DNA of 63,502 bases, counting the filler, from Neoconidiobolus thromboides FSU 785 (taxonomy: Eukaryota; Fungi; Entomophthoromycota), in the NCBI GenBank assembly GCA_025603075.1. It is 5 parts of 5 records of this genome, joined end to end, with 100 filler letters (N's around TTAATTAATTAA, not from the genome) between each part and the next. Parts side by side here need not be neighbours in the genome. Positions count along the whole stretch, not along the records: positions 13,657 to 44,620 come from MU626482.1; 4 more parts are not named here. One strand, written 5' to 3'. The position numbers and the translations under genes were made by a program. This document shows, piece by piece, positions 1 through 63,502 of the stretch; position 1 is the first letter of the stretch, and each line of letters opens with the position of its first letter. The notes beneath the pieces are model-generated. The model saw nothing but the letters and a program-made list of their open reading frames with translations. It did not search any database and was not told the origin of the DNA.

Positions 1-238
1 AATCAAATTGTAATGTTCTTTTATACAAATAAATATTTTAAATATCCATTATATTGTTTTGAAGTAATTTAAGATAAATCTGCCATAAAATAATATATTT
101 AGATGCTGCATCTTATTATCAACTACTCATTTCCATTCTTTTTATCATATATAGCTTGAAATCTAGCCTTAAAAGTGTAAGTTATTGTTTACAATAATAA
201 AAAGTGAAACGTAGAAGTCAAAACATATTTAATTATAT
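1..238. repeat. Left arm of an inverted repeat pair in contig A (partner 12852-13089); cut by the window start
   Basis: The reverse complement of 1-238 matches 12852-13089 with about 4 mismatches by eye. Homology resumes after the MITE (340-~380 vs ~12815-12855) and then decays. Confidence 0.95.
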
Positions 239-335
239 GGGAATGTTTTTTGGCTTCATTACTTTTTCCATCTTTTAAGCGCTACTTGCGTGGAAAAATT
301 GTTAGTAAAATTCTTAAATACAAAAATACATCCCC
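239..335 (+). mobile_element. MITE copy 1, GGG...CCC termini, ATAT target-site duplication
   Basis: ATAT|GGGAATGTTTTT...AAAAATACATCCCC|ATAT. The paralogous locus at ~12852 has a single ATAT and no element. Confidence 0.92.
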
Positions 336-1819
336 ATATCTTTATTACAATAAATTTATACTGAACATATATTATTATCATTCTGAAAAATAAGTTTCTT
401 ACCATAAAAAGAGTTCATATCATTAAAAAATATTAATACAGCGATAAAATATTATTTAAAAATAGATTTTAGATTGTTTTATACATGTTTTAAATTGAAA
501 TAATACTTTTAAAAGAATCTTAGCTATTCAATCATACTATTTGTGGCTATAAATGTTTTTTTTTTACAACCTAAGCTCTGTTGCTATGCTTTCTATTTTT
601 AGTTGTATATAACAACCAGATAATAATAAATATAGAATATAGAACTTCTTTATTAAGTAATTTATAAAAACTAAAATACATAAATATACCAGAAACAGCA
701 TATTCTATCATACTATACGAATAGTAGTTTAAAATATGCCAAATTATCCAAATAGTAGTTATAAGCAACAATCTAGTAAGAGTTATTGAAGAAAATGGTT
801 AATTAAGATCCGAATAATCTTATGTCTTCAACATAGTAGTTTATCCATTCTTAACCAACAATAAGTTTTAAAAAACCTTAGTTAAATACTAAAGGAAAAG
901 AGACAGTCACATACCCTGGTATGCATTTGAAGATATTATGCGAATTTTTGAAAATCAATACAAGTTAGTTTAAATCCAAGGTTCAACATTTCTCCGATGT
1001 TAAACTACAAAGAAAAGATAGTTTAAGCACAGTTAGTAAAAAACAAAGCGCTTATTTTCTTGTGTTAAATAAATTGAGTAAAATTCTAACTTCAAGCTAC
1101 TTAGTAAAAAAAAATAACCAAATGAAAATAGACTCCTCTTTTTAGTTTTCCTCCACTCTTCTATATTTAGTGTTAGCTACTTTATCTTTTAGAAGTAAAA
1201 CATTTAATAGTTTCGACTCTTTCAAGAGTTGGAAATAAGAATTTTTATAACTTTTCTAAATTTCAAGCTTAGATCGAAATGAGCAAAATATTGAGTATAA
1301 CTTTAAATTACGAATGAGGCCATTTATACATCTTATTTTTGATTTTGATTTTGGTTTTTTGATTAAGTAAATAACTTAGAACTGTTGACACCTGACTGTA
1401 CTTTGAACAACCTGTTTTCAATGCAAATTCTAGCTATATTTTTAGGAAACCCATCAAAAGCCAGTATAAATGACCTTTTTTATAACTCTATTTCTTTTTA
1501 GTTCATTAATGCAATAACGCTTTTTGGTACCTTTAAATATGTCGTTAATTTTTCTTGTTTAAGTCCATCTGTGATCGTTTTGGATATCATTTCTTGATAA
1601 ATATTTGAATATAAATATACATGTTTCATGCTATAAAATTTATTTGCCCAATTTTTATACATAAACAAATTACAAAATTTTCTAGTAGCTACTGTATAAA
1701 ATAGAATTAACTTTAGCCCAAGTACTGGGATTGAAATTGCTTTAAACTCACATTAAATTCCCGCCAAGTTATACAAAATGGGTTAGAGAAAGTTAAGCTC
1801 TTTCGTAAATGCTTTATAT

Positions 1820-1910
1820 GGGGATGTATTTTTTAAGAATTTTACTAATAGTCTTTGTGCTCAAATTGCGCTTAAAAATGTAAAAAGTAATGAAATCAAA
1901 AAACATCCTT
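1820..1910 (-). mobile_element. MITE copy 2
   Basis: ATAT|GGGGATGTATTTTT...AAAAAACATCCTT|ATAT with the shared GCGCTTAAAAA core. Confidence 0.88.
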
Positions 1911-3031
1911 ATATCTTTTGTACTAGTATTAAAACCCTTAATAGGCAAATAAATTAAATGTTGCAATTAAATATTATAATTTTGAACGAAAGTTGGCATT
2001 AAGAGATTATTAAAATAAGTAGTAATAGTAAAGTGAAAATAAAATTTTTCAAAATTTTTAAGGTATGTTTTATGTAAAGAAGATAGTAAAAAGTTAACTA
2101 ACAAAATCTATATTATATAATAAAAACAACATCAATTGTAATATATACAAGTTTAGTACATGTTCTCAAGCATTTTAGAAAGTTATTATAAAATATTGAG
2201 CCACCTTTAAAATTCTGTTGAAACTTATTTAGTTTATAAATCAAAACAGTAAGTTCTAGATAATTCAAATTTTCACATTTAGATACAAAGATTTATCAAA
2301 CTAAACTCTTTATATTATATACCTGAAAGGGCACTTTAAATGTTATTCAAAGTTTGATGATTATAAATTAATAATTTTTGTTTATCTGTTATGATTTTTA
2401 TAATATTATGCACCATTAAAATTTTTAAAATATAAAATTTCTAACAGTAAATGAAAATCAGATAAATATTAATGAGGGATTAATTTTACAGTCATCTAAG
2501 CTTATAATAATTGAGAAATCATGTTATTAGAAATTAGTAGTATTAGTGGTATAGTAACTTATAAATGTACCGATATTAGTGCTATTTACATAATACAATA
2601 ATGATAATATCTATATTATATTTTTGTCTTTAAAATAGACAGTCGGTATAGTATTTTATGATTTATTTTAGTTTAGCTTGAAGGAAAGGGTGTGATAGGA
2701 TAGTAAAAAAGAAAGCTAATAGCAAATAGTCAAGTTTATTAAAAGTAATTTAGTAGGAATCATACTCTAACTTAATTTAGGTGATGAGAAACTGATAAAA
2801 AAATTAAAAAAAGAGTGAATAAAATTCACCAATAACATAAAAGGAAAAAGGAAATCTTTAATGGTAAAAGTGCATATTTAAGAAAAAACGAGGAACATCT
2901 TTAATAATAAAATTAAAAGAATTTTATTTATACTATTTTTAATGTATTTTTTCAATTGATTATTATTCTTTATAATATAAATAATAATAATAGCTAACCT
3001 TAGTTTATTTTAGTTTGAATTAATTAATTGA

Positions 3032-4492
3032 ATGTTAATATCTCAGGTAATATATTTTTAATTTAAAATAGAATGCTTATACTTTTAGGTTTTGAAATTT
3101 GGTTTTAAAAATAAGAACAGGAATGAGGACAATAGCAGCGATAATAATAGTAATGAGGTAGTTACTAGTATCTCAAGCCACGACCGCAGTAGCAGTGAAG
3201 TGCCTTTAAATAATGAAAAAAACAAAAATAAATTGTTTAATCGTAAGCGTGCCTCTTTACCAGTTAAATTAGAAATAATAAGAGTCGATAATACCGAGTG
3301 TAGCAATACAGGCGATAACAACAACATAAACATAAATAATACAAACCTTAAAGCTTTATGGAGAGAACAATTTACTGGAGAAGAGTTGGCATCTTTATTA
3401 CTAACACCGCGTGAAATCGAAAGACAAGAGATAATAAATGAAATAGTTTATACAGAAAAAGATTACATCAGCGATTTATTAATATTGAAAGTATTGTATA
3501 TGGACAAGTTAAAAGAGTCAAATATAATAGACGATGAGGCATATAATCATTTATTTTTAAATTTGAATTCAATAATAAAGTTACACCAAAATTTATTTAA
3601 AGAATTAAAACAGAGAAAGGATCAGCAGCAACCAATCATTAAAGAGGTTTGTGATATTTTCATAAAATGGACCAATGAGCTTAAAATATACTCCAACTAT
3701 TTAGCAAATCAAACGCAAGCGAATGAGACATACATTAAATTGGTGCAAAGTAACAAGAAATTTAATTTATTTATACAACAACAAAGCTCATTGCCACAAA
3801 GCAAAGGACAAAATTTGAAAAGCTACTTATTGAAGCCATTTCAGAGGATATCTAAATACCCTCTATTGATTAAAAATCTACTACAAGTATCTTCTTCAGG
3901 AACCATTGACTTTTTAAACGGAATAAGATGTAAACATGCCATTGAGGGCTTAATTTTAAAAATATCGGAAGAAAAGTTCCAAATTGAATATAAGCCAACA
4001 TTGAAAGCATGGAAAGAAAACATTAGTAACTTAGTAAAGTTCAAGTTAACTGATCCAAGAAGGAAATATTTAATAGATGACAAATTAATACTAACAACTA
4101 AAAACAAGGTGAAAAACAAAATAATAACAAATAAAATTGGCTATTATTTCGTTTTATTTAATGACCTTTTAGTTTACTTACCTGAGCAATATCGCTTTGG
4201 ACTATCCAAATTTCAAATTTTATCTTCTTATCATTCTTCTGTTATTTTATGTAAGGTGTTGGATATCCATGACATTATTAAAGATGATGAAGAAGGGGAA
4301 GAAAAAGGTAATCATAGTTAATAGCTATCTAACACATATATTGAAATGTTTTTAGGAGATTCAAATAGTTTTAAATTAATAACAATTGGCGCTGAAATCA
4401 AATCCTTAATTGTTGAAGCTGAAACTAAAGAAGTGAAATTAAAATGGATGGAACAGCTTAGATTGTCAATACCTACCCATTCTGGTTTTTAA
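3032..4492 (+). CDS. Rho guanine nucleotide exchange factor (DH-PH), 3 exons
   Basis: The ORF has DH motifs (ERQEIINEIVYTEKDYISDL, LKSYLLKPFQRISKYPLLIKNLL). Introns 3047-3088 and 4308-4355 (GT-AG; the second has a CTAAC branch site) give an MLISQ start and a PH-type end (VEAETKEVKLKWMEQL). Confidence 0.88.
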
Positions 4493-4675
4493 TTCTCCCT
4501 TATTTTTTCTCCTTTTATTTAAATTAATAAATAAGTTTTAATTCTAATTTTTAGCTGATTGGATTAAATTGAGCTTTTTACCATTCTATTTTAACGTCAT
4601 CATTCACTAATTAATATAAATAAAAAGAAAATTAAAACTTAATAAGCTTTTTTATTTTTTTAACATTCAACAAAG

Positions 4676-5333
4676 ATGAAACTATTTAAAAATGATATAT
4701 TATTGGTATTGTTATTGTCCATGAAATACTATTTAGTAGTATCAAGGATGATTTTGGAGCTACCTAGTGGTAAATTGGATTGCTTCTACAAAGATGTTAC
4801 AGAAATACATACTAAACTCAATATATATTTTGCTGTAAGGTTATTTTTATTTTGTTTGCAGTTATTAACACGCTATAAACTAGTCATATCAAGGTGGTGA
4901 TTTTACAGTAAACTTAGCAATAAACGATCCTGATCAAAATCGAATTATTAATGCAGAGTTAATAAAGCAAGGGGATTATTCATTTACAGCTAATAGATTA
5001 GGCGAGTATTCATTCTGTTTTTATAACCCAGGTTCAGAAGAGAAATTGATAGATTTTGAAATTTTAGATAGAGCTGATAAGAGTATAGTATCCCCATTAG
5101 TGTTTGAAGATCCTGGACATTTAACTAATATGAATAAGCTTTTGTTTACATTTCAAGATATATGCTTCGAGATTATTCGTGGTCAAAAATATTTTAGAAA
5201 CCTGGAAGCAAGAAATGAAAGTATTATTCAGCAATTAGGCTCAACCCTTCACTCCTATCAATTTGCTTTACTTTCTATTGTTTGTGTCATGACTTTGATT
5301 CAAATTTTTGCAATTAAGTCTTTTTTTAAATAA
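4676..5333 (+). CDS. p24/emp24/gp25L (GOLD domain) ER-Golgi cargo receptor, spliced
   Basis: Signal peptide, LPSGKLDCFY, GDYSFTANRLGEYSFCFYN, a coiled coil (RNLEARNES), a C-terminal TM helix and an FFK tail. Confidence 0.85.
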
Positions 5334-5382
5334 AAATTAAAGACTCCGTTTATAAATTAAATAGTTTATTTTATTTTTTACA

Positions 5383-6038
5383 TTATAATTGATCATGATA
5401 TTTTAGTAATTCGTTTAAGACAACACCTTGATCATCATATACAAGCACTGAATTTTTCCAACAGTTATATTTTATGCCCAATTCATGATTAAACTTCCAT
5501 TCTTTCAATATTTCAGCTTCATTTCCTTTAAAATTTTTATATAATTGCAAATTCTGTCTACCTATTAATCGACACGCTTTTAATCTTAATTCATTCACTG
5601 ACTATAAAATAATTAGTAAACTATTTTAAATAATAATAAAGAGCCTACCCAATCTGGTAAATGAGCGTCTGCTATTAATTTAAAATTACCAATACCAAAT
5701 TGTTCAATACCTAAAATCAACTTTTTTCTACTTTCTTCAGTCCACGTCTTTAATTTCATTTGCTCCATTTGAAGTTGATGTGAACTTTGCAATTCAGATA
5801 ATTTGGGTAGAAAATAGTTTTGATTCAATGTACCATCTTCATGGATAATGTTTTGAGTAATTGAGAATTCCTTTCGAATACAAAACTTTTTTCTTATTTC
5901 TAAAATATACTTTTGCTTTTCAGTAAGTGCTTGTTGGGTGTTACTTTTATTAGAGCTAGCGCTTTCTATGGAAGAATTACCAACACTATTATTATCATCC
6001 TGGAGTTGATCACCAGTTAAATTATTTCCTTGGTCCAT
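5383..6038 (-). CDS. Myb/SANT-like domain protein, uncharacterised, 2 exons
   Basis: WTEESRKKLILGIEQFGIGNFKLIADAHLPDW is joined by intron 5602-5648 to SVNELRLKACRLIGRQNLQLY. Confidence 0.7.
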
Positions 6039-6140
6039 TCTTTAATAAAACAAAAGAAAATGATAAAAAATTACATGAAAGAATAGTATAAAATATTGAA
6101 ATTACAAATTATGGGATAAGTTAAATTTATTCGTTTAAAA

Positions 6141-6701
6141 TTAAGAATGTATTACAGATAAATAAGAAAAATGATTTCTCCTAAATGTAATCAAAACTGT
6201 GTTAATAGAAGAAATGAAGAACGAAGAAGTAATAAAAAGGTGACAAAAATGGAACAAAACAAAATGATAGCTATTAGCAATAGCAGGTTGGATGATATTT
6301 AGAAGTAAAGATAAAAATAACCATAAAAAGGAAAATAGAACGGTCGTAATTGGTGGATAAAAGAAGGAAATAACATTGTTATCATTATTAATAGAATTGT
6401 TTATATTAGTACTATCGCTGTTAGAACCCAAATTCAAGTAATTAACTAAACAAAATTTTTGACAATAATCATTGTATTCAACAAAAAACCCAGTAATAAA
6501 AACAGTCACAAAACACAAACTTAAACACAAATATTTTATACTAGATTCGATAACATCAATTATTACTGCATTGTTATTTACTTTCCATGTCTCTATTATT
6601 AAATATAAGAACAATAGACCAATTAGCATGGTTGTTTTGCGTATTCCTAAGTTTATATTAAACCCGGGGTATTGATTTTCCTTGATATGATATGAATGCA
6701 T
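6141..6701 (-). CDS. Hypothetical multi-pass membrane protein (186 aa)
   Basis: Long ORF inside the gene-dense island with 3-4 hydrophobic segments; no family recognised. Confidence 0.45.
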   Translation of the reverse strand: MHSYHIKENQYPGFNINLGIRKTTMLIGLLFLYLIIETWKVNNNAVIIDVIESSIKYLCLSLCFVTVFITGFFVEYNDYCQKFCLVNYLNLGSNSDSTNINNSINNDNNVISFFYPPITTVLFSFLWLFLSLLLNIIQPAIANSYHFVLFHFCHLFITSSFFISSINTVLITFRRNHFSYLSVIHS

Positions 6702-7856
6702 TATTTATAATAATATAATAAAAAAATAAATGAATTAAGTTAAGAGATAGGTAAGAGCTAAGAGAAGAAACAAAAGGTGAAAAAAATCGAAAGTTTAGTT
6801 TACTATTTATATAGTACTCTTTTTCTAAAAAAACTTATTCTTAATTCATGTACAATTATTCATTAATTTACTCAATTTAATGCTAATTTTATCCTAATCA
6901 AGCTCTTTTAACCAATCACTATAACCTGTTAAAAACTCTATCCCTTTATAGTCTACAATAATGACTATTTCCTCTAATCTGATAGAAAGATGATAGCAAT
7001 AAACTCCTTCTTTTTAGATCATTGTGAAGATATAGGTTAAAAAGATTACTTATGAAGTTCTTTAATTTTAGAGTTACGGAATAACATGCCCATTACTTTT
7101 ATTGTTAGTAAGTATTTATTAATTAAGTTACCTTGCTAAAATGATTTGAATATTAATAAAAATTTAAATTTAAGTATCGGGTAAATTATATCACGTTTAT
7201 TCAATTGTGTTTTATTAATAAATTAGATAAAGTAAAATATAATATAAAATAAATTAAAGGTTAGTTTAATACTATATAGTATATTGTAAATTAAAGCCCC
7301 ACATTCATAATAATGTAGTGGTAACAATAATTAATATTAGCTATTTTAACATAAAGCATGAAGAAATTTAACTATACTGTTTATGCAAAAAACCCACATT
7401 ATCCAGATGAATAAATAAGATGAACTGAATAGCTTAATAACTCATTCTCCATTTTAATTGGCTATCACTAGTATTGATACAAATTAGTACAAATTAATTT
7501 TAAAATATAAATTTTTATTTCAAACTGATGGAACTTTTGGATATGAATATTAGACTTTTTTAAGTAAATGGGTAAATTTAAAAGAGTAACTGTTGTTTAC
7601 AATATTTTTATTAATAAATTTAAAATTGGACAAAAAAACATTATAGAACATCTATTCTATTTTTATTATTTGAAGTATTAAATTTCAGTTTTAATTAATT
7701 TCTTAATCGAAAAATATGCACCTCATTTTTATACCTTTTATGCTTAATTTACCACTTTTGAAATAAACTAAAGTCAGAAATAAGATGAACCTTGGAATTC
7801 AAATTGACCAAATAAATAATAAGACCAAATGTAAATATTCTATGTAATCTATAAGT

Positions 7857-9027
7857 TTAATGAAAAGCTTGATTGAGAGGATTGGAAGGAACAGCATTTT
7901 TAGCTTTTTGGTAGCTTCTTTCGGTTTGGGATGCTTTACGTTTAAGGTATTTGTCAGCTTTTTGGACATTTAAGTTAGCACGGATCTATAAAAATTGAGT
8001 TTAGTAAATAAAAGGCATTATTTACTTTTGACTTACCATGTTTGGACTAATAAATTCTTTGTTTTCATATAAAGTTGGGCCACCAAAAGAGCCTTCGAAT
8101 ATTCTAATCAAATTTAAACAAAATCTTGGACCGATTTCAACTAAACTCATTTTTTTATCTTTTTTTTCATCTGTTATTGTTGGGTCTTCTTCGATAATCT
8201 ATTTTTCGTAAATGTATATTCGATTCAATATAATAATATAATAATATTACTTGATAATTTCTGAACCATACTCTTTGGTCTACAATTGATAAACTCGTTA
8301 CATGGTCAATAAACGGTTTGACTCTACGACTGGATTTAGGTACTGCAAAGGTCTATTGGAAATAGTTAATACAATAATGAAGTTAAAAATGTACATCTAA
8401 TTTACATGAGTAAACATTTCTTTTAAAAGAGCATAATGAGGTTGTGAATCAAAAGTGGAGTCAAATGATAAGATTGGTCTAGAACCCTTTAAACAATTTC
8501 CTGTCATCTTTAGTTCATCCATAGTATGAACTATAATTATTGTTATAAAATATTCTATAAATAAAAAAGAGAAATTACTGTTTTGAACATGAAATTTGGC
8601 AGAAGGACCATTAGGCGATTTTGACATCCAAAGATAAAGATCCATGCCTTTACGTACTTCAAAAAATAAACAATTATTACAGTTTTGTAACTCAGCTAAC
8701 TCATTAATCAAATATAATTTGTTCTTAGTATCCAGTTTTGCATCTAAATATTATTGATTAAACAAATTACAAAGATGAATTATACGGTGGTTTACCTTTT
8801 TTAACATGAGGCAATAAAGATTCCAAATCTTTCATAAGATGGCGATGACTAAAATAATTATTAATCTTAAATCCACTTTAATTTAATCTGTCTATTTACC
8901 GTGAGCTTACACCTCTTGAAGATAACAATAAGACTCTTTGCTTGTTCTTGTTTTTTTCTTGAGTACTTTCTTCCTCTTTGGTATTCTTATTCAACTTTTG
9001 TTTACTAGCTTGATAAACTGTACTCAT
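7857..9027 (-). CDS. BRX1: Brix-domain ribosome biogenesis protein Brx1, multi-exon
   Basis: KQRVLLLSSRG, RHLMKDLESLLPH, NELAELQNCNNCLFFEVRK, LYLWMSKSPNGPSAKFHVQN, HTMDELKMTGNCLKGSRPILSFD, LVEIGPRFCL, FGGPTLYEN. Confidence 0.95.
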
Positions 9028-9169
9028 TTTGATCAAAATAAAATCAAGCTTAAAAAATCAAAATAGAAGTAAATAGTAGTAGAATTATGGGAACTTAAGA
9101 CTTATTCCATTTTATTTTTTCTATTTTTTCTATTTTTTAAATATTCTTAATAAATTAATTAGAATAGAT

Positions 9170-10678
9170 ATGAACTCCAATAAATATTTGATAAGATTTG
9201 CTCAAACACATGAATGTTTTCGGATACCAGAACTGAAATCATTAGGAAAAATCGAAGGAATAGAACTAGACCACGATGAAATAGATAGAAACTATAATGA
9301 ATTGGTAAAGTCGTTTTATTTAGCTACATAATTTATTAATTATAATTTAGAGCCCATTTTTAGTATTAACATTAAAATCAGACGAGGATGCAATCAAATT
9401 AATTAAGAGAGGGATATTGATCAAATGTATTCATAACTTATGGGTTGAAGAGAAAGATCGTCAAACTCTACATGAAAGCTTGTTAAAAATGGAGGATTAT
9501 GAGGTAATGAACTATTACATTGTGGCCATTTATTTACTCATTCCCTATAGTCCGAATACAATGGTAAAAGTTTTAGATTCGAAATATTCACTTTTGGTAA
9601 ATCAAGAACAAATGAAGAAAAAATCAGTTTAGTCAATGAGTTTAGATACATGAAATTAAATGGAAAAATCAATTTGAAAGACCCTGAAGTAAGATTTACT
9701 TTAAGCGAGGATCTTAGTCCAGTTACTAAGTCTGATTTACCCGGCGAAAAATTGCATAAAGTATATTTTAGTCGCTTTCTGGCTGAAGCTTCAAGAGATG
9801 TTGTTCAATTGTATGATCTTAAAAAAAGAGAGTATTTAGGCACTACTTCTATGGATGCTGAGCTTTCTTTAGTTATGTCTAATATGGCACTGGTTAAAAA
9901 AGACTCTTTGGTTTATGATCCATTTGTCGGAACTGGTATACAATTAGTATTTTAAAATGTCTAACTTATTAAATATAATAAAGGTAGTTTCTTGGTAACA
10001 AGTGCTCATTTTGGTGCCTATACACTAGGTTCCGACATCGATGGTAGGCAAGTTAGAGGGAAACAAGGAAAATCGATTCAAAGTAATATTAAGCAATATA
10101 ACTTTAAAGACCAAATATTAGACACTGTAGTATTTGATATTACCCATCATCCATGGCGTAATCAAATCCAATTTGATGCAATTGTCACAGATCCTCCTTA
10201 TGGTGTAAGAGCAGGAGCAAAAAAATTAGGTAGAAAACAAGGAAATAGGAAATTAGAAGATATTGCCTTAATTAATGGTATTCCTGCTCATCTTAACTCA
10301 GATTACTTACCACCCAAAGTGAACTATGATATGCCACAAGTTTTGTTAGACTTATTGAACTTTTCTGCAAATCACCTCACTGTAGGTGGAAGAATTACTT
10401 TTTGGTTACCTAATATCGTAGAAAAGTAATTTAATTTAATTGTTACCATTATAAACTAATAAATTATATTATTTAGTGATGAAGAGCCAATAATACCTAA
10501 TCATCCCTGCTTAAATTTAATTTCAGATTGTGAGCAAGCATTTCATGGTTGGAGTAGAAGATTAATTACTATGGAAAAACACAAGCAACCTGAAACTCCA
10601 TACGTTTCTGAAATATTATCAGTTGATCAAAGTGATATATTTAGAAATAAATATTTCCAACCTAACAAGATAGAATAG
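9170..10678 (+). CDS. TRM11: tRNA (guanine-10-N2)-methyltransferase Trm11, multi-exon
   Basis: YLIRFAQTHECFRIPEL, YDLKKREYLGTTSMDAELSLVMSNMA, VYDPFVGTG, FDAIVTDPPYGVRAG, HGWSRRLITMEK. Confidence 0.95.
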
Positions 10679-10874
10679 ATAGATATAAATAAAATCATGG
10701 TGTTCATTTAATAACTTATATAGCCTAATCTTTTTATTTTTAAAAAATGGATAACCTAAATAAATATCCTATTGATAAAACAAATTTACTAATTTGACTA
10801 AAAAATTATAGAGGCTTCAAAATAAATACTTGAATTATATCCAGTTTAATTTCGAACACTATGGACCAACTGAT

Positions 10875-11273
10875 TTAATGGCGATCTATAAAAAGCGCAG
10901 GTCCAGATCTCCATCCCCATAAAATGAATAATTCACAAGCACACATTTCACCTACGCCAGCAAAGACCCCAGACAATAAAGGATAAATCATGTATCTAGT
11001 AATGAATTGGGGCCAAGATAAAGAAGTTATTTGACTTCCTGAAACGAGAGTTTTGACAAGGTTTGTTAAAGTAAACTCTTTATAGTCATCCTTGTTTAGT
11101 CTAATTTCTCTTTCTTGAAGATTATCTATTTCAATCTCTTTTTTTAAATGGCTGGGTATCCCGCTATATAATGTTTGTGGCTCGATTTCTTCCTCCTTTT
11201 CTTCTTCCTTTTCTTCTTCTTTTCTCATTATTGCTTGTTCTTCTAGCTTTTCAAAGGTTGATGGATATTGCAT
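10875..11273 (-). CDS. MIM1: Probable mitochondrial outer-membrane import protein Mim1-like
   Basis: Acidic N-terminus followed by a single TM, YPLLSGVFAGVGEMCACELFILWGW, resembling the Mim1 consensus LPFINGMMLGFGELFAHE...W. Confidence 0.6.
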   Translation of the reverse strand: MQYPSTFEKLEEQAIMRKEEEKEEEKEEEIEPQTLYSGIPSHLKKEIEIDNLQEREIRLNKDDYKEFTLTNLVKTLVSGSQITSLSWPQFITRYMIYPLLSGVFAGVGEMCACELFILWGWRSGPALFIDRH

Positions 11274-11610
11274 ATGAATTGATTTTTACTAAAAGTAGCT
11301 AAGAAATTTTAATTTCCTTTTCAATTATTCCAGGATTTTACATTTTACATTTTGACCTGTAAATTTTATTTATTGCAGCAGTTTTAATAAAATAACCAAG
11401 TTAGAAATAATAGCAGCAGTTGATCTCTATATTATTCAAAATATATCTTATTTATTGCTTTCAGCTTTCAGCTTTCAGTAATTGCATACTTTTTCCCTTT
11501 TAAACTATTTACTATTTTTCTTTTTCTATTTAAATAAAATTTTAAAGTACTGAAATATTTGAAATAGCTGTTAATGATAGCTTACATATTTAAAAAAAAT
11601 ACATTTAAAT

Positions 11611-11706
11611 AGAAGGACTGTTTTAGTTTCATTATTTTTCCATTTTTTAAGCGCTATTTAAGTGGAAAGATTGTAGTAAAATTCTTAAACAAAAAAACAC
11701 ACCCCC
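11611..11706 (+). mobile_element. MITE copy 3 (degenerate left end)
   Basis: Shared core TTTCATTATTTTTCCATTTTTTAAGCGCTATTTAAGTGGAAAG...AAACACACCCC. Confidence 0.8.
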
Positions 11707-12375
11707 AGAACTTGTTTTTTATTTGCGAATTTAGTATTTTTTAATATTTAAGTCTCAAAAGATAAATAAAATACTGAGATGAAAAAACACTCCCAATTAT
11801 TGTACAAGTGAATTTCATATGATTTGACTTAAGTGAAGGAATTAAATAAGCATTATTTACAATGTAAAGTTTACTTGTACATTATACTCAAATACTCAAC
11901 ATACTCTAACCAAATATACAGTGCATTTATATACAGTGCAAGGTTTAATTATGATAGACAAACGAAAGGAAATAAAACATCTAAAAAGATATAGTTTATG
12001 GCAAATCCTATAGTTTTGATAGTGATAAATATCTAGAAATGGCACAAAGATTAGTCCACTTACTAAAAAATCTGGGCAACAAAGGTTTATGAGGCTCTAT
12101 AAAATTCCATAGAAAATATACTGGTATATACCTAAATAACAAAAAATACTCTAAAGCTTTTTAACGAATAGTTATGTATTATAGATTATAAAGCGAATGC
12201 ATGACCTACTTTATTAGTGTCATAAAACAGATATACCTATTTCTGATCTAATTTACCATTTCTTCAGTCATTTTTATTAGATTCTCAATTACAGTAATTC
12301 TTTATATAGTTTAATCATACTTCGAACTTAATTTTCATACAGCATAAGTATATATCATTAAGTAAGGTTTCTACA

Positions 12376-12510
12376 ATGCGGATTTAATGCAGTGAACAAG
12401 TATGAAGGTACAGGATATTTGCCCAATTGTCAGCAGTTTTTTTCGTATCTGTTAGTTAATTAGGCAAATATTCCACCCCTTCATACTTATTCATTTCATC
12501 AAATCCATGT
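12376..12510. repeat. Imperfect palindrome/foldback (~57-bp arms, ~12-nt loop)
   Basis: GGATTTAATGCAGTGAACAAGTATGAAGGTACAGGATATTTGCCCAATT pairs with AATTAGGCAAATATTCCACCCCTTCATACTTATTCATTTCATCAAATCC. Confidence 0.75.
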
Positions 12511-12851
12511 TATTTATAAAAATATAAATTACTTATTAAGGAAGCTGTTTGTACTATACTTAACATCATTGATTACCTTAAGCAGCTAGAAATAAAAACA
12601 AAAATAAGATAGATAATTTTAAAAATATTAAATAGCTACTTATAGACATAAAACAATACTATAAAAGAGATAATGATTATTCAAAAGCATCATTTTGTTT
12701 TAAAACATTATATTTTATTAGTCTAAAAGCTATTTTTAAATTATCTTTTCATTATAGTGATAGTTTTTTATAATACAAGCACACTTAAGATTACTAGATT
12801 TGTTTTAAATAAACTATAATATATATTCAGTATAAATTTATTGTAATAAAG

Positions 12852-13089
12852 ATATAATTAAATATGTTTTGACTTCTACGTTTCACTTTTTATTGTTGTA
12901 AACAATAACTTACACTTTTAAGGCTAGATTTCAAGCTATATATGATAAAAAGAATAGAAATAAGTAGTTGATAATAAGATGCAGCATCTAAATGTATTAT
13001 TTTATGGCAGATTTATCTTAAATTACTTCAAAACAATATAATGGATATTTAAAATATTTATTTGTATAAAAGAACATTACAATTTGATT
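12852..13089. repeat. Right arm of the inverted repeat in contig A; empty site for MITE copy 1
   Basis: Reverse complement of 1-238, with a single ATAT at 12852-12855. Confidence 0.95.
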
Positions 13090-13395
13090 TTCAATTCATG
13101 AATGCAAAATAAATATTACGATGATTTGATAAAGCCTAAAAATGTTCCATTCCAAAGCCAAAAATTCCCAAAAGCATTGAAAGAAAGTTAGGGCTTTTTT
13201 ATAGTCGATAAGCCTTATTTTATAAGTGACTATTTTGCTATGATTAAATAGAAATTTATGTGACAATTAAGGTTGTTTTTAAAGTTTTACTTCTAGCAAT
13301 GAAAGATCCATGGAATTCAAAAAAGTATATAAGCATAAAAATAGCAAACAAAAAATTATCAAAAAATACATTCAAAGCATACAGATATACAAACA

Positions 13396-13556
13396 ATGAA
13401 ATTCACTTCTATCTTTCTTTTAGGTTTAGTAACTTTAGGTTATGCTAGTGCTTCAAACCAAGCCGCTGTTAGTATTCCACCAGCAGGTGAAGCTGTAACT
13501 CCAACTTTGAATAATGCTCCAAAAAGCAATGTTGAAGGAAAAACCTTTTTCTTGAT
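13396..13556 (+). CDS. Secreted protein, N-terminal fragment truncated by contig end
   Basis: MKFTSIFLLGLVTLGYASA is signal-peptide-like and codon usage is host-like; the ORF runs into the spacer. Confidence 0.65.
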
Positions 13557-13656
13557 NNNNNNNNNNNNNNNNNNNNNNNNNNNNNNNNNNNNNNNNNNNN
13601 TTAATTAATTAANNNNNNNNNNNNNNNNNNNNNNNNNNNNNNNNNNNNNNNNNNNN
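13557..13656. other. Artificial contig spacer (44 N + TTAATTAATTAA + 44 N)
   Basis: An identical 100-bp construct occurs four times, and the 12-mer gives stops in all six frames. Confidence 0.97.
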
Positions 13657-14009
13657 AAGTACTCTTAGATACTTTGTGTTCTAAAGAAATTCCCTGAGAA
13701 GTAGGTTTTATTGCACAAGTTTGAGCGGATATTGGCTGAATTGGGTACTACTAGTTAGAAATGTAAAACATATTTTACTATCTTTCATGAAGCAAAACAT
13801 ATGTTAGTTATACATTATGATGATGAATATATAGAATGAAAAAAAGTTAGTCAGAAACTACAATTAAAACTGAAGATGGTAGTGATATAAAAATGATAGA
13901 GCATAAAAGAAAAGCATTTATTTTAATTAAAGTTGTTTTATGGCATTTTAAATAGCCTGATTTCCTTAATTTTAATAAGTCGATCAAAGTAATGCTGCCA
14001 AAGAGACTT
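13657..14009. repeat. Left terminal inverted repeat of contig B (353 bp)
   Basis: Reverse complement of 44268-44620. Near-identical over the outer ~280 bp, with mismatches clustered in the inner ~90 bp. Confidence 0.97.
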
Positions 14010-14878
14010 CTAACTTGTATATTTTAACTTAGATGGCCCTTTTTGAATAGTATTTCATTGTCAAAAAGTAATCATAGCTAAAGTTAATTCATTCGTAGTA
14101 AATTATTGCAGATTGATAATATATTCGAAACAAAGAGTATTAATAAAGTTATGTTAGCTTTATAGGAATTAATATAAAGTGTAACTACATTAGATAATCA
14201 TATTTGATAGTGGGTTATTTAAATACATTAACCTTTGATAAAAGAATTAATATTAAGACAAGTTACAAATCCCTATTATACTACCAATATCTAAACAACA
14301 TTTTATAATAAAATTTGGTAAGTTTTAGTTGACCTATTTATATTCTCTTTTGTAGTAAATAATATAGTATCAAATCCTACAGTAAAATTTTAGATACCCT
14401 TGACCTACTGGAAACAATTATTAATAGGCTTTATCACTCCCTGATAGTTAAGGTTAAATTAGCTTGGATCAACCTAAAAAAATTCGATAAAACACTTTAT
14501 TATATGCACTTTTTTGTAAGAATATGTTTTAAATGAGCTATGAGATAGCCTCCTTTACTTATAAAATTGACAAGACACGTTTCAGTATAACATATTATAT
14601 CAAAGAACTAGAAAAGAAAATTTACTAACTACATCATAATGCACTTACACAAAACGATAGGTTGTAGTTTAGGTCATAGTCACAAGGTATTAATATTTTT
14701 TAATATTTAACTTTTTGAATTTTATTTTATCTCAATATGATCTTAACTATTATGATTTTTAAAAATAAGTTAGTGCAATATTAACAAAAGATAGACATAA
14801 CTTGAAATATATCAAAATCTAAAAACAAAGATTCGAAATTTTAAAACAAAAGTAGACCAAATTTAAATGTGTCGTTTG

Positions 14879-15895
14879 TTAATCAAATATCTCTTCTCTA
14901 TTTAAACATTTTGGTAAATAACTAAGCGTATGTTCAAAAAAGCGACTGCAGTCAGTGCCAGTTATTTTTGAAAAAATAGTGTCAATAAGTTCAAATAATT
15001 CTTTGTCACTTTGTGGATCTTTTTCTCGAATTAACTCTATCCATTTAGTATATATACCCTCAATGGGATTTAAAAATGAAGAGTTGGGCGGTAAACGTAT
15101 TAATGTATGCCCTTTAGATTCAATAAGAGCTTTGGTGCTTGGATATTTATCAGTACATTCGCTATTCATAATTATTATAGCCTCTGATATTTTTGTTTTT
15201 GTTAATTTGGTAACAACCGACTCGACAAAATTTTTATATGATTCCGCAGTGTATCGTCTTAATTGAGTATGAAATCCTAGAATTCCATGCTTATTCATAG
15301 CACAGCACATTGATACAACTTTTTTAAAGGGCCTAATTTTTAATTTTTCCTTTTCTCCTTTTTCAGCTACACTTTTATTTACACGCGTTGTTACATTAAA
15401 CGCATCTTCATTAACAAATACAACTTTAGTGTCAATAAATTTTAATACATTATTTATAAAAATATTGGCATAAGAAGCTCGAATTCCCAAAGTACTCATG
15501 TCATTATTTTGAAGGGGTGGATCAATTCGTATAAAGGAGTAATTGAAGTTCTTTAGATTTTTTTTAACCTTCTCCCAACTTACTTTCAGCCCCATTTCAT
15601 CTTGAAATCTCTTAACAATACCTTTTATTGACAAATTACAATCTTCGTCGATCCAAGATTGTATCAATTTTCTTTGAGGTTCTGGCATAGTTTTCTTAGT
15701 ATATCCACGTTCTCCAATTTTTGGCTTTCTTCTATAATCCTCGCCATCTATGTATTTCTTTACAATAGACTGAACCGTTCTTTCGTTAAAACACAAGACT
15801 TTAGCAATACTTGTTGCATTAGATCCATTTATATACGCTTCAACGATCCTTTCTCTATCCTCATTACTAAGTTTCTTGTAATTTGCTTTGGGCAT
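14879..15895 (-). CDS. IS630-Tc1-mariner transposase-derived protein, copy L4 (338 aa, intact ORF, D1->N and D2->N)
   Basis: N-terminal HTH (DRERIVEAYING...IAKVLCFNERTVQSIVKKY), VVFVNEDAF, IIIMNSE, LPPNSSFLNPIE. Confidence 0.9.
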   Translation of the reverse strand: MPKANYKKLSNEDRERIVEAYINGSNATSIAKVLCFNERTVQSIVKKYIDGEDYRRKPKIGERGYTKKTMPEPQRKLIQSWIDEDCNLSIKGIVKRFQDEMGLKVSWEKVKKNLKNFNYSFIRIDPPLQNNDMSTLGIRASYANIFINNVLKFIDTKVVFVNEDAFNVTTRVNKSVAEKGEKEKLKIRPFKKVVSMCCAMNKHGILGFHTQLRRYTAESYKNFVESVVTKLTKTKISEAIIIMNSECTDKYPSTKALIESKGHTLIRLPPNSSFLNPIEGIYTKWIELIREKDPQSDKELFELIDTIFSKITGTDCSRFFEHTLSYLPKCLNREEIFD

Positions 15896-18037
15896 TAAGC
15901 TTTTGTAAACTTAAAAATAGTGAACAAAAATGAATTTATTTACGCTAGTTCAGCTTGAAATTGTCAAATTATAAAAACTGTTCCGAATAAAATTACATGA
16001 ATCCGTCAATTATTAGTAAATTAAATTTTTGTTTAATGACGTATGATAGTTTTTTTGATTTGCACTACTTAAATTGTCAGATTTTATCAGAATAGTCGGC
16101 AGTTAGATTTTTTCGTTGTTTTTAAATTATAACTAAATTCTGCTTAGTATGAATTAAAGGACAAAAAAAGGTGTATCCCTAGGTTAAATTAAAATTTTTG
16201 CTTACAAATCAACAATGAAGATATCTAATTGTAAGCCGTTCTAGCCAGGCAAAATACAAAACAAATCAGTAATTTTGGATTGGATATGAGCTACTTTCAT
16301 AATTGATGTGAAAAGCAGTTTTCGAAATAATTGAATGACTGACCTTTAGATATTAAAAAATATTGTAGCAGTTTTACTTGAAACATTAACATGAGCACGA
16401 ATTTCCAATGATTTTAGCTTTTATATACCCAGCCTAAACTTAGAACGATGTTATCGATGGATAAAGTAGTCAATTGATGTAAGGATCTTTATCCAAAGGA
16501 ATATTGAAACTGTCTTAGTATTTCCAGATTTTCTTCTAAGTTAAACATATCATTTCAAACAAATATTCAATTGATATTAAAGTTCCTTAGATGTGAAATA
16601 GAACGATGAAGGTGTTACGATATTCAGTGTAAAAAGGAGAAAAGTATAGATACAAGGTAGCAGGAAAGTGCACAAGTTGAGTTCAAGGTAGTAGGAAAGG
16701 GCAAAGCTTATTTAGTTTGGTATTCAAGAGAGTTGATAAGTTGGAATCTAACCAAATCAATATTAATAAAAGAGATGAAATAATCAAAATACTTATAATA
16801 AAACTATTTCAGGGACGGGTTTTATCAGGTGCTTTATGTGCTCGAAAAACACGTCAAAGAGTAAGCTTTTATTTTATTATTTCAAAAGATTCAAAATTCA
16901 ATCAGATTTTGTTTGTTATGAACGGAGTGAGTATAGTTTATGTGTGAACTGTGAAGTAATATATATTAGGGAATAGCTATGCTAAAGAATAAATAGAGCA
17001 AAAAGAAACTTGTCAGAAACTATACTTAAAGCTAGAGATGCTAGCGATTTGAAAGTGATAAAGCATAAAAGTAGAGCACTTTTATTTTGGCTGATGTATA
17101 TTTTTAACATTTTAGACGGCCAAAGCTTTCTAACGTAGAAAAATGAAAGTAAAGTTACTAAAAAAGTTTCTATCACTCGTATATTTTAATATGAAAGAGC
17201 CTTTATTGAATAGTATTTCATCCTCAAAAAACATAGATTGAGTTTATTTATTTGTAGTAAGTTATTATAAAGCCATAATGTATTTAAAGTAAAGAATTCG
17301 ACCAAAGTTTTATTAGCTTCAAAAAGTAATTACAAAGTATAATTTCGTCAAATAATCATCAAGTAATTGATCAAAGTTAAATTATAATCACTATCCTTTG
17401 ATAAACGAATTAAAATTTATGATTTATAGATTTCAAATTAGTTGTTTTATAATTGCTCTATTTACATATACTATTAACTCCAAGGTTTAGTAAGTTTTGC
17501 TTAATATGATTGTTTCCTTGTTATTTAAAAATACAGTATCAAACCTTATAATGTGATTCAAAACATCGTTGGTTTGTTGAAAATAATTATCAGCAAGCTC
17601 CATCACCTCTTGATGATCATTTTTGCGTAGTTTGAGTCAATTTAAAACGAGTTTGATGTAAAGTATTATATTATAGCATGTTCTCTATATATAAAGATAT
17701 AAATTTTACATCGAGTTCTCAGATAGACATTGCCATTTTTAGAGAATAGGGTCAAATCCTTCAATATAACTGTTCTATGTCAAACGCTTAAAAAGATAGT
17801 TTTTGACAATACTATGATATCCCTGTGCAAAACTAAGCTAAAACGAAGACACAGTCTTACAACCATGCGCTATAATATTTTCACATTGTTTGTGAAATTG
17901 ATTCCACGTTATTACAATTTTTAGTTACTATTATATATAGAAAATACTGTTGTATCAAGACAAAAAAAACTTCACTCAACATTTCAAAAGTAAAAATTTA
18001 AAACTTAAAAAGAATAAATTAAACTTAAACATATCAT

Positions 18038-19102
18038 TTAATAATCAAGTATCGCTTCTTTTCTCATACATCTTGGTAGAAAACGTAACATAGTATCATA
18101 AAAATAATTACAATCATTGCTACTTATTTCTGATAGAGCACTGTCGATAGCTTCAAACAATTCTTTCTCATTTTGTGGATCTTTTTCTCTTATCAACTGT
18201 ATCCATTTAGAGTACATAAACTCAATAGGATTTAGAAACAAAGAGGCAGGCGGTAAGCAGATTAACCTGTGTCCATTTGATCCAATGAGTCCTCTGATGT
18301 TTGGATCCCTATCAACGTATTCAGTATCCATGATTATCATAGCTCCTGATACGTTCATTTGGGCAAATTTAATAATAATTGATTCAACAAACTGATAGAA
18401 GGATTCAGTGTCAAAAGGATTTGCTTGAGTCTGATATTTAACTATACCATTTTTGCTCATTGCACAGCAGATCGATGTATCTTTTGTTTGAAACCCGCGA
18501 CCAAGGGGACCAGATTTCTTTTCTTTAATTGCTTTGACTTTAAATTTTTTGCGCATTGTAACTGAAAAAGTTGTTTCATTTATGAAAAATAGTTTAGAAT
18601 CATCAATCCTTGGTATTTGATTGAGGAAAAAATTGGCATAATAAGCTCGTGTTTCCAAAGTTGATAAACTGTTGTCCTGAGGAACAAAATTGGTATTTTG
18701 AGGAGCAGAATCTTTATTCTGTGAGACTGAATACACGCGCTTAAAAGAGAAGTGAAACTCCTTTAGATAGCTTAAAATAGTAGTCAAACTTGCATTTATC
18801 CCCATTTCACTCATGATTTTTTCCTTTAATGTTTTTAATATGATAGTACAGTCTTCATCAACCCAAGAGCGAACCGTATTTAATTGGTCATCTGATATAC
18901 GTCTTTTAGAACCTCCTTTCGGCTTCCTACTATAATCTTTCCCCTGGGTATACATTCTTATAAGACCATGAACAGAAGTACGGCAGAACCCCATCACTTT
19001 GACAATTTGTGCTGCACTATTCCCATTAATATAGGATCTAACGATCCTTTCTCTATCTTCATTAGTGATAGACTTGTATTTCTTTTGGTTTGTAGATGAC
19101 AT
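18038..19102 (-). CDS. IS630-Tc1-mariner transposase-derived protein, copy L3 (354 aa, intact, D1->N)
   Basis: HTH plus LFFINETTF, MIIMDTE, LPPASLFLNPIE. Confidence 0.9.
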   Translation of the reverse strand: MSSTNQKKYKSITNEDRERIVRSYINGNSAAQIVKVMGFCRTSVHGLIRMYTQGKDYSRKPKGGSKRRISDDQLNTVRSWVDEDCTIILKTLKEKIMSEMGINASLTTILSYLKEFHFSFKRVYSVSQNKDSAPQNTNFVPQDNSLSTLETRAYYANFFLNQIPRIDDSKLFFINETTFSVTMRKKFKVKAIKEKKSGPLGRGFQTKDTSICCAMSKNGIVKYQTQANPFDTESFYQFVESIIIKFAQMNVSGAMIIMDTEYVDRDPNIRGLIGSNGHRLICLPPASLFLNPIEFMYSKWIQLIREKDPQNEKELFEAIDSALSEISSNDCNYFYDTMLRFLPRCMRKEAILDY

Positions 19103-19735
19103 TCAAAACTTAAAAAAAGAATAGGTTGACTTTCTTATTTTTACGAATTTAGCTGTTTTTTTGTTAGACAGTTTTTTTTAGCAAATTCTAAATTTTTGCT
19201 AAATTTAAAACAAGTGAACACACGTTATAATGGAAAGAGTTGTTACCATTATTAATTTAATATTTAGTATTGTATTGTAATATTTTGTAAATATAGTTGA
19301 TTGATCTAATAAGAAATTACTAGAAAGTATCAGTTTACAAAGAAAGGAATATGATGTAAGAATACATTAAAATTTATTAACTGAAAAATAAAAGTAAAGC
19401 TGAAACTTATTTAAATTTATAATTTATAAATTAAGTTTTACAAAATGAACAATCTTGAAATGGAAAAAACCATTTTTATCAGAACAGCTTACAGCCAAAT
19501 GTCTTCCATTGTTTTTAATTTGGAGCTAAGTTTTTAACATAAATCTAAGGGTAAAAAGAGCTGTGATCTTTAAACTTATTAGAAAAACCTACTATAGATC
19601 AAAAAAACGGAAGGATCTAACTTCATGCTGTTCTATTTGGTTCTTATTTTACTATCTAATTTTCTAAAATATTATGTTCTATACTTACTATAGTTGTTGA
19701 ATAACGTAGTGTTTTAATTACTGAAGGCCAAATAT

Positions 19736-19834
19736 GAGGATGTTTTTTTTGATTTTATTACTTTTGCCATTTTTTAAGCTCAATTTGAGTGGAGAACTTG
19801 TTAGTGAAATTTTTAAACATAAAAATACCTCGTC
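19736..19834 (+). mobile_element. MITE copy 4
   Basis: ATAT|GAGGATGTTTTT...AAAAATACCTCGTC|ATAT. Confidence 0.85.
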
Positions 19835-19902
19835 ATATAAGTAAGGGCATATAAATTAAAAAAATCAAAGTAGTGAAAATAAGAACATAAAATTACTTTA
19901 AT

Positions 19903-20915
19903 TTAATAATCCAATATTGCTTTTTTTGTGCATTTTTATAGAAAACTGAGCATATTCTCATAGAAGTTGCTACAGTCAGATCCTGATATTTCTGATAAAA
20001 TACTATCAACAAACCAAACAGATTTTCCTCATTTTATCAATCTTTTTCTCTTACAAATTGTATCTGTTTATAATATTAAACTCAACAGGGTTCAGAAACA
20101 AAGAGGCAGGCGGTAAGCAGATTAACCTGCATCCATTTGTTTCAATAGTTCCTCTGATATTTAGGTCTCTATCAGCACAAAAATTATCCATAACTACCAT
20201 AGCTTCTGAGATGTTTGGTTAAGAAAATTTGTGGATGATTAATTCAACAAACTGATAAAAGGACTCAATATCAAATGGATTTACTTGAGTTCTATGGTTA
20301 ATTATACCATTTTTAGTCATCGCATAACATATCGACACGCTTTTCCTTTGAAGTCCAGGATCAAGGCGAGTGGACTTTTTTTAATTTCCTCTTAAACTTT
20401 GAACCCATCATAACGAAAAAGATTGTTTCACTCACAAAAAAATATCGGTGCCACCAAACCTTGTTATTTGGCCAAGAAAGATATTAGTATAGTGAGATCT
20501 TATTTCCAAAGTAACAAAATTATTATTTTGAGTAGCTGTATCAGTACATTTGAAAGAGAAATTAAATTCTTTCATATGCTTCGATATAGTTGATTTACCA
20601 GCACTTATTCCCATTTTATTCATAAGTTTCTCTTTTACTGTTTTTAATGCAATTTTACAATTTTCATCAACCCAAGATTGAATAATTTTTTCATGAAACT
20701 GTGATGTGACTACTCCTAGAGCTTGTTGCTCATAATTGTTTAAGAAAATTTTTCTTTCCAGTATACTTTTTTATAATATCGTTGACAGTTAAAGATCTAA
20801 AGCTCATTACTCTAGCAATGTTGATTTGGCTGTTCCCATTTACATGAGATTTATAAGTCCTTTTTCCATTAACATTGTTGTTACAGCTATATTTCTTTCG
20901 AATCGTAGATGATAT
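19903..20915 (-). pseudogene. Transposase-derived pseudogene, copy L2
   Basis: Start codon mutated (ATA), with stops and frameshifts. Retains ISAGKSTISKHMKEFNFSFK, FVSETIF and LICLPPASLFLNPVE, and ends ...AILDY*. Confidence 0.88.
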
Positions 20916-21258
20916 TTAAAGATAACATAAAAGAACAAAATTATTTTCTTTAGTTTAATCAGTTTAGGTAATTTTTGTCTAATATTCATTTTACAGTTCA
21001 AAATTTTTGTTGAATTTAAACTTGATAAAAAATAACAATTAAGTTTATAATAAAAAAGAATTGTTTTCACTATTAATTTGTTACTTAGTTTTGTACCATA
21101 ATACTTTGTAGTTATGAAGCTATTTACCTTGTCTTTAACTTATCCTTTGGTAAGTTAAATACCTTATGGTAAGAATATGACATAGAAGCACATAAAAATG
21201 CATCAATTAGAAAAAAATTGTAATTAGTATAATACTTGAAAGTATAACCTAATATTTA

Positions 21259-22416
21259 TTAATCAAATATTTCTTCTCTCCTATTACACTTTGGTAAGTA
21301 ATTAAGCATATATTCAAAACAACTATTACAATCAGATTCTGAGATCTCTGAAAAAACTGCACCCATAACTTGAAACAATTCATTTTCATTTTGTGGATCT
21401 TTTTCTCTGACCAACTCTTTCCATTTAGTATACATACCTTCAATAGGATTTAAAAACGGTGAATTAGGTGGTAAGCACATTAATCTATATCCTTTTGATT
21501 TAATAAATTTTCTAATATCTGGACCTTGATTAATATGTTTATTATCCATTATTACAATTGCCTCAGTTATATTTTTTTGTGCTAACTTAACAATGGTTGA
21601 TTCAATATATTGATGAAATGATTCCATTTTAAAAGGCAGTGCCTGAGTTTGATATTCAATTATACCAATTCTACCCATAGCACAACGTATGGATATGTTT
21701 TTTTTACGGATCCCGAAGTACTGAGATGTAGTTTCTTTTTTAGCCAATAACTTTTTATTTGTGTACATTGGAATAGTAAACGTTACTTCATTAATAAAAA
21801 TAGCTTTGGATCCAATAGAGTTTAGTATATGACTTATAAAGTTATTAGCATAAAAGGCCCGGCTTTCCAGAGTAGCCACATCATTATTTGTAGGGTCAAA
21901 CTTGATACGTTTAAAAGAAAAAGTAAATTTTTTCATATAACAAGATAATCGTATCAGAGGTATATTTAATTCCATTTCATTCATTAATTTTTCTCTTAAT
22001 TCTTTTAATGAAATTGTACAATCCTCATCAAACCAAGATTGCATTGCTTTTTGTTGGAGATCGGACAAATATATTTTTGGCTCTGGTATTACTTTTGGTT
22101 TTTTTAATCCTAATATTGTTTTTGATTTTTTTACTTCCTGTGTTGCTTTTATTCTTTTTAATGGTTTTGTCGCTTTTGGCTTGAAGATTACTTTTAGTTT
22201 TTTTGGTTCCCTTGGTTCCCGTACTACTTTTGCATTTCTTGTATAATCTTTCCCTTCATGGTACTTTTTGATAATGCCATGAACAGTATTATAACCAAAA
22301 CCTAATGCTTTAACAATGTCTTTCTCACTGAAGCCTTTGATGTATGAGTTGACTATTTCATGTCGTTCTTCAGTACTAGCTTGTTTAAACTTTATCTTTG
22401 GAAGTTGAGCTGACAT
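21259..22416 (-). CDS. IS630-Tc1-mariner transposase-derived protein, copy L1 (385 aa, intact, Lys/Pro-rich insertion after the HTH, D1->N)
   Basis: AIFINEVTF, VIVMDNK, LPPNSPFLNPIE. Confidence 0.9.
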   Translation of the reverse strand: MSAQLPKIKFKQASTEERHEIVNSYIKGFSEKDIVKALGFGYNTVHGIIKKYHEGKDYTRNAKVVREPREPKKLKVIFKPKATKPLKRIKATQEVKKSKTILGLKKPKVIPEPKIYLSDLQQKAMQSWFDEDCTISLKELREKLMNEMELNIPLIRLSCYMKKFTFSFKRIKFDPTNNDVATLESRAFYANNFISHILNSIGSKAIFINEVTFTIPMYTNKKLLAKKETTSQYFGIRKKNISIRCAMGRIGIIEYQTQALPFKMESFHQYIESTIVKLAQKNITEAIVIMDNKHINQGPDIRKFIKSKGYRLMCLPPNSPFLNPIEGMYTKWKELVREKDPQNENELFQVMGAVFSEISESDCNSCFEYMLNYLPKCNRREEIFD

Positions 22417-23253
22417 TGAAACTTAAAAAGTAAATAAATTTTGAAATTTTAATTATTTTTTTTTAATAGACTGCATAACTGTTTGCAAAATTTGATCTGG
22501 TATAAAATGGACAGCATATTAAAACAAAAAAGGATGGGTATAAATGTTGCTCTAAAAGTTTCAAGGTCTGTTGTCTACTATTCCTAGTATTAAATAGAAG
22601 CTCCAAAATAAGCTTGTAGTTTTGTAACAACACTGTGATTTAATGAATTCTATTCACTGTAAAATAGAAATAAACTTGTTCTTCATTTCTACTAGATTTT
22701 TTATTTATATTATAAAAAAATAAAAATAAAAATTGATAGAATAAAATTTTAATCAACTATACTGTGGATTTTAATTTACATATTACTTCATTTACACTAT
22801 AAATAATTTTTAACCTTATAAAAATATTATCTTTTATAATATAACTCATTGTCTTTAAATTTATTTCATTATTAATTTTATGAATTGCATAGTTTATTTC
22901 CTGATAATTACAGAAATTAAAAATGTATTACAAAATAATAGTAAAAATAATAAAAAACAGTGAAATAAAGCTAATATATTTATTGATAATATTAAAAATT
23001 AATTCTAGAATAGTTTGATATATTTTTTTGAAGTTTTTCAATAAAGTTGTATCTTTTTTAGAATGAAAATGAGGATTTTTAAGTAGCTTATCTATAAAGT
23101 AAAAGTAATTTTGGGAACTTAGTCATTAAATATAACTATTAGTTTATTTAAAATAAACTTAGAATATCTTTATATTCATATTTTATTTGAAGTTTTAACT
23201 TGTTTATTTGTTTATTATTAAATGCAGATAATTGGTAATATTAAAAAATTAGT

Positions 23254-23350
23254 GAAGATGTTTTTCTGATTTCATTATTTTTTCCATTTTTTAAGCGCTA
23301 TTTGAGTGAAAAGATTATTAGTAAAATCTTAAACACAAAAATACATCTCC
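23254..23350 (+). mobile_element. MITE copy 5
   Basis: GAAGATGTTTTT...TTAAGCGCTATTTGAGTG...AAAAATACATCTCC. Confidence 0.82.
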
Positions 23351-23867
23351 AGTGTTGAAAATTCCGACACTGATCTATGAAATAAAGTGAACTTATTCCT
23401 AAGCCAAATTCTTTTTACAACATAAGTAATTTTGACTTGCTCTTAATACCTTCACTTTTAGATTGTATTAAAAATAAATAGCTTTAAAAAGTACTATAGT
23501 TCGATAGTTCTATTAACACCTTATTATTTGATATGTTAATTTCTAACTTTACTATTGAAAAATAGCTTATCTATGGAATAGAATAAGGTAAAATCGATTT
23601 TATCCAAATAAACCAAAAAGCGGAGAAAAACCAATTAAAATTAACTTTCTCAAAAGATTAATTGAATGGTGACTTCATTTAATAGATTAACTAATTACTC
23701 CATTTCATAATAGACATTTTCCCATTATTTTAACAATAGCAGCTTGTATTCTTACACTCTACTCATTTATTAACCGATATAATCAATCCTAAAATAATAT
23801 TATACAAGATAACGATAATAATTAGCTTAATTCAATATAATAAACATCGATTAAAACATTAATTATA

Positions 23868-24100
23868 ATGGCTAAATTCCTTAGTCGAGCTGGTAGCAAT
23901 ATTGACCATTTACAAACACGATTATTGAATAATAATCATGATGATTATCGACCATTAAGGCCAAGTCCGTTTAATCCAGAACGGCAGTTATCGCATTCCA
24001 AAGTGAAAACAATTAAACAAGAGGATAATAAGTTGGGTAAGTAATAAATTTGTTCTTTAATTTTTATTTATTTTATTTCATTTATCAAAACTTTCAATTG

Positions 24101-24137
<37 letters not shown>

Positions 24138-27100
24138 CTTTTAGTGATTCTTATTTTTTATTTTAGGTACCTTTGAAGGGGTTTATTTACAAGTAGTTTT
24201 AAATATATGGGGCGTAATTTTATTTTTACGTTTAGGTTATATCCTTTCCCAAGTAGGTTATTTAATTACATTAGCTTTTTTTGCTGCTGGTTATTTAATT
24301 ACTACTTTTACTTCTTTATCCATTTCCGCTATTTCTACCAATGGTACTGTCAGAGGTAAATATTTTATATTTTTTATATTTTTTATATTTTTTATATTTT
24401 TTATATTTTTTATATTTTTTATATTTTTTATATTTTTTATATTTTTTAATCTCTTTTTATTGATACGGTTTTTGAATTTTATTAGGTGGTGGTCCTTATT
24501 ATATGATCTCTAGATCTCTAGGGCCCGAGTTTGGTGGTAAGTATCGAATTTATTGTTTACTATAAGCTTATTAATTCAAATGGATTACCTTATCAGGTAG
24601 TATAGGTATAATAGTCTATTTAGGTATCTGTTTAAATGCAGTATTAAATGCGTTAGCATCTGTGGAAGGCATAGTAGAATTTTTTGGTAAAGAACACGGT
24701 ACTTTAATTAAATGGTTACCAGAAGGACAGGTAATTAGAATTTTATTATATCATTATTAATTAAAAAATAATAATCATTTTTTATTATTCAGTGGTGGTT
24801 ATTATTATATGGTAGTATAGTTTTACTAATCTCAATAAGTATTTGTTTTATGGGTTCTAAAATAGTAGCTAAAGCTAGTTTAATATTCTCCATAATCCTT
24901 TTAATCTCCACATTATCGATCTTTTTTTCTTTTTTAATTCAACCCCCTTTCATCGATTCTGAGAAATCTGTCATATATACTTCCTTTAGTTGGGATACCT
25001 TAAGATCCAATCTTTATCCCAAATTATATCCTAACGAAAATGGTACAATGGAAACTTACCAATCTATTTTTAGTGTATTATTTCCAGCTTGTATAGGTAT
25101 TATGGCTGGTGCTTCTATGTCTGGTGATTTAAAAGATCCATCAAGATCTATACCAAAGGGTACCCTTTGGGCTATATTAACTACTTTTATTGCTTATATA
25201 TTATTATTGACGATGTTTGCAGCAACGGTTTCTAGAGATACTTTAATTGCAGATATTAATGTTATGTCTCATGTAAGTCTTTATTGTTCTTCTTTTTATT
25301 ATAGTTATTGATACTTTCTATTTTATTCTAGATTGGTTTATATCCACCCTTAGTCAATGTAGGTGTATTAGCTACCTCTATCTCATCATCATTTAGCTGT
25401 TTAGTAGGAGCATCTAAAATTTTACAAGCATTAGCTAGAGATCATTTAATCCCTGGTTTCTATCCCTTTGGTTATGGAAGTCCAGTCGGGGATGAACCAA
25501 TTATAGGTTTTTTATTAACATATGCATTAGCACAATTATTTTTATTTGCAGGTGAAATGAATTTGGTAGCTGGTATTGTTACTATGTTTTTTGTACTTAC
25601 TTTTGGTGTGACGAATTTAGCATGCTTCTTATTGAAAGTGGGTGGTGCGCCTAATTTTCGACCTTCTTTTAAATATTTTAAGGGTTGGACTGCTTTTGTT
25701 GGGTTTTTACTTTGCTTTTCCACTATGTTTTATGTGTCACCAATGCAAGCTACACTATCTACTACTTTTGCAAGTTTTATATTTGCATTAGTTCATTTTA
25801 CTACTCCACCAAAAGCTTGGGGGGATGTAACTCAATCTTTAATTTATCATCAAGTAAGAAAATATTTATTAAGATTAGATACACGTAAAGAACATGTCAA
25901 ATTTTGGCGACCACAAATTTTATTATTAATCAATGATCCAAGACAACAATATCAATTAATGTTATTTTGTAATTATTTAAAAAAAGGTAGTTTATTTATA
26001 ATTGGTCACATATTAAAAGGAGAATTAAGAGAACAATTAATGGAAATGAAAAAACAAAAATTGAGTTTTATGAAATTAATAGATATTATGAAAATGAAAG
26101 CTTTTATTCAATTAGATGTTGCAAAAAATGAAATGTTAGCTGCAAGATCCATTTTATTAGGGGCTGGTTTAGGGGGCATGGTACCCAATATTGTTGTTTT
26201 AGGTCAATTTAATTTAAATCATTATAGAAGGAGATCGAATAGTGGAATTGGAATGGAAACTGAAGATGAAGATAATGAAGAAATTGATACTTTTGAACAA
26301 ATATTTAAGCAACAATATGAACAATTTAAAATTGGAGATCGATTGGGACCCTTACCAACGGATGAAATGAAATCTGAATTACCCATTTCTATTATGGATT
26401 ATGTTAGTATAATTGAAGATTCTTTATTATTAAATAAAGCCGTGGCTATTGCTTTTGGATTTCAAGAAAATCCATTGTTACCTTGTCTACCAAAAGAATT
26501 ACAAAATTATCAAAGTAATTTTAAAAAATATATTGATCTTTGGCCTATTCAAATGGTCAATTGTAATGAACATAATACAAATCAAGCTATTAATTTTGAT
26601 TCATATACAATGGTATTACAATTAGGATGTATTTTACATATGGTACCTCAATGGAAAGAAAGATATGAGTTAAGAGTGAATTGTTTTGTGGAACATAAAG
26701 TGGATGTCGAAGAAGAGAAATCAAGAGTTAATAAATTATTATTGAATTTAAGAATACCTGCTCAATTAAATGTATTTTATTTGGATGAGCAAGCTGTACC
26801 TGAATATGATAAATTATTTGGTGAAAATCAACAAAATTACAGGACTAATGAACCAATTGAATTTGATAAGAATAAAAATGAAGAAAGTCAAAATAAACAA
26901 CAAGCTTTTTCTACTTCATTAAGAATTAATTTACCTTTACCAGATGGTTATGATCAAACATTTGATACTAATAATCATACTGAAGATGAGTGTTCAGATA
27001 AAGATAGCGAAAATGCATCGGATGAAATGTCCGATTTTTTAATAGATTTAGATCTTGTAGAAGAACCTATAATGTATCATCAACCTCATGAGACAGCTAA

Positions 27101-27335
27101 AGAATTTAATGAATTACCAGTTCATTTACAATATTCAATATTAAATCAATTAATTTTATTAAATTCTAATCAGACTGCCATTGTGTTTTCAACATTACCT
27201 GCACCTGATTTAAATTGTTCAAAAAAAGAAAATCATTGTTTAAATTATTGTCAATCATTAGAACAATTTACAAAGAATTTACCACCAACTATCTTAGTAC
27301 ATGCTAAATCTTTGACCGTAACTACTTCTCTTTAA
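23868..27335 (+). CDS. SLC12 cation-chloride cotransporter (Vhc1-like), multi-exon
   Basis: [114 protein letters not shown]. Confidence 0.95.
24367..24447 (+). repeat. Intronic 9-bp tandem repeat (ATATTTTTT)n
   Basis: About 9 tandem units read directly in an SLC12 intron; an (AAT)n tract lies at ~24103-24135. Confidence 0.9.
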
Positions 27336-27518
27336 AACATGTATGTGAATGTTCTACTTTTTTTTATAGTGTTTTTTTTAATATCAAAAATAAAATTATA
27401 AAAAAAATTAATTATTTTAATATTATTTTTATTGTTTTTATTAATTTAAGCTATAAAAAAATAATTTATTCAAAAAGAAAATATTTCAATTTCAGTTTCA
27501 ATTTTATATTTTAATCAA

Positions 27519-29835
27519 TTATTCATATTTCCTAATAAATTCATGAATAGCATTATAAAAGGTAAATAAATTCAAATTCAAATTATTATTTTGATTATTA
27601 TTTAATTGATTATAAATATCATCTATTTCTTTTTGTTCAATACTCCCATAATAAGTTTGTATTTTATAATTAATTGGCAATTGAAATTGAATTCCCAATA
27701 AATCTTGAATTTGAATTGAAGTAATTAAACAAAATCGAATGGGTTGATTTAATTGGCTATAATTTTTAAAATACATATTTATAAAACAAATCTCTGTAGA
27801 TAATAAATCTTCATTATTAAATTGAATATTTGAATTTAATTTTAATTCAATAGAATGTTCTTTTTTCAATTGATTTAATTGCTTTAAAAATTCCAGTACT
27901 CTTGACCAATATTTAGCTAATTGATAAGCTAATTGTTGAATTGTTAGCTTATTTCCTTTAAATATTAAATATTTTTGAAATATAACTAGTAAATTGAATC
28001 CAAATTCAAAATTAATTTGTTTTTGAATCATGTCAAATTTTAATGTTAATAAATTGACTATTTTTGAATTTTCTTCCATTAATTTCATATGAACTTTAAA
28101 ATAGTTGGAAAATAATAATATAATTTCTTGATTTTCAATATCAATATCCCATATTGTATGTTTATTTAACATTTCATATTGTTCTATTATAAATTTATAA
28201 ATTATTATTCAATTATTTATATAAAATTTGAACTAATCAAAACTTACTTTTCTTTTCCATTACTTTATTTTTATTTGTTATTTGATTTTCATTTTTTTTA
28301 ATATTTTCAAGTTCCAATTCAAGTTCCATAATCTCCTAATTTATTTATTAACTTTATTTAATATCATTAATGATAAGAATTACCTTATCCAAAGCCAAAT
28401 TTTCGTCTTTTAATTGAATTAAACTATGTTCTTTAATAGTTTTGGTACTAAAAATTAAATGAAAATATTAAAAATAAATTATCATTATTATTATTATTAT
28501 TATATTAAAAATGAATCATTATTTTTTTACCTTTTAGAATCCAGAAAATAATTTAATTTTAATATTGATTCAGAAGATTTTTCAGTAGCTGAACTAAATT
28601 TCAAAAATGAATAAGTTAATATAGTCAAGATTAAGAATGATTCCAATGTTCGCTTTACCTAACTTTCTTTTCTACTTCAACTATTAATTTTTTATATTCT
28701 TCCATAATTAATGCTTCATTGTTTTGCATAATTTCATTTTCAATCGATAATTCTTGATATTTCTGTTATTAATATTAAAAATTTAGTTTAAAAATTCGAT
28801 TAATAAATTAAAATTCAATTGTAAAATTTACTTTTTGTAAGTTTTCCAAACATTGCTGAAATTTTGATTGAAGATTATTAATAGCTACTTCATGTTGATG
28901 AACCATAATAACACGAGCATCTTTACGATAAGTAGCTGTATGAATAGATAATTTATCCTAATAAATAAATAAATGAATAAATAAATAATAATAAATAAAT
29001 AAATTATTAATTACCTCCATTTCTTTTCGACTATTTTTACCCAATTTAAAATAATCTTGAATAATTTTGACTTCTTTATTTTCAATTTCCTCTTCCTTGA
29101 TCTTCACTTCTTCTTTTAACTTATCAATTTTTTCCTTTAATAATTCCATTTCATTAATTATTAACTGATATTCTTGATTATTACAATTTTTCATTAAGAT
29201 TGCATTTAAAGATTCTTTTTCATTTTCATTAAATTTGTGATGATTATATTGTGGAATAATTGGCTGTAAATCATCAATAAAACATAATTTAGTTTGATTG
29301 ATAAATTCATTAGCTTTAAATTTAATACTTTGATCTTTATAACTTTGAATTAATTTGATGTTTTCTTTACTTATTAAATTGCTATTATTATTATTAGTTG
29401 ATGTTGATTTAATACTTAATTTATGTAATTTTAATTTTGTTGGCGATATAATTTCTTTTTCAATTGTATTAATAGCACTCAAAGGTTCAATTATCTTATT
29501 ATTATAATTATTTGATATGACCAACGGATTATTTTGTTCTTCATTGTTATTTGTAGTTAATAAACTATTTGATAAATTGATGTTAACTTCTTGTTTATTT
29601 TCATTCAATTTACTTTGTTTAATTTCAATACTCTCTTTAACTAAACAATCTTCTTTATTTTCAGTTGATGATGATATTACTTTATTCATCTTCTTTTGTT
29701 TTTCCTCATTTAAAACCTTTTCATTTGTTATGCTCTCCTTTTTATTTTGTTGTATTTCGTTATTGTTATTACTGTTTCCAAATCCAAATCCAAATCCAAA
29801 TCCAAAAGATGTATTTTTAAAACCAAAATTATTAC

Positions 29836-29872
<37 letters not shown>

Positions 29873-32408
29873 GAAACTCCCCCAACTTAATATATTTTTA
29901 TTTGTTATTTGATTCTCTGTTTTATGTTTATTAGGAATACCAAACCCAAAGTTAGTATTTATATTTGTTTTTTTATTAGGATAATCATCATCTTCTTGTG
30001 TTAAAATAGCCCTTTTTGATAAATTAATTTCATTATTATCTGTTGATATTTTATTCGTATTTTTAATTTCAATGTTATTTTTATTATTATTTTCTTGTTT
30101 ATTTTCCAATTCTTCAATATTAATATCTTCATCAAAATCCATAATAACAGAGAATTGATTTTCCTCTAATTTTTCATTATCTCTTCTTTTAATAGGTTCA
30201 ATAATATCATTATCATTAAATAATTGAACTTCTTTTTCATTCTCTGTTTCTCCTTGTAATAAAATTGGACTTTCTAAAACATCAAAGCTATCTAAAATAG
30301 GCGAAGATTCATAAGTAGTATAAGAATCAATATTACTATCGCTATCGCTATCTAAATCATTATTTTTATCTTCACTTTTCTTTTTTTCAGGTGTTAACTG
30401 ATGATTCAATTGATGATTTAATAAATTGTTCTTATTTAATAACAAATTATTAGGATGAAGTTTCATTTTTTTTATTAATTCTAATATTGGTTTTGGAAAT
30501 TCATTATTAATATTAATATTATTATTATTATTATTATTATTTAAGTCAATAAAATTAATATCCTCATTTTCATTAATTAAACTATTATCTTCATAAGTAG
30601 TTGGTTTGATTAAATCTTCTTTCAATTCAATTAAATCATTCCCTTTATCATTTAAATTCATTATATTCTCTTTAACTATATCAGAATCAGAATCTTCATC
30701 AAATATATTATCAACATCATTTACTTCGAATGACTTAATTTGTTTAATTATTTTGCTGCTTTTATTAATAGTTAAATTTTCCTTTTCATTCAACCAATCT
30801 TTTTGTTTATTTTGAATTATTTTATCTTTATTTTTTAAATTCAAATTAATAATATTTTTTTTAATAATTGAATTTTTGATTGATTTACTTTTATCTCTTA
30901 AATTTCTTAATGTATTTTGAATGTCTTCTTCTTCATTAAATTCATCTAATTTCTGAACTTGTAAATCGGAATTAATATCTTTATTGCTATTATTATTATT
31001 GTTTCTACGTTGACTTTTCAATATTAATTCATCATAATTTGACTCTTCTAATGTAGAACTGGGATTACTAATAATACTAATATCACTAATATCTAATGAA
31101 TTTATAGTATTATTTTGATTATTATTATTATTATTATTTGATTCATTTGATTGATTAATTATATGTTGATATAAATTAGTATTAACTATTGTCGATTTTG
31201 AAGTAGATAATGTTGAATCAATTGGAGTTAAATGATTAATATTAATGTTATTAATTTTATCTTCTTCTTTATGATAAAGTTTATTTTTCTTATTTAATCT
31301 CAATCCTTTTTCTTCTTTTTCTTCCTTCTCTTCTTCTTTATGATTTAATTTTTGTTTATTTAACTTCTCTTCTTTTATTAAATTAATTTGATTATTTTCT
31401 TCAATTAATTCATCGATTGTTTTCCTAGGCATTCCATTCTTTTGAAAAAGGATTGGCGGTGATTGGTAATTGTAATCTTTAAATGAACCATCAATAAAAT
31501 CAGATTTAATTTGATTAGTTTCAAAATCAAATCCATGAATTGATTTTTGAGATTCATAATTATATTCAATTAAGAAATTACTTGATAATCCAGGTTGATT
31601 ATTTAATAATCTTTCTTTTATTTGAATATTCTCGTTTTCATTGGATGTTTCTATTTGTCTTGTATCTTTTATAACACAAGTTGTTTTTAATTCCTTATTT
31701 TCATTCTCTTTATTTAATAAGAGTAATTCAGATGATGATTGAGTAGTTAATTCCTTTACTTTTTCTTCATTTGATTTAGTTGCAAATTTATTAAAGCTTA
31801 ATTTGCGTCGATTTAAAGTACGATTTAAATATTGAGATATTGATTCTTTCTGATCACCTTCAAATTTGGTATCTGTAATATAATCTGCTATATTATTGTT
31901 ATTTAAACTAAAATTATAAGTATTAATTTCTTTTTTAGATTAATATTAATATAATAATATTAACTAATGCTTACTTTTTAATCGTTTTTGAAACTTTATT
32001 TTTTAGTGGCTCGCTTTGTCTTAAATTCGAATTATTACTTTCAATAGTTTGTTGTTGATTAATAGTTCTAATAAATTATTAGTTTTTAACAAAATAAGTT
32101 TAATAATAAATTAATAATTAATTTACCTCACTAACGCTTTGTCATTAAAACTAACCCTTCTTTTTTCCGTTTTCTTTCTAGTAATACAACATGAATTTAA
32201 GTTGGTTTAGTTTATGTGAATAAATTGAACTTTTCTTACCTTTCAGTTTTAAAATCTGTTTGTATTTTTTTTAGACTACTTTTACGTGGACGTTGTTTCT
32301 AGATAATATTATTAACATCACGCTTTATAAAATCCAATATTGCTGTTAACTTACATTGGATTCCGATAACCTCTTTGAATTTTCTTCTTGACTGTTTCCA
32401 TCTTCCAT
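27519..32408 (-). CDS. SPC105: Outer kinetochore scaffold Spc105/Spc7/KNL1, multi-exon, Asn-rich
   Basis: Small 5' exons give RKSSLKK (SILK-type, 32240-32299) and KRRVSF (PP1 docking, ~32147-32161). The 824-aa ORF is open in frame upstream to ~31900. A Spc7-domain-like segment (KANEFINQTKLCFIDDL) is followed by coiled-coil exons and the 27519-28172 exon. Internal exon boundaries are approximate. Confidence 0.75.
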
Positions 32409-32678
32409 TTTTTAATTAATTGAATTAACTGAAACTTAAAAAATTGAAATTTTATTGTAACTACTTCAATTTCTACCAATTTGATCCTTAATTGAAGTTC
32501 CTCCCTTAAAAATTACCTCATCTTTTTTAAAAATAGGTTGATTTCATTGGTGCTAATCAGAATCAATTGGATATTTGTTAACTTCCCATAATTTCTTTAA
32601 TTTCTATGCATCATTGTTAAGAATTGATATCAATTTATTTTGAATTTCATTCAACAAATTAAATAAAAATCAATATAA

Positions 32679-33152
32679 ATGGGTCAAGTTAGTCGAAGTA
32701 TAGGAGTGCTTAGTGGTATTGTATTCAGTACTGGGTTTATATACGCATTTCGTAAAAATATTGAACGTGACATTCATAGTCAAACTGAAAGACTAAAGGA
32801 TGTGGATTATTTATTAAATACTTCGTTTTTGCCTGAAGCTAAAAGGGCTGAAATAGAGGTAAGTGTTTTTTGATCATAATTGAATTAAATCTTAATAAAA
32901 TGCAGGATAAAATAAAATCATGATAAAAAGTGATATATTAATAAATTGTTTAATTTCTAGGATCAACGTCCAGTTTACAGAGAAGTTTTAGCTAAACCAT
33001 ATGTATTGGAGTTAGTTGAAGGAGCTAAATCACATGCTCAAAAAGAGTTAATACCAGAAATTAAAAGTCAATGGAATGGTAAATTATATCAATTTGCTTC
33101 AGCTTTGAACAATATCGAAATTGATGTCAAAAATTGGTCCTTTAAATGGTAG
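32679..33152 (+). CDS. MIC12: Probable MICOS subunit Mic12 (Aim5)-like, 2 exons
   Basis: Gly-rich N-terminal TM (GVLSGIVFSTGFIYAF), a coiled coil, and EIKSQWNGKL resembling the Mic12 K..WN.E motif. Confidence 0.55.
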
Positions 33153-33551
33153 TCAAAGAAGAATATGAAGTTGTTAAATTTTTAATTAAAATGAAAGTTT
33201 AGGTTTAAATTTTATATAATTATAAGTTTTTTGGGGATTTAAGTTATCATTTGATATTTTTAGAATTTTATTGATTTGTTTTTAATGAATTTATTATTTC
33301 ATATAATTAAAGGTTATAGATGTTTAGTTTATATTTATTACTACTATTCAAAATATACCTATATCACTTATTATAATATTTTATATTATTTATACAAACT
33401 AAAACCTCTAAACAATCCAAAAGTCTAGTAAAAAAAAATAAACCAATCAATTTAACTTTTTTTCAACTCTAAGTCATTCATTGGTTTAACTTCCAATCCG
33501 AAACATTTATTAAAGCTAAGAATTTTTTTTAAAAGCTTGTTTACCTTAACT

Positions 33552-34802
33552 ATGGATCAAATTGAAACTCAGTTAAATAAATTGGAAGAAGCCAAGTAAG
33601 TAAAATCAAAAGAATAGTAGAATTTATACTAAAAGATATTTATTTATAGAAAGAGTGTACAAGTGGAAAAAGCCATTCCCTTAAATTATGATTTAGGGTT
33701 ATTATGTGCTACAGATATTAATACCATGGATAACACTAAGTTCAAGTAAGACAAGACACTAAAATTGAAACTCTTCACTTCTAACACCTTTTTTTTCCAA
33801 AACAGAAAACTAGATGATAACCTTGATGATTATTTAAAAAGATATTGCCGTGATGGTATTCAATTATTATTAAATCAAGTATTTTCTCTCCCTGTAGTAG
33901 CTAGTGAAGATGGTTATATGGTTACATTACCAAAACCAAATACTTCATTACCACGTGAAAAGCCAGTAAGTTCTCTTATTTTCCTTCTTATTCTTCTTGT
34001 TTTTTAACTTAAATTTCTAGATTCCAAAACCTAAACCATTAACACGATGGGAGAAGTTTGCTAAGGCTAAAAACATCACGAATAAAAAACGAGAACGTAT
34101 GGTTTATGATGAAGAAAGTGGAGAATATAAACCACGATATGGATATAAGGGTATTAATCAAGTAGCTAAAGATTGGTTAATGGAAGTACCAGATGGTGAA
34201 GATCCAAATGTTGATTTATATGCTAAAGAAAGAGAAGATAAAAAATCAAGAGTTGAAAAGAATTTAAAGAGACAAATGAGAAATGTGAGAGAAGCTAGCG
34301 GAGAAAATAAAGAAAAGGAAACTCCTAAAGAAATAGCTGCTAAATTAAGACAAGAAAGAACAGTTAGAAAAGGCACCCTTGAAAGAGATGCTGTATTGGC
34401 TAAAGTTTCTACAGCTTCTATGGGTAAATTCGATAAAAAAATTGAGGGCGAAGCTAAAGCTAAGGGAGTTAGAAGAAAGGTAAACAGACTTGTTTTATTC
34501 CTGAAATAGTATATTTATATAAAAATTTCGTTAGTTTGAACCTACCATTGGTAAAGATTTAAAGCTTGAAAAGGATAGTAGTTTAAAAATCTTAAATAAA
34601 TTAACGAACGGTAGTGCAGCTAAAGAACAAAAGAAAAAAGAAGTGGTCAATGTTAGAAAGGTAAATATCTATTGACTATAAGATGCTTTTGTAGATTATT
34701 TTTTATTTTTTATTTTTTTAGGCTATTAAAGTTACTGGTGCTAAAGCCAAAGAGGACCCTAAATCTAAAGGAAAAAGTTCTAAAGGCAAAGGTAGAAAAT
34801 AG
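33552..34802 (+). CDS. RRS1: Ribosome biogenesis regulator Rrs1, multi-exon
   Basis: YDLGLLCA, RDGIQLLLNQVFSLP, LPREKPIPKPKPLTRWEKFAKAK, VYDEESGEYKPRYGYKG, STASMGKFD. Confidence 0.95.
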
Positions 34803-35619
34803 ATCGAAGCAAAGAAAAATAGATAGAAATTATGAGGTTGAAGGATGTTTTATAGAGTCTATTTTTTTATAATAAAATTGGAGTTGCAATGAATTGTTTA
34901 TTTTTATTATTGTTATATGAATTAGTTTTGAAAATTGGATTTTACAGTTTAGATGAAAAATCAAAATGATTTATAGTGCTTTTAATAAACTAATTATTGT
35001 TTAGTTGAATGACAATTTCTTGAAGTTGAATTTCCTTTTTTATACCAGTATCTCTGTTTATATGATATTACTCCTTTTATAAAGTAAACGTTTTATTAAA
35101 TCTTTAATATTTTTTTATAAAAAAGTAGAGCATATTGAAAGAAATTTACTTTTATTTAAGTAACTAAAAATTTTATAAAAGGATAAGTTGCAACAAAATA
35201 TTAAATTAAACTATTAAAATATAATTAATACTTTATTGTTTATATTTCAAATAAAAAAATAGTAAGAATATTATATTAGTTTATTTATTTACATTTCGTA
35301 TATAATAAAATTGATTGGATTAAAATTGTTAAAATCATACAATTCGCATTACTCTTTATTATCTATAGCAGTATATATAGAAAGATTGTCATGTTTAAAT
35401 AAGAATACTTAAGTGTTTTCGTGCATCAAAATGCTGCTTATCTATCAATATTTTAAAGTTGCATTTATAATTTTGTAAATAATTGGGACTGAAAATTTGT
35501 TTTGGAGTTTCATTAGATAAAGAGGAAATCAACGAATCGAGTCATCATTTTTCGAACTTTTAACTAAACTATTCAAATAAAATTCAAGATATAACTTTGA
35601 TGAAAGAATATGAAAAAGA

Positions 35620-36732
35620 ATATGGAAAAAGATACATAAATAAATACAAAAAATTATTAATAAAGATCGAGAAAGAATTATCGATTTACATATCAATAAG
35701 TCAAATGGCATCGAAGTTTCCAAAATATTAGACTTTGCTATTAGTACTGTTCAAGGAATTATAGAAAAGTATCTTGATCGTAAAGACTATTTAAGAAAGC
35801 CGAAAGGATATTACAAAACAACTCTTAACTGATTCTCAACAAAAAGCTATTTAATCTTGGATTGATAAATATTGTATTACTAAATCGAAAGCCATACAAA
35901 AAAGATTAAGGGAAGGAATGGATATAGATGGAAGTTTATTAGAAATAGAATCTTACATTAAAATCTTTAATTTCAATTCAAAACGTATCAATGTGCCATC
36001 TTATGATAATGATTTGACTACTTTTAAAGACAAGAGCATTTTATGCTAATTACTTTGTTAACAACATGGGGATGTATTTTTGTGTTTAAGAATTTTACTA
36101 ACAAATTTTCCGCTTAAATGGCGCTTAAAAAATCGAAAAAGTAATGAAATCAAAAAAAACACACTCCCATATATTAAAATTTATCGATTCTAAGATTCTG
36201 TTTATAAATGATACTACATTTAGTATTATAATCAAACGAATAAAAGTATTATCTAGAAGTAAAAAGACAGACTCACTTACTAAAGGACTTTGTAAAAAAA
36301 TCATATCTAGGTTATGATATGGATATTAATGGAATAATTGAGTATCAAACTCAAATGCTTACTTTTGATATTGAATTGTTTTATGAATTTATTAAATCCG
36401 TTGTTATCAAATTTTAAAAAAAAAACGGAAGCAATAAATATTATAAATAACGAATATGTTTACAGAGATCCAAAAGTTAGAGAACTTGTTAACCCAATGG
36501 ACATGTTTTATTTCGTTCACTACTGAATTTTATATTTTTAAATCCTGTTGAAATTATGTATAGCAAATTAGTGCAATTGATCAGAACAAAAAATTCACAA
36601 AATGAGGATGGGTTATTTAAAATTTTTGGTAACGCTTTATCACAAATAATTGATAGTGATTATAAGGATTTTGATGAACATATGCTTGGTTGTTTAGCAA
36701 GATGTATGAAAAAAGAAGAGCTACTCGATTAA
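35620..36732 (+). pseudogene. Transposase-derived pseudogene, copy R1, interrupted by a MITE
   Basis: NKDRERIIDLHIN...STVQGIIEKYLDRKDYLRKPK, YANYFVNN[MITE]ILKFIDSKILFINDTTF, LNPVE, ...MKKEELLD*. Start approximate. Confidence 0.87.
36068..36168 (-). mobile_element. MITE copy 6, inserted into pseudogene R1
   Basis: ACAT|GGGGATGT...ACACTCCC|ATAT. Removing the element plus one 4-bp TSD restores N-N-I-L-K-F. Confidence 0.9.
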
Positions 36733-37059
36733 CAGACTCAAATTAAGTTCTACAATTGATTTTTTTTCAAATTTTTATGCATACTACATTACTCATCAAG
36801 AGATGAGTAAAATACCTCACAGAAATTTATAATATAAACAACAATAGTTAAAAGGCGTCAAATACGAAACCAAATACTAAATCGTGATCGAAACGGCCCT
36901 TCATTTCAACCTATTGCTTATTTTGTCTAATATCTTAAATTCATATTAGGAGCTAAAATAATTGGGATTTTTAATAGTCGTTTGAGATTTTTATTGGTTT
37001 AATTGAAAAAAGATAAAATAATATTGAATTTTTCAAATTTAAGATTATTAAAATTTCCA

Positions 37060-38061
37060 ATGAAATATAAAAATATCACTAACGAAGACCGAGAAAAAAT
37101 TGTTAGTTCATATATCAATGGATCCAGTGCAACGAATATTGCCAAAGTAATGGGCTATAATAGAGCTACTGTTTTTGGTATTATACAAAAGTATACAACT
37201 GGTAATGATTTTAAAAAAAAGGCAAATGTAGCTCAACGAACATTTATATCGGATGCTCAACGAAAAATTATGCAATCATGGATTAATAAAGACTGTACCA
37301 TTAAACTGAAAACAATAAAAACAAGATTGAAGGATGAAATGGGGATAGATGCAACATTGTCATGTATAGAATCCTATATGAAAGCATTTAATTTCTCTTT
37401 TAACCGTCTTAATTTACCTCCTCAAAACAATGAGCTGACTACTTTGGAAGCTCGTGCCCTTTATGCTGATAGTTTTATAAACAATGTAGCAAAGTATATA
37501 GGCTCAAAGGTTCTATTTATAAATGAAGCAACGTTTAGTATTTCAATGTCAACAAATAAAAATTTATTATCTGCAAAAAAGAGAGCTGATTTTATTGGCA
37601 AAGGATTTCGTAAAGCAATTGCATCAATGTGTTCTGCTATGAGTATAAATGGGTTAATTGAACATCAAACTCGAATGATGATTTTTGATACTGAATCATT
37701 CTATAAATTTATTGAGTCAGTTGTTGCTAAATTAGAGAAAACAAGCATGTCAGAAGCAATAATTATTATGGATAATGCATGCATTGAAAAATATCTAAAA
37801 GTCAAAGAACTTATTGAGTCAAAGGGACATAGCTTAATTTGTTTGCCGCCCGCATCTGCGTTTTTAAATCCTAATGAAGTTATGTATATTAAATGGAAAG
37901 AATTAATCAGAGCAAAGGATCCACAAGATGGAAATGAATTAATTAAGGTTATTAATAAAGTTTTATCACAAATAGCTGATAATGATTGTAAGGATTTTTA
38001 CGAACATATGCTTAGTTATTTGCCAAGGTGTATGAAAAAAGAAGAGATACTTGATCAATAA
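37060..38061 (+). CDS. IS630-Tc1-mariner transposase-derived protein, copy R2 (333 aa from ATG 37060, intact, D1->N)
   Basis: VLFINEATF, IIIMDNA, LPPASAFLNPNE; 34 residues separate D2 and E. Confidence 0.9.
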   Translation: MKYKNITNEDREKIVSSYINGSSATNIAKVMGYNRATVFGIIQKYTTGNDFKKKANVAQRTFISDAQRKIMQSWINKDCTIKLKTIKTRLKDEMGIDATLSCIESYMKAFNFSFNRLNLPPQNNELTTLEARALYADSFINNVAKYIGSKVLFINEATFSISMSTNKNLLSAKKRADFIGKGFRKAIASMCSAMSINGLIEHQTRMMIFDTESFYKFIESVVAKLEKTSMSEAIIIMDNACIEKYLKVKELIESKGHSLICLPPASAFLNPNEVMYIKWKELIRAKDPQDGNELIKVINKVLSQIADNDCKDFYEHMLSYLPRCMKKEEILDQ

Positions 38062-38380
38062 ATTCGTTAAGCTTTTACATTATTTTAGTTTTCTGGCACA
38101 AGATTTGATGTATACCTGTCTCGCTTATCCTTCTGTAAGCAAAGCGCCTCATAATAATTTGTGAGTATGATGAACACACACAATTACAAAGTATTTCAAG
38201 ATGAAATTAGAGCTCTAAATTAGTAGTGAAAGTTATTTTTGTATTTCAATATATTAATTATTTTATAATAAGCTTAAATTTAAAAGTTCGAATTGTAAAA
38301 TTATTAGCTGAATTACTCAACAAATATAGTTTAAATTTATTAGTCCAAAAATCAAATTTATCCTTTATTTATAGTTTTAA

Positions 38381-39416
38381 ATGTCATCTCTAACTCGAAA
38401 GAAATATGCTTCTATAAGTAGTGAAGGAAGAAAAAGAATTGTCAACTCGTATATCAATGATTACAGTGCAGGACGAATTGTTAAATTAATGGATCGCGAA
38501 GGAGTTACTCTTTATGATGTAGTAAAAAAGTATACTGATAGAAAAGATTATTTAAAAAACCACAGACAATAAACGATAAAATTAAAAAGATATCGAATTC
38601 TAATGAAAAGGCTATCTAATTTTGGTTTGATGAAGGCTGTAGCATATTGTTAAAAGCAATAAAGCAGAGATTCATGGATGAAATGGGGATGGACGCAAAC
38701 ATATCAACTATACCAAACTATATAGAAGAGTTTGACTATTCTTTCAAGCGTATTAATCTAGTTACTCAAATAAATAATTTAGTTACTTTGGAAACCTGAG
38801 TATATTATGCTAATTTCTATATCAATCAAGTACAAAGGTTTGATGAATCTGAGATATCCTTTATAAACAAAGTGACGTTTTTGATTACAATGTATAAAAG
38901 ACTTAAAAAAGGGAATTGAAACAAAAAACGTTCTCCTATTGGTCCTGGGTTCAGTATAAAAAACGTATCACTATGGTATGGGATAGCTAAAAATGAAATA
39001 GCCAAATATAAGGCTCAAGTAAATCCACCCAATGTTGAATCCTTTTATCACTTTATTAAATCAATTATTACTTAACTTACTCAAACAAATGTATCAAGAA
39101 TTACAACAACTATGAATAATGATTATATCGATAGAGATCCAGATACCAGATGACTCATTCAAGCAAATGGGCAGAGGTTAATCTGCTTACCACCTAGCTC
39201 TGTATTTCTAAGTCCTATTGAGTTTATGTGTTTTAGATGGATATAACTTATAAGAGAAAAAGATTCAAAGAATGACAGGGAGTTGTTTGATATGTTTTAT
39301 ATGTTTTGTGTAGTTGATAGCCTTATATCAGAAATAGCTAGTAATAGTTGTCGTTTTTTTACAATACCATGTTACGCTTTTTATCTGGATGCATAAGAAA
39401 AGGGGTGGTATTTAAT
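38381..39416 (+). pseudogene. Transposase-derived pseudogene, copy R3
   Basis: MSSLTRKKYAS...RIVNSYIN, SFINKVTF, RLICLPPSSVFLSPIE, with multiple stops and frameshifts. End approximate. Confidence 0.87.
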
Positions 39417-39746
39417 AGATTTTATGAGGATTTTACATTGCTATTTTTTCAATTTTATTTCATCTTATAAGCTTTTATCTATTCCTAAGTCGCCCACTCT
39501 TCGATAAGTTAAATACTTTATAGTAATTTGAAGATAAGATAAACAACTTTATAGCTACAAAATATTATAATAAAAAACTAAATACTAAATTTACAATGAA
39601 AGTAACTCTTTTATTATAACTTACTAATGATTTTTTACCAAGTTTAAACTTAATAAAAATTATTCAAATCTTTGATGTTAGACAACAAAAATTACCTAAA
39701 TTGATTAAAGCACAAAAAGTAGCTTATTCTTTTTTCTTAATTTTAA

Positions 39747-40796
39747 ATGTCGTCTCCAACTAGAAAGAAATACAACTGTACAGATAATGCTGATAGAGAA
39801 AGAATTGTAAAATCGTACATCAATGGGAACAATCCACCTGACATTGCTAGAGTAATGGGCTACAATAAAAGGACTGTTATGGATATTATAAAAAAGTATA
39901 CTGAAGGGAAAGATTTCTATAAACAACCACGAACAGGAAGGCCCAAAAATAAAGTTATATCAGAATCTCATTTAAAAATTATCCAATCTTGGGTTGATGA
40001 AGATTGTAAAATTGCATTAAAAACAATAAAAGAGAAACTTATGAATGAAATGGGAATAAGTGCTGGCAAATCAACTATCTCGAAGCATATGAAAGAATTT
40101 AATTTCTCTTTCAAGCGTATTAATCCAATCACTCAAAGTAATGATATAGTTCTCCAAGACAATAACTTGGTAATTTTGGAAACGCGAGCCTATTATGCCA
40201 ATTTCTTTATGAATCAAATGCAAAGGTTTGATGATTCTAAATTTTTCTTTATAAATGTAGCAACCTTTTCTGTTATGATGCGTTCAAAGTTTAAACAAGA
40301 AGAAATTAAAAACAAAAAGTTTACTTCCCTTGGTCCTGGATTCAGTCTAAAAGATATATCAATGTATTGTGCTATAAGTAGAAATGGTATAGTTAAATAT
40401 CAGAATCAAGTAAGTTTTTTTGATACTGAATCATTTTATCGTTTCATTGAATTGATCATCGCTCAACTCGCTCATAAGAATATAACGGATGCTATGATAT
40501 TCGTGGATAATGATTATGTTGATAAAGATGCAAATATTAGAGGACTTATTGGATCAAATGGACATAGATTAATTTGTTTGCCACCGAATTCCCCGTTTTT
40601 AAATCCTGTTGAGTCTATATATACTAAGTGGATGCAATTGATAAGAGCAGAGGATCCACAGAATGAGAAGAAGTTATTTGAAGTTATGGATAGTGCTTTG
40701 GTGGAAATAACCAGTAATGATTGTAATTCTTTTTACAATACTATGCTACATTTTTTACCCAGGTGTACAAGAAAAGAAATAATATCTAGTCAATAA
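39747..40796 (+). CDS. IS630-Tc1-mariner transposase-derived protein, copy R4 (349 aa, intact, D1->N)
   Basis: FFFINVATF, MIFVDND, LPPNSPFLNPVE. Confidence 0.9.
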   Translation: MSSPTRKKYNCTDNADRERIVKSYINGNNPPDIARVMGYNKRTVMDIIKKYTEGKDFYKQPRTGRPKNKVISESHLKIIQSWVDEDCKIALKTIKEKLMNEMGISAGKSTISKHMKEFNFSFKRINPITQSNDIVLQDNNLVILETRAYYANFFMNQMQRFDDSKFFFINVATFSVMMRSKFKQEEIKNKKFTSLGPGFSLKDISMYCAISRNGIVKYQNQVSFFDTESFYRFIELIIAQLAHKNITDAMIFVDNDYVDKDANIRGLIGSNGHRLICLPPNSPFLNPVESIYTKWMQLIRAEDPQNEKKLFEVMDSALVEITSNDCNSFYNTMLHFLPRCTRKEIISSQ

Positions 40797-41111
40797 CAAA
40801 TACAGTTTCATTTATAGTATTGATGTTTATTTAGTTTACAAGTCTTGGTATATATTTGAGTCATATTAATCCTTTATTGAATGAAAGTTCTTTTGTGATT
40901 TATTTAAAAAACAGTAACTGAAACTATAGAATAATGTAACATAAATTTTATACACTGAATCAATGATGGAAACTACTCTTTTCTTTTCACTATTTTCTAT
41001 TTAAACAAAATTTAAATCTAAATCAAGGCTTAAATAAAAAACTAAAATTCTTAATTATCAAAAAATAATTTGTTCTTTCAATTTTAAAAAAGGTTGTTTT
41101 TATAAGTTCAA

Positions 41112-42151
41112 ATGTCATCTCCAACTAAAAAAAACTGGCTCTTATTAGGAATAATGATAGATGAGGGATTATCAAATCCTGCATTAGAAGAGACATTGTA
41201 AAAGAGATTGCTAAAATGATGGGATATAGTGAGAAAGCTGTTCGTAGAGTTATTCAAAGATATAACGAAGGAAAAGCTTATCTTAAAAGACCAGTGCCAG
41301 GAAGGCCTAAAAATAAATTTATATCGGTTTTCCAAAAAAACAATTCAACCTTGGCCTGATGAAGACTGTACTATTTCATTAAATAGAATAAGGAAAAAAC
41401 GCATGAATGAAATGAGAATAAACCCAAGCAAGATAACTGTAAAAATGTATGTAAAAAAGTCTCACTAGTCTTCCAGGCATATTGATCCAGCCACTCAAAA
41501 TAATGAGTTAACTCCTCAAAAAATGATTTGGGTACTTTAGGAACGCAAGCTTATCATATCATTTACTTTATGAATTAAATGTGAAGATTTGATGAATCTA
41601 AGCTTTTTTTGTGAATGAAGCAACGTTTTTCCTTGGAGCATGTACAAAGTATAGACAAAAAGAAATCACTCGCAAAGAATTCCCGTCTCTTCGCACTAGA
41701 TTCGGAATGAACAACATACCACTGTGCTGCGCAATGAATAAACATGGTATAGTTAAATTTAAAACACAAATAGATTCTTTTGACATTGAATCATTTTACC
41801 AATTCATTGAAATGATAATGATTGAACAAGCTCAAAAAATATATTAGATACAACGTTTGTAATGAATAACGAATATGTTGATAGATATCCAAATGTAAGA
41901 GGACTCATAAGATCAAATAGATACATACTGATTTTTTTTACCACTCAATTTTTCGTTTCTAAACCCTATTAGTTCTATATATACTAAATGGATACAGTTA
42001 ATTTGTGCAAAAGATCCACAAAATGAAAAAACTTTTTGAAGTTATGGATGGTGCTTTTTTTAGGGACTTCAGAATCTTATTATAGCAATCTCCATGGAAA
42101 CATATTTGGCTTTCTACTAAGGTCTATAAAAAAGGAGCGATATTTGGTTAG
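41112..42151 (+). pseudogene. Transposase-derived pseudogene, copy R5
   Basis: MSSPTKKN start, DEDCTISL, FVNEATF, CCAMNKHGIVKFKTQ, AKDPQNEK, with frameshifts. End approximate. Confidence 0.86.
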
Positions 42152-42439
42152 TAGATCATCAATTTGAGCTATTTTGATTTTCTATTTTAAATATCTAACA
42201 TTTTTTGTGTGGAATTAATTTTATTTTAATTTGTATTTATCCTTTGAGTAAGCTTTCTAGTAATTTTTGTTACAGAGTAATATAATCAAGGAGCACCATA
42301 CCACGAAACCAAAATAATAAATAGTGTAGCGCTATAACAATTCATGTTTTTAAGCTATTACTCAATTCAATAACTTAATATTTACACAGGGATACCGAAA
42401 TATCGTTAGAAGCTTCTTTTTAATTGTTTAGCATAATAT

Positions 42440-42537
42440 GAGAGTGTTTTCTTGACTTCATTACTTTTTCCATTTTTTAAGCACTATTTAAGCGGAAAAT
42501 TTGTTAGTAAAATTCTTAAACACAGAAATACATCGCC
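42440..42537 (+). mobile_element. MITE copy 7
   Basis: ATAT|GAGAGTGTTTT...AAATACATCGCC|ATAT. Confidence 0.87.
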
Positions 42538-44267
42538 ATATAGTTAGTTATATGAAAGACTTACTACAGTTTCTGAAAGTAGAAATAACTCCCTGACAAT
42601 TCAAGTCAGAAAATATATTGCTATAAGTAAAAGGTATGCTATTCTAAAATATTTATACCGAGTTCTTCTTAGGTCAAGCCAGGGTATGGTGTGATAATCA
42701 TCAGAAGTCGACGGAGTTTGTGGTCCATGGTTTTCAGTAAGTTAGGGCATATTCAATATTACTGTGGGATCAAACACTACTTCCCTTGCAGAAAATACTA
42801 GGAGGGACTCGAATAATCCAGCTTGAACCATTAATTATTATAACTAATAATACATATTAAATACTGGAGCTATAAAATAACTAGCTAAGGTTACAAAATA
42901 TAATTCTTGGCAGTTTAATAAATAATACAAATAAGGATTTTTAAAAAAAGGATGTTTAATGTAACAATGTTTCCTATTTCTTATAAAGTTAACAAAGCTT
43001 TAATAAAACCTTTATCTCTGATATATTTTCGCTTCACAACAACTTACCATCAATGAATTAGTTTTACCTACGCCTATTTCCCTCACAGCGAGATGTTATT
43101 CAAAATGGCTCTTCCAAGTTAAAATGCTGTGAATCTATAAGCTTCTTAAGTACTGTTCCTTTTATTGACTATATATAATATCATGCAAAATTGACTAATT
43201 TTTGTTAATGATTTTAATAAAATAAAAAAGCAACTTCTTGTATACACTATCGCTTCCGAATTTCTAGTGTCATGTATTTGATTGATGTTTCTAGCAAGCC
43301 CACCTTAGCCCTAAACACTGTTTCATCATAACATTTTCTGAAGCATATTTTATTTCACGACTTGCACACAATATGTATTTCTCGCATTTATAACTAGTAG
43401 AATTTGATCCAATTTTAAATCTTTTAAGATAAAAATAAAAACTTATTCATCGGCATATTTTTTGTGCACATAAAATATCTAATAGCACCCATCTTTAGAG
43501 TAACTTCGTTCCAAATATCTAGATTATATATCTACTTAAATCCAACTTGTGAACTTCTAAATATCAAATCAAAAAAATGATCCTCTTTCTACTACCTTGA
43601 GTTCAACTTTTACACTTTCCTGTTATCTACGTCTATGCGTTCTCTTCTTGACATAGGACATTGTAACGCCCCTATTTTACCATTTAGCATCTAAGGAACT
43701 TTAACACTAATTAAAAATCTGTTTAATGTGCTACATATAACTTAACAAGTAATATGAGGATATCTGATCATTATCATTATCCCTTGAATAAATATACTAA
43801 TATAAATCATCTCTATATCTGTTGACAATAATGTTTTGAATTTAATTTAAGTAAATAAATTGAAATTTTAATTTGTGTCCATATTGATATTTTAAGTAAG
43901 TTGTTGCATTGTCTATTGCTACTTCAAAGACATTCAGCCAAGGACTACTGAAGCATTGCTTTCCATATTAATTAAGAAATACAACTTATATAACAAAAAT
44001 CAATGATTGTTTTGATTTCTACCTAGTTATAACAAAACTATTAAGTTATTGAACATCAAAAATAGTTACTATATGTCATCAAACAAAAAATTTCAATTTG
44101 TTAATAATTGAGACGGATTTATATAATTTTATTCAAAATAGTTTTTGTAATTCAATAATTTTAAGCTGAAACTAGTGTAAATAAATTAAGTTTTTATTCA
44201 CTGTTTTCCAATTCACGAAGTTCAAATGTCCAAACCAAAGCAAACTACAAGAAACTCAATATGTCAA

Positions 44268-44620
44268 AAGTCTCTTTGGTAGTATTACTTTGATTGACTT
44301 ATCAAAATTAAGGAAACCAGGCTATTCAAAATGCCATAAAACAACTTTAATTAAAATAAATGCTTTTCTTTTATGCTCTATCATTTTTATATCACTACCA
44401 TCTTCAGTTTTAATTGTAGTTTCTGACTAACTTTTTTTCATTCTATATACTCATCATCATAATGTATAACTAACATATGTTTTGCTTCATGAAAGATAGT
44501 AAAATATGTTTTACATTTCTAACTAGTAGTACCCAATTCAGCCAATATCCGCTCAAACTTGTGCAATAAAACCTACTTCTCAGGGAATTTCTTTAGAACA
44601 CAAAGTATCTAAGAGTACTT
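44268..44620. repeat. Right terminal inverted repeat of contig B (353 bp)
   Basis: Reverse complement of 13657-14009; both contig ends stop at the same repeat position. Confidence 0.97.
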
Positions 44621-44720
44621 NNNNNNNNNNNNNNNNNNNNNNNNNNNNNNNNNNNNNNNNNNNNTTAATTAATTAANNNNNNNNNNNNNNNNNNNNNNNN
44701 NNNNNNNNNNNNNNNNNNNN
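44621..44720. other. Artificial contig spacer
   Basis: 44 N + TTAATTAATTAA + 44 N. Confidence 0.97.
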
Positions 44721-45676
44721 TTTAATAAATTTTTAGCTGTAGAAATACGTGATACTTGATGTAAATCAGAACTAATTGTATTAGGTAAATAATTTGATTG
44801 AATTAAAGGTAATGCCACTTTAAAATTAAAACCACCACCGCCATGTCCAACATCAAATAAGACACCTTTATTAAACAATTTAATTAATACATCTTTAGGT
44901 GTTTTGTAATCTTCTAATATTAATTTATTCCCATGTCCATTATAAAAATGAGTAATGATATCCCCTTGAATTAAATAAGGTTCGATATCTTCAATTGTTG
45001 GTGGTGAATGTCCAATATGAATCATTAAAGGAATGTTAAATTTAGTTGCTATTTTACGAGCCATAAATAATCCTGTTAAATCCCCATCTTTAGTAGTAAA
45101 TTTGTCTAATCTTACTTTGATTCCTTTAATAAACTCTAAATTCTCTTCAATGATATCTAAAGTAGAATTAAAATCCAAAGATAATTCAGTATTCATTAAT
45201 TCCCCAGTACGTAATACGAGCCCTTGTCCTACAATATTTATAAACGAATAAATAGACAATGGACTATTTGAAATTACAGTTTCTTTGAAATTAGTAAATG
45301 TAAAACAACCTGCGGATCCAGTATCTAATATAGTTGTTACTCCAGATTCAATAGCACTTCTCTCTGGTTTAATACCCCAATAAGTACCACCATAATAAGC
45401 ATGAACATGCATATCAATTAAACCTGGAGTAACTAATTTATTTTTTAAATCAATAACTTTATAATCAATATTATAGTCACTATTATTGAGATAGATGTTA
45501 CTACCAATTGCTTCTATCTTGCCATTTTTTATCAATATATCGGATGAATAAATTGAGTTTTTTTCAACATCAACAAGTTGTCCATTTTTTAAATAATAAT
45601 TATTAGCCTTTTCATGACATTTTTTAACGCTTTGGATCCCTGTTAAATAGAATAAAATTATTAATAAAGACTTCAT
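44721..45676 (-). CDS. Metal-dependent amidohydrolase (dihydroorotase/deacetylase-like, bacterial type) with signal peptide; 3' end cut by contig end
   Basis: VTPGLIDMHVH (HxH metal site), GVTTILDTGSAG, GIKVRL, PLMIHIG, GDIITHFY, GVLFDVGHG, PNTISSDLH. Intronless. Confidence 0.88.
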
Positions 45677-46060
45677 TTTTTAATATTTTTATCAATGTAA
45701 TTTCAAATAAATTACTTTATATACTCTTTTTATTTATATCTTATCATACAATAACTATTTATTAAATCATTTAACATTTATTTTTTTGTCTATTTTAATC
45801 TTTTTTGAGACTTAATTCATATCCCTTCAACATGATCAGTTTATCAATAAAAGTTATGCAAACATAGAACATTTTTAATGGCAGTTGATTTTATTTTTAT
45901 TAAATGCTTTATCATTATACCTAGATAGAATTGACCTGATAGATCATTCAATTTTATTATTGTTGTTTTTAGATTAAGTTGAAGTTATTTTTAGTATTTT
46001 GATGAGATGATGGCTTTGAACAAGTGTCTTACTATAATTAGATACATTCCTTAAAGATAT

Positions 46061-46158
46061 GGGAATGTATTTTTTGTTTGAGGATTTTACTAACAATTTT
46101 TCCACCCAAATAGCGCTCAAAAAGTGGAAAAAATAATGAAGTTAAAAAAAACACTCCC
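46061..46158 (-). mobile_element. MITE copy 8
   Basis: ATAT|GGGAATGTATTTT...AAAACACTCCC|ATAT. Confidence 0.9.
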
Positions 46159-47130
46159 ATATGTGAGTTGAAATTAGTTCAAATAATGGTGAGAAAATTA
46201 AGAAAGTGAGTGAAATTCCAATGTAAGTTGAATTAGAATTATAAAAGTTTGATAGATATTAAGGTATATATGCTATAATGTCATATATTGGAACTATAAG
46301 TCTAATAGTTTCATTAATTTTATAATAACTTGATGTTACATTTACTTTTACTTTGAATTATTAATTTTTATATAATTTCAGTTATATTGTTAATTCAGTA
46401 TTTTTAAATAATTATAAAATAAAGAATATCAATGACTTATTAATATTTAAAAATAATGTGATTTTTCGCCTAGTGTTTAATAGTCAATATTTTCAATTAT
46501 TATGTGAAAGAAATTATAATATTGAAGTTATTTATAAAATAATTAAATGTTTGGAATTTAATTATAAATAACAAATTTTATAAAAAGCCTGAGGTACTAT
46601 ATTTTTAACTGATTTTTTGTAACAAAGTAATATCATGTCTCGTACTTGATATTTTAATAATATATCAAAAAGTAATTAAAAAAGATAACTTTTCACAATC
46701 ATTTAGAGTCTAAAATTTGACTGAATAGAAATTAGTTGAATTAATAAAAACATGCCCACATTATATGATTTAATATAATACATCATAACTAACAAATTTA
46801 CAATATTAATATAAGGTTCAAGAAGGATATAATTAATATCTGATCTGTTTCATTAACTGTCACATTTTTAATTAAAATTGTTAGAAAAATAGGACAACTA
46901 ATATGAAAACGACTGAGCAACAAAACATTTTATAATTCGCTTATATAATAATTTATAGCTTTTAATGACTGTACTTTGAAAGCTGTAATTGACATTAAGT
47001 ATTTAACATTAATAATACTACAAATGGTTTTGATTGGGTTATTTAAATATATTAAAACACGACTTGTACGTGATTTTATTTAAAAAAAAGTAGAATTTCA
47101 ATTTTAAAATCGAAAACTTAAGCTAATTAG

Positions 47131-47433
47131 CCAATGATTTAATACTCCAAAACTTTTTTAGTTAATTATGTCATTATCATATAACCATTACCAATCCTTG
47201 ATAGAATTGATTTGATATAAATAGGCCAACAAACGATCCATCATCAAATAATTTGGCGACCATCCATATAATTCAATGTTATTGGCTGATTTCAATTCTT
47301 TGATTGAAACACTTAAACAGCTGAATTGGGGGTTTAATAAACAATGATTCGCCATAAAATAATAGGTTTTTATTTAATTTTCATTTTCAATCAACCAACG
47401 ATATTCCATCCAAGTTGTAATAATCTAACCAAT
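47131..47433 (+). promoter_or_regulatory. Cluster of CCAAT boxes upstream of HAP2/NF-YA
   Basis: CCAAT at 47131, 47191 and 47429; ATTGG at 47281. Confidence 0.45.
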
Positions 47434-47456
47434 CCAAAGGCACTATCTAACTCAAC

Positions 47457-48629
47457 ATGGAGAACCCAAATAACCAATTGAATCAATTCCAATCTCAAGC
47501 CCAAGCCCATGCTCACGCTCAAGCTCAAGCTCAAGCTCAGGCCCAAGCTAACCAACAATTAGCTCAAAAACAGGCTCATCCACAAACCCAAAAACAAGCT
47601 CAAAATATTGCTATCCAGCCATTGCCTCACTCCCAGTCTCATAGCTTAAGTCAAGCATCTAATCTACCTCATTCTCAACAGATTACAACTGCTACCCAAC
47701 TTAACTTTGTACAATCCCAGGCAGAGCTTCAAGCTCAAGCAAATGCTATGAGACAGATTCAGTCCCAGCTTCAAGCCCATATTGATGCTGCTTCACATAA
47801 TCGTAACCAAAATCAAGCAATAAATAACAATGATAGCTCCGTACATAATGAAAATTATGTAGCTAACGCCAAAGGCTCCCTTCAGGTAATTGAAATATAA
47901 GTAACTTATTTATGCGGTTTTTAAAACTATCTTATAGACCCTTCAAGCACTTCAAGCTTCTGGGTTTAGTCACCAACCTTTTAATGTAAGCTAAAAAAAA
48001 TAGCTGATATATTAAATTTTTTTATTGAAATTATTGATAGCCTATAATGATGCCACCAAACACCATTGTTGTTAATGCACCTGCGCCACAGAATGATTCA
48101 GAAGAACCATTATATGTTAACGCTAAGCAATATCATCGTATTCTTAAAAGACGTCAAGCTAGAGCACGTTTAGAAGCAGAAAATAAAATATCAAAAACAA
48201 GAAAGGTAAAAAAATATGACTTTCTAATAATAATTTATGTTTAAATATTTTCAATTTTATTAGAAATATCAGCATGAATCACGTCACAAACATGCCTTAC
48301 GTAGGCCACGTGGACCAGGTGGTCGCTTTTTAACTTCAGCTGAAATGAAGTATTATGAAGAAACGGGGAAATTGCCCGAATTTGTTAAAAAAGATGGTAA
48401 TTTTTCAAATTTTTGAATCTTTTTCAAGCTTAAGCTAATTAAAATTTTAGGTAACAGCACAGGTACAACTCAAACTGCAACTCAGGGGCAAGCACAATCA
48501 CAAGGGGGACAAAAAGAAGAGAATGGGAATGGAGCTGGATTGGTTAATGGTCAAGACATGTCCCAGTTTACGAGCCAAGAGTTTCAAAATTTTGCACAAA
48601 GTCAAATGCAACAGTTTAATCAAAGCTAG
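47457..48629 (+). CDS. HAP2: CCAAT-binding factor subunit Hap2/NF-YA, multi-exon, Gln/Ala-rich N-terminus
   Basis: EEPLYVNAKQYHRILKRRQARARLE spliced to YQHESRHKHALRRPRGPGGRFLT. Confidence 0.95.
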
Positions 48630-49662
48630 AGCCTTTTAAAAAATTAAGATGGAGAAGAATAACTTTAATTTTAGTTATTACTTTGCTTTTATGTTTTGAG
48701 TCCTTTTTAATTCTATTAAACGTATCTTATATATTAACTTGAAGATTATTTTAAACTTTGGTTTTGTATTATATGATTCTGATGATAGTAGAATAAGGGA
48801 TTAACCATATTTGAAATGTCAATCATAATTAAATTTCTTTAATATAATATTATTGATGATCATACGTATAGGCAAGATAAGAGTATGAGGTTTAAACATT
48901 TCATGGTTTCGATTCCTTTTAAAAACTGTAAATTAAGTATAAGAGAAATAAAAGAAATGACTTTCTGTTTAAGATAAACCCATAAAAATATCTTTACCTC
49001 AGTTCTCAACCAATAATTTAATTTAATTTTATGCCATATAGAAAATGGACAATCAACAAAATATTTGTTTTCCGCTAAATTCATAGTATAGTTAGTTATA
49101 TAGCTGCATTATCAACTTTTATACTATAAAAGGAATCCAATTTCTGACTAGTTTATCCACCTTTTTTTTTACAGATAATTAAGTTACAAAAAAGGATGAT
49201 TTTTATAACAAAAACTATTAACTTAAGTTAACTTCTTGCGTTACTATGTTATTATTTTCGCTTGTCAGAATGGGCGATTTATTGCCCAAAGGAAAGGGAT
49301 TCCATAATTAAAAGCTATGATAAAAGGTATTTCAATTTTTACCAGTTACCTCTTACTATTCAAAACTCTCGACTAAATTCACTCCTGTCCGAACAAATAC
49401 TAGCACTACCCTGTTAAATATCCGGATAAGCCTATTCAAGATCGAACTTAAAGCAGCCAAGTTAATCTTGTTCAAATCTAAAGCAGATACTCGCGAGCTT
49501 GAATATCCTCTGCCAATCGCTTGGTTGATTTCAACCTCTCATTTTTCCATCTTTCTTACCTTATCACATCCTTTATTTATACTCTCCCAACTTCCATTCA
49601 ATCCTTTCTTATTTTCAATAATAAAACATGGAAGCTTTTGCCCTTTCAAGATCCTTAAATAT

Positions 49663-49757
49663 GGGTACATATTTTTTTGTTTAAGGATTTTACTAATAAT
49701 TTTTCCACAAATAGCACTTAAAAAATGGAAAAAGTAATAAAATTAAAAACTGCCCTT
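49663..49757 (-). mobile_element. MITE copy 9
   Basis: ATAT|GGGTACATATTTTT...AAAAACTGCCCTT|ATAT. Confidence 0.85.
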
Positions 49758-50779
49758 ATATGTTCTTTTATTAGTTGCTGTTGGTCTTTATTTGTAGCCA
49801 TATTACTGTAAAAATGCTGGAATATTCATCAGCTTTTATAGGGATTAGTAATAGGCGATATATGATAATTATGTGGCACGAGTACAGTTTTTTAACCTTT
49901 TTGCTAGCGAACGTGATGTTGTTTTGTAGTAAATTATATGATAATAATAAGAATTTATAAACCCTTTATAAATACGTTTATTAAAAAGATGTTATATTCT
50001 ATAAATTTACTCAAGTGAAGCAATTTGAAGCTCTAAGGTATTACGATCCTTAAATTTTTTTAGCATTGGGGTTGTCTGAGTTAGTTTTATTATTTTATCC
50101 AATTTTTGAAAAATTTTGTATTTAAAACTTCGCTTAAAATTCTATAAAACAAATTTTTTTATTAAAACAAAAGTACTCAGACATGGTTCTAAATCATTCT
50201 ATTATAGTTTATACTGTAAGTTAGTTGAATTTCTACCAGATCTCAAATACATATTCTTACAAAACTTTATTGAGAAACATTTATTATTGACCACTTTATA
50301 ACCAACATTGTGGATTTGTTATCAAATAAATAAACTATTTTGATGTTGTAATTATATTATTAATATATTGCTAAGTTAATAAATAGCTGCATGGGAGGGA
50401 GTGGTTAGCCCTAAAACTATAATTAATCATTTCTATATAGTATAGTACAAATAATAATAGTTTTTACATATTATAACAGTTACTTGTTTTTTGACTATTT
50501 ATTAACTTAGCTATTAATAACTTAAGTAATCCTAACATTTAACAATCTATTTCTATCATTCAACTACTTGTTTGCTTAGCAAATATCAAAAATTTTAAAT
50601 TCTTTGTTATCTTCGTAAGTGTGAAATATCGCTTTGTCAGTCCCATGGTTAATTGTAGCATAACAATCGCCTAAGCTGTTGTGTTCTCGAGTTCAGAGAA
50701 AATCAATCCCACGTTCTTAGTTTGATTTGCTATGAGAATTTCTAGCTCCATCCAAAAGAATATCATCTTCTCATTTTAA

Positions 50780-51897
50780 TATTTATACTTTTCAGAGTAC
50801 AAAAGAGTTTACAGAGTATAGTAGTTCGAGGCTTTTTAACTGAATTATTCCCCGATATCTCGAACATTTAATAAAGCCACCAAGTTTTCTTAATAGTATT
50901 TTACGTAGATTTACATTAGTATTGTCTATTCTATTTGCCTTATATAGCTTGTAACCTATTACGTGCTATTCCTCATAATCCAAGTCTATCTTAGTCACAT
51001 AAACTAAGACCTTTCGACTTATAGTGTAGTCAACCCAGTAATAGCTGTTCTTGACTCCAGACACTGAGTACCAGATTTCACAGTAAGGTAAGCTGGGATT
51101 GATCTTTTAATTTCTCTATTTTCTATAGACTCTATAACTTTAATTGGAACTATATCGCTTTTTTTTATGTATCAGACACTGGATGACAATGTAGTTCATT
51201 GCTATATTTAATAAAATGTAAGTACTTCTTAATACCTTGTATCTCTATTTTTTATTTTTGTTTCTTTCATACTTTTTAAAAATTATATCTGTTTTCCCAT
51301 TATTAATAGTCAAGTTATTAATTTTATTATGTTCGAAGATAAAAGTCTCAAATCTTGAAATTAATTGACTAATATTTCTATTTTAGCTAATGCTTCAAAA
51401 CTACTTTTCCATTTTGAAAGATTTCTAAAATGTCCATCAACTATACTTTTTCCATGATGCTCAGCAAAAAACTTAAGATTAATATTTAAACTACTATTTA
51501 TTTTATGAATTTCAAGTACATAATGTATGAACTCTTGTGATCTAAAATGATTTTCTTTATCTACCCATATATTAATTTTTGTAAATTTTTTAAATAAAAG
51601 CTCTGTAGAGATTAAATCGATTAAACAATCTCCTGCATATGCTGAATCATGATTCAATATTTCAGATAAATAATCAAAGTAAACTTTGTCTATTGTTTTA
51701 TCATCTTTTAAATATAAAACACCAAAACCTAATATTGAAATAGCTTGTTTATTATAATGATCTAGATTTATTGAATCTGGTCTTGTTCCTATTCCCATAT
51801 TCTGTTTAAAATCTAAAATTATTATACAACTTTTATTATCTGATTTTTTAATAGTTTCACTAAATGTGTTTTTTAAGTATCACCATAGAATTTATGT
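50780..51897 (-). mobile_element. Degenerate Sola-like DNA transposase fragment, cut by contig end
   Basis: ORF 51361-51798 has INIWVDKENHFRS and FFAEHHGKSIVDGHF, resembling the Sola SD...HGK..CDG catalytic motifs. A broken reading frame continues toward ~50780 (boundary approximate). Confidence 0.6.
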
Positions 51898-51997
51898 NNN
51901 NNNNNNNNNNNNNNNNNNNNNNNNNNNNNNNNNNNNNNNNNTTAATTAATTAANNNNNNNNNNNNNNNNNNNNNNNNNNNNNNNNNNNNNNNNNNNN
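51898..51997. other. Artificial contig spacer
   Basis: 44 N + TTAATTAATTAA + 44 N. Confidence 0.97.
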
Positions 51998-52494
<497 letters not shown>

Positions 52495-52560
52495 TTATTA
52501 AAAACTTGAAATTTCAAGCACTGAATTTTGAAAAGCGCGTTTCCCGTTTGGAGAAGTTTA

Positions 52561-52744
52561 ATTGGCTCTTGAAATTTTATTGCTTGATGTGAGAGGTTTT
52601 GGCTCTTGGATAAATTTCCTCTTGAAAATTTGATTTATATTTTTGTGAAATCATCATATATTTAGGATTTTATTGGCTATAGGCTTGTCAGTGTTGCTTT
52701 TATACGCCAATTTGAAACGATATTCTTGAAGGTAATTGGCCAAT
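52561..52744 (-). promoter_or_regulatory. CCAAT-box cluster in the histone H3 promoter
   Basis: ATTGG at 52561, 52672 and 52735; CCAAT at 52707 and 52740. Confidence 0.55.
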
Positions 52745-52962
52745 CTAATAGACTTGAAAAATAATGTATAAATGTTTTTATTTAATTGTTTTGTCCATTT
52801 TTTATGAAAGATAAAAGTAAAAACTAGTAAAATTAACAACATACTCTGTATTCTTAAACTTCAACTTATTGTTGTTCAATTAATTTAGTTATGATGGCCT
52901 CAAGTCCAATAATTAATTATATTTTTATTACTTTAGAATTCGTTCTGACAACGTGAAAAGAA

Positions 52963-53700
52963 TTAAATGGCTACCGGGCCACTATAAGGGGGGAATTGCT
53001 TTTTCTCCCTTTTATAAACAATTAAATGATATATACCAAATATCAGAGTAATTGAAATTTGAATGATACTAGTTGAAATATAAATAGTATAATAGTAATT
53101 TATAAGACCATCAACATCTAATAGAATAACAGTAGCGCCAATGAATATAAGCCTATAACCATTAGCAAATAAGAAGCCACCAGTGACTGAAGGTGCAATT
53201 ATTTCAAAAATACGCTTAAAAAAAAAAGATAAAATACCACTAATAAAAGATAGCGATACTGTTATTGTGATAAATGCAACTGTATTCCCGGTTAGATTTC
53301 CAATCGCTATTCCTAGCATCATACCGCAACTAAGTCCCATTAAAATCATACCTAATTTATTAAAATAAATAGCTAAACTACCACTTATTATACTTATACC
53401 AAGACTACAACTAAATAAAATTAAAATGCTTTTAAGTAAATAGTCAGACAGCTCTTCATTCCTGATGTTGTTTAAAATCAATGAGGTAGCTCTGGTATTT
53501 AAGATAACCAGTCCTATTGCTAAGGAAGTCAAGAAAATTAAGATGAAGCCAGAAAAAAAATATAAACTTTTAATAACTTTATAGTTTAATAATAAAAATA
53601 TTAAGCCTATTATAACGATAATTATACCAATGCTAATTATTATACCATTATAAACGTCATTTAATTGCGATACTACATCCTCTACTAATTTTTTATCCAT
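52963..53700 (-). CDS. Multi-pass membrane protein, DUF4203/TMEM198-like (245 aa)
   Basis: 6-7 TM helices with family-like patterns (GLIFLLLNYKVIKSLYFFSGF, LGMILMGLSCGMMLG, IIAPSVTGGFLFANG). Confidence 0.6.
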   Translation of the reverse strand: MDKKLVEDVVSQLNDVYNGIIISIGIIIVIIGLIFLLLNYKVIKSLYFFSGFILIFLTSLAIGLVILNTRATSLILNNIRNEELSDYLLKSILILFSCSLGISIISGSLAIYFNKLGMILMGLSCGMMLGIAIGNLTGNTVAFITITVSLSFISGILSFFFKRIFEIIAPSVTGGFLFANGYRLIFIGATVILLDVDGLINYYYTIYISTSIIQISITLIFGIYHLIVYKREKKQFPPYSGPVAI

Positions 53701-54674
53701 TCTAAATATTTTGTTATAATATTACATTACGAAAAGTTTTATTTATATATCATTTTAATTCTCTTAAGAATATTATATTTCTTTATATCAGACAAATGCT
53801 TCGATTCTTTCCAAACTTCAATAGCGTTGGACAAACATGACTATTGCTTTAATCTAGTATTATGTTAAAAATAGACTGAATTTCACCGCAACTACATTAA
53901 ACCTTGGCTTTAAACAAATTTTTTTGATTTTAATATTCTTGTTTATTTCCTAGATCTAAATTTGGTAACTGCTAAAATTTAGTTTAATTTTTTTTGTTCA
54001 CTAATTTTATGACTAGTAAACATGTTTCTACATTTTATATATCCTAGGAAGCTTCAAGAGATATTCGCTACCATTACTTAAAGGCTTATACAATATTAGA
54101 AATAAAACTTCATAGAATATATACATATATATAATTTAACATTATTAACATTTATTCATCAAACTTTGAAATTATTATATCATTAACAGCAAAGCATCTT
54201 GATCCAGAGTTTAAAAACATCGATTATTGGTGCTATTAAAAATTACTATTGGTATATATCATTTGAATATAGCTAAATACATTGAAATATTAAACATATC
54301 AAATAAAGATCCAGTCCTATGGCATCAAAGTATAATTACTCCCATAATACGAGCATGTTCAGACCTAACATCTAATTTAAATGACATTTGATTGTAATAG
54401 TAAAAAATCACCATTCACATATATAAATAAACTAAAAAGTTTAAAGCCCTTATTATACATAAATATGTATTTTTAACTTAACTTACATTTAGAGATTTTT
54501 TTTAAAGTTGATAGTCTTGGAGCTAAAATTACAAATAAAAAACTTGACAATTCTTTCATGTTTATTATAAATGACCATTATTTTTTAAACTGATTTCATG
54601 TCGAACTATATTGATATAACCGAACTCAAAATAATATTATAATAATTGAAATCAACAAAGTTTTATTTACATAG

Positions 54675-55286
54675 CTAATTAACGTAAGACATAATCTTAT
54701 TAACAAATCTTTTAAATTTAGGTTGATTTCTGATACCAAGGGAAGGATCGATAGTAATTTCAGGAGTACTTTCGCCAGAATCCCTCATTTTATTTGCTGG
54801 TACTTTTCCTGATTGATCAATCTTTGGGAATAATTGTTTAGCAAACTCTACCATACCTGGGTTATTATCTACGTAATTATGAACGAATCTAAGAGATAAA
54901 GCTTCCTCTTTTTGAGCCTTTGATTCTCTTTTTTGATCAACAACTTCTTTCTTTTCAATATTAAGTTCCCTTTTTGTGTTAATGATGTCTTTCTTTGATT
55001 TGTCAATATCAGGAAATAGTTGTTTAGCAAAGTTAATCGTGCTTGGATTATTTTTGACATAGTTACGTACAAATTTAAGTGACAATGCTTCCTCTTTTTC
55101 TTCTGCTTTAACTTCTTTAGGCTCTTCGATCCTTTTTTCATCCTTTGTGACAATCCTTTTACTGGTTTCCAAACTAGGTGCTTGTGTTTTCTTTTGGAAG
55201 ACATGGCGCAATTCTCTACGTATATCGAAGCTGGATACTAACGCAATACATGCTATCAGTAATACACAATAACTAAATACTCTCAT
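54675..55286 (-). CDS. Secreted protein with two ~33-aa repeats and multiple dibasic (KR/RR/KK) sites
   Basis: Signal peptide MRVFSYCVLLIACIALVSS; repeats EEALSLKFVRNYVKNNPSTINFAKQLFPDIDKS and EEALSLRFVHNYVDNNPGMVEFAKQLFPKIDQS. Confidence 0.8.
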   Translation of the reverse strand: MRVFSYCVLLIACIALVSSFDIRRELRHVFQKKTQAPSLETSKRIVTKDEKRIEEPKEVKAEEKEEALSLKFVRNYVKNNPSTINFAKQLFPDIDKSKKDIINTKRELNIEKKEVVDQKRESKAQKEEALSLRFVHNYVDNNPGMVEFAKQLFPKIDQSGKVPANKMRDSGESTPEITIDPSLGIRNQPKFKRFVNKIMSYVN

Positions 55287-56449
55287 GTTGCTTGTTTATA
55301 TGCTAATAAGATTAAAAGTTTAATAGATTCAAGTTTTTTAAAGTCAAACTGTTTATTAAGGGTTATTTCTTTTTTATAAACTTTAATTACGGAGTAATTG
55401 AAGGATCTTTATTTTTCTCCGTTTGAAGTTTTTCCTTTTTATTGGCCATTTTAGAAATTATCTTTTTACTTTGTTCAGTTTATAGATGCATTAAAGGAAC
55501 ATTATCTGAACTCATAAGGTTATAATCATAAATCAATACATCTGATATGTTGAAGCTATAAGGAAATTTATATCAGTTTACTTTTCAAGTTCATAACGCA
55601 CATTGCTTTAAATTTTATTTTAATTACTTATAAATTATACTATTATTGATGAATAAATTTTTTAGGCTTAGATTGGTCTGTGGGAAATGTTTAAAGTTTT
55701 GAAATAACCAATTAATCCCCAATGATTTATTTGTATAAAAAAATCAAAGTTTACAATAAAGGAGCATATAAGATAAACGGGTATCAATGTAAGAGATTAA
55801 AAGGTTTTCAAAGCGATACAATGACAAGAGCCTTATCTTATTGTGCTTTTATAAATATCTTAATGGCAGAAGAGTAGTAATAGTTGATTTATTAATACTA
55901 AATGGATATATAATAATGATAAATAAACCATAAATTAAAAAATAATAACCAAATTTATATGCAAAATAAAAATAAAAACGATATAATCCTAAGGGCGGTA
56001 TAACACATACAGATCCTTTACAGTATTTTTTGATCAGCTAAATAGTCATTATCACATGGCATTATCTAGGGAATTAATTAAATATATATTTTTGCTTTAT
56101 CTCATATCATATTTTACAAACACTACATATACTTTCATTGTTGCTATTAAAATTATAAAATTTGTTAAGTGTATCGTGTTTTTTATTATCCCAATCTTCG
56201 AAATTTATTTATTGTCTCTTATTTATGAGGATATGAAGTTTTATCTAACTTAAACAGTCCCCTCAAATTTACCAGATTTTTATATTTTAAAGTATTAAAA
56301 AAAGGAGTAAAGGTTTTTATTAAATGCCCTTTATCCTCTTATCACCTGGTATCCCCTTGAACTGATATATAGCAACTTTTAGTTCATTTATCTTTAGTTT
56401 ATTTTTAGTATCTTAAAGGATTTGGACTACCGAGTAGTTTATCGTTGGA

Positions 56450-57760
56450 GGTAAATAAAAGTATAAAAAACTCAATAATAAGTGAAATGAGAGATAAAGG
56501 AATAGCAGAAGCAAGCTAAGGAAAAGCTGGAAAATTGATCAAGTCAACTTCACCTACTTTAGACCTAGGTAAATTTAATTTGCTAAAGTCAAAATCCACT
56601 TCATACAACGCAACTTAAGAGTGAAAAAGAGTGAGTATAATATAATTGCCAGAAATTTGGTCATTTGAGGATAATTTGATATAAAAGGAGTGGATCGCTC
56701 ATAAGCCTGTAACAATCATAAATGCTTGGAGCAGAGAGAGAAAATAAGAGAAAGAAAAAAGTAACTGAGGATAGCCAGACTCCGAAGATATAAAGGAATA
56801 ATGAGGGCAGTTAAGGCAAAGTGCGGCTTTGTTCGAAAATATCTGGATCAAATTGCAAAATACAAACCTGTGGTCAGCCTTTGACTCTATTACGTTACAC
56901 AAAAGGCATTCATTTCTGAAGTCTGGAACAGAATGGGCCAGATCCGCTTTAGTTTCAAAAGTACCCGAGCTAAATATTCATACAAAAGAGATCAATCTAG
57001 GGTTAAGAAATTTAGTGACTGAGAGGGCATGGGGATTAAAGTCAGTGAGGTTTTTAGGCAATAGGAAGTAAAATCAATATGATTTATTTGACACTTGAGG
57101 CAATTCATCAACGATTTTTTTAAACCAGTACACTGAGAAAGATCCTTTGATGAGTGGACGTCAGCATTTTACCAGATTATTGAAGAAAGGAACCAAATTG
57201 GTCTTTCTAAAGACAAGGCTCTCTTTGGCAAGAAATCCTTTGATTGTTAAAGGGTCATGAATGTGGCTAGATATTAGTTTCTTAATTGGAACCCATATAT
57301 TAAATTGTTTAAATAGCCTAATGAATGGTTTAGAAGAGAAATGAGGCTAACAAATACTGGATCCAAAGAGCTCATATCTGATTGTCCTTTAGTGGTAAAT
57401 AAGTTACCTAACTTTATATCTGACAAACCAGTGGTGTTCCACATGAAAGAGTTGAGAGCTTTTTTAATTTGTTTGAGAAAATAAGTGGAAACAAAGCTCA
57501 AATGTAAAGGGAACCAAAGTACTGAAAGGGTAGCAGTATTTACTAATAGTTTTAACTTTAATAAAAACATTATTAATTTTATAGTTGGCTGGCCTAGATT
57601 CCACTTTAGAGACCTCAGTTTGTGGTACTGATGCAAAAGTTATACCTTTGGACGAAATCAATATACCCAGATGCTGGATAGTGGCACCAAGACGGGAAAG
57701 TCTTTAATTGCTTTCTATTCTAATTAATATAATGCTTTTGCTTTAAAATTTTGGTTACGA
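56450..57760 (-). mobile_element. Degenerate non-LTR retrotransposon (L1/Tx1-like ORF2, post-RT region)
   Basis: HLGILISSKG (YLG motif), LVNTATLSVLWF, FLKQIKKALNSFMWN, LFTTKGQSDMSSLDP (the K..GGLG region). GC-richer than the flanks, with many stops. Boundaries approximate. Confidence 0.7.
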
Positions 57761-58002
57761 GTAGTAATTAAAGCTCTAGATCCCATAAACCAATTATTTC
57801 TCTTCTTTACCTATCCTTACTTGAACACTTACCCAACTTTCCTTTACCTTTTCTTTGGTATTTTCTTTTACTAAGACATTTGAGAATCTGAATCGTATAT
57901 GATTTTGAAAATATCCTAATATTTTTGTACTAAAGTATTTGGCTCTAAGTACTAAGGAACTCTATTTTTTAAATAAAATTATGTATGCAATTAATTCAAT
58001 AT

Positions 58003-58098
58003 GGTGATTTATTTTATTGCTTAAGGATTCTACCAACAATCTTTACACTCAAATAGTGCTTAAAAATGGAAAAGTAACAAAGCCAAAAAGACATCCCC
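58003..58098 (-). mobile_element. MITE copy 10
   Basis: ATAT|GGTGATTTATTTT...AAAAGACATCCCC|ATAT. Confidence 0.85.
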
Positions 58099-58247
58099 AT
58101 ATGGTGATTGGATTTTAAACTTAATCTAGTATTGTAATAAAAAAACCATAAATATACCAATAATTATAAACTACTAGGTAGATAATTTATTGAAGCACAG
58201 GTTAGCACTATAACTTTTTAGTAGCTCTTTTAGTCTAAATAACATAT

Positions 58248-58344
58248 GGGGATGTGTTTTTTTATTTAAGAATTTTACTACAATCTTTCCACTCAAATAG
58301 CGCTTAAAAAATGGAAAAATAATGAAACTAAAAAAAACAGCCCC
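58248..58344 (-). mobile_element. MITE copy 11
   Basis: ATAT|GGGGATGTGTTTT...AAAACAGCCCC|ATAT. Confidence 0.9.
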
Positions 58345-58479
58345 ATATGGTGATATTTTTTAATAGTTGTAATAAAGTATAAAGAGTAATAAAATTTAAC
58401 TTTAACAATAAATAAAAACAAATAAAATAAAGATATAAATCAATCTAAAATGAACCTCCCAACAATCAATAAAATCAAT

Positions 58480-59135
58480 AATGGACTCACTATATACATA
58501 TTCGATATATAAAATGATATCAGAGCTTATCTTGCATGATAATTAGAAGTTATACTCAAAAACATACCTGCAATTTGATTCGTTCATTTCATCTCTAGTT
58601 CCTGGCTTTCCTATTATTTTATATCCTTGGTATCGTTGTTAAATTTTATGCAGACTATAACCTATTTTTTATTTATGACTGAAGGATTAATTTATCTGGT
58701 TTTATTATTGCTTTATTTTTCACTTTCTTCCCATAATATAGCCAAAAATTAGGAAATATATTGATAGTTTCGCTTTATAGCTATTTAGTATGGGCTATGT
58801 TAGCTGTTTTTGTTAATAACCAAGCGATCGACTTGATAATGACTATGATTTTAAGTACTATAGCTGAAATATTGATTATTCGTTATGGAGAAAAGAATTA
58901 ATTATTGGATATGTTTAGATTAAACATCATTTATTTATAAATAGTATTCAATGTATTGTTATTAGTTCAATTGGCTTGGCTGGAAATTTTGATGCTTTAA
59001 GGAAGGCTTTTCTACCAATTTGTATAGTTATAATTCTTTTGAAGATTAGGATATTTGCTTTCTTTGTATATAGAGAAGAAAGGTTACGTGAGAAAGAAGA
59101 GGAAAGTACTAATTTGAAGCATTACCTGGATTAAA
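58480..59135 (+). pseudogene. Possible decayed membrane-protein gene (DUF4203-like paralog)
   Basis: A hydrophobic frame with scattered stops (GINLSGFIIALFFTFFP*YSQKLGNILIVSLYSYLVWAMLAVF) is loosely similar to 52963-53700. Confidence 0.3.
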
Positions 59136-60662
59136 ATTTTCTTTATGATCTTTTGTAAATACCACGTTTAGAGTTTTACTCGTAAAAAATTACAAAACTT
59201 GTATTTATTTATCTTTTATTTTATATTATGTAATGTATCTGTAAAGTAGCTTTTCCAAAATATACGCTACTTGTTTTTTCCATTTATTATATTATTTATT
59301 AACAACATACAGACATTAATATAAGTCACAGTGCATATATTAATTGTTAACTATTTTTTAAGATTTTATTAGATTAACCAATAGCTTTCAGTACTATTTA
59401 TGATTAGGTTACCCTTACTTTATTAATCTCCATATGGCTTTTATTGTAAATTAAGCTATTTTATTATTATTGTTATTTTACTCTTCTCCAACTAAACATA
59501 TTAAGATGGTTCTATTCATTTTAACATTCCAATCTTGTTTTTTGTTTTTTTCATACATAACAGTAATCAATCTAATTCTATTTAGATATTATTTTAGGCT
59601 AAAGAGGACAAATAGCTATTCTTAGTACTCACTAAATCCTTAATATAAGAAAAGATATAGGTAACACCTTACGTTTAATGTATATTTCACTATACAGCTC
59701 ACAGTATGGGTAAAACTAATTATATACTCATTACTCTTTTGAATTTTTTACCTTGTGATTCATTAAAGTATGGACATAAAAATAATAATAAGCATTTACT
59801 TTATTTTATTTGGTATTTTATTTTTATGACTTTGTATAAAAAATTACTAAACACCTGTACTCAATTATCTTGTACTTAAATATTAAATGAAAACTAATAA
59901 TCTATTAATACTACAAAGCTCTATATTAGCTAACCTATTCACTCCTAAATTAAAAAAAGGAGTACCAAAAAGCTTAAGGGAGAAAAAAAGTCAAAAGTAT
60001 AAATATAATCAAAATTCAGCTATTTGATTCACTTTTAGAAGAAATATTAAATTGATGACAAAGCAATTTCAAAGTATTCTAATGGTGCGTTTAAACAAGC
60101 AGAACCTATAGATGAAGCAGAGTTATCAAACCATGTCAAAGATACTTAAGAAACAGTTGAAGTAAAAAAGTTTCAAGTTAAGAATATAAATTAGCTGTTA
60201 TAAGATATATAGTAAATTATTAAAAAGCTATTTATATAGTAAAGTATTAACTTTTAAGTTATAAAACAACCATCAAAATAATCATCACATACAATGAAAT
60301 TACGATATACCCAGTTAATTGAAGCTGCCCCAACAAACTTTAAGAAATTTAATGAAGTTACTTTAGAAGTTACTAGTATAAGAGATTGGGAATCATATAT
60401 AAAATTTAGATACTTAAACTTATTTATTTAGGTTTGTATGTTAATAAGTAACTCATTCAATTAAGCCTTTATAATTGACTTATTTATCTTTATTGCTTTA
60501 TATACTCAAAATAGGTAGAGTTTTGAACATTGAGTTTTTATTCAATTATTGTTTAAAGTAAGGCTGTGTGTGTTACTATAAAAGTAGTTTTAAAACATCC
60601 AATCTTAGTAATTTTAGAGTTAAGTAATAAATTATTATATTTTATTAACAAAAGAAACAATT

Positions 60663-60764
60663 GGGGGTGTTTTTTTGCCTTCATCATTTTTTCTATCTTT
60701 TAAGTACCATTCATTTGAGTGAGAAAATTGTTAATAAAATTCTTAAACATAAAAATACATCCCC
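60663..60764 (+). mobile_element. MITE copy 12 at contig end
   Basis: AATT|GGGGGTGTTTTT...AAAAATACATCCCC|A, then the spacer. Confidence 0.87.
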
Positions 60765-60765
60765 A

Positions 60766-60865
60766 NNNNNNNNNNNNNNNNNNNNNNNNNNNNNNNNNNN
60801 NNNNNNNNNTTAATTAATTAANNNNNNNNNNNNNNNNNNNNNNNNNNNNNNNNNNNNNNNNNNNN
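60766..60865. other. Artificial contig spacer
   Basis: 44 N + TTAATTAATTAA + 44 N. Confidence 0.97.
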
Positions 60866-60911
60866 TGTTATTTTAGTATATTTTATAATGTTATTTTAGT
60901 ATATTTTATAA
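60866..60911 (+). repeat. 23-bp tandem repeat (2 copies plus a partial) at contig start
   Basis: TGTTATTTTAGTATATTTTATAA x2. Confidence 0.8.
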
Positions 60912-61078
60912 TATTATTTGTAATTTTAAGTATAAGTTTATTATTAGCTTATACAAATGGTATTATCTAAACGCATATATATATGTGTTATAGATAAAAT
61001 TATATAGTTTGTTAGGGATTAGGATAATATTAAATTAACTGAATATAGTTTTTATTAACATAAAATTAGATAGGATTT

Positions 61079-61176
61079 GGGGATGTTTTTTTAGCTTCAG
61101 CATTTTTTCCATCTTTTAAGTGCTATTTGAGTGGAAAAATTGTTAGTAAAATTCTTAAATCCAAAAATACATCCCC
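61079..61176 (+). mobile_element. MITE copy 13 with non-palindromic ATTT TSD
   Basis: ATTT|GGGGATGTTTTT...AAAAATACATCCCC|ATTT. Confidence 0.92.
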
Positions 61177-62051
61177 ATTTTTTATTAATTTTATAGCCAA
61201 GCTTAATTCTAAATTAATTTGTTTATCAAAACCTGCATAAATAAAATATTATTTGATTATTTTTAAAAAACGTAAAGTAGCACTCTTTTATTCGACTTTA
61301 AAACTTAAAGATATTGGCTATTAAAACAAGACAGAAAGTTAGATTAGTAACTGTATTTCAAAATGAAAAAAGATATTAGTACATTATATTAATTAATAAG
61401 TTAATTACTGTTTTAAATTTTAAGCTGGTTGAAATTGAACAAAAATACTCAAAAAATACATCCTTATATATAGCAATCTATGAGGATAATAGATAAATTA
61501 TAGCATTTTCATATCAGTCCAGGTTATATGATAATTTGATGATAAGTCAAACTAAATAAATTGGTCCTATTGTAACTATTGTGACAAAGATTAGATAAAA
61601 TACAGCGGATCAAAATGAGAATATTGTAGAAGAAAAGAGAAATGAAAACACAACCAGGATTTAAAGATAAAAATTATATTAACTGTAGAGCGCTGTAGCT
61701 TCATATAAACATAAATTAAATTGACAATCATAAAGGTTTTGCATTCTTTTATTACTATCAATATGTTTTTTATTTAACTAATTTCGGCTTTAAAATAAAT
61801 ATAGAATTCCAAACATTCACTTTATTATATTTAAAAGTGTAAAGTATAATTCATAGTATATAAGATGGTATCATTAACGTCAGAAAATATGTTTAATCCT
61901 TTGTTTTAGGAAGAATGCGATATATAAAAAATAACAAAATATTTTATATAATAATTCTATAAAAATATTATTAAATGCAATGTTAATTATAATGTAAATT
62001 TACTTGAGTTCCTTTCCATTTCAAAGTCATAGTCATTGCAACTTTCGTATG

Positions 62052-63479
62052 CTATAAAGCTGTAAATAGGAATAATATAAAATTAAATGTAGATTTACCT
62101 AAAACATGTTGATTAAAACGATTATCAATATCAAACCAAGATAGCATTGGAATTTCGTTTAATTTGCTATAGATGATATCAATATAGTGTGGCTTCTTAT
62201 TATGAGAATTAGAAAAAGTAAGGGATAATGGATTCTTAAGCTTATGATTGAACTTGATTTCGTTGCTTGCATCACTCTCATTATCTTCTGGAAATTGTAA
62301 ATGAGAGATATGAACGTATTTAAGATTTGGAAAGAGCATCATAAAATAAAACAAATTTTGAAATGAAGACTCTAAAATATTAATTTGCAACTTTTTAATA
62401 TATATACATTGAATCAAACTACTCTGACTTGGTAACTGATTATAGTATTCAATATCTGTTAAATTACTATTGCTTAAATCAAATTTCTTTAGTATACAGT
62501 TGTCATCTTTAAGGTTGGGTACACAAAAGGTAACTGTATCGATGTTTGGTAATAAATTGATCAATTTGAGCATATCTTTCGACAAATAATAACATATGAT
62601 TGATTTCAACGTTGTTATTTTGTTAAAGTCATATTCACTTAATACATCCGACCCAAGTGGACCTAAAGAACGAATATTCGAATCCTCAATTCCTCTAGCA
62701 TTGAAATTGTCTAAGTTAATACCAAACAAATCCAACTTCACGCTTTTCAGTTTATTTAAATTCCCAAAGCAATTGACATCAAAACCGCTATGAACATTAC
62801 CATTTATTGTTAGTTCTAAATCTGAATTAAAATCTATATGACGCTTGTAATTAGCAGGTTTGTCAAAATATTTGACGAACAATTTTAATACTCTTAATTT
62901 ATTAAATTCCACCTTAATCTTATCAAGTCCATCAAGGTCTAAAGAAAATTGAGAACTTAGCTTAAATGATATTAGCTTTGATGGATTCAAAAACCCAAAA
63001 ATAGTCCCGATGTTCCCTTGATAGTTGTCAATTTCAACACATTCAGCTTGTTGTAAATATTTTTCAAAAACCCTTAAATTAAAAATATAATCTTCATAAT
63101 GAAGATGTAACTTAATCTTTTTCAATTTTGGAAGCACTACAGCTAATTTAACAAATTTACTTTCATCATTAAAAATTCCATCATAAAATATTGAATTTAC
63201 ATTTGGACAATACTTAATAAAATTGATAGTATGTTCATTTAAACTCAAATATCTTACTAATGGTCCATGCTTTTTAATAAATATCTCCTGATAATTCATG
63301 TACTTTCTCTTGTCTTTATCAAAATAAACTGTGTGAGTTAAATTATATTTGATTATTCCATTTATGATACTAAACAATGATTTATTTAAAAAACGAAGGT
63401 TGAATAATTCTTTTGGATTTAATAACTGGAATATCTCTTCTAATAATATATCTGATAAACTGTCAAAAGTTGGTTTCAT
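62052..63479 (-). CDS. F-box protein with degenerate LRR-like C-terminus (475 aa, intronless)
   Basis: N-terminal F-box (FDSLSDILLEEIFQLLNPKELFNLRFLNKSL) and repeated LxxLxL patterns (LPKLKKIKL, FNKLRVLKL, LNKLKSVKL, FPNLKYVHI). Confidence 0.8.
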   Translation of the reverse strand: MKPTFDSLSDILLEEIFQLLNPKELFNLRFLNKSLFSIINGIIKYNLTHTVYFDKDKRKYMNYQEIFIKKHGPLVRYLSLNEHTINFIKYCPNVNSIFYDGIFNDESKFVKLAVVLPKLKKIKLHLHYEDYIFNLRVFEKYLQQAECVEIDNYQGNIGTIFGFLNPSKLISFKLSSQFSLDLDGLDKIKVEFNKLRVLKLFVKYFDKPANYKRHIDFNSDLELTINGNVHSGFDVNCFGNLNKLKSVKLDLFGINLDNFNARGIEDSNIRSLGPLGSDVLSEYDFNKITTLKSIICYYLSKDMLKLINLLPNIDTVTFCVPNLKDDNCILKKFDLSNSNLTDIEYYNQLPSQSSLIQCIYIKKLQINILESSFQNLFYFMMLFPNLKYVHISHLQFPEDNESDASNEIKFNHKLKNPLSLTFSNSHNKKPHYIDIIYSKLNEIPMLSWFDIDNRFNQHVLGKSTFNFILFLFTAL

Positions 63480-63502
63480 TTTGTTATTAAATAAAATTCT
63501 TT

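Follow-up and report, generated by a model that had tools for sequence, protein, structure and literature searches.

Several described systems combine features that recur at the locus reported here. In the yeasts Ogataea polymorpha and Komagataella phaffii, mating type (MAT) is controlled by the flip-flop inversion of a segment of tens of kilobases lying between inverted repeats. These repeats are clean and about 2 kb in length, and an adjoining centromere or telomere silences one side of the segment. The palindromes of primate sex chromosomes likewise consist of inverted arms that carry a multi-copy family, enclose a unique spacer, and show signs of inter-arm exchange. Two further comparisons concern transposases. 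Autonomous Tc1/Sleeping Beauty elements (DD34E) encode a DDE_3 domain, a PAI-type helix-turn-helix (HTH), and a spacing of 34 residues from the second catalytic Asp to the Glu. Domesticated proteins of Tc1/mariner-pogo origin (SETMAR, CENP-B, and fission-yeast Abp1/Cbh) keep the fold and HTH under purifying selection, with transposon ends lost and the catalytic triad impaired.

Contig C225 of Neoconidiobolus thromboides FSU 785 (31 kb) resembles each of these in part. It was analyzed as positions 13657-44620 of a window of 63,502 nucleotides, the whole stretch of DNA under study, filler included; all coordinates refer to this window. Genome-wide searches covered the draft assembly (799 contigs, 24.6 Mb), with spliced genes searched exon by exon. 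We assign C225 to a nuclear chromosome of N. thromboides because it carries an SLC12 exon matching an NCBI protein, a single-copy RRS1 gene, and intron-bearing genes. Its GC content (26%) is also that of the AT-rich genome (26%). The rearrangement it records is genuine and ancient, though fairly ordinary in kind. On balance, we favor a history in which an ancient two-copy mirror block came to surround a unique core, the arms subsequently changed, the tip was recently homogenised, and the genes were likely domesticated.

The preliminary description of this DNA had placed the first and last bases of the contig at one position of a 353-bp inverted repeat, and this was borne out. The repeat and its derivatives are as follows.

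13657-14009, plus strand: terminal inverted repeat, left copy; non-coding, 98% identical to 44620-44268
44268-44620, minus strand: terminal inverted repeat, right copy; partner of 13657-14009
16958-17417, no strand assigned: internal diverged copy of the terminal repeat, in direct orientation relative to the left tip at an offset of 3162 bp
44226-44258, plus strand: remnant of a T1-like gene (first ~10 codons), fused directly to the right repeat on its inner side, at the junction of a 1.85-kb deletion

The two terminal copies align over 353 bp at 98% identity (369 bp at 96%), each beginning at the first base of its contig end. Their outermost 170 bp are identical. The seven mismatches comprise one at 13827 and six between 13950 and 13997, and homology collapses past 14009. 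This distribution fits the earlier account of a repeat that is near-perfect on the outside and diverges inward, but the decay is not gradual. Three-way alignment placed the inner edge on the right arm at the junction of a deletion of ~1.85 kb, relative to left-arm positions 14010-15865. The internal copy is 67-76% identical to 13796-14254 and to 44481-44275. Between the two arms, identity falls from 98-100% at the tip to 76%, then to 61-65% just inside. A high-copy dispersed repeat, raised beforehand as the observation that would count against the palindrome, was ruled out, as the terminal repeat has only two copies in the 24.6-Mb assembly and its outermost 22-mer likewise occurs only twice. 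Across the whole assembly, the repeat is absent, even in part, from every other contig, and none continues from it or overlaps it. A promoter and terminator scan of the tip used a bacterial consensus, which is meaningless in a fungus, and was set aside.

Homology between the arms extends well beyond the tip. A collinear inverted chain pairs 13657-22108 with 44620-38550, reaching ~8 kb inward. The features of the two arms are listed below.

14879-15895, minus strand: T1, intact, 338 aa; Pfam DDE_3 (4e-17) and HTH; no intact partner on the right arm
15865-16922, no strand assigned: block X, left copy; non-coding, specific to C225, 76% then 65% identical, inverted, to 44261-43387
18038-19102, minus strand: T2, intact, 354 aa, subtype A (Pfam, tree)
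19903-21110, minus strand: T3p, pseudogene, subtype A (tree); contains a patch resembling T8
21259-22416, minus strand: T4, intact, 385 aa, subtype B (Pfam, tree)
35659-36737, plus strand: T5p, pseudogene, subtype B (tree)
37060-38061, plus strand: T6, intact, 333 aa from ATG, subtype B (Pfam, tree)
38381-39416, plus strand: T7p, pseudogene, subtype A (tree)
39747-40796, plus strand: T8, intact, 349 aa, subtype A; 61% identical to T2 at the amino-acid level
41112-42205, plus strand: T9p, pseudogene, subtype A (tree)
43387-44261, no strand assigned: block X', right-arm copy of block X and its inverted partner

Nine transposase-derived DDE_3/HTH copies, five intact and four pseudogenes, are therefore present, four on the minus strand at left and five on the plus strand at right, as previously stated. 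Tandem duplication by itself gives an array a single strand orientation, so that the nine copies count effectively as two units. Support for a mirror duplication comes from the terminal repeat and block X, both found only on C225, together with the mirrored order of subtypes. Block X (1 kb) is positioned outside both arrays in inverted orientation and has no further copy in the genome. By tree, the subtypes run A-A-B / core / B-B-A-A-A. Clade A (support 96/99) unites T2 and T3p of the left arm with T7p, T8, and T9p of the right, while clade B (84/86) unites T4 of the left arm with T5p and T6 of the right. The genes of neither arm form a single group. The tree thus upheld the pairing of subtypes across the arms proposed in the preliminary description. 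Its central claim of an old inverted duplication also stands, given the inverted collinear chain, a block unique to the arms, and the tree-backed mirrored order.

DNA identity between the arms is 61-76% (65-76% for block X). Synonymous divergence (dS) was 0.82 for T4-T6 and 1.25 for T2-T8, or ~0.8-1.3 for the arms, values close enough to saturation that ages are rough and dN/dS ratios approximate. A patch of T3p (~20530-20730) is 81-89% identical to T8. These values suggest that the arms are old and that the tip alone is young or has been homogenised. The earlier proposal that the outer arms are still being homogenised is accordingly reasonable, as an interpretation, for the tip (98-100%) and the T3p/T8 patch, but not for the remainder. 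In this respect C225 differs from palindromes maintained by gene conversion. Only its outer 353 bp reach 98-100%, with the remaining arms at 61-76%, and the near-identical part lies at the outer end and not beside the spacer. As only this outermost tract is near-identical, homogenisation on C225 would be local or episodic, not arm-wide.

Between the arms, a core from ~23.4 to 35.6 kb (12 kb) has no repeat partner, in agreement with the earlier description. Its genes, and one dispersed element on the contig, are as follows.

23868-27335, plus strand: SLC12 cation-chloride cotransporter, several exons; Pfam AA_permease and SLC12 on separate exons
27519-31432, minus strand: Asn-rich gene, possibly KNL1/Spc105-like; ORFs of 824 aa and 217 aa
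33765-34509, plus strand: RRS1, for ribosome biogenesis; two exons, no second copy in the genome
36059-36172, with further copies at 19731-19839, 23259-23351, and 42436-42546: dispersed MITE-like element of ~110 bp, four copies on C225, counted outside the palindrome

The SLC12 and RRS1 assignments made previously were both confirmed, the former by Pfam and by the largest exon, which is 100% identical to NCBI K502DRAFT_326021 (N. thromboides FSU 785). The earlier MIC12-like label is at most putative, and the assignment of an SPC105 gene also fared less well. A language model found the 217-aa ORF to resemble Knl1 RWD_C clusters (score 0.91; a lead only), but the Asn-rich gene gave no Pfam match and Pfam Spc7 had no match anywhere in the genome. 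The tRNA and Rfam scans returned no structural RNAs, with rDNA absent from C225, and no replication or plasmid genes were found on the contig. A centromere-like layout, with a core between inverted repeats, was rejected since the core carries expressed-type genes. A mini-chromosome with a telomere at each end was likewise rejected. About ten other contigs terminate in assembled TTAGGG repeats of ~90 bp, but a search for TTAGGG found none at the ends of C225. The MITE-like element was dropped from the palindrome argument because it is genome-wide (more than 2800 first-look candidates at 90-95% identity) and the orientations of its four C225 copies are not mirrored; folding of the element revealed nothing.

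The transposase-derived genes belong to a wider family, with further copies on contigs C162, C1, C3, C79, and C61. Together these form a single clade of ~18 genes, including ten intact ORFs of 333-385 codons. Pfam matches included DDE_3 (4e-17 to 5e-8), HTH_SB, HTH_23, HTH_28, and HTH_29, and profile comparison tied the proteins to Sleeping Beauty in both its PAI subdomain and its catalytic domain. A word search with T2 found almost nothing, but a full HMM search gave many relatives, so the family is no orphan. Like autonomous DD34E elements, it has the DDE_3 domain, the PAI-type HTH, and 34 residues separating the second Asp from the Glu (Glu present in 10 of 10 intact copies, the second Asp in 8 of 10). 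Unlike them, it has Asn at the first catalytic position in 9 of 10 intact copies, compared with Asp in 91 of 103 nearest relatives. It also lacks other signs of an autonomous transposon. No convincing pair of terminal inverted repeats surrounds the units on C225, C1, C3, or C162, and no near-identical young dispersed copies were found (best paralogue pair 61-62% protein identity, overall range 43-61%; among-copy dS 0.67-1.63).

The ten intact copies form one clade, within which the nine Asn copies are a sub-clade. This topology suggests that the first catalytic Asp was lost once, before the family diversified, and the single substitution would imply loss of catalysis. ORFs have been kept over deep divergence with dN/dS below 1 (0.20-0.48 in all 45 pairwise comparisons, the ratios being approximate). 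Given the missing transposon ends, these dN/dS values, and the Asn, the genes are most likely domesticated, retaining the HTH and the catalytic-domain fold without the first catalytic Asp. Retained fold and HTH, lost ends, purifying selection, and an impaired triad are all shared with SETMAR, CENP-B, and Abp1/Cbh. The C225 family differs from these in being multi-copy, tandemly arrayed, and fast-diverging within one fungus, with almost half of its copies being pseudogenes, and in being known from sequence alone. It is the more useful by-product of this analysis, as it provides a directly testable candidate for transposase domestication in Zoopagomycota.

In the history that we favor, the ancestral unit would have consisted of block X, an IR-like spacer, and genes of subtypes A and B, two mirror copies of which now flank the 12-kb core. 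The block may have been duplicated in inverted orientation. Alternatively, it may have been duplicated directly, with one copy then inverted together with the core; the two origins are not distinguishable here. The arms would then have diverged separately through tandem gain of 1.35-kb units, four pseudogenisations, and insertions of the MITE-like element. On the right arm, the 1.85-kb deletion would have removed a T1-like copy. Much more recently, the outermost 353 bp would have become nearly identical, either by gene conversion from arm to arm or by a recent re-copying that halted at the deletion. The identity pattern suggests gene conversion, but it is also one that assembly favors, as contigs end only where paralogues become identical. 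As the preliminary description proposed, the near-identical tract possibly extends past the contig ends. One point against this history is that no contig picks up where the repeat leaves off, in an assembly that elsewhere retains ~90 bp of telomere repeat at contig ends and a 193-bp dovetail between contigs C228 and C233; a more unusual topology is therefore conceivable. If this structural reading is right, C225 offers a clear small example, from an early-diverging fungus, of how gene conversion on a local scale can act together with a tandem family and a segmental duplication in inverted orientation.

Shared end positions are not peculiar to C225. The start of contig C3 and the end of contig C61 show the same anatomy, and the T1 subtype is common to both (T1 groups with C3a, C3b, and C61 at 99/97). 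This recurrence indicates that a shared end position reflects the assembly stopping in near-identical paralogous tracts. On C225, the identical 170 bp probably stopped the assembler from either side, which would explain why both contig ends fall on one and the same base of the repeat. C225 thus carries a warning that 'terminal inverted repeats' of draft contigs can come from where assemblers stop.

A different explanation of these ends, in line with the flip-flop inversion suggested in the preliminary description, is that the terminal repeats recombine with each other and the culture holds the 30-kb segment in both orientations. Each end would then have two flanks, and assembly would break at the outer edge of the repeat. 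The geometry of C225, with tens of kilobases between inverted repeats, would permit such inversion by homologous recombination as it does in the MAT systems. Several observations are as expected: contig termini that coincide within a two-copy inverted repeat, the 170 identical tip bases, the lack of any linked or overlapping neighboring contig, and an identity pattern suggestive of inter-arm exchange. We nevertheless consider this explanation unlikely. C3 and C61 display the same end anatomy between different contigs, where no flip is needed. The known repeat is so far 353 bp, as opposed to ~2 kb in yeast, and is attached to old, decayed gene arrays where the yeast repeats are clean. C225 also has no obvious switchable output, with ordinary core genes, no telomere repeat at its ends, and no HMG-box match (15 were found elsewhere in the genome). 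Like any pair of inverted repeats, these could on rare occasions undergo homologous recombination and invert the segment, but nothing indicates a programmed flip. The idea matters only if both orientations are real.

A more elaborate version would make the proteins themselves responsible. The Asn-bearing Tc1-like proteins would be a domesticated family specific to a fungal lineage that still binds and pairs DNA at specific sites. The mirror arrays with their homogenised tip, the head-to-head C61/C3 pair, and a convergent pair on C3 would mark protein-promoted inversion or conversion, with the 30-kb segment existing in both orientations. We regard this as a quite unlikely conjecture.

It is very unlikely that the structure is an assembly artefact, with one repeat copy misattached or the contig chimeric from two loci. 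The assembly is a draft in 799 contigs whose ends generally fall in repeats, and the identical outer 170 bp could be one graph node used twice. However, the copies differ at seven positions and at their inner junctions, which makes them two distinct sequences, and homology between the arms runs collinear for 8 kb inward. An assembler habit of producing self-complementary ends was also rejected, as 0 of 8 size-matched contigs had same-base ends.

The mirror block could also be dispensed with altogether, if active Tc1-like insertions had built the two arrays independently in opposite orientations and the terminal repeat were transposon sequence. The transposase origin of the genes, the copies on five other contigs, and the abundance of the MITE-like element, which points to some DNA transposon once active in the genome, are compatible with this model. 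It is highly improbable, as the units have no terminal inverted repeats, young copies are lacking (protein identity 43-61%, dS 0.7-1.6), the first catalytic Asp is gone in 9 of 10, the terminal repeat and block X are specific to C225, and a mirrored X-A-A-B order is unexpected from random insertion. Finally, a circular or tandem 31-kb unit, whose ends would meet in a palindrome from which assembly may have lost a short spacer, is scarcely credible: the repeat is confined to the two ends of C225, graph assemblers break at palindrome centers, and the C61 end and C3 start could join head to head likewise, but single-copy nuclear genes with introns, RRS1 among them, lie on the contig, which has neither replication or plasmid genes nor rDNA, folds back at its start only as a 6-base palindrome, and would be a replicon of a kind for which we know of no precedent in fungi.

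The mirror duplication with its decayed arrays remains our preferred reading, and the genes within it have largely escaped public annotation, which leaves the family almost wholly uncalled. Among the copies, T6 alone has an NCBI gene model (P0123), a partial one of 227 aa.

The terminal inverted repeat of contig C225 (window 13657-44620, 30,964 bp, the whole of MU626482.1) pairs 13657-14009 with 44620-44268, over 353 bp at 98% identity or over 369 bp at 96%. The preliminary description had both contig ends starting at the same base of a repeat that is near-perfect outside and diverges inward, and our data agree: each copy starts at the first base of its contig end, the outer 170 bp are identical, mismatches fall at 13827 (one) and within 13950-13997 (six), and homology collapses beyond. 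A high-copy dispersed repeat at these tips would have counted against the decayed-palindrome reading. In the assembly (24.6 Mb in 799 contigs), both the repeat and its outermost 22-mer are present in two copies only, those at the ends of C225, and the claim survives on this point. All seven mismatches between the copies (13827-13997) are A/G transitions, a number too small for a test of mutational bias.

Inside these tips lie nine DDE_3/HTH transposase-like copies, five intact and four broken (suffix p, pseudogene).

Transposase-like copies on C225 (window coordinates; start only for broken copies)
14879-15895, minus, T1, left array, intact
18038-19102, minus, T2, left array, intact
19903, minus, T3p, left array, broken
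21259-22416, minus, T4, left array, intact
35659, plus, T5p, right array, broken
37060-38061, plus, T6, right array, intact
38381, plus, T7p, right array, broken
39747-40796, plus, T8, right array, intact
41112, plus, T9p, right array, broken

All nine have the strand originally described for them, four minus on the left and five plus on the right. This orientation counts as two units, not nine, because tandem duplication yields a uniform strand within each array. A non-coding stretch, block X (15865-16922), matches 44261-43387 (X') in inverted orientation at 76%, then 65%; no further copy was found in the genome. The best inverted alignments of the arms form a collinear chain, in which tip pairs with tip, X and T2 (16238-19412) with X' and T9p (44033-40798), and T3p-T4 with either the T8-T7p or the T7p-T6 units. 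When all 18 copies of the family in the genome were placed in a maximum-likelihood tree, clade A (support 96/99) joined T2 and T3p with T7p, T8, and T9p, and clade B (84/86) joined T4 with T5p and T6, which supports a mirroring of subtypes across the arms. T1 groups with copies on contigs C3 and C61 (99/97), and neither arm is monophyletic as one group. From the outside inward, the order is [T1] A A B on the left and A A A B B on the right. The shared block X, the collinear inverted chain, and the mirrored subtype order thus support a mirror duplication. With dS of 0.82 for T4-T6 and 1.25 for T2-T8, the duplication is old. An origin by inverted duplication fits the data, and so does a direct block duplication after which one copy was inverted along with the core. 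The mirror order, the dS values of 0.82 and 1.25, and a tip identity of 98% against 76% inside support the proposed old inverted duplication whose tip has been homogenised.

In the right arm, the terminal repeat is followed directly by the opening ~10 codons of a gene like T1, whose ATG is at 44226 on the plus strand, and then by X'; at the matching place, the left arm carries 1.85 kb of spacer and T1. The inner edge of the repeat is set by a deletion in the right arm. Identity drops sharply across the junction, from 98% to 76%. At 16958-17417, offset from the left tip by 3162 bp and in direct orientation, lies a diverged internal copy of the tip sequence; the right arm has a weaker copy. The tip is the 3' flank of a 3.1-kb array unit, not a special site. 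Selection cannot account for its near-identity, because synonymous divergence between the arms is saturated and the internal copies reach only 67-76%. The reasonable reading of these sequences is that conversion or re-copying took place recently and halted at the heterology. An 81-89% patch between T3p and T8, against a background of ~68%, would be a visible trace of older exchange.

A shared first base is also seen between the start of C3 (L006:1-400) and the reverse complement of the C61 end (L009:4500-4902). The two match at 100%, 99%, 100%, and 90% in successive 100-bp windows and at ~70% beyond. A transposase start codon sits 125 bp in from the end, and the stretch occurs only twice in the genome; C61 and C3 may be joined head to head. 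Such anatomy, seen in none of eight size-matched contigs, reflects the way in which this assembly terminates where tracts of the family are near-identical. As C3 and C61 share it, the same-base ends of C225 are not particular evidence for flip-flop inversion between the terminal repeats. No contig in the assembly overlaps the terminal repeat. Outside it, short neighbouring contigs may have been dropped from the assembly, or a longer outer arm may have collapsed; the two ends could also be joined to each other. A true flip-flop is possible, with a low prior. A telomere effect was rejected, since the C225 ends carry none of the TTAGGG repeats (about 85-95 bp) seen at the ends of ~ten contigs, including C17, C40, C44, C51, C100, C124, C128, and C213. 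Contig C66 has an internal block of this repeat. Elsewhere, a 193-bp dovetail (99.5% identity) was left between C228 and C233. Near both ends of the latter (29.5 kb; L025, L026) lies an inverted repeat of 760 bp and 84% identity, offset by 241 bp and related to sequence at the C228 end.

C225 resembles the yeast MAT flip-flop in geometry, but the defining content is missing: the contig has no HMG-box gene, no telomere repeat at its ends, and no identifiable centromere, and its repeat is short. It also resembles large palindromes with arm-to-arm conversion, although high identity is confined to the outer tip. Its transposase-like genes share an origin with autonomous Tc1/Sleeping-Beauty elements but lack three of the four defining features. 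Overall, the data support two things of known kinds: a gene array present as an inverted segmental duplication, and a presumably domesticated transposase family.

The core (~23.4-35.6 kb) has no repeat partner, as previously proposed. Exons of spliced genes were searched one by one. The largest SLC12 exon matches a Neoconidiobolus thromboides FSU 785 protein in NCBI at 100% identity, followed by Entomophthora, Massospora, and Basidiobolus as next relatives. SLC12, RRS1 (two exons, single copy in the genome), and an Asn-rich gene are nuclear genes split by introns. Only by language-model features is the C-terminal ORF of the Asn-rich gene similar to Knl1 RWD domains; the gene has no Pfam match, and Pfam Spc7 has none in the whole genome. 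An 824-aa ORF at 28958-31432 (minus), with long Asn runs, FG-like repeats, and no Pfam match, is probably the N-terminal part of this KNL1-like gene. At 24365-24446, upstream of SLC12 or inside one of its introns, a 9-bp unit is repeated in tandem, (TTATATTTT)n. The GC content of C225 is 18-31%, and tRNA and Rfam scans of the contig gave no matches.

Ten copies of the transposase-like family are intact, five on C225 and five on C162, C1, and C3 (L003-L006). They are 43-61% identical to T2, with dN/dS of 0.20-0.48 among them, and no terminal inverted repeats were found around the units. A profile built from them matches both the PAI subdomain and the catalytic domain of Sleeping Beauty, and a full HMM search returned 225 relatives at E<1e-30; among the ten best matches looked up, nine lie on short metagenome contigs, four of them named 'transposase'. 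The catalytic motif of relatives is fiDEvGF (Asp in 91 of 103). In nine of the ten intact copies it is FINEATF, with Asn replacing the first catalytic Asp; the second Asp is kept in eight, and the Glu, 34 residues further, in all ten. The ten form one clade (SH-aLRT 100) and the nine Asn copies a sub-clade (97), with the Asp-bearing C1 copy outside. The first Asp was thus lost once, and the family diversified later with reading frames kept. Domesticated transposases usually show this pattern, which suggests that the family is domesticated. In the public annotation, T6 alone among the C225 copies has a gene model, which is partial. On C3, a convergent pair of copies (L006:112-1141 and L007:3865-4883, C3 13865-14883), 74% identical, encloses ~12.7 kb at the contig start, another inverted arrangement of the family.

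A MITE-like element of ~110 bp with short inverted ends occurs at 19731-19839, 23259-23351, 36059-36172, and 42436-42546. It has >2800 first-look candidates genome-wide at 90-95% identity. This implies recent activity of a DNA transposon system in a genome described as poor in repeats, at only 13.5% repetitive in a published comparison (PMC11105155).

What the first reader, a model, noticed from the sequence alone, without database searches (positions are those of the whole stretch)
14879..42151. Nine-member array of catalytically dead IS630/Tc1 transposase-derived genes sharing a D->N substitution: candidate domesticated system
Seen: there are five intact intronless ORFs (14879, 18038, 21259, 37060, 39747) and four pseudogenes (19903, 35620, 38381, 41112). 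They have an HTH plus an RNase H-like DDE fold with D34E spacing. The first catalytic position reads N in all five intact copies (FVNED, FINET, FINEV, FINEA, FINVA) and in three pseudogenes (FINDT, FINKV, FVNEA); the fourth has S. All intact copies lack the Tyr of LPPYSP (LPPNS/LPPAS) and the His of DNAxxH. The proteins are clearly diverged yet keep full-length frames, and I see no per-copy TIRs or TA duplications. Known: active IS630-Tc1-mariner transposases need the DDE triad, and dead or co-opted transposases exist as host factors (CENP-B/Abp1 from pogo; the Paramecium PgmL partners of PiggyMac). Inference: one inactivated ancestor was domesticated and then expanded by birth-and-death. It could act as a DNA-binding or chromatin factor, a dominant-negative transposon repressor, or an accessory to a rearrangement machine.
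Basis: partly seen in the sequence, partly recalled or inferred. Interest (0 to 1): 0.92.

Follow-up and report, generated by a model that had tools for sequence, protein, structure and literature searches.

The report
Expanded family of dead Tc1-like transposase genes
An insect-pathogenic fungus, probably Neoconidiobolus thromboides, keeps and transcribes a many-copy family of genes derived from a Tc1-like "jumping gene" enzyme whose cutting site is disabled the same way in every copy, so they are probably kept for binding DNA, not cutting it.

Summary
The piece holds five intact, intronless Tc1/IS630-like ORFs and four decayed copies. The first catalytic Asp is Asn (codon AAT) in eight copies and Ser (AGT) in one pseudogene. 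Spacing is D34E, and the LPPYSP Tyr and DNxxxH His are lost. There are no per-copy TIRs.

New findings:
- The contig probably comes from Neoconidiobolus thromboides FSU 785. The family is larger than nine: at least 16 copies at four or more loci, at least 9 of them intact, all intact ones with Asn.
- The family is monophyletic (100/100). Its sister is a canonical D-D-E element with perfect 30-bp TIRs.
- Copies spread by tandem and segmental duplication and gene conversion, carrying pieces of a neighbouring gene along.
- Median pairwise dN/dS is 0.35, equal in the HTH and catalytic domains. Intact copies evolve about half as fast as their pseudogene sisters. A roughly 90%-identical haplotype gives omega of about 0.5.
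- c3, c4 and c5 lie in genuine RNA assemblies, colinear with the genome.
- The AlphaFold model (pLDDT 90.7) matches Mos1, SETMAR and Sleeping Beauty.

Verdict: a selectively maintained, catalytically disabled, transposase-derived gene family evolving by birth and death. The function is untested. I favour non-cleaving DNA binding, possibly as a transposon antagonist. It is a new member of a known kind, of moderate interest.

The parts
14879..15895 (-). c1: intact 338-aa Tc1-like gene of subclade A. The triad reads N-N-E, so the second Asp is lost as well.
18038..19102 (-). c2: intact 354-aa gene of subclade C with triad N175-D259-E294. This is the copy modelled by AlphaFold2.
19903..20915 (-). 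Pseudogene psA of subclade C, sister of c5. It has 2 or more frameshifts and 5 stops. The D1 codon is AGT (Ser).
21259..22416 (-). c3: intact 385-aa gene of subclade B, with a Lys/Pro-rich insertion between the HTH subdomains. It is covered colinearly by an RNA contig.
35620..36732 (+). Pseudogene psB of subclade B, sister of c4. It has 3 or more frameshifts and 8 stops, and is split by a MITE-like insertion at 36059-36172.
37060..38061 (+). c4: intact 333-aa gene of subclade B, present in RNA assemblies.
38381..39416 (+). Pseudogene psC of subclade C, with 2 frameshifts and 6 stops. It still lies in RNA contigs.
39747..40796 (+). c5: intact 349-aa gene of subclade C. It is 60% identical to c2, reads FINVA at the D1 motif, and is present in RNA assemblies.
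41112..42151 (+). Pseudogene psD of subclade C, with many frameshifts and stops. It reads FVNEA at the D1 motif.
16238..17417 (+). Decayed copy of a neighbouring gene (Pfam PF06677, Auto_anti-p27-like) inside the 3162-bp repeat unit. It lies divergent from c1 and its zinc-ribbon cysteines are lost.
13657..14254 (.). Further relic of the same spacer unit at the left contig end. Bases 13657-14009 are 98% identical, inverted, to 44268-44620.
43387..44620 (.). Mirror-image relic of the spacer unit at the right contig end. It forms the right arm of the terminal inverted repeat.
23868..34509 (.). Central block of ordinary host genes between the two outward-facing arrays. It holds a spliced SLC12-type transporter gene, two Asn-rich ORFs and an RRS1 fragment.

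Best explanation
This is a lineage-specific multigene family derived from one DD34E Tc1/IS630-like transposase. That ancestor had already lost its first catalytic Asp (GAT to AAT) and its terminal inverted repeats.

Shown:
- The genes no longer move as transposons. They multiply by tandem and segmental duplication and gene conversion. The units are about 1.35 kb (right arm) and about 3.1 kb (left arm), and the larger one drags a piece of a neighbouring gene along.
- Copies are continually lost to pseudogenes (birth and death).
- Intact copies appear in RNA assemblies as intronless, colinear contigs (strand not known) and are kept by purifying selection over the whole protein.

Inferred mechanism: the proteins keep the bipartite paired-like HTH domain and a folded RNase H-like domain. 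In that domain D2 and E3 are retained, but D1 and several DNA- or metal-contacting residues (GRS, the His after D2, the Tyr of LPPYSP) are gone. They would therefore bind specific DNA, and probably oligomerise, without cleaving it.

My preferred role, at roughly 35-40%, is as antagonists of related Tc1-like or MITE elements. They would act as poison subunits or as competitors for transposon ends. A role as transcription or chromatin factors gets about 30%.
For: Homology and fold:
- Pfam DDE_3 scores above its cut-off, with HTH matches.
- The PDB profile search hits Sleeping Beauty.
- The AF2 model has pLDDT 90.7. Foldseek's top hits are the Mos1 transpososome, SETMAR/Metnase and the Sleeping Beauty catalytic domain.

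Disabled active site:
- D1 is N in 9/9 intact genes, always codon AAT. It is D in 97% of 65 canonical relatives.
- G178, G188/R189, G194, H264, Y286 and P288 are lost together.

Single origin: the N clade has 100/100 support with a stem of 0.72. Its sister P0154 is a 1234-bp element with perfect 30-bp TIRs and an intact DDE.

Not transposing:
- No TIRs above chance.
- Head-to-tail units of 1340-1420 bp and of 3162 bp.
- The spacer carries a decayed PF06677 gene that is also found beside paralogs on another contig.
- Subclades A, B and C recur at different loci, in mirror order on the two arms.
- Gene-conversion tracts are present.

Selection:
- Across 36 pairs, median dN/dS is 0.35 (HTH 0.34, catalytic 0.37).
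- Pseudogene branches of 0.33-0.42 compare with 0.16-0.18 for their intact sisters.
- A 333-codon ORF survives 0.2 neutral substitutions per site with P = 0.0015.
- Against a roughly 90% haplotype there are 31 synonymous and 38 non-synonymous differences, none of them a stop. The ts/tv-corrected omega is about 0.54, p = 0.0085. One in-frame 3-nt insertion is also seen.

Transcription: runs X2, X6, X7 and X8 show GT..AG spliced joints in the neighbouring SLC12 gene and zero depth over 22400-23199. The same runs carry colinear contigs over c3, c4 and c5.
Against: - No function was tested.
- The RNA contigs carry no strand information and also cover pseudogenes and some spacers. Transcription alone is therefore weak evidence of use.
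- dS is near saturation (about 1), so the paralog dN/dS values are rough.
- The haplotype comparison uses only the variants that the tool listed.
- No ortholog was found in any other species. Long-term host retention across species is therefore unproven.
- The family's high copy number fails a standard domestication criterion.
- No D-intact partner transposase was found in N. thromboides, and the nearest canonical relative is only about 41% identical. This weakens the dominant-negative idea.
- Whether an N-D-E site is truly inactive is inferred from other DDE enzymes, not measured.
Confidence: 0.65

Rival explanations
1. These are neutral relics of an old burst of a Tc1-like transposon. The copies are dead elements that decay passively, and some ORFs are still open by chance.
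For: Four of the nine window copies are pseudogenes. The genes are of transposon origin and intronless. Their nearest relatives are ordinary transposons.
Against: Copies differ by 30-35% at the DNA level, yet at least 9 ORFs of 333-385 codons are open. Neutral survival at 0.2 substitutions per site is 0.0015 per copy. dN/dS is about 0.35 in all 36 pairs. Intact copies evolve at half the rate of their pseudogene sisters. Spacers between units can no longer be aligned, while the ORFs can.
Confidence: 0.05
2. The family is still mobile. Either the N-D-E variant is a working, non-canonical transposase, or the copies are non-autonomous elements moved in trans by an undetected D-D-E transposase in the same genome.
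For: The family is dispersed over at least four loci. D2 and E3 remain conserved. A MITE-like repeat with imperfect TIRs is abundant in the genome, so some DNA transposase has been active.
Against: There are no per-copy TIRs and no remnant of the sister element's TIR. Copies sit head-to-tail with spacers of about 300 bp, or in 3.1-kb units that include a neighbouring gene's fragment. That pattern fits duplication, not cut-and-paste. No near-identical copies were seen: paralogs are 40-60% identical in protein. Besides D1, several other conserved catalytic-core residues are lost. From general knowledge of DDE enzymes, D-to-N at the first carboxylate abolishes catalysis.
Confidence: 0.07
3. This is a selfish but immobile family. 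The genes are kept by selection for a function that serves a transposon lineage and not the host, for example as self-regulating repressors. Alternatively, the arrays persist through gene conversion in repeat-rich, possibly subtelomeric, regions with only weak benefit to the host.
For: Three of the four loci lie at contig ends, which points to repeat-rich regions. Gene-conversion tracts are present. Omega is only moderately low, 0.35-0.54. No orthologs are known outside this species.
Against: Gene conversion cannot keep reading frames open across paralogs that are 40-60% identical. No cognate active element was found. No telomere repeats lie at the contig ends.
Confidence: 0.18

Closest known systems
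Canonical DD34E Tc1/IS630-like transposons: P0154 (element L004) and its relatives in microsporidia, Hydra, Anopheles and metagenomes
   Same: They share the same length (about 335 aa), a bipartite HTH plus DDE_3 architecture, D34E spacing and the LNPIE motif. They are 35-41% identical and form the sister group in the tree.
   Different: The canonical elements keep D-D-E, LPPYSP, GRS and DNxxxH. They are compact units of about 1.2 kb bounded by perfect TIRs. The window genes have N at D1, lack those residues and have no TIRs. Whether the parent family is DD34E/Gambol (named in PMC7386202) was not tested.
SETMAR/Metnase, a primate gene whose transposase domain derives from mariner
   Same: It is a Tc1/mariner-fold transposase domain kept by the host with one catalytic carboxylate replaced by Asn. 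It is a Foldseek hit to the model.
   Different: From general knowledge, in SETMAR the third residue is changed (DDD to DDN). SETMAR is single-copy, fused to a SET domain and has orthologs across anthropoid primates. Here the first residue is changed, there is no fusion, and the family is multi-copy and lineage-specific.
Drosophila Tc1/mariner-derived genes (CG14478, CG4570, cag, toy, LOC26532114; PMC13548663)
   Same: They are transposase-derived, lack TIRs and TSDs, are under purifying selection, are expressed and form monophyletic clades.
   Different: The Drosophila genes are low-copy and syntenic across species. They retain either the DNA-binding module or the catalytic module, and CG14478 keeps an intact DDE. 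The fungal family keeps both modules under equal constraint, has a dead triad, and has many copies in arrays.
Catalytically inactive transposase paralog families such as Paramecium PgmL (piggyBac-derived) and the pogo-derived CENP-B/TIGD and fission-yeast Abp1/Cbh proteins
   Same: They are multi-member families of transposase-derived proteins without catalysis that bind DNA or partner proteins. This rests on general knowledge and on abstracts listed.
   Different: They belong to different superfamilies (piggyBac, pogo), have established roles and are not organised as tandem arrays with frequent pseudogenes. No functional link to them was tested here.

Membership tests
IS630-Tc1-mariner transposase (protein fold) | N-terminal bipartite (paired-like) helix-turn-helix DNA-binding domain | tested here: met
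   Pfam HTH_SB, HTH_23, HTH_28 and HTH_29 match the N-terminus. Most are below their cut-offs, but c5 passes three of them. The profile hits the Sleeping Beauty PAI subdomain at E = 1e-4. The AF2 model has two three-helix bundles with pLDDT above 90.
IS630-Tc1-mariner transposase (protein fold) | RNase H-like DDE_3 catalytic domain | tested here: met
   DDE_3 scores 33-63 bits against a cut-off of 28.6 in all five proteins. Foldseek hits Mos1, SETMAR and Sleeping Beauty catalytic domains with E from 1e-12 to 1e-6.
IS630-Tc1-mariner transposase (active enzyme) | Intact D-D-E/D catalytic triad | tested here: not met
   The first Asp is Asn in all 9 intact family members. It is D in 97% of canonical relatives. 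c1 also lacks the second Asp.
DD34E subgroup | [quoted passage not shown] | tested here: met
   D259 and E294 in c2. c1 was counted directly as well.
Autonomous Tc1-like transposon (element) | Each copy bounded by terminal inverted repeats and a TA target-site duplication | tested here: not met
   Flank-versus-flank inverted alignment is no better than shuffles for 8 of 9 copies and borderline for one. The repeat finder found no per-copy inverted pair. The sister element's TIR is absent.
Domesticated transposase gene (criteria listed in PMC13548663) | No transposition hallmarks and low copy number | tested here: not met
   Transposition hallmarks are absent. The copy number is high: at least 16 copies at four or more loci.
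Domesticated transposase gene (criteria listed in PMC13548663) | Intact coding capacity under selective constraint | tested here: met
   At least 9 ORFs are intact. Median dN/dS is 0.35. Intact branches are half as long as pseudogene branches. Haplotype omega is about 0.54.
Domesticated transposase gene (criteria listed in PMC13548663) | Intact orthologs in distantly related species with microsynteny | tested here: inconclusive
   Nothing closer than about 41% identity was found outside N. thromboides among 1.84 billion representatives and 5.8 billion clusters. Unannotated genomes could not be searched. A roughly 90% haplotype exists in related samples.
Domesticated transposase gene (criteria listed in PMC13548663) | Monophyletic clade separate from progenitor transposases | tested here: met
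   100/100 support with a stem length of 0.72.
Domesticated transposase gene (criteria listed in PMC13548663) | Expression and a biological function in vivo | tested here: inconclusive
   Colinear RNA contigs cover c3, c4 and c5 in runs shown to be RNA by spliced joints. The strand is unknown and function cannot be tested with these tools.
DD34E/Gambol family | Phylogenetic placement with reference Gambol transposases | not tested
   Anopheles relatives appear among the homologs, but no reference Gambol sequence was available. The name is a lead from memory and from PMC7386202.

The most novel reading that the evidence does not exclude
The arrays are a host-encoded, fast-turning-over defence against DNA transposons. 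Each paralog would be a catalytically dead look-alike that binds the ends of Tc1-like or MITE elements, or poisons their transposase oligomers. Tandem duplication, divergence and loss would track the changing transposon population. A less likely version has them as non-catalytic guides or partners for a programmed DNA rearrangement.
Probability: 0.2. Interest if true: 0.8.

Novelty: new member of a known kind. Interest (0 to 1): 0.55.

Why it matters
Transposase domestication is usually described as rare, single-copy events conserved across species. Here a whole transposase (DNA-binding domain plus catalytic fold) with one shared inactivating change has instead become an expanding gene family. 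It is under selection and present in RNA, and it sits in tandem and mirrored arrays in an early-diverging fungus.

It offers a tractable natural case for two questions. What can a folded but dead DDE domain be selected for? Can dead transposases serve as genome-encoded transposon antagonists?

It also shows that public gene models for this family are truncated or missing, so similar families are likely under-counted.

Tried and rejected
- First protein search: the word-based search with c4 alone found almost nothing. The exhaustive profile search was needed.
- Source names: cluster look-ups for the best canonical hits gave only unnamed metagenome or Logan contigs.
- RNA genes: tRNA and Rfam scans of the piece found nothing.
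- Telomeres: telomere-repeat searches at the contig ends found nothing.
- Run X2: it first looked like DNA because its depth was flat over the right array. A second lay over the spliced SLC12 gene and a silent intergenic stretch showed it is RNA.
- dN/dS methods: YN00 failed on these divergent pairs. ML dS for c3-c4 ran to saturation. NG86 and branch-length comparisons were used instead.
- Giant-transposon idea: the 31-kb contig has 98% identical inverted ends. I rejected reading it as one giant TIR-bounded element, because the repeat runs exactly to both contig ends. That is what an assembly break in a repeat looks like.
- D-intact relative in the same genome: I could not test this. No eukaryotic genome collection can be searched here, and loci from the look-up of encoding contigs cannot be used to find sequencing runs.
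Full report
**What is there**

The piece (13657-44620) is a 30,964-bp, AT-rich contig with 18-31% GC. It holds five intact ORFs of 333-385 codons and four decayed copies of the same gene:

- Left arm, all on the minus strand: c1, c2, psA and c3, within 14879-22416.
- Right arm, all on the plus strand: psB, c4, psC, c5 and psD, within 35620-42151.
- Between them lies a block of ordinary genes. These are a spliced SLC12-type transporter, two Asn-rich ORFs and an RRS1 fragment.

The intact proteins are only 41-60% identical to one another. Each pseudogene has at least two frameshifts and five or more stops. psB is also split by a roughly 110-bp repeat.

**Family assignment and the active site**

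- All five proteins pass Pfam DDE_3 and carry N-terminal HTH matches.
- A profile of them hits the Sleeping Beauty PAI subdomain and catalytic domain among solved structures.
- An AlphaFold2 model of c2 built on a 74-sequence alignment is confident (pLDDT 90.7, pTM 0.78).
- Its best Foldseek matches are full-length Mos1 transpososome chains, then the SETMAR/Metnase, Sleeping Beauty and Mos1 catalytic domains.

An exhaustive profile search found 168 representatives at E below 1e-30. Aligned with 124 of the listed hits, the first catalytic position is D in 109 sequences. It is N in all five window proteins.

Against 65 canonical relatives, the family has lost D175 (to N, 9/9), G178, G188/R189, G194, H264 (the His after the second Asp), Y286 (the Tyr of LPPYSP) and P288. 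It keeps D259 (8/9), E294 (9/9), the LPP.S.FLNP.E block and most fold-defining residues. It has its own fixed changes, N175 and Y297.

Spacing is D34E. The Asn codon is AAT in all nine intact genes, one transition from GAT. psA has AGT, one further transition.

**Source and true size of the family**

Three short annotated paralogs and one full-length paralog (P0153, 338 aa) come from Neoconidiobolus thromboides FSU 785, assembly GCA_025603075.1. The window's own protein sits on a contig of exactly the piece's length. The contig is therefore most likely from that fungus (Entomophthorales). This is an inference.

Other contigs of that assembly carry more copies:

- MU626419.1 has three intact genes (FINDA, FINEA, FINEA) and one pseudogene, spaced about 3 kb apart.
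- MU626260.1 has P0153 at its very end and a frameshifted copy about 13 kb away.
- MU626318.1 has a decayed copy at its end.

The family thus has at least 16 copies at four or more loci, at least 9 of them intact, and every intact copy has Asn. Two paralogs keep the LPPYS Tyr. Public gene models are truncated, for example 227 aa for c4 and 122 aa for c3.

**Origin and mode of spread**

In a protein tree the Asn genes form one clade (100/100) on a long stem (0.72). The sister is P0154. P0154 is a canonical D-D-E, LPPYSP transposase carried on a 1234-bp contig bounded by perfect 30-bp inverted repeats. Its relatives occur in microsporidia, Hydra, Anopheles and many metagenomes. This points to one inactivation event in one ancestor.

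The copies show no sign of transposition:

- The best inverted match between the flanks of each copy equals shuffled controls.
- The sister element's TIR is absent.
- The right arm is a head-to-tail series with a period of 1340-1420 bp. Only the ORF plus or minus 20-40 bp is still alignable between units.
- The left arm has a 3162-bp unit whose spacer is a decayed copy of a PF06677 (Auto_anti-p27-like) gene. That gene also sits, divergently oriented, beside a paralog on MU626419.1.

Three subclades recur at different loci, and on the window's two arms they lie in mirror order. From the centre outward the left arm reads B, C, C, A and the right arm reads B, B, C, C, C. This pattern fits block and inverted duplication followed by local duplication and decay.

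Tracts of near-identity point to gene conversion. The contig's two ends are 98% identical over 353 bp, inverted. The first roughly 85 codons of P0153 are shared with the MU626318.1 pseudogene.

**Selection**

- Nei-Gojobori dN/dS over all 36 pairs of nine intact genes has a median of 0.35 (dN 0.40, dS 1.14). The HTH half (0.34) and the catalytic half (0.37) give the same value. dS is close to saturation, so these figures are rough.
- In a DNA tree, each pseudogene's terminal branch is about twice as long as that of its intact sister. The pairs are psB 0.42 vs c4 0.18, psA 0.33 vs c5 0.16, psC 0.35 vs c2 0.18, and 0.27 vs 0.085 for the MU626318.1 pseudogene vs P0153.
- In simulation, a 333-codon ORF stays open after 0.2 neutral substitutions per site with probability 0.0015.
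- Public runs from closely related samples contain a second haplotype about 90% identical to the window, over the SLC12 gene as well as c3 and c4.
  - The 69 listed differences in c3 and c4 are 31 synonymous and 38 non-synonymous, with no stop.
  - There is also one in-frame 3-nt insertion.
  - Allowing for the strong transition bias, omega is about 0.54 (binomial p = 0.0085).

Constraint is real but moderate.

**Transcription**

Runs X2 (same organism label as the best DNA holder, which may be the window's source), X6, X7 and X8 are genuine RNA:

- Their contigs skip four GT..AG introns of the SLC12 gene.
- Their depth is zero over the intergenic stretch 22400-23199.

In the same runs, contigs lie colinearly, without gaps, on c3 (word depth 137 in X2, against 447 for SLC12), on c4 and on c5. 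The genes are therefore intronless and represented in RNA.

Caveats:

- Contigs have no strand.
- Word depth is a poor measure of expression.
- psC, psD and some spacers are covered too.

**Interpretation**

The evidence supports a selectively maintained, catalytically disabled, transposase-derived gene family that evolves by birth and death.

What it does is inferred. The whole transposase architecture is kept under even constraint. D2, E3 and the surrounding helix stay conserved, while D1 is fixed as the isosteric Asn. This is what one expects of a protein that still folds, binds DNA (and perhaps metal) and oligomerises but cannot cut. In other RNase H-like enzymes, D-to-N mutants bind substrate without cleaving it (general knowledge).

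I favour an antagonist role against Tc1-like or MITE elements, at about 35-40%, for three reasons:
- The family turns over fast.
- Omega is only moderately low.
- A MITE-like repeat with imperfect TIRs is abundant in this genome and in its RNA, and has inserted into psB.

Against this role, no D-intact partner was found in N. thromboides, and the nearest active relative is only about 41% identical. A transcription or chromatin-factor role (about 30%) is equally compatible with the data.

**Comparison with known cases**

By the six criteria used for Drosophila Tc1/mariner domestications (PMC13548663):

- Met: homology, absence of TIRs and TSDs, intact ORFs under constraint, and monophyly.
- Inconclusive: expression and in-vivo function. 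RNA contigs are present, but their strand is unknown and function cannot be tested here.
- Not met: low copy number.
- Unresolved: conserved syntenic orthologs in distant species.

Those Drosophila genes keep either the DNA-binding or the catalytic module. This family keeps both. SETMAR is the closest structural parallel: a mariner domain with one carboxylate changed to Asn. There, however, the third residue is changed, and the gene is single-copy and fused to another domain (general knowledge; Foldseek hit).

Multi-member dead-transposase families exist, such as PgmL and CENP-B/TIGD. I therefore rate this a new member of a known kind, unusual for its tandem-array, high-turnover organisation. 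Literature searches found no report of it.

**Rivals**

- Neutral relics are essentially excluded by the selection evidence.
- Continued mobility (an active N-D-E enzyme, or mobilisation in trans) is unlikely. There are no TIRs, the units are tandem or segmental, and several catalytic-core residues are lost together. It has not been biochemically excluded.
- A selfish or weakly beneficial family that persists in repeat-rich regions remains possible (about 0.18).

Noticed in passing
window 19731-19839, 23253-23357, 36059-36172 (inverted), 42435-42546; many more in L001-L003: A repeat of about 100 nt, 82-88% identical between copies, has imperfect terminal inverted repeats and looks like a MITE. 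One copy splits pseudogene psB. In RNA assemblies its summed word depth is about 8,800, against about 450 for the neighbouring gene, and many contigs run on into different flanks.
   Followed up: partly
window 13657-14009 and 44268-44620: The two ends of the contig are 98% identical inverted copies, and the repeat runs exactly to both contig ends. This is probably an assembly break inside a longer, recently homogenised inverted repeat.
   Followed up: partly
window 16238-17417, 13657-14254, 43387-44620; L003 11070-12021: The spacers of the left-arm repeat unit are decayed copies of a PF06677 (Auto_anti-p27-like zinc-ribbon) gene. An apparently intact copy sits divergently beside a paralog on MU626419.1.
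   Followed up: partly
window 21259-22416, 24888-25095, 37060-38061 (runs X3, X6-X8): Samples under other organism labels hold both a sequence identical to the window and a second haplotype that is about 8-10% diverged. It covers the SLC12 gene as well as c3 and c4. This could be a hybrid, a diverged allele or a large duplicated segment.
   Followed up: partly
proteins P0020, P0023, P0043 (Anopheles atroparvus, funestus, stephensi): Mosquito 'uncharacterized' proteins of 464-479 aa are Tc1-like, with an N-terminal extension of about 130 aa and broken triads. Two of them also have Asn at the first catalytic position. This looks like an independent candidate domestication.
   Followed up: no
L004 1-1234 (Logan contig of ERR3671687): The nearest canonical relative is a compact element whose perfect 30-bp TIRs are built from a repeated TGTCAAAAT subunit. 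The source organism is unknown.
   Followed up: partly
L002 125-1150 and L005 125-1141: Two contig ends of the N. thromboides assembly start with the same sequence. The first roughly 85 codons of a decayed copy are identical to the intact P0153, and the rest is about 70% identical. This suggests a gene-conversion tract.
   Followed up: partly
window 22100-22230 (c3 residues ~66-105): c3 carries a Lys/Pro-rich insertion of about 35-40 residues between the two HTH subdomains. No other copy has it.
   Followed up: no
window 37378-38058 and 21262-21627: The public gene models cover only the C-terminal 227 aa of c4 and 122 aa of c3. c1, c2 and c5 did not appear as predicted proteins in either protein database searched. 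The family is under-annotated.
   Followed up: partly
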